DNA from: a virus
Taxonomy: Duplodnaviria > Heunggongvirae > Uroviricota > Caudoviricetes
Length of the DNA stretch: 22,015 nucleotides
Reading direction: 5' to 3' (one strand)
IMG/VR virus record: IMGVR_UViG_3300028797_000113
The position numbers and the translations under genes were made by a program. This document shows positions 1 to 22,015 of this stretch, one piece after another (within the stretch, counting starts at the first letter, position 1; the number at the start of each line of letters is the position of its first letter). The notes under the pieces are model-generated. The model did not search any database, was not told the origin of the DNA, and saw only the letters and a list, made by a program, of their open reading frames with translations.

Positions 1-118
1 ACTGTATTTGCCTGCTCTTCCCGGTCGTAACCTTGAGATTTAATAAATCACACAATTCCTTGTAGTTCTTTATTATCATTCCCTCTTGTATCTTGCTTGT
101 ATCTAAATGCAGTATCAT
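1..118 (-). CDS. 5' part of a divergent (leftward) hypothetical protein, truncated by the window edge
   Basis: Not in the ORF track. Minus strand reads AGGGGG RBS, then ATG at 118, open to base 1: MILHLDTSKIQEGMIIKNYKELCDLLNLKVTTGKSRQIQ. The IKNYKELC-x-LL...TGKS...Q pattern resembles N-termini of Firmicutes phage hypothetical proteins (recognition from memory). Confidence 0.75.
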   Translation of the reverse strand, partial: MILHLDTSKIQEGMIIKNYKELCDLLNLKVTTGKSRQIQ

Positions 119-143
119 ACATCCCCCTATCAAAGAAGAAAAC

Positions 144-172
144 TTGTCACTTTCGGCTCTATTATATATATT
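144..172 (+). promoter_or_regulatory. Putative sigma70/sigmaA promoter
   Basis: TTGTCA (144-149), 17-nt spacer, TATATT (167-172). AT-rich context raises the chance of a random match. Confidence 0.4.
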
Positions 173-280
173 ATATACACTATATTTATATATTATATAT
201 TTATATACAGTATATTAATGTTATACAGTAGATTTATATTTAATGTATATTTATATTTACTATACAGTCAAAAGTGACAA
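144..280. repeat. AT-rich tract bracketed by a perfect 10-bp inverted repeat, with internal TATACAG repeats
   Basis: TTGTCACTTT (144-153) / AAAGTGACAA (271-280). TATACAG at 204, 222 and 261, TATACAC at 174. The interior is almost all A/T. Confidence 0.8.
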
Positions 281-398
281 CTTTTTGTGGTTCGACTTTA
301 TACTACCACAAGGTTTTGTGTTTGACAATAATTTTTTGTCGAATATTTATTCATACATTTCGCCTTTAGTTAATCAATTAAGCAATCGTTTAATCGTA

Positions 399-491
399 AT
401 CTGGTATTATCTTTTTCTCCAATTTCGGGGATTTTATAATACCAATCTGGTCTTATTTTTTTATTCGCTTACGCTCATCTGGTCTTATTTT
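399..491 (+). repeat. Three iteron-like direct repeats ATCTGGTCTTATTTT
   Basis: Perfect 15-mer at 445-459 and 477-491; a 2-mismatch copy ATCTGGTATTATCTT at 399-413. Confidence 0.75.
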
Positions 492-679
492 CGTACATGG
501 CATTTTTATGGGGATGTCTCGGTATCGGGTTGGAATGGATGCGATAACGATGGAGCAGCTCCGTTCCAAACTTTCCGACGGTCCGGGAATGCCGTTTTTA
601 ATACCCCCGGGACACATTTCAGGTTCTGTTGACCACGATCCTTTTACACCTCAATTTTTTTATCGTGAAAATTACCATT

Positions 680-709
680 TTTACAATAACATTTCATTAT
701 TTATATAAT
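680..709 (+). promoter_or_regulatory. Putative sigma70/sigmaA promoter
   Basis: TTTACA (680-685), 18-nt spacer, TATAAT (704-709). Confidence 0.45.
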
Positions 710-802
710 TCTCTTTTTTGCTTCTTTTTTCTCTTTTGCCATTTTCCAAGAAAAATTTTTTCTTTTTTTTGCCTTTTTTTCGGGTGCTATTTTTCGGGTG
801 GG

Positions 803-830
803 TTGAGTTTTGCAAACAGTCTGCTATTGT
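803..830 (+). promoter_or_regulatory. Putative extended -10 promoter upstream of the structured tract
   Basis: TTGAGT (803-808), 16-nt spacer, TG-n-TATTGT (822-830). Confidence 0.3.
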
Positions 831-1043
831 GGAATTGCAAGTTGATGACGCGGACATCACTTGAGATAACTATAATTCCGCGAGAAAGGTTGTGATTTTA
901 TTCGATAGTACGTTTTTAATAATCTGAAACTCTATATATTCCCCGCCGTGTGCGTTATAACGCCACATTGGGACACGCAAGCCGTAGCGATAGCGTCAAA
1001 GCCGTGAGCGTGCTATAGGGTGGATAAATTACATACAGTCATC

Positions 1044-1603
1044 ATCCGTGTGTGTGTATCGGTTGCCAATGTTAGCCACAAACGATAGATAGCACGTCAA
1101 AAAAACGGGCTTCGTTCCCGAACGTGCGGAAAGATATGAGGTACAACACTATGACAACGATTACAGAATTACTCAACGTATGGGCAACATTGGACAATGC
1201 ACAGAAAGACAAGGCTATGAGCATACTCAACGCTATGTCTAACGAAAAGACCGCAAAGGTCGAAGATAACACGCTGGTAGAGAACATCTTCGCTAATATG
1301 CCGAAGTTTAAGAAGAACGCGAAGCGTTTATTCCTTACAGAGCAGACACACCGCTATTACGGCATCCATAAAGCGCTTGTTGCTTTAGGCGCAGAGTGGA
1401 TTAAGAAAGAAGACAGCGAGTACGAGTGCGGTTATTGGCAGTTTAAAGATACCGCGACTTGCGAAGACGCTTATAAGAAGCAGTGGGCATACGCTAACGG
1501 ACAGAACGAACAGAACAAGGTCTATGACTTCGTAATTGGCGCGTTCTAAACACACATTTAGGTAACTTCGGCTAACATTGGCACACGATATAAGCACACG
1601 GAT
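1044..1603. repeat. 34-nt imperfect inverted repeat (long-range stem) flanking the 132-aa ORF
   Basis: 1064-1077 TGCCAATGTTAGCC / 1570-1583 GGCTAACATTGGCA (14 bp perfect), plus 1057-1061/1586-1590 and 1044-1052/1595-1603 (9 bp perfect). Confidence 0.9.
1151..1549 (+). CDS. Hypothetical protein (132 aa) embedded in the structured tract; ALGAEW...YW segment reminiscent of DUF5710-like small domains
   Basis: GAGGT RBS at 1138-1142 before ATG 1151; normal protein-like composition. Domain resemblance is weak. Confidence 0.8.
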   Translation: MTTITELLNVWATLDNAQKDKAMSILNAMSNEKTAKVEDNTLVENIFANMPKFKKNAKRLFLTEQTHRYYGIHKALVALGAEWIKKEDSEYECGYWQFKDTATCEDAYKKQWAYANGQNEQNKVYDFVIGAF

Positions 1604-2800
1604 AGTGCAAGAATTAAAACCGCTTAGGTTAGACGGCTTATATGAACGTCACTCAAGGCGCACGTTAAGTGGCAACCCATCTTTAAGATGTCCATACGCA
1701 GTAGCGTGGTTGTGGATAATTCTCACACATAGACACGATATGCACAAGTCGAGTTGTTGCGAATGAGCGCACAACAAATGCTTGGAACAGATTTAGCGAC
1801 AAAACGTATCTTGGCGGAGTAGCATTGGTGCATAAAACCCTTGTCTGTTCAATAGTGGGGACACGACAGAGTGTAAAGACAACGTGTATAGCGTGTTGTG
1901 GGACAAGATGCCTAACATTAGTGAATGAGTATTTCGTGAACCGCATTTATCACGGGAAAGACGGTAAGTTGTCGGACTGAACAAGTTTGCGGGACTTGAA
2001 CCCACGTGGCAACCCTCAAGAAGTGTGTGCGTACTTCGACTGAACGAAAGAGTTAGTCAGTTTGGGCTTGGACAAGTAGGTTATGCATAAGTGAGCATCG
2101 TGGGCAAATAGTGTATGTGTTTGGGTGGCATACACTCATATTGGGACTGTCGACTTTGACACGTCGCCGACTTCTGTTCGGCGTAGTCCGTGGGTAACCT
2201 TTGGTTACGGCTATCCGTACCATTGGCACTCATTTAGAACCATAGGACAAGCGTGTACTTACGACTATCTATAAACAAGCGTGCAAGGATCACGCGTTGA
2301 TAGGTGGCAGTTCGTGGTGTGAGAACGACAAGCAGGAAGTCGTGGGGTGCAGAATAGTGCGCTTTACTCACACCACACAAGATACCAAAAACTTCAAGGT
2401 GCGTGTGATGATGTGTTGCGTCATAACGTACACATCATTATTCCCCTTGAGCGTCACTCACGCCAATGAAAAAACGACGATAAAAGTGTGGAGCGTGAGC
2501 CGCTATAAACCATAGGTGCAACTTACCATTAGCAATAATGGTTTCCGGCACAAGGGGCAGTTGGAGTAGGTGCTGTCGAAAAAATTGGTGGACTATGCCG
2601 ACCTTAACAGGCATAAGACAGTACACGAAAGTGTTGGTGCTGACCACATTAGCAACTGTTATCGGGTGCAACTCCCGATGGTAGCATTTCAGAAACGTCT
2701 AATAGAGCAAAGTGACTATGATAACACGTAGTTGCGTGGTCGCTTTCGCCGTAGACGTGCAACAACGGAAACGAACAAACGACGGAAAGGGGGTGTCGCT

Positions 2801-2860
2801 ATGATACCGCAGACAACTTGGGCAGACATTATGGATGCATATAACAATACCGACAAATAA
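2801..2860 (+). CDS. Putative 19-aa micro-protein (MIPQTTWADIMDAYNNTDK)
   Basis: GAAAGGGGGT RBS directly upstream; first ORF of the array. Confidence 0.45.
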   Translation: MIPQTTWADIMDAYNNTDK

Positions 2861-2887
2861 CGCAAATGCGTTGGAAAGGAAACGAAA

Positions 2888-3217
2888 ATGAAATACGTAA
2901 TCACGCAGGACTACCATAGCAACTATGTTGCAATAGACAAGAACGGAAACGCATACGTACACCGTCAAGGCACTATGTGTTATAGAGAACCGAAAATGAA
3001 GTGGTTTAACACACTTGAAGAAGCAAGGGAATTTGCAAACAAGGTGGCAGACCATCCACTTTGGGAACGCTTATATAGTCACGGCATAGACATATGTGAA
3101 GCGATAATTACACGTCACGTTGACGAATACGGAAATCGTTATACAACAGTTAACGCAGGCAAAATCATTTCCAGCGTGCCTGTAAAGAAATCGGATTATA
3201 GCAAATACTGTTGGTAA
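2888..3217 (+). CDS. Hypothetical phage protein (109 aa)
   Basis: GGAAAGGA RBS; contains the FNTLEEA motif. Confidence 0.85.
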   Translation: MKYVITQDYHSNYVAIDKNGNAYVHRQGTMCYREPKMKWFNTLEEAREFANKVADHPLWERLYSHGIDICEAIITRHVDEYGNRYTTVNAGKIISSVPVKKSDYSKYCW

Positions 3218-3237
3218 ACAACGGAAAGGAAACGCAA

Positions 3238-3642
3238 ATGGCTATGACAACATACTTCTACGTTGACAACGGAAAGTCACATATGGTGATGACCGACAAC
3301 AAAATGGAAATCGAACACGCAAGAGTTAGATACGGAAACGTGTTCTTCAACAAAAAAGACGCAGACGCTTTCGCTAATCAACCGCAACCGAAACGCGTTC
3401 GTCACTTGACGGATGAAGAACGGAAACAATGGGAACTTGAGCAAATGGCGTACGGAAAGAGCCAGACACCCGTAAGGGAAAAGGCAATAACGGAAATGAC
3501 ACCGTACGAACGCCTTGTTGCAGAGTTTGAGTTTGCTGCCCAATACGAAAATTGGTCGGAAACGGAATATAGACGGAAACGTAAAGCGTTCGATAGCAGA
3601 CATTGGTACGAACGCAAACAATATGAGCGTGCAAGCGCATAG
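3238..3642 (+). CDS. Hypothetical phage protein (134 aa)
   Basis: GGAAAGGA RBS before ATG 3238 (start trimmed from the track). Confidence 0.85.
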   Translation: MAMTTYFYVDNGKSHMVMTDNKMEIEHARVRYGNVFFNKKDADAFANQPQPKRVRHLTDEERKQWELEQMAYGKSQTPVREKAITEMTPYERLVAEFEFAAQYENWSETEYRRKRKAFDSRHWYERKQYERASA

Positions 3643-3673
3643 ATGTTAGATACAACGGAAAGGCGGTGATGCC

Positions 3674-3922
3674 GTGGCAACCATAGAATACACACGTATC
3701 TTGGAATTTGATACAGTAGACAAGGCAAAAGAAGCCCTTGAGCGTATGCTTAACGAACACGGAAACGATTCAACGTACATAATAAGCAACGCAATTCAAA
3801 CGGACGACAAAGTGATGTACTTTGAGCTGAACAACGGAAAACTATCAAAGACCGCAGACGTAAAGCACGTCGGAAAATGGAAACGCGGGTTTGATGAACG
3901 GTTTATGGGGGACAAAATATGA
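3674..3922 (+). CDS. Hypothetical phage protein (82 aa)
   Basis: AAGGCGGTGA RBS, GTG start; overlaps the next ATG. Confidence 0.8.
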   Translation: MATIEYTRILEFDTVDKAKEALERMLNEHGNDSTYIISNAIQTDDKVMYFELNNGKLSKTADVKHVGKWKRGFDERFMGDKI

Positions 3923-4044
3923 AAGGATATTATACGGGATATGCATACATGGGTTGGACAGGGAAATCATACAGGGCTTTTTCAAGCGAAGAAGAATATC
4001 GCGAGTGGTATGAAGAAAACGTGTACGATCCGGAATATTTGTAG
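3919..4044 (+). CDS. Small conserved-type phage protein (41 aa, MKGYYTGYAYMGWTGKSYRAFSSEEEYREW...)
   Basis: Not in the track; ATGA overlap with the upstream gene, GGGGG RBS. Matches a recurrent MKGYY...YMG...F.SE.EY small-protein pattern in Firmicutes phages. Confidence 0.8.
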   Translation: MKGYYTGYAYMGWTGKSYRAFSSEEEYREWYEENVYDPEYL

Positions 4045-4058
4045 GGAAAGGAGATAAT

Positions 4059-4358
4059 ATGATTATTACATACGAAATCGAAAAGACCACCACGATAAAG
4101 GTGGCATCTTTGGAAACTTTGGTTTATAAAACGCATACTGATGTTATTAAGTATATCGACAAAAAACGGAAAGATGTGCTTGAGGAATTTCGTAAAATGA
4201 CAAAGGCATATTCTGGTTGGAATATAGATGAGTATGATGTTGATAATACTTGTCCGTCTTATGTTGCCCACACTACAACCAACACATCGAGCAAAAAGGT
4301 TGAAATCTATATGCGTTCTGCGATGTATTACGAGAACGATTACGAGGGTATGATGTAG
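4059..4358 (+). CDS. Hypothetical phage protein (99 aa)
   Basis: AAAGGAG RBS. Confidence 0.85.
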   Translation: MIITYEIEKTTTIKVASLETLVYKTHTDVIKYIDKKRKDVLEEFRKMTKAYSGWNIDEYDVDNTCPSYVAHTTTNTSSKKVEIYMRSAMYYENDYEGMM

Positions 4359-4374
4359 GAAAGGAAGTGATTAA

Positions 4375-4551
4375 ATGGGAACACCTAACAGAAAGAGAAC
4401 GGAAACAGACTTTGTGACGGCTTATTGTTACTGCTACGGCACAAGCAGAGCGAAAGCAAAGGAAGTATATAAACGCGCAGATAACTCTTATATCAACGCC
4501 GTGATAGCGTCTTTTGAGAAAGATGTGATGTCGGCGTTTTGTGAAGATTAA
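4375..4551 (+). CDS. Hypothetical protein (58 aa)
   Basis: Not in the track; AAAGGAAGTGA RBS, MGTPNRKRTETDFVTAYCYCYG...; fills the gap in the array. Confidence 0.75.
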   Translation: MGTPNRKRTETDFVTAYCYCYGTSRAKAKEVYKRADNSYINAVIASFEKDVMSAFCED

Positions 4552-4567
4552 GAAAGGTGGTGACGGT

Positions 4568-4891
4568 ATGTACGCATACGTTTTAACCAACAAAGATACA
4601 AACGAAATACTTGGAATATACGCAACGCAAACAGCAGCAGACTATGATGACACAAGCGACGACAAGTTTGCGAACATCAACACACGAACGGAAAGAATTT
4701 TTGTGCAGAACGATTTAAGTCAACTTGCACACAGAATAACGCTTGCGATGGAGCAATTCGATCCTTATGACTTCGCAGATAGCGGTTATACGATAGAAGA
4801 AGCAGACGCGGAAAATTTGCGGATGTTGATGGAAGAACCAACGGAAATCATCAAAGGTTTATTAGACGCTATGGAAGAACTAATGGCGTAA
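4568..4891 (+). CDS. Hypothetical acidic phage protein (107 aa)
   Basis: GAAAGGTGGTGA RBS before ATG 4568; FDPYDFAD segment. Confidence 0.85.
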   Translation: MYAYVLTNKDTNEILGIYATQTAADYDDTSDDKFANINTRTERIFVQNDLSQLAHRITLAMEQFDPYDFADSGYTIEEADAENLRMLMEEPTEIIKGLLDAMEELMA

Positions 4892-4903
4892 AGGAGGTGC
4901 GAT

Positions 4904-5065
4904 ATGCCGAAAGCAATTTTCATCTGGGAACTTCCCAAAACGGAACGACTGACATATTACAAGCGCATTAAAGCGAAACTAATCGAAGAAAACGCGTTCT
5001 CTTATGAGAACCTTACAGACGCTATGAGCAATAAAATCGTAGATTTACCCTACGATATAATGTAG
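4904..5065 (+). CDS. Hypothetical protein (53 aa)
   Basis: Not in the track; AAGGAGGTG RBS, MPKAIFIWELPKTERLTYYKRIK... Confidence 0.8.
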   Translation: MPKAIFIWELPKTERLTYYKRIKAKLIEENAFSYENLTDAMSNKIVDLPYDIM

Positions 5066-5084
5066 ACCGAAAGGAAGTGATGAT

Positions 5085-5279
5085 ATGCCACTACAAAAAC
5101 CCGTTGCGAGATTTGTATTCGGTTCTTTTGAATATCGCGTGTGTTATTCCGTGTACGAGAACGACGGAAAGTTTGAAGTCCAATGGCACACCGACGACGA
5201 AGGCGGTTGTTTTGGAAAGCCGTTCGACACTTTAAACGACGCATATATGGCGATTCTTAATCGCTTCAGAACAATATAA
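5085..5279 (+). CDS. Hypothetical protein (64 aa)
   Basis: AAAGGAAGTGA RBS; FDTLNDA motif. Confidence 0.8.
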   Translation: MPLQKPVARFVFGSFEYRVCYSVYENDGKFEVQWHTDDEGGCFGKPFDTLNDAYMAILNRFRTI

Positions 5280-5296
5280 CACGGGGAGGTGTTTTT

Positions 5297-5371
5297 ATGA
5301 GAGAGATACCTATTCTCAACGGAAATGGCGGAACAATATATCTGCCAGAGGTGTTCTGTCCGCTGACTTGA
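5297..5371 (+). CDS. Putative 24-aa ORF, possibly a truncated remnant
   Basis: GGGGAGGT RBS; MREIPILNGNGGTIYLPEVFCPLT, followed by a ~77-nt gap. Confidence 0.35.
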   Translation: MREIPILNGNGGTIYLPEVFCPLT

Positions 5372-5448
5372 ACACGCAATAATTGAATAAGATGTCTGCG
5401 CTAACGGACACGCATACGGGCATGATCGAAAAAATGGGAGGACACATT

Positions 5449-5793
5449 ATGAAATCCAAAAAAATTTACACGCTTAACTTGACTATCGAAGAACATTGGA
5501 CACAAGACGAAGAAACGGAAGGCGTTGACATTAACGACTATGTTCGCGGTGTGTTTACATCTCTTGACAAGGCAATAGACGGCGCAAATTCAGTAATGGA
5601 AAGCGACGAGGATGATACAAAGGGAATCTTCATAATGGAATACGATACGGATAAAGTATCGTCGGGAAGATGTGTTGTGGGCTGGCTTAACGAAAACGGA
5701 AAGTTTTGGAAGTATTTTGAAGTAAAAGACGAAAAGCACTTTCTTTATAACCCAGACGGCAGTCCGTATTGTTCATACAAAAAGGAAGATTAA
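5449..5793 (+). CDS. Hypothetical acidic phage protein (114 aa)
   Basis: GGGAGG RBS before ATG 5449; GVFTSLDKA motif. Confidence 0.85.
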   Translation: MKSKKIYTLNLTIEEHWTQDEETEGVDINDYVRGVFTSLDKAIDGANSVMESDEDDTKGIFIMEYDTDKVSSGRCVVGWLNENGKFWKYFEVKDEKHFLYNPDGSPYCSYKKED

Positions 5794-5806
5794 GGAGGAA
5801 ACGGGA

Positions 5807-5968
5807 ATGCGTAACGAAAAAAAGAAAACGATTAAAGGCTTTAGAAAACAACTGAATACGATTAAGAGAAACTATATGTCAACTGGCGATCCGGAATACG
5901 CTATGCAGATGTCCGCTATTCAGGGCGTGATGTATGGGGCGTTCGAGCCGACAAGGCATTTTAAGTAA
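5807..5968 (+). CDS. Hypothetical basic protein (53 aa)
   Basis: Not in the track; TAAGGAGG RBS, MRNEKKKTIKGFRKQLNTIKR... Confidence 0.75.
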   Translation: MRNEKKKTIKGFRKQLNTIKRNYMSTGDPEYAMQMSAIQGVMYGAFEPTRHFK

Positions 5969-5989
5969 GAATAAACATAGGAGGCACGT

Positions 5990-6337
5990 ATGAATATTTA
6001 TGCGTATCAAGAAAAAAGTAACGGACGCGGAATGATTCACAACAAAATGCCGAATTTATGTTTCGGCTTTCATTATCTTCACGGAAAACTTGAAGACATG
6101 AACGGTTGTGACCTTTTTGGGATTCGCAAAAAAGACGAAGAAAAGCTAACCAAACGCAAAAAGGGTTGCGAAAGAGTAACAGTCATATTCCCTGACGGAA
6201 ATAAAACAGATGCAGACTTTTATTTTTGGACGCCAAAATATCAGGTGCATATTAAAGGTCTGGTTGTATTGCCAGACGATAATGACGCGGTGGAATATGC
6301 TACGGACTGCTATTACGCAGATGCAGCGGACATATAA
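5990..6337 (+). CDS. Hypothetical phage protein (115 aa)
   Basis: AGGAGG RBS. Confidence 0.85.
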   Translation: MNIYAYQEKSNGRGMIHNKMPNLCFGFHYLHGKLEDMNGCDLFGIRKKDEEKLTKRKKGCERVTVIFPDGNKTDADFYFWTPKYQVHIKGLVVLPDDNDAVEYATDCYYADAADI

Positions 6338-6348
6338 GGAGGTATGAT

Positions 6349-6789
6349 ATGCTGAATTATCACAGAAATGCAGACACGAACGTGTTGACCATTTACGAAG
6401 GACGTCGTGTGCTTTGTACCTTTTCGGATGTATTTGACGACGACGAAGCGAAAAGACTGTTCAAGGAAACCGCGTACGAGTACAACCAAGAACATCAGCC
6501 CAAGTATGATGACGTCGAAGTGGCATACGATTGGTCTAATCCGTTCGGAGTTAAGGTTGACGGAAAAAGACTATCGATCAACACGCTTGAACTTATAAAG
6601 AACTATGTACGCGCTTCGGAAATCGCAGATTTTTTGTGGAACGAATTTCCTAAAATACCCACAATGGAAGAAGCATTAGATTTAGCCGTAGAAATTCGCG
6701 ACTTGACTTATGAAGACGTCCCGGAAAGCGACGCCATAGCCGAAGTGCTTGACAAGTACGGATATTTGGAGGAGGTAGAAGATGAGTAG
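6349..6789 (+). CDS. Hypothetical acidic phage protein (146 aa)
   Basis: AAGGAGGT RBS. Confidence 0.85.
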   Translation: MLNYHRNADTNVLTIYEGRRVLCTFSDVFDDDEAKRLFKETAYEYNQEHQPKYDDVEVAYDWSNPFGVKVDGKRLSINTLELIKNYVRASEIADFLWNEFPKIPTMEEALDLAVEIRDLTYEDVPESDAIAEVLDKYGYLEEVEDE

Positions 6790-7051
6790 TGTTAGAGTAA
6801 CGCAACCCTTATATAGAGTTGCCGTTGAATATACAGACGAGGGGAACTATCGGACATACGAATACTCATATTACAGCGACTATGACAAGGCTTCAAAGGT
6901 AGTTGAACATATAAAACAATATCGGTATATCCGTATGCAGTATGGCGCAACAAAGATAACGCTCCCGCACCCGATTACGCGTGTCATTTTTGAAGAAGTA
7001 GGAGTGTTTGACAGACCGTTTGCGTACGGAAGATTTGCGGAGGAGTGGTAA
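6782..7051 (+). CDS. Hypothetical phage protein (89 aa)
   Basis: GGAGGAGGT RBS; overlaps the upstream stop. Confidence 0.85.
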   Translation: MSSVRVTQPLYRVAVEYTDEGNYRTYEYSYYSDYDKASKVVEHIKQYRYIRMQYGATKITLPHPITRVIFEEVGVFDRPFAYGRFAEEW

Positions 7052-7053
7052 AA

Positions 7054-7230
7054 ATGAAAGAGAAATTTAAAGGTTTTTGTTTCTTAAGTATTATGCCGTT
7101 GGTTATTTTATCGGCGGTATTTTTTGATAGCGGAATTACGAACGGATATGAAGTTATGCTTTTGCTTGGCTTTTTGAGTTTTATTATCGCAGCGTTTAAT
7201 TTCGCAACGGTGCTGATATTAGGGAATTAA
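7054..7230 (+). CDS. Small membrane protein with two predicted TM helices (58 aa)
   Basis: GGAGGAG RBS; hydrophobic stretches FCFLSIMPLVILSAVFF and VMLLLGFLSFIIAAFNFATVLIL. Confidence 0.8.
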   Translation: MKEKFKGFCFLSIMPLVILSAVFFDSGITNGYEVMLLLGFLSFIIAAFNFATVLILGN

Positions 7231-7242
7231 GGAGGATAAAAA

Positions 7243-7881
7243 ATGAGTTATTGGACTTATGTTAGGGGGTACATTAAAGTAGATTGCGTTGGTAGAACAC
7301 AGCCCGAAATCGAGTATATTCTTAAAAGTATTTTAGACCATATGCCACGCATTACTGGTTCAGAGGGAGACGTAACTGTCCACATAGTAAAGGCAGATGG
7401 TCACTCTTGTTCATCAAGTTGTGATGAGTATGATGATTGCACTAACAATCTAACTGATTGGTACGGAAATAAATCTTATGAAAGAGGTTGGTTAAGAACA
7501 CAACCGAGATTTTATTTGCTTCTTGAGGGTTCATTAAGGGACAGACACTTCGAACAGACACACAGGGAAACAATGAAATTCTTATGCAGACTGGCAAAAA
7601 GAATTTCTGTTGAAGATATACTAATTAAAGTGCAAGGCTATCAGCAGAACGCAATAATAGATAACGCAAAACCTTTTAAAGAAATGAACGAAATGCCGAG
7701 TTGGTGTAATGATACTCACGAACCTGCTTGGTGGGAACATCTTATGTGGAACAGATACAAAGACTCCGCACTACCATTAAGTTTATTAGTCAAATATTAT
7801 TATGACGAAGAAGCAGACGCAGAGTGGGACAAACAATTTAAAGTTAAGGAGAATAAAAACGGAGGTGGATGCCATGAATAG
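7243..7881 (+). CDS. Conserved-type hypothetical phage protein (212 aa, MSYWTYVRGYI...ITGSEGD...GSLRDR)
   Basis: TAAGGAGG RBS; long ORF. Confidence 0.9.
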   Translation: MSYWTYVRGYIKVDCVGRTQPEIEYILKSILDHMPRITGSEGDVTVHIVKADGHSCSSSCDEYDDCTNNLTDWYGNKSYERGWLRTQPRFYLLLEGSLRDRHFEQTHRETMKFLCRLAKRISVEDILIKVQGYQQNAIIDNAKPFKEMNEMPSWCNDTHEPAWWEHLMWNRYKDSALPLSLLVKYYYDEEADAEWDKQFKVKENKNGGGCHE

Positions 7882-8131
7882 CAAAGGCAAAAGACAGTAT
7901 TACAGATATATGGGTAACAGCGACGGATCGGGATGTCCGTATGGCATTGTGTTTAAATGCTACACAGACGAAGAATACGAATACTACAAACAATTTTACA
8001 GATTAGTGCCTGAAGTCAAATCAAGTACAAAGGCAAAACGCATAGCGATAGCAAAGGCGTCGTTGGCTATCGCGGGCATGATATGTGGAATTTCTAGAGG
8101 TGGATATGCAATAACGGAGGACAGATTATGA
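7874..8131 (+). CDS. Hypothetical phage protein (85 aa)
   Basis: GGAGGTG RBS before ATG 7874 (start trimmed). Confidence 0.8.
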   Translation: MNSKGKRQYYRYMGNSDGSGCPYGIVFKCYTDEEYEYYKQFYRLVPEVKSSTKAKRIAIAKASLAIAGMICGISRGGYAITEDRL

Positions 8132-8463
8132 TAGTCTACGAAGCGCGTTATTATGGTGGAGAATACGAAGATAAATTTGACAATTCACTTGGCATTTATG
8201 ATGACTTGCAACTTGCGGTGGAGAAATGCCTGCGAACAATGGAACGCTTTCAGAAATCAACGTGGGATGACGTAGATTATATAGAACATAAGGAAACACG
8301 TTGCTTCTATATTCATGCGTGGGAAGTAAATGTTGGTATGTCGGAGCGCAATATACGCATTTGGCGTCGTCGAAAAGACGGAAAATTCTTTGACATCCCC
8401 GATACAGACGAAGAAGAAGAAGACGAATACGATCCGTGGACAGATAAAGAGGAGGAAAAATAA
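8128..8463 (+). CDS. Hypothetical protein with acidic C-terminal tail (111 aa)
   Basis: GGAGG RBS, ATGA overlap; ends DTDEEEEDEYDPWTDKEEEK. Confidence 0.85.
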   Translation: MIVYEARYYGGEYEDKFDNSLGIYDDLQLAVEKCLRTMERFQKSTWDDVDYIEHKETRCFYIHAWEVNVGMSERNIRIWRRRKDGKFFDIPDTDEEEEDEYDPWTDKEEEK

Positions 8464-8801
8464 TGACAGTATATCAGGTAAAACATTTATATGATACAGA
8501 TGGCGGCTTCGGAGATGCAGTCGGATGTTCAGACACAATAGCGATTTTTTTGCAGCTGGAAGACGCGGAAGCATTTAAGAAAAAGTACGAAAAGCCACAC
8601 GCTTACGACAAACCTTATTCATACTTATTCTGCGGAGAGTTAGAGGTTGTGGAAATGGAAGTACAGGAATCAATAAACGACATCAGCGAAAACGACGAAA
8701 AGTATTTTTGGTGGTTGCATAATCGCGAAATTGAGATAGTACATGACGAAGATGACGATTATTGGGATGACGACGACGAGGAGGATGACGAAGATGAGTA
8801 G
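8463..8801 (+). CDS. Hypothetical protein with highly acidic tail (112 aa)
   Basis: GAGGAGG RBS, TAATG overlap; ends HDEDDDYWDDDDEEDDEDE. Confidence 0.85.
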   Translation: MTVYQVKHLYDTDGGFGDAVGCSDTIAIFLQLEDAEAFKKKYEKPHAYDKPYSYLFCGELEVVEMEVQESINDISENDEKYFWWLHNREIEIVHDEDDDYWDDDDEEDDEDE

Positions 8802-9408
8802 AATTATTGCGGTTTTTGAAACAACATTAGATTTAGGCAAAATTAACTACTTAAAGAACGGAAAAAAATCTTGTCCCGTGGAAGTATTAATGGAACTGAC
8901 TTTAAGAGCCAATGCTGAAGGCACGGAGTATTGGGAATTTACTGCGGTGGGGGACATCTTAAACCATTTAGGCACGAAGATATACCACGCTGGACAATGC
9001 CTTGATACCATTGCGGAATTTAGGATCGACAATAAAGACTTCCGCAAGGTATATGACTGGTGGAAAAAGTATCATCTCAACAGTATGAACGCTGGAACGC
9101 GTGAACAAATGGAGGCACTTGCGGAATATCGCAAGGCAAACCCGGAGCGTTCTACTTACAAGGATGAATGCGATTATCTTGAGAGTTTAGACCTTTACGA
9201 AGTGAAGTTCTTTGGTCACACCGAGAAAAAGAAATACAACGGAGAGTTGTATCGCTATGGCTCTGGTTGGGTTATCAACTTCATTCCCGACGAAGTGGTT
9301 GAAGAAATGAAAGACTTCGTCGGAACACACAATGGAACTGTCACGCTTTATGACGAAGAAGGACGGAAGACAGACGTAACAAAAAAAGTTTTCAAGGAGG
9401 TAGTGTAG
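8794..9408 (+). CDS. Conserved-type hypothetical phage protein (204 aa; GQCLD...YHLNSMNAGT motif)
   Basis: GAGGAGG RBS before ATG 8794 (start trimmed). Confidence 0.85.
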   Translation: MSRIIAVFETTLDLGKINYLKNGKKSCPVEVLMELTLRANAEGTEYWEFTAVGDILNHLGTKIYHAGQCLDTIAEFRIDNKDFRKVYDWWKKYHLNSMNAGTREQMEALAEYRKANPERSTYKDECDYLESLDLYEVKFFGHTEKKKYNGELYRYGSGWVINFIPDEVVEEMKDFVGTHNGTVTLYDEEGRKTDVTKKVFKEVV

Positions 9409-9409
9409 T

Positions 9410-9655
9410 ATGGTTAAGAGATTTGAGTTAGAAGCAGGTAAACGACAGTCGTTTTATGGCAAATGTTACGTCGAACAAGACGGAAACACTTGCACCTTGT
9501 ACTCATACAATAGCCGTGTAATGGCGATAAACGTCGTTACAAGGGAGATTTGGAAGTACAGCGCATATAACTATTCGCAGACCACAAGACGCCATCAGAA
9601 AGCGTTCTGCGAGTTTTACGACATAACGGAAGAAGAACTTAAAAATGCTTATTAA
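9410..9655 (+). CDS. Conserved-type small phage protein (81 aa; SFYGK...LYSYN...YSQTTRRHQ)
   Basis: AAGGAGGT RBS; recurrent phage early-protein motif. Confidence 0.85.
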   Translation: MVKRFELEAGKRQSFYGKCYVEQDGNTCTLYSYNSRVMAINVVTREIWKYSAYNYSQTTRRHQKAFCEFYDITEEELKNAY

Positions 9656-9670
9656 GGAGGTATGCGTCCT

Positions 9671-10096
9671 ATGAGAAAAGAATTACAGGCTTTCGAGATT
9701 TGGATGGGTAACGAGAGAGATTGTCCCAACAGAAAATTCATCCGAGTATCGCGTTGGATTAAGTTGCAGACCAACTACAACCCCAACAAGAGAAACGCAT
9801 TATGGGATTATGTAACAGACGCGTATGGTTTTCATCCGTATCAAGCCGCCTTTAACGCAAAGGATGGTTTGTTCCTTGATTTCTTTAGGTTCAACGGAAC
9901 CACCTATGCGCTTGAACAGTTTATCCGCTTTGGCAGTATTGCGGACTCAATAGGACACGCCGAAGGATATATCGAAGATAAACTGAAGCATTTTCTCTGC
10001 GGCTATGACGCAAACGATTACTTTCATCCGTTGTATATCGAATTTGATGAGTGGGGAGAATACGTCAGATTATATGTTTGTGAGGAGGGTAGATGA
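9671..10096 (+). CDS. Hypothetical phage protein (141 aa)
   Basis: TAAGGAGGT RBS spacing favours ATG 9671 over 9662. Confidence 0.85.
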   Translation: MRKELQAFEIWMGNERDCPNRKFIRVSRWIKLQTNYNPNKRNALWDYVTDAYGFHPYQAAFNAKDGLFLDFFRFNGTTYALEQFIRFGSIADSIGHAEGYIEDKLKHFLCGYDANDYFHPLYIEFDEWGEYVRLYVCEEGR

Positions 10097-10097
10097 T

Positions 10098-10529
10098 ATG
10101 GAGTTTTATAGCATTGACAAAAATATGCTTGACAATGAAGTAGGAGATACGGTGTGTGTCATATTGACGATGGATGATTATGACTGGGCAACATACAACC
10201 TAAAGATGCATTTTCGTATCAAAGATGGGGCTATACTTGTTCTTGAAGAAGAATATTCTGCGTTTGATACAGCAGATTACAAGCTTAAGAGAATCGAAGG
10301 CGACACCATAACAGAAACCAAGTTTAGCGCGACTTCTGAATGGGCGACACGGCATATCAAACAGAATTTGAACAGACATTTAGACGTCTTTGACAAGGCA
10401 GAGTGGTTTATTGGCGATACGGATTTGTTTATTGACCAGTACAACGACATTATTGCCTTATTATGTGTCGCAGAACAGAACGCACCCCAAACAAAAACAT
10501 ATACGAAGGGAGAAAATGACAATGATTAA
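10098..10529 (+). CDS. Hypothetical acidic protein (143 aa)
   Basis: GAGGAGGG RBS before ATG 10098 (start trimmed). Confidence 0.85.
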   Translation: MEFYSIDKNMLDNEVGDTVCVILTMDDYDWATYNLKMHFRIKDGAILVLEEEYSAFDTADYKLKRIEGDTITETKFSATSEWATRHIKQNLNRHLDVFDKAEWFIGDTDLFIDQYNDIIALLCVAEQNAPQTKTYTKGENDND

Positions 10530-11220
10530 ACATATTATTAGACAAGTGCCAGACGAACACGCTGACTGGAGATTTTATTTTGATGGGGACTGTTTCAATG
10601 AAAACAGCGGGGATTATAACAACACTATTTTCCCGAGAACGTGGGATCATCATAGGTGGTGGGCTTGTGTAAACGAAGATGAATTTAAGACCATCCACAA
10701 TGAAATGGTAGATGTCTTTTATGATGTCAACGAGAACATTGGCTACGGCTACAAGAACGTAAAGGAAGTTATGCACGATTATAAGTTGCCATATAATCCG
10801 AAAAGCGCTCACGAGTTAAAGGTAATTGCCGAACTTGACTATGACGATTCGGAAGTTATCGCAAGATATATGACAATTAAGACGGGCAAAAAATGGGATG
10901 TTGCTGGAGGTAATGGATATTGTCAGGGCGACTTTTGTGAGATGGTTTACTGTACGGAAAACTACGACGAAAAAGCCGCAAAGGTTCTTGTTGATATGGT
11001 GCTTGGTTGCGGTCACGAATATGGAATTATCGAAGTCGACGAAGACGGTAACGAAGGAGAATCTTGTTGGGGCTTCTTTGTAACCGACACAGAAGCGTGG
11101 AGAGATGAAGACATTAAGGCTCTTATTTGCGACCGTGAAGGACTTAATCCCGAAGAAACGCAACTCGAAATGGTTGACGGAAGTACAACGCACGTAACAT
11201 ATTCATACAGAACAGCATAA
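10516..11220 (+). CDS. Conserved-type acidic hypothetical phage protein (234 aa; GYCQGD motif)
   Basis: AAGGGAG RBS before ATG 10516 (start trimmed). Confidence 0.85.
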   Translation: MTMIKHIIRQVPDEHADWRFYFDGDCFNENSGDYNNTIFPRTWDHHRWWACVNEDEFKTIHNEMVDVFYDVNENIGYGYKNVKEVMHDYKLPYNPKSAHELKVIAELDYDDSEVIARYMTIKTGKKWDVAGGNGYCQGDFCEMVYCTENYDEKAAKVLVDMVLGCGHEYGIIEVDEDGNEGESCWGFFVTDTEAWRDEDIKALICDREGLNPEETQLEMVDGSTTHVTYSYRTA

Positions 11221-11241
11221 GGAGGTCATAAGGAAATAATT

Positions 11242-11523
11242 ATGAGAGAGATTTGGATTATTGGTTGCGGTGGTTCAGACGCTGACGGCGTTGGCTTTGA
11301 GTTTGCGGTCGGGGATGTTGACGACATTAAACAGATTCTGTTTGACAAGGTAGAGCGTGACAGAGAGTACGACGAGGAAAATTGGACTCACGGCACGGAA
11401 AGTGTTGACGAAGTCGCAGAAAGAGTGACTGGCACAGTATATGCGTTCAGTTGCTTTAACGATTATCATATCGACTATGAAGCAAAACCTTTAAGAACGA
11501 TCACAATGGATGCTTGTATTTAA
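11242..11523 (+). CDS. Hypothetical acidic phage protein (93 aa; YHIDY motif)
   Basis: AAGGA RBS; tiles the array. Confidence 0.85.
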   Translation: MREIWIIGCGGSDADGVGFEFAVGDVDDIKQILFDKVERDREYDEENWTHGTESVDEVAERVTGTVYAFSCFNDYHIDYEAKPLRTITMDACI

Positions 11524-11535
11524 GGAGGTATAAGT

Positions 11536-11946
11536 ATGGAACCCATCTACACAAGAAAAGTTGGTAATGCAGTAATTAAAGTCTACGAAGACTTGACCGA
11601 CATTAACACATCTTTGTTGTTGCCGTCTGGTTTAATGATAGCAACGTATGAAGATGACACCACGGAAACCTATCTGTCTTACGAAGTACAGGGCGAAATC
11701 GACATACAGTTTAAGGGCGACTGGTATGAAGACCCGACCGAATACCCCGACGAATTAGTCGAAATGCTTAAAAACGGAGCGGCTGGAAATGAAGACATAG
11801 TTGTTATTGAAAACAACTGGTTCGAGGGGATGTTTTGGAGCGACAAGGGATGGTGCGGTACTTGTTTTTGTTCGGATGTGGTAGACATTGAAGGGATGTC
11901 GCCCGAACAGATGGCAGATGATATACAGGAGTGGGCTAAAGCATAA
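11536..11946 (+). CDS. Hypothetical acidic phage protein (136 aa)
   Basis: TAAGGAGGT RBS. Confidence 0.85.
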   Translation: MEPIYTRKVGNAVIKVYEDLTDINTSLLLPSGLMIATYEDDTTETYLSYEVQGEIDIQFKGDWYEDPTEYPDELVEMLKNGAAGNEDIVVIENNWFEGMFWSDKGWCGTCFCSDVVDIEGMSPEQMADDIQEWAKA

Positions 11947-11960
11947 TAAGGAGGTGCATT

Positions 11961-12263
11961 ATGGATAATTTAATCATTAGGGAATTGACACCCGAAGACA
12001 TTGCAAAAATGGAAAGAAATATTTTCCACGAAGACAAGGCAGAAACGGTCGCCAGACTGTTTGACACTCTCAAAACAACGAGAGCATTTCATAACATCTT
12101 AACAGATATGACTTATGAAGAGCGCGACAACGGAGATGAAACCGTGACGTGCTTTTTTAAGTATAGCAGCGGTTCGGCTGACGCCGTTCGCATTAACGTA
12201 ACGGCAGATTCTTGCGTGGCTTTAATACAGGACGTGTGGAAGCGCCTTTACGAAATGATTTAA
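11961..12263 (+). CDS. Conserved-type hypothetical protein (100 aa; INVTADS motif)
   Basis: TAAGGAGGTG RBS. Confidence 0.85.
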   Translation: MDNLIIRELTPEDIAKMERNIFHEDKAETVARLFDTLKTTRAFHNILTDMTYEERDNGDETVTCFFKYSSGSADAVRINVTADSCVALIQDVWKRLYEMI

Positions 12264-12343
12264 CAACTGAATAAGGGAGTCGCTCAATAAGTGGAAGTGC
12301 GATAAGAAACGTAAACAATTTATTTTATAAGGAGAACAAAACT

Positions 12344-13228
12344 ATGCAGAAATTTATTGATGATTTATTTAACATTATGTCAGAGAGATTTGACGGAACA
12401 ATTACAAAAAGGATGATAAGCAGAGCAAATGTCGGAGAAACGACTGGGTTTGTGCTGCGCAAAGAAGGAAGTAACTGCGCGCCGACAATTTATGTTGAGA
12501 GTTATTATGACGCTTACGCCTCCGGCTATGCAACAGTAGAAGAAATCGCAGATGAGATTTTCAAATCGATCGATGAAAATCCCGAACCTACCACAGATGT
12601 AGACATTAACCAGCTTACCAACTGGGAGTTTGTCAAAGACAAGATTAGACCCGTGTTAATTTCAACTGTCGGAAACGAAGAATACATTAAGAATTTGGCA
12701 TATTCCAAGACTCGAACCGACCTTGTTATTCTCTACCAGATTGAGTTAGTGAATGACGGAAACGCTTGCCAGTGCATTAAGATTCAGAAAGCCGCATTAA
12801 AGATATACGGAGTTACAGTAACGGAACTCAAAAAGGTAGCATTTCAGAATTTGGATGGACACATCAGATTCTTAAATATGGCTCAGGAATTAGGTTTCCT
12901 TCTTGGCGCACCCGAAGAAGAAGAAATGGAAGATTTTCCCATGTGGGTATTGTCCAATGATGCTAAAACTTACGGAGCAGCGGCTATCTTCTCAAGCAAG
13001 GCAATGAAAGAAGTCACCACAAAAATGAAGACGAACCAGTTATATATTTTGCCGTCATCTATTCACGAAGTAATAATCTTGGACGCCACAAAGCCCGACA
13101 CCGCAGGAAAGACAGAAGAATTAAAGGCAATGGTTAGGGAAGTGAACGCCACACAGGTCGCACCTAAAGACAAACTGTCCGACAATGTGTACTTCTATAA
13201 CGGAAAGACCATTGAAGTTGTAGAATAA
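12344..13228 (+). CDS. DUF5688 family protein
   Basis: APTIYVESYY near the N-terminus; C-terminal LYILPSSIHEVIIL...MVREVN...LSDNVYFY signature; AAGGAG RBS. Confidence 0.85.
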   Translation: MQKFIDDLFNIMSERFDGTITKRMISRANVGETTGFVLRKEGSNCAPTIYVESYYDAYASGYATVEEIADEIFKSIDENPEPTTDVDINQLTNWEFVKDKIRPVLISTVGNEEYIKNLAYSKTRTDLVILYQIELVNDGNACQCIKIQKAALKIYGVTVTELKKVAFQNLDGHIRFLNMAQELGFLLGAPEEEEMEDFPMWVLSNDAKTYGAAAIFSSKAMKEVTTKMKTNQLYILPSSIHEVIILDATKPDTAGKTEELKAMVREVNATQVAPKDKLSDNVYFYNGKTIEVVE

Positions 13229-13235
13229 TTAAATC

Positions 13236-13260
13236 GGGGCGGGTAACCGCCCCTTTTATT
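13236..13260 (+). terminator. Intrinsic terminator
   Basis: GGGGCGG-GTAA-CCGCCCC followed by TTTTATT. Confidence 0.85.
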
Positions 13261-13273
13261 CAAGGAGGTTTAT

Positions 13274-13609
13274 ATGAAAACATTATCGCTTCAGAATTAT
13301 GGCACAAAACACAAGTTAGTTGTTAGCATTGACAAGTATGCGAACAATGGAAACCTTGCCATTTCACTACTGGAAAAGACGGAGTATGGATATGAGCCGT
13401 ACGCCTTTCTTACGACCAACACGGGACTGTTCTTGCCCGACGATAACCTCGCAGTTGTCGACACCAATAACTGCCCGTGGGCTGAACGCTTAATCGAGAG
13501 ATACGGACTGGGCGAGTTCTTCTCGGTAACCGCGTCTGGTTTTTGCAGATACCCCGTTTATTCGTTCGATATGGAAAAGTTAAAAGAGTATGAATTAAAG
13601 GAGGCGTAA
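13274..13609 (+). CDS. DUF4313 family protein
   Basis: NGNLAISL...EPYA.LT.N...VDTNNCPW...SGFCRYPVYSFD signature; AAGGAGGT RBS. Confidence 0.8.
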   Translation: MKTLSLQNYGTKHKLVVSIDKYANNGNLAISLLEKTEYGYEPYAFLTTNTGLFLPDDNLAVVDTNNCPWAERLIERYGLGEFFSVTASGFCRYPVYSFDMEKLKEYELKEA

Positions 13610-13614
13610 TTCTT

Positions 13615-13710
13615 ATGAAAGAAGTATTTATGCAAGACATTATGGCGGCTTATGAAGAAAATAGAGCCAATGATGAAGATCAGTTTAAATTAGAGAACGG
13701 ATATATGTAA
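13615..13710 (+). CDS. Putative 31-aa protein
   Basis: AAGGAGG RBS; MKEVFMQDIMAAYEENRANDEDQFKLENGYM. Confidence 0.55.
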   Translation: MKEVFMQDIMAAYEENRANDEDQFKLENGYM

Positions 13711-13726
13711 CTAAAGGAGGTGCCTT

Positions 13727-14176
13727 ATGTACACAAAATTAAAAGAAATCTATGTAAAAACAAGGCTGGATATGTTTGCTATGGCGGTCAGTTATCTTAT
13801 TGATACTGGGTATAGCGCCGTAGAACAGATTACTGACGAAGAAATTGCCGAAATGGAAGGCAACGGACTGATGACAAAAGAATTTGTGCAAGGGCTGGTA
13901 AAACTCGCGAGAGAAATCACACGAGCAACCGAACACGGTACGGAAGTCATACAGTTTTGTTCTGCTTTAAGCGTGTTTGAAACCACATACTACACAAACG
14001 GAGAACACTTAAATCACAACACGCTCGAAGAAAGCGCCGGGAAACTTCTATCGCACATAGTGTACGACGAAGACATTATTATGCCCAGTTCTTCTGAAGA
14101 AGAAACCAAAGAACAGTTAGCGGATTTGCTTGATATAGATATTGAGGACATAGACAAACTGTTAGAAAGGGGGTAA
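13727..14176 (+). CDS. Hypothetical acidic protein (149 aa)
   Basis: AAGGAGGTG RBS. Confidence 0.85.
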   Translation: MYTKLKEIYVKTRLDMFAMAVSYLIDTGYSAVEQITDEEIAEMEGNGLMTKEFVQGLVKLAREITRATEHGTEVIQFCSALSVFETTYYTNGEHLNHNTLEESAGKLLSHIVYDEDIIMPSSSEEETKEQLADLLDIDIEDIDKLLERG

Positions 14177-14179
14177 GTG

Positions 14180-14353
14180 ATGGCTCATAATGAGAAACTT
14201 GACCAGATTTTAGTTGAGCAAAAGAAAAAGGGCGAAAATTATGCAGACTGGCAGAAAGAACATTATCCCGTCAAGGCTTCTCACACGGCAACAAGGGACT
14301 TTGTAATGTCAAGAAGCGTAATGCGAAGATTAGAAATTCAAAAAGGAGAGTAA
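14180..14353 (+). CDS. Hypothetical protein (57 aa)
   Basis: Not in the track; AAAGGGGGT RBS, MAHNEKLDQILVEQKKKGENYADW... Confidence 0.65.
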   Translation: MAHNEKLDQILVEQKKKGENYADWQKEHYPVKASHTATRDFVMSRSVMRRLEIQKGE

Positions 14354-14354
14354 A

Positions 14355-14588
14355 ATGGCAGATGAGATCAAATGCGAAGTCATAAAAGATTATGGCGTAA
14401 TTGCAACAAAGGGCGAGTATGAACTTAAACTTCAGAAGGTGGCGTGGAACGGTAGAGAACCCAAATACGACATTCGCGCTTGGAAAGGCGAGAAGTGTGG
14501 TAAGGGCGCTACTTTTACAGACGAAGAACTTAAAGGTCTGTATGACAAACTTAAGGAACTCGACAAAAAGGGTATCTTTAAAGAATAA
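14355..14588 (+). CDS. YdbC / PC4-like single-stranded nucleic-acid-binding protein (77 aa)
   Basis: IKCEVIKDYG...VAWNGREPKYDIRAW...GKGATFTDEEL signature. Confidence 0.85.
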   Translation: MADEIKCEVIKDYGVIATKGEYELKLQKVAWNGREPKYDIRAWKGEKCGKGATFTDEELKGLYDKLKELDKKGIFKE

Positions 14589-14630
14589 GTGGCCAGCACG
14601 CCTCTTAACAATGCGTACCAAGTTTGGTCA

Positions 14631-14660
14631 GGGGAGCCTTTGGCGCTCCCCTTTTTCTTT
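14631..14660 (+). terminator. Intrinsic terminator
   Basis: GGGGAGC (14631-14637) / GCTCCCC (14645-14651) followed by TTTTTCTTT. Confidence 0.8.
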
Positions 14661-14674
14661 CAAGGAGGAACATT

Positions 14675-14845
14675 ATGACAATAGAATACAAGGGACAAGT
14701 AAATGTATATCCCTACAAAGGAGATGTCGTGAACATAGAAATCCGCAGATATGGAGTTGATGATTACGAGCTGGTAGATATTGACAACGACACTTCACAG
14801 CGTGGGACTTTGATGGATATATTCGATTACATACAACAGTATTAA
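14675..14845 (+). CDS. Hypothetical protein (56 aa)
   Basis: AAGGAGG RBS before ATG 14675 (start trimmed). Confidence 0.8.
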   Translation: MTIEYKGQVNVYPYKGDVVNIEIRRYGVDDYELVDIDNDTSQRGTLMDIFDYIQQY

Positions 14846-14857
14846 AAGGAGGTTTTT

Positions 14858-15256
14858 ATGATGCGAATTTGTGGTTGTGTTGATGTTATAGCGGTGGCTT
14901 TAAACACTACTTTTGCGTCCGACGAATTACCGAAAATAAATATGCTCGAAAGATGCAAAGAGGATTTTGAATACCGTCTAACTTGCTGGGATAATGACAT
15001 ATTGTTCGACGATTATTATGATATGGCTGACTTCATTGTGGAAACTGAAAATCTTTCCAAAGAAGAGGATGCCATATACGACAAGGCAGACGAGTTATGT
15101 GCCTATATCCGCGAACAATGGACAAATAAACTGCCCATTATTACAGAGGTTGAGTTTGGTTCATTAGAGGATGAATGTTGGGTAGACACGATTTATATCG
15201 TGGACTGCGATTATAAAGAAATGTACAAACAGATGAAAGAAAAAGAAGGAGAATAA
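14858..15256 (+). CDS. Hypothetical acidic protein (132 aa)
   Basis: AAGGAGGT RBS. Confidence 0.85.
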   Translation: MMRICGCVDVIAVALNTTFASDELPKINMLERCKEDFEYRLTCWDNDILFDDYYDMADFIVETENLSKEEDAIYDKADELCAYIREQWTNKLPIITEVEFGSLEDECWVDTIYIVDCDYKEMYKQMKEKEGE

Positions 15257-15260
15257 AACT

Positions 15261-15686
15261 ATGGGAAACAGAGCGGTAATTACAACAAAAGAAAACTTTG
15301 AGAACAACGGAGTTGGTGTGTATTTGCACTGGAACGGCGGTAGAGATAGCGTTGAAGCGTTTCTTACCTACTGCGCCTTAAAACAGTACAGAGAGCCGGA
15401 AACTGATAACTATGGATGGGCAAGATTATGTCAGGTGATCGGAAACTTCTTCGGAGGTACTTGCTCAATAGGTATAGACACAGTCAACAGATTAGACTGC
15501 GACAACTACGACAACGGAGTTTATTTTATTGAGAACTGGAAAATCGTAGGCAGAAAATACTTCCGCGGCAGAGAACAGGACGCGTATAGGCTGATAGATA
15601 TGCTTGTCGAAATTGATGAGAAGCAGCCTAAAGATGAACAGTTGGGCAAAAGAAAAATCGAAGAACTTTTAGGAGGTCTGGAATAA
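15261..15686 (+). CDS. Conserved-type phage hypothetical protein (141 aa; MGNRAVI...YLHWNGG...DNGVY)
   Basis: AAGGAG RBS; recurrent phage early-gene motif of unknown function. Confidence 0.88.
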   Translation: MGNRAVITTKENFENNGVGVYLHWNGGRDSVEAFLTYCALKQYREPETDNYGWARLCQVIGNFFGGTCSIGIDTVNRLDCDNYDNGVYFIENWKIVGRKYFRGREQDAYRLIDMLVEIDEKQPKDEQLGKRKIEELLGGLE

Positions 15687-15687
15687 T

Positions 15688-15861
15688 ATGGATTTAGTAA
15701 AGATTACTTGTTACGGAAAAACAGATGTGATGGAACGCGCTGACGCAATAAAATTATATGCTGAAGGCGTGTTCGCTTGCGAAGGAAGTGAGCGTGAAAG
15801 ATACGCAACGATACTTGCGGGATTAAATGCCGGGCTTAATGAAGTAAGTGATGAATATTAA
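15688..15861 (+). CDS. Conserved-type small protein (57 aa; ITCYGK...CEGSERERY)
   Basis: Not in the track; AGGAGGT RBS. Confidence 0.8.
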   Translation: MDLVKITCYGKTDVMERADAIKLYAEGVFACEGSERERYATILAGLNAGLNEVSDEY

Positions 15862-15873
15862 GGAGGTGCTTTA

Positions 15874-16023
15874 ATGTTAAGGATTGTTTTTAGGTACAGA
15901 GATGAACTGAGCGGATGGGAATGGAGAACCCAGAGATGTACCGTGTCAAGTGTTGATGAGTGCATCCGAATTTATGGTCTAAATGACTGTGATTATGAAA
16001 TTATAAGCACAGAGGAGGTGTAA
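15874..16023 (+). CDS. Conserved-type small protein (49 aa; FRYRD...WEW...C.V.S..EC..IYGL)
   Basis: Not in the track; TAAGGAGGTG RBS. Confidence 0.8.
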   Translation: MLRIVFRYRDELSGWEWRTQRCTVSSVDECIRIYGLNDCDYEIISTEEV

Positions 16024-16025
16024 AT

Positions 16026-16544
16026 ATGGCAGAAATTAAATGCGAAATCAAAAAAGATTTAGGAAGTCTTGGCGGTAAAAAGAAACTGACATATACCGCT
16101 TGGAACGGGAACGCTCCGAAGTTTGATATTAGAGACTGGTATGAGAACGGCAATGCTGGAAAGGGCGTGACTTTGGACAAGGCAGAGTTGGAAAGCCTTT
16201 ATAAATTATTGCAGACCGTCTTTGAGTCAGCCGAAGAGGAAACAGAAGAAGTAATCGAAAATCCTTGGGATGAAGAAGAAGCGAAGCCCGCACCGAAAGA
16301 TAAAACACTGGAACTTTTAAACAAATATCCCGACGAGGTACAGCAGAAATTTGACGCCCTTGATGAATTATTTAAAGGCTTTACGGTTGAAAAGGCATAC
16401 GGCAAAATGCCCTTTGCAGACGGAAACAGACTTCAGTATTCAGTCAAGAAAGGAAAGTTTCCGATATATGAAAGCACGTTGACAAAGTTAGGACTTAATT
16501 GGTTCATAACAGATATTGGTAACTTATATATTTATACACTGTAG
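16026..16544 (+). CDS. YdbC / PC4-like protein with acidic linker and extra C-terminal domain (172 aa)
   Basis: IKCEIKKDLG...AWNGNAPKFDIRDW...GKGVTLDKAEL; GAGGAGGTG RBS. Confidence 0.85.
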   Translation: MAEIKCEIKKDLGSLGGKKKLTYTAWNGNAPKFDIRDWYENGNAGKGVTLDKAELESLYKLLQTVFESAEEETEEVIENPWDEEEAKPAPKDKTLELLNKYPDEVQQKFDALDELFKGFTVEKAYGKMPFADGNRLQYSVKKGKFPIYESTLTKLGLNWFITDIGNLYIYTL

Positions 16545-16555
16545 GAGGTGATAAT

Positions 16556-17299
16556 ATGCCGAACTGGGTTTACAACGATTTAACAATTAAAAAAGAAGAC
16601 AGAGCATTTGTATTAGATGTTGAAGGAAACCCTGACTTTAATGTTCTTTGTCCTATGGCACAGTCTTTGTGCGACACCATTTCTCCCGTAAGAAAAGATG
16701 CAATTTATCTTTACTTGTCAGAGAAGTGTACAAAGGGAGTTCATCATACATTGATCGAAAAGCACGACATACGTCCTGAAGATGTCAAGGCTGCAAGAGA
16801 ACTTCTTGAAGAAACCGAACCTCAATTCAGCAATTTAGGTTCATGGAGCGACAGAAAGAAGATTCCCCACGAAGAATACGTGGAAGAATATTATACCATC
16901 GGTAAGAACTATGTAGAGAATCTAGAAAACTACGGAACATATACGTGGTATGATTGGGCTAACAGAAACTGGGGAACAAAATGGAATGCGGGCGACGGTT
17001 ACGTAGAAGAAGTCGGAGATTATTTACACATCCATTTCGATACCGCTTGGTGCTACCCTGATGGTTGGCTTTTTGCGCTTTCAAAGAAGTGCCACTTCCA
17101 CTTGGCTTGGGAAGAAGAACAGGGCTACCGCGGAATTGTCTACAACAACGAAGATGGTTGGGGAGAAGTCGATTTGCCTATGCTTGAGTGGGAAGAAGAT
17201 GAATACGGAGATTGTGTGCAGTCCGAAGACGAGTATGGCGACGACTGGATATATGTCGACATTGATACCGTATTCCCCGACTATCCTAAACGAGTGTAA
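16556..17299 (+). CDS. DUF1281 / YubB (Api92-like ferredoxin-like domain) family protein
   Basis: MPNW.YN.L.I, DFN.L.PM, WYDW...NWGTKWNA and FDTAW..P signatures. Confidence 0.85.
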   Translation: MPNWVYNDLTIKKEDRAFVLDVEGNPDFNVLCPMAQSLCDTISPVRKDAIYLYLSEKCTKGVHHTLIEKHDIRPEDVKAARELLEETEPQFSNLGSWSDRKKIPHEEYVEEYYTIGKNYVENLENYGTYTWYDWANRNWGTKWNAGDGYVEEVGDYLHIHFDTAWCYPDGWLFALSKKCHFHLAWEEEQGYRGIVYNNEDGWGEVDLPMLEWEEDEYGDCVQSEDEYGDDWIYVDIDTVFPDYPKRV

Positions 17300-17328
17300 A
17301 AAATGAATGATGATTAAGGAGGTGTAGT

Positions 17329-17523
17329 ATGGCAAGATATAGAGTAATGATTGAGTATGAATATCCCGAAAAGGAAATCCCTATTAACAACAACTCAACA
17401 ATGATCGGTCACTATCGACCAGACGACGTCATTGTTAAAATCGGATGCGATTTTGTAAGTGCAACGGTTTTGGATAATCAAATGGCAGTAATGCAGGAGG
17501 AAGATTATGACGATTTTCAATAA
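17329..17523 (+). CDS. Hypothetical protein (64 aa)
   Basis: TAAGGAGGTG RBS. Confidence 0.8.
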   Translation: MARYRVMIEYEYPEKEIPINNNSTMIGHYRPDDVIVKIGCDFVSATVLDNQMAVMQEEDYDDFQ

Positions 17524-17551
17524 ATCTGAGTATACTAAGGAGGATAACACT

Positions 17552-18034
17552 ATGAGCGGATTAGAGAAGTTTAAAACAGAGATTCAGGCAGAAGTCGACA
17601 AGGCTTCGGATGAAGCGAAACAGAATGCTCAGGCTCAGGCAAACACCATTATTGCTCATCTTGAGAGCGTGTGTGATGCAGAGTATGACGGTCTACTGAA
17701 TCAGCCTCACAAATCATTCCGTAGAATGTGGATATTTGTGAGAGAAAAGGCAAGGGAAAGAGCCGTAGATGGTTGCGCTTTTATTGATGACGCAACAGTG
17801 TTCGGGTGGATCGACGAATATGTTGGGCTTGACGACAAAGAAGAAGTTGAAGCAGAAGAAAAGACAGAAAAGGAAAAGGCAAATAAAAAGCCCGCAAAGA
17901 AAACTGCTGCCAAGCCGACAAAAAAGACCGAGAAGTTTGATGTCGAAAAGGAAATCAAGAACGTACAGGCAGAGATTAAGAAACAGCACAAGATTTCTGA
18001 GGCAAGGCAGATGAGCATATTTGATTTGATGTAG
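17552..18034 (+). CDS. PcfK-like / AcrIIA9-family protein (160 aa)
   Basis: KSF..MW.FV.EKAR..AVDGCAFIDDATVFGWIDEY core, K/A-rich linker, terminal QMSIFDLM; directly upstream of a PcfJ gene; TAAGGAGG RBS before ATG 17552. Confidence 0.8.
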   Translation: MSGLEKFKTEIQAEVDKASDEAKQNAQAQANTIIAHLESVCDAEYDGLLNQPHKSFRRMWIFVREKARERAVDGCAFIDDATVFGWIDEYVGLDDKEEVEAEEKTEKEKANKKPAKKTAAKPTKKTEKFDVEKEIKNVQAEIKKQHKISEARQMSIFDLM

Positions 18035-18045
18035 GAGGTGGTTCT

Positions 18046-19545
18046 ATGAAATTGACCGCGTCAATGAAAAAGTTTCTGAAAAATGATGTCGTACCGAACT
18101 ACATTATCTATTCAAGAGATGAGCAGTATGCATATTGTACGCATTGTCAGAAAGAAGTAACCATTGAATTTAAAGGCACAAGGCCCGGAAGAAAGATACA
18201 GTGTCCTTCTTGTAAGAAGATGACAACGCTCAAAGCAAAAGGAAAGACAAAAAATTCTTTCTTTGACAGTGGCGTTGGTATCATTATGGAGAAACTTGAC
18301 GAAGTCATTATCCATTATTACGACGTTAACAAGACATACCACAAAGATGGAACGCTTGCTTACTGCGACATCCACGAATGTTTGAGAGAGTCGTTCGACG
18401 AGAATGGTTTAATAGAAGCGTGGGATAATTCGTGGTCATACGGCTGGAAGAAATGCAGAATAAATGAATATTCCACATACACTACCGCCAAAGGAGAGCC
18501 AGTATTACACATCAACACTAATTGGCAACACACAAATATATACACAAAGAACATTAAAGATGTCATCGTCGGAACCGCTTGGGAAAAGAGCTGTATGGAT
18601 GGCATTTTCAAACTTAAAACGGAGAATTATTACTGGCGCAACATTAGAAATTTCCTTTTGAGTTATCCTAAAACAAAAATAGACGAATATCTCTACAAGG
18701 TAGGGTTCTATGAACTTGCTTCTTGTTCGGTGTTTGGTTATTTACCCGAAAGGGCATCTGAAAAGACATTGCCCGAAATGCTTATGGTCAGCAAAGAACA
18801 TTATAAAGCAATGCTGAAGCAAGGGAATCCTACTTATGACGAGTTGCGCAAACGTCAGAGAATGACGCAGTATAACTTCCCTGAATGTGACTGGGAAATC
18901 TTTAAAAAATATTTTGAAGACCACTCATATTACGATCCGTTCGGTACAACAACATGGGACGAAATCAAAAAGTATTTTCCCAAAACGCTTCATCAGTTCG
19001 GGAAGTATGCTAATACTATCCCGGGCTTTGACACAAAATATTACAGAGATTATCTGGATATGTGCCACCAGTTAGGTTATGACTTAAACAATACATTCGT
19101 TTTATTCCCCAGAGATTTGAACCAAGCACACGATTTATGTGTTGACGCAATTAACAGAAGAAACGAACGCAAAGCAAAGAGAGAAGCACGCAAGCAAGCA
19201 AAGAACTATGAGTCTTTAAGACAGAAATATGTTGAGCAGTATTCATACGACAAAGGAAACTTATCTATCATAGTTCCCGAAGATACGGAGGCAATAAGCA
19301 AAGAAGGTCAGGCTCTGCGCCATTGCGTTGGCTCTTATGTTTCAAGAGTGGCAAACGGCGAAACAATTATTCTCTTTGTGAGAAGAAAGAAATCTCTGAA
19401 AAAATCTTACTACACTATGGAAGTGAAGAACGGAGAAATCGTTCAGTGCAGAGGTTTTAAGAACGATGACTGCAACGCAGAAGTCAAAAGATTCATTAAG
19501 TCTTTTGCAAGGGACACTCATTTAAGAATGGGAGATATAGCATAA
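18046..19545 (+). CDS. PcfJ domain-containing protein (499 aa) with N-terminal CxxC...CxxC zinc-binding motif
   Basis: YRDYLDM...FP.DL.QAHD and EGQALRHCVGSY...ILFVR...YYTMEV...IVQCRG..N signatures; CTHC...CPSC. Confidence 0.9.
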   Translation: MKLTASMKKFLKNDVVPNYIIYSRDEQYAYCTHCQKEVTIEFKGTRPGRKIQCPSCKKMTTLKAKGKTKNSFFDSGVGIIMEKLDEVIIHYYDVNKTYHKDGTLAYCDIHECLRESFDENGLIEAWDNSWSYGWKKCRINEYSTYTTAKGEPVLHINTNWQHTNIYTKNIKDVIVGTAWEKSCMDGIFKLKTENYYWRNIRNFLLSYPKTKIDEYLYKVGFYELASCSVFGYLPERASEKTLPEMLMVSKEHYKAMLKQGNPTYDELRKRQRMTQYNFPECDWEIFKKYFEDHSYYDPFGTTTWDEIKKYFPKTLHQFGKYANTIPGFDTKYYRDYLDMCHQLGYDLNNTFVLFPRDLNQAHDLCVDAINRRNERKAKREARKQAKNYESLRQKYVEQYSYDKGNLSIIVPEDTEAISKEGQALRHCVGSYVSRVANGETIILFVRRKKSLKKSYYTMEVKNGEIVQCRGFKNDDCNAEVKRFIKSFARDTHLRMGDIA

Positions 19546-19558
19546 AGGAGGTGTAACA

Positions 19559-19765
19559 ATGGTAAAATATGCTTACGACATCACGCTTGATGGAAAACAC
19601 GTTGGAGATAGCGGAGATATATGGTTTGATACTTTCGAAGAAGCACAAGTAGATTCGGATAATTATATTATCTCTTGTCTAAAAGAAGAATATAAAAGAC
19701 CGTATCTGGATTTTGTTTGTGAAATCGGTGGCTATGATTTGGATGATGAGGAGGATGAAGAATGA
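19559..19765 (+). CDS. Hypothetical acidic protein (68 aa)
   Basis: AAGGAGGTG RBS; FDTFEEA motif, acidic tail. Confidence 0.85.
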   Translation: MVKYAYDITLDGKHVGDSGDIWFDTFEEAQVDSDNYIISCLKEEYKRPYLDFVCEIGGYDLDDEEDEE

Positions 19766-19986
19766 TTTTTGTTTTAAGAGATAGTGATTCATTAGACGTT
19801 GGAGCAATAATTACGACGGAAGACCCGTGGGGCGATGAACTTCAGGACATCATTGACAAGGTTAAAGAGAAATGGGAAGAAGAAGAATACCCCGACGATT
19901 TATTCACAGAGATCATTGAAGCATTGCCGGACAAGTACAAGGTATATGTTGGGATGGACGGCGATTTTGACACGATTTGGTATTAA
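19762..19986 (+). CDS. Hypothetical acidic protein (74 aa)
   Basis: GAGGAGG RBS, ATGA overlap. Confidence 0.85.
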   Translation: MIFVLRDSDSLDVGAIITTEDPWGDELQDIIDKVKEKWEEEEYPDDLFTEIIEALPDKYKVYVGMDGDFDTIWY

Positions 19987-19998
19987 GGAGGTGTAAAT

Positions 19999-20286
19999 AT
20001 GAAAAAAGAATTTTATGCAGTTAAGATTTTAGCAAACGGAACAAAGGAACTGGAGAAAAAAGAGGGAGATTATGACACAAGAGGAGTGTTATTCCACAAG
20101 GAATCGGACGGATGGGCAGTCACTGATTCTTATACTGGAAGCGTCATCATAGGAAGCCAGCCTACAAAGGAAGACGCAAAGAAAACACTTGCTCAGATGA
20201 TGCCGAAAGTCAAAAACTTAAGACAGGGCGAAGGCTATCTCAAAGCGGTAATTAATTATCAGGAGAAAGTTGCCAACGCAAAATAG
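19999..20286 (+). CDS. Hypothetical protein (95 aa)
   Basis: TAAGGAGGTG RBS. Confidence 0.85.
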   Translation: MKKEFYAVKILANGTKELEKKEGDYDTRGVLFHKESDGWAVTDSYTGSVIIGSQPTKEDAKKTLAQMMPKVKNLRQGEGYLKAVINYQEKVANAK

Positions 20287-20311
20287 AGGAGGTCAAGGGA
20301 GGAAATTCAAA

Positions 20312-20476
20312 GTGGACGTGATGAATGCAATAACTGATCTGTATGATATGACCGACGAGGAATTTTCTCGTTGGTCAAGTGAACACGGCAACTTGGTCGA
20401 GTACAGGTTTGACGCTTATCACGACGTCAAAGTGTACGAAGACGGATATGTAGAGAAATTTTACATAGGAGATTAA
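20312..20476 (+). CDS. Hypothetical protein (~54 aa; ...VKVYEDGY.E.FYIGD)
   Basis: GGGAGG RBS before GTG 20312 (ATG 20321 is an alternative start). Confidence 0.7.
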   Translation: MDVMNAITDLYDMTDEEFSRWSSEHGNLVEYRFDAYHDVKVYEDGYVEKFYIGD

Positions 20477-20478
20477 AA

Positions 20479-20778
20479 ATGGAACTGGTAGTAAATAAAT
20501 TAAAACCGTTTAAAACTATCGACTACTTAATGTTCGGACCACACAAAGTTGATGTAATCCACGCCGAATATAACAGAAGCGAATTGACGGCAGAGTTTGA
20601 CATTGACGATGACGAGAACAACGAGCTTCTGGAAACGATTCTGGATTACGATATAACAGAAGCGGTTCTGTATGACGAAGAACTTGAACCATTTACCGTC
20701 CCGGCTGACGAAGTGGCAGAATACTTTGAAACGATTACATTCTACGCAAACGGACACGAGTGCATATATGCAGTATAA
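20479..20778 (+). CDS. Hypothetical acidic protein (99 aa)
   Basis: AGGAG RBS. Confidence 0.85.
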   Translation: MELVVNKLKPFKTIDYLMFGPHKVDVIHAEYNRSELTAEFDIDDDENNELLETILDYDITEAVLYDEELEPFTVPADEVAEYFETITFYANGHECIYAV

Positions 20779-20789
20779 AGGAGATTTAT

Positions 20790-20942
20790 ATGAAATGGAG
20801 AAGCGCACAAAAAAGAGATAAACCTTATCGCGTTGTAAAAGAAACGAGATGCAATGGCAAGTCATATTACACCGTAATATTTCAACCAAAGAACATCGGC
20901 ACAACTGCTTGTCCTAAAACGAATAACAACAAAGGAGAATAA
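20790..20942 (+). CDS. Hypothetical basic protein (50 aa)
   Basis: AAAGGAG RBS before ATG 20790. Confidence 0.6.
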   Translation: MKWRSAQKRDKPYRVVKETRCNGKSYYTVIFQPKNIGTTACPKTNNNKGE

Positions 20943-20945
20943 CTT

Positions 20946-21335
20946 ATGAATATGACTAACGCAGACTTTAAAGCAATAGAGAAAGCACTGGCACTGCTGC
21001 CACAGGGCGAAGCATTTGACGCTCTTCCTAAAAAAGACCAAGACACCATCATACAAGCAGATATTGTTATGGTTAATCTACTGAGAAAAAAGAAAAAGGA
21101 TGTGGCAAGACAGGTTGCTTACATCAATAACAAAAGAAAAGAGAATCCGAATTACGGAAGGGGACAGACAATGTATAAACGTAAGACAAGAGATTACTGG
21201 AGCATTCATTCGCAGTACGGAGTTGAGTGTAACTGCGACACATATCCCGAAGCAAAGGCAAATAAAAGGGATTATGAAGAAAATGTTGATTATCCTGTGT
21301 GGATTGAGAAGCACAGAGAAAGGATAAGTGATTAA
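20946..21335 (+). CDS. Hypothetical protein (129 aa), possibly two genes fused in frame (internal ATG 21171)
   Basis: AAAGGAG RBS; internal GGAAGGGGA RBS-like sequence before MYKRKTRDYW. Confidence 0.8.
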   Translation: MNMTNADFKAIEKALALLPQGEAFDALPKKDQDTIIQADIVMVNLLRKKKKDVARQVAYINNKRKENPNYGRGQTMYKRKTRDYWSIHSQYGVECNCDTYPEAKANKRDYEENVDYPVWIEKHRERISD

Positions 21336-21500
21336 ATGAATGAATTTATTTGTTGTATCTGCGGCAGAAAAGTAAAAGAATGGGGCAATGATCCGTGGCC
21401 CGTTATGTTAGATGATAACGCAAAATGTTGTAACAAGTGTGATTTGGAAGTGGTACTTCCGGCGAGGTTAAAAATGATGGAGGATAAAGATAATGAGTAG
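21336..21500 (+). CDS. Small Cys-rich putative zinc-binding protein (54 aa)
   Basis: Not in the track; C-ICG...GNDPWPV...CCNKC...V.PAR pattern; AAAGGA RBS. Confidence 0.8.
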   Translation: MNEFICCICGRKVKEWGNDPWPVMLDDNAKCCNKCDLEVVLPARLKMMEDKDNE

Positions 21501-21960
21501 AATCGAAGAACTTAAAGATAACATTTATGATTACTTTAGAGAAAACGAAGATGAATTTGTAACTGCAATCGAAGCGCTGGACAGTTATTGTGGATATCTG
21601 GGAGATGACCGTGTCGAATATATGGATGCAATTAACGAATTGTTCTGCAACACCGAACCTCTCACTGTTCTTTATCGTGCCTTTTATGGACACGATGGCG
21701 ATAACTGGTCGACAGATGAGCATGGAGATGTTCACTATGCAGAGTTCAACCCTAATAGAGAATATTTTTACTTCAACGGATATGGAAACTTCGTGTCGAC
21801 CGATTTCAAAGACTACAGCGACCATCTCGATAAGTATTTTATCGACAAGGTAATTGACGAATTTAATAACATCAAGGACGATTTGCCTTCAGAAGTTGTT
21901 GAATGGATCGAAGAAATTGAAAATCTCAAAGTTAACGGAGGTGATGAGGATGAACAGTAA
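21493..21960 (+). CDS. Highly acidic conserved-type phage protein (155 aa; FNPN.EYFYFNGYGN motif); DNA-mimic candidate
   Basis: GGAGG RBS; D/E-rich. Function is inference only. Confidence 0.85.
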   Translation: MSRIEELKDNIYDYFRENEDEFVTAIEALDSYCGYLGDDRVEYMDAINELFCNTEPLTVLYRAFYGHDGDNWSTDEHGDVHYAEFNPNREYFYFNGYGNFVSTDFKDYSDHLDKYFIDKVIDEFNNIKDDLPSEVVEWIEEIENLKVNGGDEDEQ

Positions 21961-22015
21961 GGAATTATTAGAAAAGTTCCCGACATACGAGGAATACAAA
22001 AGAATAAAGCAAGAA
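21950..22015 (+). CDS. 5' part of a hypothetical protein, truncated by the window edge
   Basis: GGAGGTGA RBS, ATG 21950, MNSKELLEKFPTYEEYKRIKQE, open to the end. Confidence 0.7.
   Translation, partial: MNSKELLEKFPTYEEYKRIKQE

Follow-up and report, generated by a model that had tools for sequence, protein, structure and literature searches.

An undescribed family of very large structured RNAs in the early operon of SPbeta-like phages

Results

Positions ~1608–2757 on the + strand of the window (the whole 22,015-nt stretch of phage DNA analyzed here) encode a member of an undescribed family of very large structured RNAs, 1.17–1.37 kb in length. The region is non-coding and conserved, and several of its helices covary on one strand, the features generally expected of a large structured non-coding RNA. 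It is placed in the first rightward transcription unit, at the head of the early operon, and belongs to a module that recurs in seven deeply diverged phage lineages: a small ORF, a long helix bracketing that ORF (the bracket helix), 1.17–1.37 kb free of genes, and a conserved micro-ORF. Every lineage inherits these parts together, as a single cassette. The family is carried by SPbeta-like phages of Bacillota from gut or rumen. The explanation we judge best, and somewhat probable, is that the giant RNA is processed at the bracket helix and acts in trans with the embedded protein. Features of the module are collected in Table 1.

Table 1. Coordinates of features in the window; all are on the + strand, and paired segments are separated by a slash.
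Feature	Position	Strand	Description and basis
Promoter candidate	680–709	+	Sigma-70-like, TTTACA-18 nt-TATAAT; consensus scan only, 11/12 matches
Putative leader hairpin	839–862	+	Stem 843–847/855–859, loop ACGCGGA; read from upstream-region alignment
Bracket helix, 5' arm	1040–1077	+	34–38 nt, conserved core UAUCGG; pairs with 1570–1607
Small protein gene	1151–1549	+	Start at ATG 1151 (132 aa) or GTG 1124 (as many as 141 aa); in the loop closed by the bracket helix
Bracket helix, 3' arm	1570–1607	+	Pairs with 1040–1077
Large structured RNA body	1608–2800	+	~1.2 kb; no ORF, low divergence, conserved length, no Rfam family
M1	1966–2149	+	RNAalifold, MAFFT alignment
M1 long-range helix	~2003–2007 with 2100–2104	+	CCACGU/ACGUGG
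M1 hairpin	2112–2118/2130–2136	+	Conserved loop UGUUUGGGUGG
M2	2259–2375	+	Stem around conserved AUAAACAA loop, inner hairpin; model R3
M2 stem Hc	2325–2329/2339–2343	+	Anchored helix search
M2 hairpin Hd	2342–2351/2358–2367	+	Anchored helix search
Long hairpin	2394–2450	+	Minimum-free-energy fold; local z ~−3; compensatory change in sister strains
3' domain	2489–2757	+	Four-way junction and 3' hairpin; model R1, covariation
H1	2503–2506/2681–2684	+	Junction closing stem, 4 bp
H2–H4 arm		+	Junction helices; GCAA loop at 2532–2535
H5	2557–2562/2654–2659	+	Junction helix
H6	2660–2666/2674–2680	+	T-arm-like hairpin of the junction, loop UGCAACU
H7	2697–2701/2752–2756	+	3' hairpin
H8	2705–2719/2736–2749	+	3' hairpin
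Strong ribosome-binding site	2787–2796	+	AAAGGGGGUG; directly after the RNA
Micro-ORF	2801–2860	+	19 codons, MIPQTTWADIMDAYNNTDK; peptide kept across lineages

A conserved stretch without protein genes

The initial annotation had pointed to about 1.2 kb without an ORF led by a ribosome-binding site, and this was borne out: positions 1550–2800 hold no credible ORF under any reading of the stop codons. An ORF scan of the + strand found none of ≥90 aa there, and reassignment of TAG, TGA, or TAA (TAG = Q, table 4, TAA = Q) gave no frame spanning the gap. None of the six frames of the stretch has codon scores as high as those of real genes. Public gene calls leave 1254–1449 nt vacant at the equivalent place in every related contig, following every member of the small protein's family for which enough DNA is available. 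One frame read through TAG (2198–2860; 220 codons, 4 TAG) was considered as a gene and rejected, as its codon scores are sub-genic, it has no Pfam match, and relatives contain no counterpart.

Searches for similarity at other levels were likewise negative. All stop-to-stop frames of the relatives, compared with the window by tblastn, showed no peptide-level similarity within 900–2700; blastn of the DNA against 50,697 phage records returned no match; and a search for related loci using the two flanking small proteins found nothing. The stretch has no internal repeats or iterons of note. Measured against near-identical strains, the divergence of the RNA body is 0.028–0.039, compared to a dS of 0.15–0.22 for the flanking genes, i.e., the stretch diverges 4–6 times more slowly than the synonymous sites of its neighbors. 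The length of the body is also conserved (1169–1374 nt in six to seven lineages), although sequence identity of the RNA is only 42–60%.

Covarying helices

Covariation among homologous loci is strong. A covariance model of the 3' domain (R1), built without the window's lineage, detects the domain in the held-out window at 2489–2757 with 86.5 bits (E = 2.4e-26). Over its 47 pairs, 95.8% of cells are paired, vs. 30–45% in slid controls, and double changes occur in 34 of the 47. The covariation score is 0.679, vs. at most 0.114 in slid controls, and none of 500 shuffles scored as high. A plain MAFFT alignment analyzed with RNAalifold gave double changes in 29 of 51 pairs. G-U pairs number 53 and A-C pairs zero, which points to RNA on the + strand. 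The GCAA-capped stem (2525–2542) and the closing compound hairpin (2695–2758) that had been proposed for this region are the covarying helices H4 and H7/H8, respectively, and the structure does end, at 2756, just short of the A-rich tract and of the ribosome-binding site. The 3' domain is present in a single copy in the genome. A search with the loop pattern of the 3' hairpin yielded five viral matches (one of which, L035, repeats the L007 contig) along with 17 genome matches; R1, applied to 21 of these 22, recognized no family member, and no host was identified by this route.

These data also bear on the possibility that the stretch does not function as RNA, but is a DNA-level element (an origin, a packaging site, or a protein-binding array) or a set of decayed genes at a divergent-promoter region. 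It adjoins the late/early strand switch, where the cumulative GC skew turns, and the TAG-read frame mentioned above is open over a considerable length. We regard this reading as barely credible. The excess of G-U over A-C across the 47 covarying pairs is selectable only in + strand RNA and contradicts a DNA element. The lack of repeats or iterons also counts against one, and divergence so far below the synonymous rate excludes decay. The TAG-read frame itself scores below real genes, matches nothing in Pfam, and is not kept in other lineages.

Two further sub-domains lie upstream. For M1, RNAalifold on a plain MAFFT alignment of four lineages gave 25 pairs, and 13 show double changes; the corresponding model (R2) did not reach L028, L030, and L031. 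The model of M2 (R3) was built from L007, L028, L029, and L031 only; it locates M2 in the window (17.1 bits, E = 0.003) and did not find it in L023, L025, and L030. Within M2, 93% of cells are paired (24–52% in slid controls), and double changes are seen in 8 of the 13 pairs. RNAalifold returned zero pairs for M2 from a 10-sequence MAFFT alignment because the stems are out of register there. Helices previously placed at 2314–2376 are Hc and Hd, and they covary. A compound hairpin suggested at 2394–2450 gains one within-type compensatory change (G2398–C2446 to A-U in sister strains). Within the junction proposed at 2144–2189, the stem of 2166–2182 shows G-U-compatible changes only, and its loop varies freely. 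Some 550 nt of the body (1608–1965 and 2150–2258) have conserved sequence blocks only.

Thermodynamics alone could not carry the case for structure. The minimum-free-energy fold is −384 kcal/mol for the + strand vs. −325 kcal/mol for the − strand, and local z-scores (150-nt windows, 40 dinucleotide shuffles) are equivocal: they reach only about −3, on the + strand alone, at 2250–2550 and 2626–2850, and are near 0, no better than shuffles, over 1550–2100. A full-length RNAalifold fold of three lineages was too gappy to be trusted. Neither a helix closing the 5' and 3' ends of the RNA nor one joining leader and body was consistently placed.

No family in Rfam 15 reaches its gathering score in the window, and the same is true for the RNA region of six related loci; at E ≤ 10, positions 700–3100 gave two chance matches only, Tymo_tRNA-like and snoR639. 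This null result upholds the novelty of the RNA and, along with the covariation, supports the earlier suggestion of a possibly undescribed large non-coding RNA or structured leader. The family is absent both from Rfam 15 and from a survey of structured RNAs in phages, the motifs of which are just 29–151 nt long (Fremin et al., 2023; PMC10690425).

The embedded gene and the bracket helix

The reading frame at 1151–1549 has the best codon score of the frames at that place, and its dN/dS of 0.11–0.18 vs. near-identical strains indicates purifying selection. A real protein gene thus lies inside the 1.8-kb RNA initially drawn from position 945, so that this length includes an mRNA segment, and none of the tests backs a 5' boundary at 945. 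A set of 1.84 billion proteins contains just 12 representatives of the protein's family. Pfam and PHROG at E ≤ 0.01 assigned it to no family (including no Pfam RRM), and no nuclease, transposase, reverse-transcriptase, maturase, or endonuclease domain was found in it. The AlphaFold2 model has a pLDDT of 63 overall and of 70–87 at residues 60–135, and the C-terminal half has a predicted beta-alpha-beta-beta-alpha-beta topology. RRMs top the lists of nearest folds, weakly (Foldseek E at least 0.13; VIA Z at most 6.2). A search of AlphaFold DB clusters gave weak ferredoxin-like or RRM rows only, and an ESM Atlas search for look-alikes gave no usable match.

The bracket helix (29–40 bp) occurs in all seven lineages that have the 5' flank, with a different arm sequence in each and the pairing preserved. 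Its 5-bp core (UAUCG/CGAUA) is fixed across lineages, with mismatches on either side. Per lineage, 85–97% of the helix is paired when G-U is counted; totals for the seven are 201 Watson-Crick, 20 G-U, 10 A-C, and 7 other. With 10 A-C vs. 20 G-U, the evidence for strand is weaker here than in the 3' domain. The duplex extends over at least about two helical turns and joins distant segments of one transcript, as an RNase III-type stalk does. Its 5' arm leaves the ribosome-binding site uncovered; the bracket may therefore be a purely architectural helix within a single large RNA, with the ORF as a loop insertion.

Upstream of the bracket, the promoter candidate could drive the whole unit, judging from its match to consensus, and relatives have a −10-like TATTAA element at the equivalent place. 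The stem of the putative leader hairpin shifts in sequence and stays paired: UGAUG/CAUCA in the window, UCCAAGU/ACUUGGA in L023, CCUGAGU/ACUCAGG in L029, and AACCAA/UUGGUU in L007.

The arrangement, in which a conserved helix closes off a loop with an ORF inside and the ORF is co-inherited with its RNA, recalls the proteins encoded by group I and group II introns as well as the tag ORF of tmRNA. The module might accordingly be an intron that splices itself, a ribozyme of another type, or an element mobile as RNA or DNA; the bracket arms, which form 34-nt inverted repeats, would then be its termini and the ORF its mobility protein. The presence or absence of the cassette among sibling phages would fit. 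Several observations make this very unlikely. The RNA has no intron or tmRNA core and, with matches up to E = 10 allowed, fits none of the group I, group II, or ribozyme models. There is no interrupted host ORF and there are no exons to join: the flanks lack exon-like frames, with no open frame entering at 1040 or leaving at 2757, and the micro-ORF is served by a ribosome-binding site and an ATG of its own. Transposon ends would keep their sequence, whereas the arms vary by lineage, keep their pairing, and show an excess of G-U. The protein lacks the maturase, endonuclease, and reverse-transcriptase domains of intron-encoded proteins, and equally those of a nuclease or transposase. The cassette is always found at one genomic place, as a single copy.

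Downstream genes and relatives without the RNA

In L023, L025, L028, L029, and L030 the micro-ORF keeps its peptide and shows synonymous changes. Its DNA pattern had zero matches in IMG/VR; two matches in JGI metagenomes (L032 and L033) were rejected as family members, as both the protein and the RNA are absent from them. Between the RNA and the genes downstream there is no intrinsic terminator, so a free RNA would need processing.

Two relatives, L005 and L006, in which the neighboring gene is 66–69% identical, carry unrelated ORFs of 212 and 246 aa in the slot of the cassette. In L005 a 92-nt remnant of the 3' domain is retained. Across all seven lineages with the cassette, the small ORF has diverged in step with the RNA, the pair behaving as a unit, and this argues that the two are functionally linked.

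The gene order raises the alternative of a cis-acting structured leader, in which the 1.2 kb remains part of the early mRNA and regulates the genes that follow, the micro-ORF first, through processive antitermination, translation control, or protection of the 5' end after processing. The RNA is co-oriented with ~55 downstream genes with no terminator between, its last hairpin ends ~30 nt ahead of a very strong ribosome-binding site and the conserved micro-ORF, and the remnant in L005, the rest being lost, sits upstream of that phage's early genes. We nevertheless think this role rather doubtful. Among cis-acting RNAs, known antiterminators (HK022 put, EAR) measure 70–300 nt, as do leaders, and 1.2–1.4 kb held through 42–60% identity far exceeds what such roles need. 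Sibling phages express homologous early genes without the RNA, and a leader role would not account for a dedicated protein gene being so tightly inherited with the RNA.

Discussion

Comparison with known RNAs

The RNAs GOLLD (~800 nt) and ROOL (~580 nt), ornate Rfam families of phages and Bacillota whose loci are usually found beside tRNA genes, share several properties with the RNA described here: all are phage-encoded and very large, come from gut/rumen-type sources, and have covarying helices, multi-way junctions, and GNRA loops. The new RNA does not match their covariance models and is ~1.5–2 times longer, with a body of 1169–1374 nt, in agreement with the initial annotation. It is not beside tRNA genes (ARAGORN found no tRNA in the 22-kb window), lies within a polycistronic early operon rather than forming a stand-alone gene, and is invariably accompanied by the gene of a small dedicated protein, which a long helix loops out. 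RNAs of the GOLLD/ROOL type, as studied by cryo-EM, can assemble without protein (Kretsch et al., 2025; PMC12286853), and the new RNA might do the same, forming homo-oligomeric cages or other RNA-only assemblies with the protein as a passenger. Its size, ornate structure, and origin are consistent with this, and its many GNRA loops and T-loop-like hairpin could mediate RNA-RNA contacts. We find such an assembly unlikely, given the lack of similarity to GOLLD, ROOL, and OLE models, a location that differs from most GOLLD/ROOL loci, and the co-divergence of the small ORF with the RNA in every lineage.

Stalks processed by RNase III are known from bacterial rRNA operons, and sites for this enzyme from the early transcripts of T7 and lambda. 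The bracket helix resembles them as a near-perfect duplex of 29–40 bp between segments ~490 nt apart, long enough for a double-strand-specific nuclease, and it would likewise split parts of a polycistronic early RNA. In contrast to rRNA-type stalks, this putative stalk encloses a protein-coding segment and leaves the structured RNA outside, and it has a conserved 5-bp core flanked by mismatches.

Part of the 3' domain resembles a tRNA. The junction at 2503–2684 has cloverleaf topology, and H6 (7 bp, 7-nt loop) abuts H1 without a linker and covaries. The T-loop pattern of tRNA, UUCRANY, fits the loops UUCGACU or UUCAACU in L028 and L029, compared to UGCAACU in the window. Unlike a tRNA, the junction has a closing stem of only 4 bp, no CCA end, and no anticodon arm. 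No tRNA was found in the window by ARAGORN or with the Rfam model of tRNA, and among tRNA-like structures the only match in Rfam is a weak one, to Tymo_tRNA-like (21.9 bits vs. a gathering score of 40).

Possible mechanism

In the explanation we favor, of an RNA released by processing and acting in trans, a promoter near 680–709 would drive the unit as a single early transcript. By analogy with rRNA stalks, the bracket helix would be a processing stalk for a double-strand-specific (RNase III-type) nuclease, and cleavage there would free the mRNA of the small protein and set the 5' end of the large RNA. A compact tertiary structure may form in the 3' domain, where the junction is cloverleaf-like, one hairpin is T-loop-like, and GNRA loops are present. 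The released RNA would then work in trans, most likely bound in a ribonucleoprotein to the RRM-like protein inherited with it. The role of the RNA would be accessory and early, in host takeover or counter-defense; because sibling phages hold unrelated protein genes in the same slot, the RNA appears to stand outside core replication.

More tentatively, and as a possibility that we hold to be less than likely, the cassette may specify a phage ribonucleoprotein of a new kind, in which an RNA of >1.2 kb (the largest class of phage non-coding RNA so far) is combined with an RRM-like protein whose gene lies inside the RNA's own processing stalk. Such a particle would be made first in infection and be directed at the host, either as a decoy or inhibitor of RNA- or tRNA-directed defenses by way of the tRNA-like junction, or as a large ribozyme.

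Apart from rRNA, few structured RNAs are very large. GOLLD, ROOL, and OLE each gave an unexpected architecture, and the new family is longer than all three. The function of the new family is made testable by its dedicated protein, a candidate processing helix with a conserved core, and a conserved micro-ORF, and natural “knock-out” relatives with other genes in the slot would aid functional work. The RNA is thus a target for cryo-EM, for chemical probing, and for studies of early conflict between phage and host in gut Bacillota.

Genomic Setting and Embedded Protein Gene

The window corresponds to bases 95340–117354 of a complete, 129,668-bp IMG/VR phage genome. Leftward late genes end at position 133 and are followed by a T-rich divergent region, beyond which a long series of small genes runs rightward. 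The large terminase, one of the late genes (genome C1:88215–89966 = L003:8215–9966, − strand), is 42% identical to those of Bacillus phages SPbeta and phi3T, whose genomes are ~127–135 kb; other matches are to phages of Clostridia, lactococci, and enterococci. Because of these matches, the uncultured 130-kb phage is classed, from sequence, as SPbeta-like with a Bacillota host, in agreement with its strong Shine-Dalgarno sites. A related phage contig, L007, carries a tRNA gene in its late region (10860–10930; Rfam tRNA, 40 bits).

The initial annotation proposed 945–2758 as a candidate ~1.8-kb structured RNA, but 1151–1549 is a real gene, and the claimed RNA therefore includes an mRNA segment. 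In a log-odds scan of codon usage, with the long genes of the phage as training set, this frame scored best, and comparison with near-identical strains gives a dS of 0.15 and a dN of 0.016–0.027. The small protein belongs to no Pfam or PHROG family, and only 12 relatives turned up when 1.84 billion representative proteins were searched with a profile. Its AlphaFold2 model (14-sequence alignment) has a mean pLDDT of 63, with residues 60–135 modeled better (blocks of pLDDT 69–87) in a beta-alpha-beta-beta-alpha-beta topology. Top Foldseek/VIA-align matches to the model are RRM domains, including a telomerase-RNA-binding xRRM, and other ferredoxin-like folds; all are weak (E ≥0.13, Z ≤6.2), and the modeled resemblance is a lead toward RNA binding, short of evidence. 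The protein's C-terminal domain is also fused into larger proteins, at residues 250–345 of P0014 (345 aa) and 1486–1529 of P0022 (1820 aa).

A Constrained Stretch Without Genes

Downstream of this gene, the reported lack of open reading frames is borne out. No + strand ORF reaches 90 aa in the interval from the stop at 1549 to the ATG at 2801, and reading TAG, TGA, or TAA as sense opens no frame across the gap. The codon-usage scan flags 1124–1549 and the genes from 2888 on, with no genic signal in any of the six frames over 1560–2760. One long frame appears at 2198–2860 when TAG is read through (220 codons, four TAG, finishing in the frame of a micro-ORF), but it scores lower on codon usage than real genes do, matches no Pfam family, and is not conserved in relatives; codon scores and missing conservation argue that its openness is due to chance.

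Relatives of the locus came from several sources: exact-sequence look-ups of two flanking proteins gave the near-identical contigs L016–L022 (94–97% identity), the partial L004, and the diverged type L023/L025; the IMG/VR contigs L005–L007 were found via a neighboring 310-aa late gene, and L027–L031 via profile search. ORF proteins of the diverged lineages are only 23–30% identical to that of the window, and every locus with enough DNA has 1254–1449 nt without a called gene downstream of the ORF. Taking the RNA to run from the ORF stop to the conserved start codon that comes next, its length is 1169–1374 nt in six lineages, with pairwise identities of 42–60% between lineages. Neither ORF nor RNA is present in the sibling phages L005 and L006, which carry unrelated ORFs of 212 aa (L005:8147–8785, −) and 246 aa (L006:7928–8668, −) in the same slot; the unit is therefore a replaceable cassette rather than core machinery. 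At L005:7992–8083 (− strand), 92 nt of the 3′ domain persist as a remnant (38 bits to the 3′-domain model).

Against sister strains, 2.7–3.8% of sites differ in the 1.25-kb non-coding stretch, compared to a synonymous divergence of 0.15 in the embedded ORF and 0.18–0.22 in the neighboring late gene, so the whole stretch evolves 4–6 times slower than neutral sites.

Covarying Structure of the RNA

Folding energy alone would leave the RNA claim undecided. The + strand of 1550–2760 folds at −384 kcal/mol (− strand, −325), and z-scores (150-nt windows, dinucleotide shuffles) reach about −3 only at 2250–2550 and 2626–2850 on the + strand and are near 0 over 1550–2100. The proposed structure did find support in covariation among homologues, in the 3′ domain (2489–2757) and two sub-domains, M1 and M2.

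For the 3′ domain, RNAalifold applied to a plain MAFFT alignment (six sequences from five lineages, the window's left out) gave 51 pairs, 29 with double changes. The covariance model of its core, R1 (197 positions, 47 pairs), finds the held-out window sequence at 2489–2757, full length on the + strand (86.5 bits, E 2.4e-26), as its one match in the genome. In an 11-row alignment fitted to R1, the structure coming from the sequence-only alignment and window rows being outside model building, 95.8% of cells are standard pairs vs. 30–45% with partners slid 1–3 columns. Both sides have changed in 34 of the 47 pairs, the covariation score is 0.679 (≤0.114 in slid controls), and none of 500 shuffles reached the observed pair statistics. 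Across nine full-length rows the helices contain 352 Watson-Crick, 53 G-U, 0 A-C, and 9 other oppositions, and 53 G-U vs. 0 A-C is explicable only by selection on the + strand RNA. A DNA-level element or gene decay is contradicted by this asymmetry together with the slow divergence.

The domain comprises a four-way junction with a 3′ hairpin after it (see table), and a GCAA-capped stem noted in the initial annotation falls on its covarying H2–H4 arm. In the window lineage, H5 carries a 90-nt insertion with a GAAA-capped stem (2623–2634). H6 adjoins H1 without a linker, and its 7-nt loop is T-loop-like (UUCGACU or UUCAACU in two lineages); this arrangement accounts for a weak match to the Rfam Tymo_tRNA-like family. 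tRNA searches ruled out the domain being a tRNA.

M1 (1966–2149) aligns well in seven sequences from four lineages, with 25 RNAalifold pairs, 13 having double changes; its model, R2, missed three other lineages. For M2 (2259–2375), three hand-set helices and sequences from four other lineages went into the model, R3, whose only match in the window lies where expected (E 0.003). Here 93% of cells are paired vs. 24–52% in slid controls, 8 of 13 pairs are compensated, and an anchored search shows two further stems that keep pairing despite sequence change. Within the window type, U1755-A1773 is replaced by C-G and G2398-C2446 by A-U, and stem 2166–2182 has G-U-compatible changes with a freely varying loop. 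Support for 1608–1965 and 2150–2258 consists of conserved sequence blocks and overall constraint only.

Coordinates and basis of features in and upstream of the RNA
Feature	Position or sequence	Strand	Basis or remark
Motif TTACACCTCA	643–652		unchanged or almost unchanged in every lineage
Sigma-70-like promoter candidate	680–709		upstream of RNA
M1 long-range helix	CCACGU/ACGUGG	+	RNAalifold
M1 hairpin	conserved loop UGUUUGGGUGG	+	RNAalifold
H1	2503–2506/2681–2684	+	R1 covariation
H2–H4 arm	tip = GCAA loop, 2525–2542	+	R1 covariation
H5	2557–2562/2654–2659	+	R1 covariation
H6	2660–2666/2674–2680	+	R1 covariation
H7/H8 long hairpin	2697–2756	+	R1 covariation

Bracket Helix and Flanking Elements

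An inverted repeat of 34–38 nt (1040–1077 with 1570–1607) encloses the ORF in the window, and such a bracket helix, of 29–40 bp, occurs in all seven lineages with 5′ flank (window type, L023, L007, L027, L029, L030, and L031). The 5′ arm ends 32–59 nt ahead of the start codon (the window value measured to ATG 1136), and the 3′ arm begins 21–46 nt past the ORF stop. Arm sequences differ in each lineage apart from a fixed 5-bp core, UAUCG/CGAUA, with a mismatch or wobble at its borders; the lineages together give 201 Watson-Crick, 20 G-U, 10 A-C, and 7 other oppositions. Transposon ends would be conserved in sequence, whereas here sequence varies and pairing is retained. An origin as an intron or mobile element is likewise disfavored by the varying but still pairing arms, the absence of any Rfam intron or ribozyme match, and the single copy in the genome.

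The conserved upstream motif lies ~400 nt before the bracket helix, with a T-rich tract and a −10-like element behind it, and may serve as a promoter or operator specific to the phage. A hairpin at 839–862 covaries by eye across lineages. At the other end, RNA structure stops at 2756 and gives way to an A-rich linker, after which a very strong ribosome-binding site precedes an ORF of 19 codons (2801–2860, MIPQTTWADIMDAYNNTDK). Across L023, L025, L028, L029, and L030 the peptide, MIPxTTWADIMDAY..., is conserved while its codons change synonymously; the ORF always lies immediately 3′ of the RNA and probably encodes a real micro-protein.

A New Family of Large Phage RNAs

These results show that the RNA represents a new family, of very large, structured, + strand RNAs under purifying selection, inherited as one cassette together with a micro-ORF and a small protein gene, the latter in a loop closed by the bracket helix. 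The suggested novelty stands, as neither the window nor its relatives match any Rfam 15 family. A large survey of phage structured RNAs reported motifs of 29–151 nt only (PMC10690425). GOLLD, ROOL, and OLE come closest in type (PMC12286853), but differ from the present RNA in sequence, size, context, and coupled protein; an RNA-only assembly like those of GOLLD or ROOL is one rival reading of function. The most serious rival is that the RNA acts in cis as leader of the early operon; no terminator-like site was found between the RNA and the early genes. We favor instead a single early transcript in which a double-strand-specific nuclease would cut the bracket helix, by analogy with rRNA precursors, releasing the protein mRNA and the large RNA separately. 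The large RNA, probably with the small protein, would then work in trans in an accessory early role.

Follow-up and report, generated by a model that had tools for sequence, protein, structure and literature searches.

What does an uncultured phage keep in the 1.2 kb directly ahead of its early genes, where no gene can be called? The locus lies in a 22,015-nt stretch of viral DNA (IMG/VR record IMGVR_UViG_3300028797_000113; referred to below as the window), for which an initial annotation proposed an undescribed large structured RNA or a structured leader. None of the tests run refuted that proposal, and the evidence supports it: the segment from about 945 to 2758 (+ strand) can be assigned to a family of structured RNAs, very large and not annotated before. 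The accompanying guess of a Firmicutes phage fits the large terminase, which is 42% identical to the Bacillus phage SPbeta/phi3T counterpart, and the Shine-Dalgarno sequences that precede the phage's genes.

The segment contains one small ORF (1151–1549, + strand), which encodes 132 aa from ATG 1151 or 141 aa from GTG 1124. Its stop is at 1549, the next start led by a ribosome-binding site (RBS) is the ATG of a micro-ORF at 2801, and the next gene begins at 2888. The longest + strand ORF between 1549 and 2801 has only 72 aa, and TAA, TAG and TGA are all present in each of the six frames of 1550–2800, confirming the reported lack of an RBS-led ORF in the ~1.2 kb from 1550 to 2760. Because every frame carries all three stops, no frame would be opened by single-stop recoding. 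A recoded or broken gene was ruled out on the same ground. A translated search of the gap against the relatives' proteins gave no match, ARAGORN found no tRNA in 1550–2800, and no GenBank phage matched 900–2900 at the DNA level. The folding energy of the whole 1250-nt RNA, compared with dinucleotide shuffles, gave a z-score of −2.6 on the + strand versus −0.16 on the − strand; a folding signal had been named beforehand as a check, and it is seen on the + strand alone.

Uncultured phages related to SPbeta show this layout in nine diverged lineages, and it was seen at every small-ORF homologue with a readable locus. Specifically, a gene for a protein of 113–137 aa is followed by 0.8–1.6 kb in which no gene is called on any related contig; the gap measures 1338 nt in the window and 959–1610 nt in the relatives with DNA. 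The gaps are linked to one another by collinear blastn and nhmmer matches. The 3′ module is common to all lineages, while the body splits into at least three subtypes. The family was found in uncultured metagenome contigs only, some of them from ruminant gut, and genome annotation therefore misses it entirely. Scanning viral contigs and GTDB genomes for the motif GCTATAAAC..TTCCGGCACA returned 5 + 71 stretches, by our estimate about the chance number, and none of these matched the family profiles.

The small ORF sits within the structure, looped out by a duplex of 30–35 bp that is supported by compensatory changes. The 5′ arm (1038–1078, + strand; conserved core UAUCGG) pairs with the 3′ arm (1569–1609, + strand; conserved core CGAUA), and in the window the duplex comprises 35 pairs, with a predicted energy of −56 kcal/mol on the + strand versus −48.4 kcal/mol on the − strand. 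It is present in all eight lineages tested and in a ninth. RNAalifold on eight lineages gave 29 consensus pairs, 21 of which are changed on both sides, and conservation across lineages is limited to the core UAUCGG/CGAUA. Upstream of the duplex, a putative 5′ leader of the structured transcript (945–1037, + strand) is predicted to pair with 1610–1665. Leader and duplex together, 946–1129 against 1550–1665, make the left boundary first placed at 945 a reasonable one; the predicted energy of the leader–post-ORF duplex is −85 kcal/mol, with z of −5.9 against shuffles. Window positions 948–961 align where relatives form a hairpin whose loop motif, GUGUGAUAAC, is conserved, and compensatory changes are found in 20 of the relatives' 47 leader-to-downstream pairs.

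The 3′ module is conserved across lineages. Its first part (2502–2686, + strand), which shows 77% identity to its counterparts in loci L032 and L037 over about 150 nt (blastn) and an nhmmer match at E 1.7e-13, folds as a four-way junction in the shape of a tRNA cloverleaf. The acceptor-like stem (2502–2506/2681–2685) is followed by a D-arm-like helix that carries a GCAA hairpin (2525–2542) and the conserved UUCCGGCACA (2543–2552), by an anticodon-arm-like helix (2558–2563/2653–2658) with inserted hairpins at 2594–2615, 2623–2634 and 2635–2646, and by a T-arm (2660–2680) with a 7-nt loop. The order of the arms is that of tRNA, and the T-arm is stacked on the acceptor-like stem. The acceptor-like stem and the T-arm covary (RNAalifold, nine sequences), and the same junction is the unconstrained minimum-energy fold in eight sequences with four different acceptor-like pairings (CUAU/GUAG, CCCU/GGGG, CCUG/CAGG and CCAGA/UUUGG) and with variant T-stems. 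The T-loop sequence is canonical for tRNA in several lineages. By stricter standards the domain is not a tRNA: the acceptor-like stem has 4–5 bp instead of 7, no CCA stands in register, the third arm ends in a loop of 17 nt or more instead of a 7-nt anticodon loop, and tRNA models do not detect it. The cloverleaf had gone unrecognised in the initial annotation. The second part of the module is a conserved terminal hairpin (2712–2743, + strand; −27.2 kcal/mol) followed by UUUCGCCGU. Judged by eye in the alignment, its stem varies between lineages while its loop and tail are similar; a terminator scan found nothing there, and the hairpin is too poor in U for an intrinsic-terminator score.

The observed lack of coding potential, recurrence in nine lineages, compensatory pairing, + strand preference and duplex and cloverleaf topologies lead us to favour, by a slim balance, a large non-coding RNA that acts in trans after RNase III and RNase P (or Z) have excised it from the early transcript. 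In rRNA operons, the classical RNase III substrates are duplexes of at least 20 bp formed between the sequences on either side of an excised segment, and the near-continuous duplex around the small ORF meets this description. Similarly, the 12-bp stack of acceptor and T helices is the recognition unit of RNase P. The unit would consist of the leader, the duplex looping out the small gene, a subtype-variable body of ~0.9 kb and the conserved 3′ module, and the early primary transcript would be matured much like that of an rRNA operon. Host RNase III would cut the long duplex, freeing the small-protein mRNA and giving the large RNA its 5′ end; RNase P, RNase Z or both would read the stacked acceptor-like and T helices (11–12 bp) and set the 3′ end. 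The freed RNA would act in trans early in infection, either bound to the co-encoded protein in a ribonucleoprotein or as an assembly of RNA alone, of the GOLLD/ROOL kind. Transcription, both cleavages, action in trans and the biological role are all inferred, and in the absence of transcript evidence it has not been shown whether the product is one RNA of 1.2–1.8 kb or a set of processed pieces.

The best surviving alternative, unlikely in our judgement, is that the RNA is never released and serves as a cis-acting structured leader or intercistronic region. It would control expression of the small ORF and of the early genes downstream by affecting mRNA stability, by closing the small ORF, by processive antitermination or by timing translation. 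The element lies directly upstream of the early genes on the same strand, its duplex encloses the small ORF together with the RBS region, and a role purely in cis is not excluded. A strong RBS (GGAAAGGGGG, 2784–2793) directly follows the terminal hairpin and leads a conserved 19-codon micro-ORF (2801–2860), with no terminator-like site between element and micro-ORF. This flank (2784–2860, + strand) lies outside the RNA: changes in the micro-ORF alignment fall mostly at third positions, blastn homology to other lineages picks up again at about 2775–2800, and the RBS and micro-ORF delimit the non-coding element on its 3′ side. The right boundary first drawn at ~2758 fits the terminal hairpin and the RBS behind it. 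Known cis-acting antiterminator and leader RNAs, however, measure about 70–300 nt as against 1.2 kb here, a tRNA-shaped domain and a covariation-conserved body are unneeded for such roles, and two related phages (L026 and L029) manage without the whole module. Processive antiterminator RNAs such as HK022 put and EAR are short two-stem elements that lie just downstream of a promoter and modify RNA polymerase. The element is far larger and no promoter was placed for it, scans for sigma-70 promoters and terminators having given nothing usable within 900–2900; the Rfam cis-regulatory families had no match in the window.

A released RNA with a functional body also has to be weighed against an improbable reading in which only the duplex and the tRNA-like and hairpin modules are functional and the ~900 nt between them are fast-evolving spacer or a foldless remnant. 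The central multi-helix body (1610–2501, + strand) occupies the same position as the relatives' body and is of the window's own divergent subtype. It holds three-way junctions at 2144–2189 and 2314–2376 and a long hairpin at 2394–2450 (−26.5 kcal/mol), which fold alone as initially described, as do the GCAA-loop (2525–2542) and GAAA-loop (2623–2634) hairpins and the compound hairpin at 2695–2758 in the 3′ module. In 200-nt windows on the + strand, z ranges from −1.4 to −4.7 across 2201–2800, with the minimum in 2201–2500. Across 1501–2000 it is about 0 (−0.6 to +1.6), which agrees with a spacer and leaves the 5′ third of the gap without single-sequence folding support. Blastn between subtypes matches the ends only, and covariance models built from one subtype (R1 and R2) gave no significant match to the window, L031 or L025; for the window's body this held even with filters off. 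What links the window's central ~900 nt to the family is therefore limited to position, length, weak profile matches and the flanking modules. The weak matches are those of the relatives' nhmmer profile to 1993–2145 (E 2e-4) and of R2 to 1991–2053 (E 0.015 in a 1.4-kb search), around a motif at 1991–2019 that is weakly shared with other subtypes.

Several results stand against a mere spacer. Gap length is kept at about 1.27–1.41 kb in most lineages, and the gap is no more divergent (3–4%) than the flanking ORF. A structure derived without the window lineage is 61% paired here, compared with 37–51% (about 42%) in slid controls. Conserved structure across the body is strong in the other two subtypes. 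For one of them (n = 6), RNAalifold gave −228 (−198 on the − strand), compared with −148 ± 9 when columns were shuffled, a z of about −8.6, and 79 compensatory pairs versus 36 ± 6 in the shuffles. For a sequence pair of the second subtype it gave −669 versus −567 ± 16 (z −6.3). On the other side, RNAalifold is a procedure that selects for covariation, only a few lineages exist, about four of them independent in the best alignment, and within the window lineage, where the relatives are only 94–97% identical, the 27 variable pairs comprise 2 compensatory, 17 pair-preserving and 8 broken ones. The search for homologues and covariation suggested at the outset has yielded nine lineages, with compensatory pairs well above column-shuffled controls. 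For the structure of the window's central ~900 nt, a divergent subtype, direct comparative support is slight.

Function at the level of DNA has very little to commend it, whether the site is taken for an origin of replication, for a place of recombination or transposition at inverted repeats around the small ORF, or for an attachment site with the 3′ part of a host tRNA gene. SPbeta-like phages are temperate, tRNA 3′ fragments at attachment sites are frequent in temperate phages, and a repeat tool independently found a 34-nt inverted repeat (1044–1077/1570–1603) that flanks the ORF. The arms, however, are almost wholly different between lineages yet complementary, whereas a DNA site recognised by a protein would show the opposite pattern, and the 27 G-U pairs of the duplex favour an RNA of the + strand, whose energy is the better one in seven of the eight lineages. 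An attachment site cannot explain an acceptor-like 5′ strand that lies 60–180 nt upstream of its covarying 3′ strand. In addition, the element is a single copy in the genome, and direct repeats or iterons are absent from 1550–2790; iterons are located upstream, at 172–264.

Equally hard to credit is a known RNA in degenerate form, be it a tRNA array in decay, a tmRNA, or an intron of group I or II whose peripheral loop contains an ORF: a T-arm-like hairpin, a cloverleaf and a chance-level match to the Tymovirus tRNA-like model (E 0.11, reflecting the T-arm only) point that way, as does an ORF looped out of a helix in a large structured RNA, typical of introns with a homing endonuclease or maturase gene, whereas ARAGORN found no tRNA or tmRNA in the window or any relative's gap, the Rfam tRNA and tmRNA models and Intron_gpI, Intron_gpII and group-II-D1D4 had no match even at E up to 5–10, each element has a single T-arm, no exons flank it, the leader upstream is free of ORFs, and no nuclease, endonuclease, maturase or reverse-transcriptase domain was detected in the small protein (Pfam, PHROG). 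The absence of recognisable group I or II intron and tmRNA cores, noted from the outset, is borne out by these searches.

The element is likewise outside the known families of large phage RNAs. An Rfam scan of the window gave no family at gathering score, and at E up to 10 (700–3100) only chance-level matches, with neither GOLLD nor ROOL among them; the GOLLD (RF01998) and ROOL (RF03087) models also found nothing in the window or in seven related loci. The element is thus not a member of the GOLLD, ROOL, tRNA, tmRNA or intron families. GOLLD RNAs have a length of about 800 nt or more, ROOL RNAs average 581 nt, and to our knowledge no partner protein has been identified for ROOL. The element is longer than both, with about 1.2 kb of non-coding sequence or about 1.8 kb including leader and ORF loop, so that the initial claim of greater length stands against these figures, provided that the element is one molecule. 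Like GOLLD, which phages and prophages carry, it is a very large structured phage RNA. In GOLLD the 5′ region is less conserved, the 3′ region is conserved, and tRNAs often adjoin the RNA or are covalently linked to it (bioRxiv 10.1101/2024.12.08.627333; PMC5737381). The likeness is one of organisation only: the element's 3′ module is shared, its body is variable and a tRNA-shaped domain is built in. Unlike in GOLLD, the tRNA-like part falls short of a genuine tRNA, the 30–35 bp duplex closes a loop that carries an ORF, and one small protein family invariably accompanies the RNA. ROOL RNAs are rumen-derived, phage-associated and ornate, lie near tRNAs and have no known function (PMC5737381); the element is also rumen-derived, phage-associated and ornate, but has a partner protein gene.

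Other likenesses are partial. As in rRNA operons, a long duplex forms from sequences flanking a segment to be excised, and a tRNA-shaped element could, like a spacer tRNA, mark a cleavage point in a long transcript. In contrast to rRNA operons, the duplex encloses a protein-coding segment rather than structured RNA, cleavage is inferred, and the element has no similarity to rRNA. With tRNA-like 3′ structures (MALAT1 mascRNA, plant-virus 3′ ends, the tmRNA domain and bacterial Y RNA modules) the element shares an acceptor-like helix on a T-arm, a 7-nt T-loop and a position at the 3′ end of a larger RNA. It differs from them in having a full four-way junction with an acceptor-like stem of 4–5 bp, in lacking both a 7-nt anticodon loop and an in-register CCA, and in insertions of up to about 90 nt.

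We know of only a handful of bacterial and phage RNAs longer than 500 nt with elaborate conserved folds, and RNase P, group II introns, OLE, GOLLD and ROOL have each revealed unusual biochemistry or architecture. The present family would widen the size range of such RNAs. A more specific proposal, which we hold tentatively and rate a little short of an even chance, is a new class of giant phage RNA, discrete, stable and ~1.2 kb long, matured by RNase III and RNase P via a tRNA mimic and provided with a dedicated protein. If true, it would be the longest structured RNA of bacteria or phages apart from rRNA and group II introns, and might work as a ribonucleoprotein, a ribozyme or a self-assembling RNA cage in host takeover or counter-defence. 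The element lies in a hypervariable region that SPbeta-like phages devote to host takeover and in which functions in counter-defence are to be expected. Function is testable via the obligate partner gene and via the duplex, which predicts an RNase III site, while the tRNA-shaped end predicts recognition by RNase P/Z or the CCA enzyme.

The partner protein itself gives few clues. It had no significant match in Pfam or PHROG, and no translated match in GenBank phages; across its family, Pfam gave only weak DUF5710/HARP matches in 3 of 15 members. AlphaFold2 predicts a C-terminal alpha/beta domain (pLDDT 73), with which Foldseek found nothing at E ≤ 0.001. The best VIA-align matches are RRM or ferredoxin-like domains at Z 5–5.9, which is the range of common arrangements, and both these and the DUF5710/HARP matches are leads, not evidence. 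In a separate comparison by sequence with the PDB, no similarity to Ro60 was found for the phage's DUF2828/vWA protein. In neither protein library did the window's small protein have relatives between 29% and 92% identity, and scans of IMG/VR and JGI with the protein or its alignment returned the L025 contig only. The family as a whole comprises 32 clusters among 1.84 billion representatives. Homologues are present in all lineages at 22–34% identity, and I-H, G, W-x-F and Q-x(3)-A are invariant among them.

No plausible gene lies between the stop codon of the small ORF (1151–1549, + strand, 132 aa) and the next start led by a ribosome-binding site (RBS) at 2801; the longest + strand ORF is 72 aa. 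TAA, TAG and TGA are all present in each of the six frames of this gap, so recoding cannot open a frame. This bears out the initial annotation, which had reported the absence of an RBS-led ORF here, and every helix listed in it folds as described. In the shuffle test that it proposed, the 1250-nt stretch has a minimum-free-energy z-score of −2.6 on the + strand, versus −0.16 on the − strand, relative to dinucleotide shuffles, and local z-scores indicate structure at 2201–2800 (−1.4 to −4.7, lowest at 2301–2500), but 1501–2000 is not distinguishable from shuffles. A repeat search found no direct repeats inside the stretch. No Rfam family reaches its gathering score in the window; relaxing the threshold to an E-value of 10 adds just a chance-level Tymovirus tRNA-like match and a snoRNA match. 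Neither a tRNA nor a tmRNA was detected in the gap.

Related contigs were taken from public metagenome assemblies, and their sample names suggest a ruminant gut origin. At every homologue locus that could be read, no gene is called for some distance after the small-protein gene. This gap measures 1336–1338 nt in the window's lineage, 1267–1268, 1329, 1333, 1351–1352, about 1300–1600, 959 and 775 nt in others, and 1409 nt in a ninth lineage. The gaps are alike in base composition, being richer in G than in C and in A than in T on the + strand, and are linked by a network of collinear blastn matches of 65–92% identity; profile searches place the window's gap in register at 1993–2145 and 2487–2691. 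The RNA of the ninth lineage (contig L120, 1654–3062) is a mosaic, with a middle 77% identical to the subtype of contig L025 and a 3' part 68% identical to that of L016/L018. These identities suggest that recombination shuffles RNA domains between phages.

The small ORF is flanked by a 34-nt inverted repeat (1044–1077/1570–1603) detected by repeat tools. In every lineage, an arm 50–113 nt upstream of the ATG pairs with an arm 20–65 nt after the stop, forming 30–35 pairs. RNAalifold on eight lineages gives 29 consensus pairs, 21 of them changed on both sides, and only the central UAUCGG/CGAUA is conserved. G-U pairs account for 27 of 252 duplex pairs, and in seven of eight lineages the duplex has greater stability on the + strand than on the −. 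The covariation of both arms, the G-U pairs and the + strand stability argue for an RNA helix rather than a protein-recognised DNA site. In relatives, 47 long-range pairs, 20 of them compensatory, join the leader further upstream to what follows the 3' arm. The corresponding pairing predicted in the window, 946–1129 with 1550–1665, agrees with the start at 945 proposed previously. Given the duplex and the leader pairing, the coding sequence is predicted to be looped out (~490 nt).

For the encoded protein, Pfam gives nothing significant and PHROG no match, and a translated search found it in no GenBank phage. Homologues in public assemblies are 22–34% identical; the whole family, a rare one, comprises 32 clusters among 1.84 billion representatives. 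In the structural model (pLDDT 73), the C-terminal part forms an alpha/beta domain. RNA-recognition motifs are the closest structural matches to the model, with Z of only 5–5.9, and a few family members have weak DUF5710/HARP matches. There are hints, no more, that the modelled protein may bind nucleic acid. In P0024, a 345-aa entry of the representative library, a homologue is fused to a 212-residue N-terminal extension without Pfam match.

A common 3' domain (2502–2686, + strand) is present in every lineage whose gap is full-length. RNAalifold identifies an acceptor-like stem (GCUAU 2502–2506/GUAGC 2681–2685) and a T-arm (2660–2680), a 7-bp hairpin with a 7-nt loop directly followed by the acceptor-like 3' strand. 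The acceptor-like pairing occurs in four forms (CUAU/GUAG, CCCU/GGGG, CCUG/CAGG and CCAGA/UUUGG), the T-stem covaries, and the T-loop is canonical tRNA UUCGAUU, UUCGACU or UUCAACU in several lineages. Unconstrained folding of the isolated domain yields the same four-way junction in eight sequences, with the arm order of tRNA: acceptor-like, D-like (with conserved UUCCGG), anticodon-like and T. The shortest cloverleaf is 93 nt; that of the window is 185 nt because of inserted hairpins, including GCAA- and GAAA-capped stems noted in the initial annotation. The domain is not a tRNA: the acceptor-like stem has 4–5 pairs, and there is no 7-nt anticodon loop and no CCA in register. Neither tRNA nor tmRNA models detect the cloverleaf in the window or in the relatives' gaps. 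A terminal hairpin follows (2712–2743, + strand), whose stem varies and whose loop is conserved; its tail is UUUCGCCGU. The element ends at a strong RBS and a 19-codon micro-ORF (MIPQTTWADIMDAYNNTDK; 2801–2860, + strand; 2784–2860 together). Because it is conserved across lineages with mostly third-position changes, the micro-ORF is probably a genuine, very small gene where the early genes begin.

For the body, an alignment of 1010 columns was made from six sequences of one subtype, which represent about four independent lineages. Its RNAalifold energy is −228 kcal/mol, versus −148 ± 9 for column-shuffled alignments (z about −8.6) and −198 for the reverse strand. Compensatory changes occur in 79 of 188 pairs versus 36 ± 6 in shuffles, so covariation among homologous loci, the check proposed originally, is found in relatives. 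A second subtype pair, contigs L031 and L025 (55% identical), gives −669 versus −567 ± 16, with the + strand better again. A structure derived without the window's lineage is 61% paired in the window, versus 37–51% with partners slid 1–3 columns. Covariance models from the first subtype find neither the window nor the second subtype significantly, and on this basis the body is inferred to exist in at least three diverged subtypes. Relatives within the window's subtype are just 94–97% identical, and among 27 variable predicted pairs 2 are compensatory, 17 still pair through G-U and 8 are broken. With so few compensatory pairs and such close relatives, direct comparative support for 1610–2501 is limited.

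Of the known RNAs, GOLLD and ROOL come closest: both are large and ornate, are carried by phages and lie near tRNAs. In GOLLD the 3' region is conserved and the 5' region varies, and tRNAs are in some cases joined covalently to the RNA (PMC5737381; bioRxiv 10.1101/2024.12.08.627333). The element matches neither model. Taken as one molecule, it is longer than both, as the initial annotation had stated; it contains a tRNA mimic of its own in place of a tRNA, and a single small protein gene, which the long duplex loops out, accompanies it in every case. Rfam 15 does not contain it, and no description of it was found in the literature; a survey of structured RNAs in IMG/VR reported elements of 29–151 nt only (PMC10690425). 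We rate it a new family of large ornate phage RNAs.

The window corresponds to bases 95340–117354 of a 129,668-bp IMG/VR virus record rated complete. A late block on the minus strand encodes the large terminase (T4-type), tail fibre proteins and a protein of 3623 aa; the early/middle block, on the plus strand, includes genes for a primase-helicase and a polymerase of the DNA polymerase III alpha type. Bacillus phages SPbeta and phi3T have similarly sized genomes and a terminase 42% identical to this one, and the genes have Shine-Dalgarno sequences; from these features, the phage is an uncultured SPbeta-like phage, most likely of a Bacillota host. The element lies just past the divergent late/early junction. 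The small ORF and the RNA are missing from sister phages L026 and L029 (reverse strand), which share a neighbouring 864-aa protein at 86–90% identity; between a ~300-aa gene and the early genes, where the others have the module, they carry unrelated 246-aa and 212-aa ORFs. Judged from these genomes, the module is thus accessory cargo at a hypervariable hot spot.

The facts fit a single early transcript, its transcription being inferred, of leader, small ORF, large RNA, tRNA-like domain and then early genes. A long duplex of 30–35 bp formed by flanking sequences is a classical RNase III substrate in rRNA operons, and an acceptor-like helix stacked on a T-arm, here 11–12 pairs, is the unit recognised by RNase P, RNase Z and the CCA-adding enzyme. 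Because both are known substrates, we propose, by inference, that RNase III would cut at the duplex, freeing the small-protein mRNA and making the 5' end of the large RNA, and that RNase P/Z would make its 3' end at the cloverleaf. The released RNA, about 0.9–1.2 kb, would act in trans early in infection, perhaps with the small protein as partner.

The main alternative is a purely cis-acting leader, since the element precedes the early genes on the same strand, with no terminator in between; what speaks against this is the size of the element, its cloverleaf and the fact that sister phages do without it. That the body is merely a spacer between two functional modules is not excluded for the window's lineage, but the kept gap length, the strong structure in other subtypes and the local z down to −4.7 argue otherwise. 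A DNA-level element (origin, inversion site, or attachment site with a tRNA fragment) fails because the duplex arms covary, there is a G-U bias, and the 5' strand of the acceptor-like stem covaries from a distance. Intron and tmRNA, whose cores the initial annotation could not recognise, and a tRNA array fail the respective model tests.

A second ORF-free stretch of about 0.8–1 kb (134–940, 27–37% GC) separates the divergent blocks and looks like an origin or regulatory region. It contains five spaced ~15–18-nt repeats (172–264) bracketed by an inverted repeat (139–171/253–285), three copies of ATCTGGTCTTATTTT (399–491), two of CTTTTTTTCGGGTG (773–800), long T tracts and a near-consensus sigma-70-like promoter (680–709), and is partly conserved (63–66%) in another lineage. 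Elsewhere in the genome (L023, 3463–6072), three tRNA genes (5168–5240, 5780–5850 and 6001–6072) lie after the gene of a 500-aa protein that combines DUF2828, DUF7788 and von Willebrand A domains. We take this arrangement, a von Willebrand A domain beside RNA genes, to recall Ro60 with Y RNAs, as a lead only; searching the PDB with this protein's sequence did not bring up Ro60. An Rfam abiF RNA motif match (39.6 versus a gathering score of 37 bits) lies between the terminase gene and its neighbour (L020, part of the same genome, 13017–13053, − strand; genome about 88017–88053), and a weaker one (28 bits) is among the early genes of a relative (L033, 3473–3509).

Follow-up and report, generated by a model that had tools for sequence, protein, structure and literature searches.

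We found that a long-range helix places the first gene of the early arm of an SPbeta-like phage in a loop of a large RNA; the helix is real, is selected as RNA and is not a product of chance. Among related phages, this helix is independent of which protein it encloses, its length and position being fixed. The reading we favour, at a probability of about 0.55, is that the first early transcript is a precursor resembling an rRNA operon, whose leader-trailer stalk would be cut by RNase III, freeing both a message and the large RNA. The very first gene of the phage would thus be processed within an architecture of the rRNA type. Particular to this locus is a single gene nested ahead of an RNA of more than 1.2 kb, with filled, swapped and empty alleles, and a literature search returned no paper describing such a gene-in-stem layout.

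The closing helix and the gene it encloses

The window, that is, the whole stretch of 22,015 nucleotides analysed, corresponds to positions 95340-117354 within a 129,668-base phage contig (SPbeta-like, ~130 kb). Upstream of the locus, the minus strand carries a 305-aa gene, an 864-aa gene, an HU-like gene, YonG and terminase, an order that equals the SPbeta gene order. From its position, we take the 864-aa protein, which contains a DMDSD motif, to be a YonO-type polymerase, an assignment that no profile supported. The stem-enclosed gene sits at the start of the plus-strand early arm (~70 kb). A DNA search among cultured phages gave no match; the relatives analysed below come from gut samples of ruminants and other animals, and the sole hint of a host is that a Butyrivibrio MAG carries a 57% relative of the polymerase. 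A fraction of 0.26 of sampled words was present in a sheep-gut metatranscriptome, which was not counted as evidence. The plus-strand features up to the end of the closing helix are as follows:

680-709, plus strand: candidate alternative transcription start, a site matching 11/12 of the consensus
803..830, plus strand: candidate sigmaA promoter TTGAGT-16-TGnTATTGT, read by eye; close relatives have TTGCCT
837..1043, plus strand: 5' leader with a hairpin at its start; a boxA-like word in several relatives, a degenerate remnant in the window
1044..1077, plus strand: 5' arm of the closing helix, with the conserved core TATCGG at 1057-1062
1092..1127, plus strand: hairpin before the RBS, present in all family-A loci with a varying stem; changes in L008 are confined to the loop
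1138..1142, plus strand: RBS GAGGT, recognised by sequence
1151..1549, plus strand: first early gene, 132 aa (family A, 111-167 aa)
1570..1603, plus strand: 3' arm of the closing helix, with the partner of the core at 1585-1590

The two arms form the top inverted repeat of window positions 1-3000 (34 nt, 85% complementary) and pair, as an earlier note on this DNA had described, in Watson-Crick runs of 9+5+14 bp, to which one A-U and two G-U pairs are added, giving a duplex energy of -51.1 kcal/mol. In the MFE structure of positions 830-2770 (1.94 kb), 31/34 arm positions pair across, and the arms do enclose the hairpin, RBS and ORF that the note had placed between them. The flank-pairing score of 44.9 compares with 15.2 +/- 3.4 among the early-arm ORFs (169) and with at most 20 among the late-arm ORFs (47), making the stem-closed ORF unique among these ORFs of the phage, and the stem reached a z of -4.4 against shuffles. 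A further 7-bp outer helix that had been proposed (AAGCCGT/ACGGCTT) did not hold up: both words exist, but their pairing is kept in no relative and is absent from the full-length MFE structure. Instead, the segment containing ACGGCTT pairs better with a conserved downstream partner (1627-1641 with 1964-1978); in L010 and L099, too, this pairing ranks first, there with compensating changes.

Judged by codon comparison, ORF 1151-1549 is a genuine gene under purifying selection, its differences from close relatives being mostly synonymous (8:5 and 11:4 codons). Twelve family-A proteins could be aligned, with invariant W, F and Q positions. The 132-aa protein had no family match above cut-off, and LAGLIDADG, GIY-YIG, HNH/IsrB and RT domains were absent from all 12 members in Pfam and NCBIfam, in agreement with the earlier reading of the ORF as lacking endonuclease or RT motifs. 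Below cut-off, Pfam HARP was found in 5/12 members (best E 0.042) and DUF5710 in 2/12 (best E 0.014). In the AlphaFold model with pLDDT 61, a pair of helices at the N-terminus is followed by a small alpha/beta domain at the C-terminus, which weakly resembles HARP/DUF5710. Comparison of this model and of a second one (pLDDT 54) with PDB, viral and Atlas libraries gave no significant match (best structural Z 4.8, no standout), and RRM-like structural matches with E > 0.1 were not taken as evidence. Most first proteins are basic, whereas that of the window is not (pI 6.1). The window's protein is likely to be a small early regulator that binds nucleic acids.

Several other elements of the phage were recorded alongside the locus. 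A+T-rich nested inverted repeats at 139-285, upstream of the 305-aa gene, have counterparts in most relatives and are possibly an origin or packaging site. Further along the window lie a PcfK-like and PcfJ-like gene pair (17549-19545), a DUF5688 gene (12344-13228), a DUF1281_C gene (16556-17299) and two PC4-like genes (16026-16544 and, probably, 14355-14588). A bidirectional terminator marks the convergence of the early and late arms (G000 38166-38183). Between the HU-like gene and yonG, there is a tRNA-like gene (L097:9330-9404, L098:9420-9493, L099:9394-9466, L102:9427-9501, G000 91049-91123), whose anticodon arm differs in every phage and has irregular 7-9-nt loops.

The helix across related phages

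Single-sequence protein searches returned near-identical copies only, and wider relatives were collected as syntenic loci via the neighbouring polymerase and 305-aa genes. A gene occupies the slot in 11 lineages, always in the same orientation, and a closing helix was found in 11/11 of them, with z values from -3.5 to -8.0. Three unrelated protein families fill the loop:

Family A, 111-167 aa: the window, L010, L099, L100/L135, L102, L104 and L136, followed by 1.2-1.44 kb of gene-free sequence
Family B, 231-238 aa: L011 and L098, followed by 0.7-0.87 kb of gene-free sequence in which the 3' motif block is also present
Family C, 212 aa: L014 and L106, followed by 0.15-0.47 kb of gene-free sequence with no detectable large RNA

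In ten related lineages, the helix measures 27-44 bp, or 29-35 bp with symmetric scoring (ten loci); its 5' arm stops 40-73 nt short of the ATG, and its 3' arm begins 20-67 nt beyond the stop codon. The arm sequences differ between lineages while pairing persists. Over the ten loci, helix positions comprised 275 Watson-Crick, 30 G-U, 10 A-C and 6 other combinations (p about 0.002 after composition), and the excess of G-U over A-C (30:10) indicates selection on the coding-strand RNA. When family A was aligned on TATCGG, 19/29 columns changed on both sides around an almost invariant core, a count made on six rows of which two are 97% alike. The earlier note had named non-covarying arms, and homologues living apart from the RNA, as observations that would speak against a protein gene looped out of a large RNA. 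What we found is covarying arms and, for all family-A homologues of known context, a position adjoining the large RNA, these homologues all being from one syntenic locus in one clade. The large RNA also occurs without a family-A protein; on these observations, the RNA and cognate protein that the note had proposed are a possible pair. The looped-out arrangement thus stands, with the helix selected as RNA.

Two lineages, L097 and L119, have no such stem. They represent the empty stem-loop loci for which the note had suggested looking: a homologous RNA is present, with a short hairpin in the slot directly before the A-rich motif, which in other loci comes after the stem, and the first gene lies upstream of the RNA and has its own terminator. 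The first genes of these two lineages were considered as remote members of family A (HMM E 3e-4 for L119 with a 15-sequence set) and were not accepted, given hhalign probabilities of 3% and 0.7%. At the start of the RNA in L097 and L119, there is a tRNA-shaped element in which a T-loop arm comes after a terminator-like hairpin, and which perhaps does the separating job of the stem. Since filled and empty alleles exist and three proteins are exchangeable, the function of the helix is directly testable.

Among 101 more distant polymerase loci (1.67 Mb), whose flanks may omit the early leader, there was no comparable G+C-balanced first-gene stem except in one candidate cluster. In the distant polymerase relatives L067-L070 and L073 (e.g. 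L069:17601-18602), a 39-nt imperfect stem surrounds a 244-aa Rha-like ORF.

The large RNA and its cloverleaf

With the loop excluded, the large RNA measures about 1.2-1.4 kb. Its features and those that follow it in the window are:

1604..2500, plus strand: large structured RNA body; 1652-1658 pairs with 2445-2451
1616..1642, plus strand: conserved A-rich motif directly after the stem, containing the 1627-1641 strand of the pairing described above
near 2463-2510, plus strand: conserved block CCAAYGA...TAAAC
2502..2685, plus strand: tRNA-like cloverleaf with a 5-bp acceptor-like stem, a D-like arm, a long middle arm and a T-arm at 2660-2680; no normal anticodon loop
2707..2746, plus strand: conserved hairpin after the cloverleaf, kept in L014, which is without the large RNA
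2801..2860, plus strand: conserved micro-ORF of 19 aa, MIPQTTWADIMDAYNNTDK, ahead of the first ordinary early gene and served by a strong RBS

The conserved blocks of the RNA lie immediately behind the stem and close to the 3' end. Local folding of the body in the window is weak (z from 0.9 to -1.9, plus strand), so that its fold rests on the conserved motifs and a few covarying helices, most of the middle being unproven; the body is too divergent for a full structure by global alignment or single-sequence folds. Rfam searches of the window gave no match at gathering score or at E <= 10 for introns, HEARO, ROOL, GOLLD or rRNA, and those of seven related loci gave no match at E <= 5. Resemblances of an AAAAC..GCTTA motif to RNase P and of GACTA to group I introns were dropped, as neither had Rfam support.

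The cloverleaf forms the 3' end of the RNA and was seen in the MFE structures of the window and of five relatives. Its T-arm is 100% paired in 9 loci, with changes on both sides in 3/6 pairs, a pattern matched in 0/500 shuffles, and a weak Rfam Tymo_tRNA-like match (E 0.1) marked the T-arm only. The hairpin at 2707-2746 has a conserved AATGTAYAYC-like loop and a downstream CTCCGT bulge (L014, L010, L097, L099, L102, L104 and L136), and is a candidate protein-binding or antitermination site. Counterparts of the micro-ORF, encoding a W..I..A.N peptide, are present in at least seven relatives (L010, L099, L100, L102, L104, L135 and L136).

Proposed processing of the first transcript and comparison with known systems

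The processing model builds on the helix, the selection on coding-strand RNA, the homologous RNA and the cloverleaf as observed, and adds their cutting. The precursor would run from the promoter through the leader, a 30-35-bp helix around the first gene, a structured RNA of ~1.1 kb and the cloverleaf into early genes spanning ~70 kb. The helix would form as soon as transcription has passed the trailer, and its two strands would then be cut, probably near the TATCGG core, by the RNase III of the host or by a related enzyme specific for double-stranded RNA. Such a cut would release the first gene as a ~0.5-kb message with its ends still paired and would give the large RNA a defined 5' end, or leave it in a two-piece form held by the helix stump, while tRNA-processing enzymes acting at the cloverleaf would separate the large RNA from the downstream message.

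We consider this working most likely because stalk lengths are rrn-like, boxA-like words are present in several relatives and RNase III precedents exist. In two genomes from the family of the Butyrivibrio MAG bearing the polymerase relative, the 16S leader-trailer helices are 29 and 31 bp long and start at boxA; the TATCGG core is absent from both stalks. BoxA-like words of this type stand 15-19 nt before the stem in L099 (12/13) and in L010 and L102 (11/13), all with p <= 0.01, and two more family-A leaders have a 10/13 boxA match earlier in the leader. Taken together, 5/7 family-A leaders carry a 10-12/13 match (p <= 0.043) to a boxA model drawn from only two operons of the putative host family. 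The window has no clear boxA, its best match being 10/13 (p 0.06) and in the wrong place, and no boxA-like word was found in the leaders of families B and C. As to precedents, the Coxiella IVS, 444 nt long with a 28-bp stem and an ORF in its loop, is cleaved by RNase III and its pieces are not rejoined (PMC4990558), the B. subtilis enzyme cuts both the 16S stalk and phage SP82 early mRNA (PMC4838370), and Nus complexes on boxA may help a long-range stalk to form (PMC8632103).

The strongest rival reading, though one we hold to be on the unlikely side, is by analogy a bipartite processive antiterminator of the conAn or lambda N/nut kind, in which the first protein and the large RNA would modify host RNA polymerase for read-through of early-arm terminators. 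The stem would then be a feedback switch formed only on read-through, after which RNase III would remove the gene's message. This reading is compatible with the processing model. The layout matches that of conAn, in which a small, poorly conserved first gene and a large, poorly conserved RNA head a long, terminator-bearing operon (PMC8191782). The early arm has sense-strand terminators at 7093, 12120, 13236 and 14630, and fewer promoter-like sites than chance predicts (37 vs 46.6); against this, weak candidate promoters inside the arm may stand behind these terminators (14794, 14967-15022). In L014, the interval from the stop codon to the 3' arm holds a strong intrinsic terminator, which makes formation of the stem dependent on read-through. 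The terminators after the first gene in L097/L119 and a strong intrinsic one right after the cloverleaf in L098, the boxA-like words and the basic nature of most first proteins point the same way. However, the phage RNA has 2-5 times the length of conAn2 (260-600 nt), no stem round conAn1 has been described, and family C does without the large RNA. The ConAn1 domain PF17362 was unmatched in 12 members at E <= 5, which, ConAn1 proteins being divergent, lowers conAn membership only. For the SPbeta-like phages of gut Bacillota, the locus suggests a possible antitermination system made of RNA and protein. A wider proposal, that these loci form a phage ribonucleoprotein class in which the RNA carries the gene of its own protein partner in an RNase III-removable loop and both drive the 70-kb read-through as a phage equivalent of conAn, seems doubtful to us.

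It is rather improbable that the helix is never cut and instead clamps the ends of the first message against exonucleases or gates its translation, with the hairpin before the RBS as a feedback operator. Such a role would suit family C, which keeps the stem without the large RNA, and family A, in which that hairpin is conserved just before an RBS lying outside the helix. However, a nearly regular 30-35-bp duplex is an ordinary RNase III substrate (PMC4990558), and inside a longer transcript the helix would protect ends only after cutting.

The suggestion of the earlier note that the gene is an insertion tolerated because the stem restores the RNA fold, which would make it a passenger or selfish element and a true IVS equivalent, is very unlikely as a full account. 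It is right in that empty alleles exist, with a short hairpin directly before the same motif in L097 and L119, just as IVSs replace a tetraloop (PMC4990558). It is incomplete in that stems also close unrelated genes in L011 and L098, where the RNA is shorter, and in L014 and L106, which indicates that the stem serves the gene's message too. Moreover, the gene is under purifying selection, has no nuclease, RT or transposase match and is present as a single genomic copy, and it is always the first early gene that occupies the slot, whatever the lineage. The slot gene differs between phages, as it might if the arms were DNA inverted repeats ending a mobile or invertible cassette, but this reading is largely refuted by the coding-strand excess of G-U over A-C, by arms that change freely while pairing is kept, and by the constant gene orientation, with no flanking duplication and no second copy.

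The stalk can be compared with known systems. The likeness of the element to group I/II introns and HEARO, on which the earlier note had leaned, lies in a structured RNA whose stem sets an ORF in a loop, and it fails beyond that: the phage element has no Rfam match, no catalytic motifs and no endonuclease or RT, and no split ORF or tRNA flanks it as an interrupted exon. With ROOL and GOLLD (PMC12286853), it has in common a large phage RNA with a conserved 3' part, a variable 5' part and a linked tRNA-like module. It differs from them in lacking an Rfam match, in exceeding the ~800 nt of GOLLD, in having a gene in its stem and in heading an early operon rather than a tRNA island; the 5' anatomy is hereby fixed for a phage RNA that is not catalogued and exceeds both GOLLD and ROOL in length. 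The conAn systems of pLS20, pCF10 and pAD1 (PMC8191782) likewise place a small divergent first gene and a long RNA at the head of a long terminator-bearing Bacillota operon, but they belong to plasmids, whereas the phage gene is nested in the stem of its 1.2-1.4-kb RNA and has no PF17362 match.

The rrn leader-trailer stalks (PMC4838370, PMC8632103) resemble the phage stalks of 29-35 bp in length (29 and 31 bp in the likely host family), in the boxA-like word of several relatives and in tRNA-like punctuation downstream. In contrast to them, the phage stalk encloses a protein gene and the stable RNA comes after it, with boxA degenerate in the window and not found in families B and C. The ORF-bearing 23S IVSs of Coxiella burnetii and Leptospira (PMC4990558) are alike in size (0.4-0.6 kb), in a terminal stem of ~30 bp with few mismatches, in a loop ORF of ~14-15 kDa and in replacing a short hairpin of a large RNA. 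They differ in that the phage element lies in a non-coding phage RNA with no rRNA match, and in that the phage protein is not S23p-like, having no Pfam match and being modelled as a helix pair plus alpha/beta domain rather than a four-helix bundle. The phage gene is further set apart from the IVS ORF by purifying selection and its status as first early gene, with cleavage of its stem predicted. The element is thus neither an intron nor a HEARO RNA; it works like an ORF-bearing IVS or an rrn stalk while being a member of neither.

Follow-up and report, generated by a model that had tools for sequence, protein, structure and literature searches.

An uncultured phage from rumen or gut (G000; 129.7 kb, hereafter the ~130-kb genome) repeats a short asymmetric word, ACGGAAA, many times along the sense strand of its early operon. 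Selection acts on this array, a genuine cis-acting signal with ACGGAAA as its 7-nt recognition word. We analyzed a stretch of 22,015 nt of this genome, referred to here as the window. To the further reading, that the array is a transcription-oriented, multi-copy set of binding sites for a clade-specific factor which would gate the first early genes, we give roughly even weight. The features of the early region, all on the plus strand, are these:

680-709, plus: best sigma-70-like promoter match (TTTACA-18-TATAAT), a consensus match only, upstream of the RNA region and the array
945-2758, plus: putative structured-RNA region, almost ORF-free, with one plus copy (1127) and one reverse copy (2542)
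2766-3876, plus: dense core, 16 CGGAAA copies, mostly ACGGAAA, in 1.1 kb, beginning 8 nt past the structured-RNA region
2783-2791, plus: ACGGAAAGG copy, fused to the extended Shine-Dalgarno sequence of the 19-aa leader ORF
2801-2860, plus: conserved 19-aa leader ORF, start of the protein-coding early block
3222-3230, plus: copy merged with the ribosome-binding site for gene 3238-3642
3238-3642, plus: early gene encoding 134 aa, its 7 copies spread over three frames
3656-3664, plus: copy merged with the ribosome-binding site for gene 3674-3922
3877-6727, plus: second zone, 13 copies, ~4.5 per kb
6728-16426, plus: gradient tail, 14 copies, ~1.5 per kb, with no plus copies from 16427 to the end of the window

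CGGAAA occurs 44 times on the plus strand of the window and three times on the minus strand (572, 2542 and 16458). The plus copies comprise the 16 of the dense core (2766-3876), 13 at 4167-6722, 14 at 7464-16421, none at 16427-22015, and one extra copy at 1127. Counted per 2 kb down the array they number 19, 10, 2, 2, 4, 1, 4, 0, 0 and 0. Density is greatest at the head of the early operon and declines over 15-25 kb. Neighboring copies lie 17-380 nt apart within translated sequence, and 24 of the 29 head copies are inside genes. Density is higher in intergenic (~15 per kb) than in coding sequence (~6.5 per kb). A first-pass annotation of this DNA had given counts and coordinates for the motif, all of which were correct on recount, including the seven copies in three frames of gene 3238-3642 and the CG that directly follows 6 of the first 16 copies. 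The fusion of the motif to early ribosome-binding sites, also claimed there, was borne out by three copies (2783, 3222 and 3656) that run into Shine-Dalgarno sequences.

These numbers exceed chance expectation. Dinucleotide shuffles of the window gave 15.7 ± 3.6 copies on both strands, compared with 47 observed, and the 10 kb after the operon head holds 34 copies against 1-2 per 5 kb in other plus-coded regions of the same genome with similar GC/AT skew. Under synonymous shuffling the 12 coding copies of the dense core compare with 5.0 ± 1.4 expected, and a further set gave 12 against 4.3. A codon-preserving null had been named beforehand as a test that could refute the proposal, and the excess persists under it. 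With a dicodon shuffle, which keeps amino acids, codon usage and dinucleotides, we observed 24 copies at 2.8-6.8 kb against 10.3 ± 2.2 expected, with all three frames in excess (3, 8 and 13 copies in frames 0, 1 and 2, against 1.1, 2.4 and 6.8). Taken separately, the coding copies of the dense core (12 against 6.8 ± 1.3), the second zone (12 against 5.3 ± 1.6) and the tail (14 against 7.1 ± 2.3) were likewise enriched, while control words such as ACGC and AACG were not, or only weakly, above this null. An unbiased word scan returned CGGAAA as the top 6-mer (z 6.9) and ACGGAAA as the top 7-mer (z 6.1). Back-translation of the head proteins with background codon usage yielded 3.3 copies where 24 are present; for the rest of the genome the expectation was met (24 vs 26). 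Since tripeptides able to encode ACGGAAA ([NDYH]G[KN]) are enriched 4x in the head with G/K/N content unchanged, the word also shapes the proteins. The earlier claim of a strand-polarized signal at the nucleic-acid level, graded from the early operon head, is supported by these analyses.

The word is also present on the early strand of eight related phage contigs; the array is clear in six and weak in two (G003 and L013). The first-pass annotation had held that absence of the motif from orthologous early regions would tell against it; instead the array recurs in relatives, and its conservation as an aggregate property is supported by comparison of these sequences. Counts on the early strand against the opposite strand were 42:3 in L044, 29:0 in L045, 12:0 in L046 and 30:1 in L047, as well as 17:2 over the whole 17.5-kb contig L007, where 16 of the 17 fall within its early 3.4 kb. 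The gradient was seen in the clear-array contigs that are long enough, as in G002, where the first 8.8 kb contain 20 copies and the last 15 kb just 3. The early genes of these relatives are mostly non-homologous or turned over; selection persists even as the genes are exchanged. No word ranked higher in the unbiased scan of G000, and in those of G002 and L007 it came first or close to first. Individual copies are more often conserved than control hexamers (83% vs 64%, 62% vs 43% and 67% vs 45%), and they also come and go: the 2783-2791 copy has no counterpart at the equivalent position of L007 (ATGGAAAGG) or L008, and homologues of the 134-aa gene contain 8, 1 and 7 CGGAR copies, mostly at non-aligned positions, indicating turnover under selection for copy number.

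Part of the excess is compositional. The head is T-poor and rich in C-ending codons, its CpG observed/expected ratio is 1.58 against 1.10, its codon usage is distinct (AAC 0.80, GAC 0.70, TAC 0.65, GGA 0.62), and ACG is enriched 2.6x in general; this region-wide shift accounts for part of the enrichment, which counts against the binding-array reading. The word might then be a by-product of strong selection for translation or composition in those early genes that are expressed most, possibly with a horizontal origin of the segment as well, in which A-rich, T-poor, CpG-rich sequence, C-ending and GGA, AAA and GAA codons and turn-rich small proteins generate it with no dedicated reader. Amino-acid sequence and local codon usage do account for over half of the raw 17-fold excess, and the gradient could mirror expression level. 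However, we consider this explanation unlikely: a 2.3-fold excess (z ~6) in three frames is left when amino acids, codon usage and dinucleotides are held fixed, compositionally similar words show no such excess, intergenic copies are the denser ones, and word-capable tripeptides are enriched at constant amino-acid composition. Furthermore, the same exact word tops the scans in relatives that have lower CpG and different genes, and its copies are conserved above control hexamers.

The word itself is sharply bounded. Information content is ~0 outside A-C-G-G-A-A-A, and one-base neighbors are not enriched (AGGAAA and TGGAAA ~2x, compared with 17x for CGGAAA). Copies elsewhere in the genome number 26 sense, 3 antisense and 1 intergenic, the minus-strand late operon included, which indicates that orientation follows transcription on both arms. 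On the binding-array reading, many weakly selected and individually replaceable copies would be kept on the sense (non-template) strand for a factor that is most probably phage-encoded and specific to this phage clade, with the dense array providing avidity beyond that of a single 7-mer and distinguishing this phage region from the chromosome of the host. It is possible, if somewhat doubtful, that the factor, bound to DNA ahead of RNA polymerase, forms an orientation-dependent roadblock of the stoperator type; binding to nascent early mRNA, with control of its stability or translation, is a slightly more doubtful variant. One candidate reader is the 134-aa early protein, which co-occurs with the array, having homologues in 6/6 clear-array relatives, and whose own gene is the most densely marked; no homologue was found in the weak-array relatives G003 and L013. 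We tentatively suggest that a small clade-specific reader such as this protein gates passage from the giant 5' RNA to the lytic early genes, and such a gate might work as an avidity-based roadblock or as an RNA-level immunity or timing switch.

Our search among the phage proteins identified no reader or repressor. The 134-aa protein gave no informative family or fold match, a tblastn search of G000 with the phi105 repressor returned nothing, the one XRE (HTH_3) protein (G000 12043-12390) has no conserved counterpart in G002, and the RNA-embedded protein has no homologue in the relatives. Further points count against a binding array: dsDNA repressors usually need more than 7 bp, the predicted promoter at 680-709 is free of copies, predicted RNA shows them with no preference for single-stranded positions, the arrays of G003 and L013 are weak, and the Bacillus SPbeta-like phage BUCT082 has no ACGGAAA array.

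A Chi-like role in end protection or recombination is quite unlikely in our estimation. Here the host AddAB enzyme would switch from degradation to RecA loading at ACGGAAA or its complement, and copies near the pac end would protect injected or rolling-circle DNA, which would circularize via terminal redundancy. The Chi of Firmicute AddAB is the host's own over-represented, replication-skewed word. In a Butyrivibrio MAG (G001), our only candidate host-clade genome and one which may not represent the true host of G000, ACGGAAA is neither over-represented nor replication-skewed (observed/expected 0.92, strand split 71:34 and ordinary skew in 385 kb; 554 occurrences in the whole genome vs 519 for a reversed control word), and the skew of its complement is wrong for a Chi word. 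The word is ~30-80 times sparser in the chromosome of this candidate host than in the phage array. On the other hand, 5-8 nt asymmetric words in one orientation near a genome end are the pattern reported for Chi-rich phages (PMC12315714), and ACGGAAA, an asymmetric word of 7 nt with no flanking information, is of Chi size. In E. coli phage LLS, 20 of the 23 Chi sites are actively oriented, half of them in the terminal 22%, and Pseudomonas phage MD8 has 32:0 (PMC12315714). The SPbeta pac or opening point lies between yonR and yonP-yonO (bioRxiv 10.1101/2021.11.22.469490). In this phage a YonO-like gene adjoins a divergent intergenic region, and the position homologous to an SPbeta-like pac, beside yonP-yonO, is 2-3 kb from the array, making it plausible, by analogy with SPbeta, that the array lies near a virion DNA end. 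The gradient length of 14-25 kb would suit a series of headful ends, and copy turnover with selection on number is expected for Chi as well. Nevertheless, the array starts abruptly past the RNA gene and not at the putative end, background-level copies track gene direction on both arms, Chi orientation would require packaging from pac into the early operon, and AGCGG, the Chi word of B. subtilis, has no terminal gradient in BUCT082.

Very unlikely, in our view, is a host RNA-binding factor that is titrated by, or regulates, the early mRNA, be it CsrA bound by a sponge, a sequence-specific endoribonuclease of host or phage in a T4 RegB-like shut-off of early mRNAs, or a factor drawn by a decoy of 23S rRNA 2054-2060. 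ACGGA does fit A(N)GGA, the copies fused to ribosome-binding sites form tandem ACGGA-AAGGA overlapping the Shine-Dalgarno sequence, and the candidate host MAG encodes CsrA (G001:C6, 89.5 bits). The 7-nt specificity is also typical of RNA-binding proteins and MazF-type RNases. To our knowledge ACGGAAA has no cognate nuclease, and we identified no nuclease candidate. The CsrA titration offered in the first-pass annotation is not supported, nor is a CsrA/RsmA sponge generally, because A(N)GGA cores as a class are not enriched and the C is strictly specified (ACGGA 5.5x; AAGGA 1.1x, ATGGA 1.0x, AGGGA 2.0x); moreover, no CsrA gene was found in the phage. In predicted RNA folds the copies were no more unpaired than composition-matched 7-mers (P = 0.72), so that the GGA loop presentation expected of a CsrA sponge is not predicted. 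The same folds, together with a CG after just 8 of the 44 copies, give no support to the proposed CG-GAAA-CG mini-hairpin. The original interpretation is upheld in part, as to the polar, graded nucleic-acid signal and its aggregate conservation; its suggestions of DNA internalization, protection and antitermination are guesses. For the rRNA decoy, ACGGAAAG equals 23S rRNA 2054-2061 (PMC12887398). A 7-mer match in ~4.5 kb of rRNA has a chance of about one in four.

KOPS/SRS translocase guide words are 8 nt and strongly skewed along host replichores, and we rejected this role for ACGGAAA, the skew and frequency of which are ordinary in the G001 and G318 samples.

Selection on a short nucleic-acid word here overrides synonymous codon choice and biases the tripeptide content of early proteins, a caution that small early ORFs can bear sequence constraints unrelated to protein function. 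Such arrays mark early operon heads and probable genome ends in uncultured phages. If true, a dense, graded, sense-strand array would be a previously undescribed phage regulatory layer, a prospect that we regard as less than probable. Should a reader be found, it would define a novel means by which temperate phages infecting Lachnospiraceae-type hosts in gut and rumen time or silence the genes they express first, or protect first-entering DNA, and it might give the neighboring giant RNA a function.

Among known systems, the CsrB/RsmZ sponges of CsrA and the GGAG targets of T4 RegB are repeated short purine-rich RNA words, and as in those systems some ACGGAAA copies overlap early-gene Shine-Dalgarno sequences. 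The array differs from them in the C before GGA and the AA after it, in lacking predicted loop presentation, and in lying within translated sequence. It resembles SPBRE, a 15-bp motif bound by MrpR at about 10 SPbeta promoters (PMC10516654), as a repeated element of the early or regulatory region of an SPbeta-type temperate phage, but SPBRE is neither graded nor intragenic. With Chi-rich phages (E. coli LLS and P1, Pseudomonas MD8; PMC12315714) it shares short polar words that point one way, gather near a genome end, run through coding sequence and are gained and lost; unlike Chi, the word is not prominent in the candidate host MAG, either in number or in replication skew. The phi105 operator GACGGAAATACAAG, as given in PMC1934351 (citing Van Kaer et al. 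1989), has an identical ACGGAAA core in asymmetric direct repeats co-oriented with early transcription, and we located 3 exact copies and 1 near copy at NC_004167 27977-28373. That site, as described there, is 14 bp with 4 copies at the immunity region, whereas the array conserves just the 7-mer; a phi105-type operator/repressor system was rejected, as the 7-nt core alone is shared and G000 has no phi105-like repressor. L5-type stoperators are a known case in which many asymmetric, oriented sites halt elongation, and in L5 inversion of the sites abolishes their function (PMC9283540, PMC1934351). Stoperators are, however, 13 bp, bound by a two-domain monomeric repressor, spread genome-wide mainly in short intergenic gaps, and in one case overlap an early promoter, whereas the array has a 7-nt word with no flanking information and no known repressor homologue, is mostly intragenic and steeply graded from the operon head, and has no copy at the predicted promoter. 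We do not place it in the full stoperator class, which is 13-bp, intergenic and promoter-overlapping. What it does share with the stoperators of cluster A mycobacteriophages (L5, Bxb1, TipsytheTRex) is many asymmetric copies along the transcription units of a temperate phage, in an orientation that follows transcription.

Our recount of CGGAAA upheld every count and coordinate of the first-pass annotation: the window holds 44 copies on the + strand and three on the - strand. Of the former, 16 lie in 2766-3876, another 13 extend to 6722 and 14 more to 16421, after which the final 5.6 kb is empty; the gene at 3238-3642 alone carries seven copies in three frames. Since the 5-kb bins after the operon head contain 19 and 15 copies, and other +-coded parts of the phage genome, alike in GC and AT skew, hold 1-2 per 5 kb, strand composition is not the explanation. 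Against the other +-coded background, the 4.1-kb head of the early operon (∼2.8-6.8 kb) has 29 copies of CGGAAA where 1.7 were expected, and 24 of ACGGAAA where 1.0 was expected. Copies per 2 kb from the head number 19, 10, 2, 2, 4, 1, 4, 0, 0 and 0, and intergenic copies (5 in ∼330 nt) are denser than coding copies. The word itself is A-C-G-G-A-A-A; A or G precedes ∼60% of copies, and information content further out is nil. Because the flanks are unrelated, the copies are not part of a longer repeat. One-base neighbours were not enriched (AGGAAA 1.9x, TGGAAA 2.0x, CGGAAG 0.8x, CGGAGA 0 copies, versus 17x for CGGAAA). Copy spacings, checked for helical or codon phasing, gave nothing notable.

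The suggestion that the signal lies at the nucleic-acid level was borne out, as the excess persisted in all frames under a null preserving codons and amino acids. Shuffling of synonymous codons gave 5.0 +/- 1.4 copies against 12 observed at 2.8-3.9 kb, and 4.3 +/- 1.6 against 12 at 3.9-6.8 kb. Under a dicodon shuffle, which keeps the amino-acid sequence, codon usage and all dinucleotides, the pooled head had 24 copies versus 10.3 +/- 2.2 and the 6.8-16.5 kb interval 14 versus 7.1 +/- 2.3; by frame, 3/8/13 were observed versus 1.1/2.4/6.8. An unbiased scan of all words under the same null ranked CGGAAA (z 6.9) and ACGGAAA (z 6.1) first, and the CpG-containing control words ACGC, AACG and ACGG were not, or only weakly, above it. 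Back-translation of the head proteins with the genome's background codon usage predicted 3.3 copies against 24 observed, versus 26 expected and 24 observed for the remaining + genes. Head proteins show a 4-fold enrichment of [NDYH]G[KN], the tripeptides able to encode the word in the frame it uses most, at unchanged G, K and N contents, indicating that the word bends protein sequences too. We also considered that the array is a by-product of composition. The head (window 2700-6800) is strongly depleted in T (AT skew 0.3) and favours C-ending codons, with a usage rich in AAC, GAC, TAC and GGA; its CpG observed/expected ratio is 1.58, versus 1.10 elsewhere, and a weaker CpG rise occurs at the same place in the relative G002. 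Much of the raw excess can be put down to composition; the frame-independent, word-specific remainder cannot. We consider it quite probable that the word is a selected, cis-acting recognition word.

The window corresponds to bases 95340-117354 of one 129,668-bp virus record, among whose large ORFs are matches to phage DNA polymerase, primase-helicase, terminase and tail proteins. Its + genes run from about window 900 and carry on into the record's first 40 kb; the - genes form a late block at 40-95 kb. The genes have strong Shine-Dalgarno sequences of Firmicute type, and one relative was found inside a MAG labelled Butyrivibrio. The later genes of the window (PcfJ, PcfK, DUF5688, PC4-like) are similar to those of leading-region or early anti-defence sets. 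Comparison of ∼20 early proteins with Pfam and PHROGs yielded nothing informative, Rfam and tRNA scans of the window and a megablast search of the early region against phages returned no match, and relatives of the early proteins were not found in IMG/VR. Phage tRNAs were noted (tRNA-Asn(GUU), a CUA-anticodon suppressor-type tRNA, tRNA-Gln(UUG) and a tRNA-Thr(AGU)-like gene; L001 5168-6073, L005 11049-11123), none of which explains the word. Two strong, intrinsic-terminator-like hairpins on the + strand inside the early block (13236-13253 and 14630-14652) suggest that there are several transcription units, and the motif does not become dense again downstream of them. The first large gene of the late block, divergent from the early operon, is the following:

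G000 (the phage genome) 91934-94528, - strand: 864-aa distant relative of YonO-type single-chain RNA polymerases (phrog_8308), just left of the window

This protein matches Enterocloster phages, a Bacillus SPbeta-like phage and phage c-st, shows 86-90% identity in close relatives and, among 401 genomes from the candidate host family, is present in 23. Eight related contigs were found through it, and then through homologues of the 134-aa early protein (3238-3642). Clear arrays were present in six relatives.

CGGAAA copies in relatives with a clear array (early strand:other strand)
L044 (∼93% DNA identity): 42:3
L045: 29:0
L046: 12:0
L047: 30:1
L007: 17:2 across the entire 17.5-kb contig, 16 of these 17 falling within the early 3.4 kb
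G002 (complete genome, 116 kb): 20 copies within the initial 8.8 kb of the early operon, followed by 9, 6 and 3 per successive 8-15 kb

The expectation that related early regions would carry the motif thus held, with the array on the early strand of relatives whose early-gene content is largely different: the early DNA of L007, L008 and G002 cannot be aligned to the window except in small patches, and the relatives have few early proteins in common. Under the dicodon null no 7-mer of G002 ranked above ACGGAAA, which was close to the top in L007; CGGAG makes up one third of CGGAR copies in G002. Counts per 2 kb drop from the head in every locus that is long enough (two further examples being 10, 9, 4, 4, 2 and 12, 10, 4, 4). 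Arrays were weak in G003/L008 and in L013, a contig of the Butyrivibrio MAG. L012 and the G318 prophage have a different layout, and the latter (56% YonO identity) was discarded as a comparison for its unlike GC and layout. The Bacillus SPbeta-like phage BUCT082 has no ACGGAAA array.

Intact copies amounted to 30 of 36 in L044, versus 64% of control hexamers, and to 62% versus 43% in L045 and 67% versus 45% in L047, three comparisons that are not mutually independent; individual copies are thus moderately conserved. The one early gene common to G000, G002 and L007 has 8, 1 and 7 copies respectively, only one or two at aligned positions, and the ribosome-binding-site copy at 2783 is absent from the orthologous site of L007. 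This is what would be seen with numerous replaceable sites, each under weak selection, where the number is what counts. Among the few DNA patches kept across divergent relatives is a conserved 19-aa leader ORF (MIPQTTWADIMDAYNNTDK; within 2801-2877, homologues in L007 and L008/G003), directly after the structured-RNA region, with a small hairpin (AACGCAAATGCGTT) 3′ of it in the same interval. In G002, a 787-aa early gene without a Pfam family (L021 9303-11666, - strand) bears 14 ACGGAR copies; its 354-aa neighbour bears six, and has a weak, sub-threshold match to the peptidase M20 Pfam family (22.4 bits, cut-off 24.6).

As to mechanism, we infer each step, and put the chances at about even that the word works in the direction of transcription, its many copies forming an array to which a clade-specific factor in control of the first early genes would bind. 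The array starts 8 nt after the upstream structured RNA (945-2758, +), which suggests that it separates this RNA from the lytic early genes. Such a factor would either form a roadblock on DNA or act on the nascent mRNA; we hold each of these to be less likely than not, with a slight lean to the roadblock. Avidity and discrimination from the host chromosome would come from the dense array, the 7-mer alone being insufficient, and a read-through gate would require a promoter-proximal gradient.

A live rival is a Chi-like word clustered at a genome end, as Chi-rich phages carry their words in one orientation and clustered at the ends. The equivalent intergenic region of SPbeta, which separates yonR from yonP-yonO, contains the pac or genome-opening point (bioRxiv 10.1101/2021.11.22.469490); by analogy pac would fall here at window ∼100-900, and the array probably lies ∼2-3 kb away, which keeps the Chi reading alive. 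It would, however, require packaging to run in a particular direction and ACGGAAA to be the Chi word of the host. In BUCT082, the B. subtilis Chi has no terminal gradient. A terminator-like hairpin (TTTCCGACGGTCCGGGAA with a T-run; 572-598) sits in the putative pac region, on the upstream side of the early promoter; it includes one of the three reverse-complement copies and is kept in L044 and L047. A Chi, KOPS or uptake word of the host was rejected: in 385 kb sampled from the candidate host MAG, which may not be the true host, the word had an observed/expected ratio of 0.92 and ordinary skew, and across that whole MAG, with the same proviso, it was as frequent as the reversed control word. 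In the phage head the word is 30-80 times denser than in this MAG. No close prophage was found in 401 genomes of the candidate host family (identity 58% or less). A 40-bp tandem repeat with ACGGAAAGG at the start of a MAG contig (L022 300-440; G001:C1) is probably unrelated.

CsrA titration, also proposed by the first-pass annotation, fared poorly: among A(N)GGA words only the C-containing one is enriched, and in predicted local RNA folding the word is no more exposed than composition-matched 7-mers (P = 0.72). The candidate host MAG encodes CsrA, and none was found in the phage. Reading of the motif by the upstream RNA, or by the protein embedded in it, found no support. Guide pairing was rejected, as UUUCCG occurs once in that region (2542) and not at all in that of L045, L047 or L007; the embedded 132-aa protein was rejected as a conserved reader, tblastn having found no homologue in any relative. 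The 3′ part of the RNA region repeats a GGTGCAAC-type word (∼2515, 2664, 2755), and GGGTGC and GTGCAAC are likewise enriched in L007. ACGGAAAG corresponds to 23S rRNA 2054-2061 (PMC12887398), a match that is probably coincidental. Fossil ribosome-binding sites were dismissed because GG does not preferentially follow internal copies; a search of the MAG for a 16S 3′ tail able to lengthen Shine-Dalgarno pairing as far as ACGG turned up no 16S end. The supposed CG-GAAA-CG mini-hairpin failed, CG following only 8 of the 44 copies.

On co-occurrence only, the 134-aa early protein is a candidate reader of the word, being present in all six clear-array relatives and not found in G003 or L013; its AlphaFold model (pLDDT 78, pTM 0.36) had no PDB match by Foldseek at E <= 0.001. 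The XRE protein at G000 12043-12390 was set aside as it is not conserved in G002, and a phi105-type repressor because none is encoded here. Oriented multi-copy sites are known from cluster A mycobacteriophages, in which the immunity repressor binds more than 20 13-bp stoperators that are oriented with transcription and fail when inverted (PMC9283540; PMC1934351). In the immunity region of the Bacillus phage phi105, the operator GACGGAAATACAAG occurs as three exact copies and one near copy, in direct repeats co-oriented with early transcription. This operator includes exactly ACGGAAA, but nothing past the 7-mer is conserved in our array.
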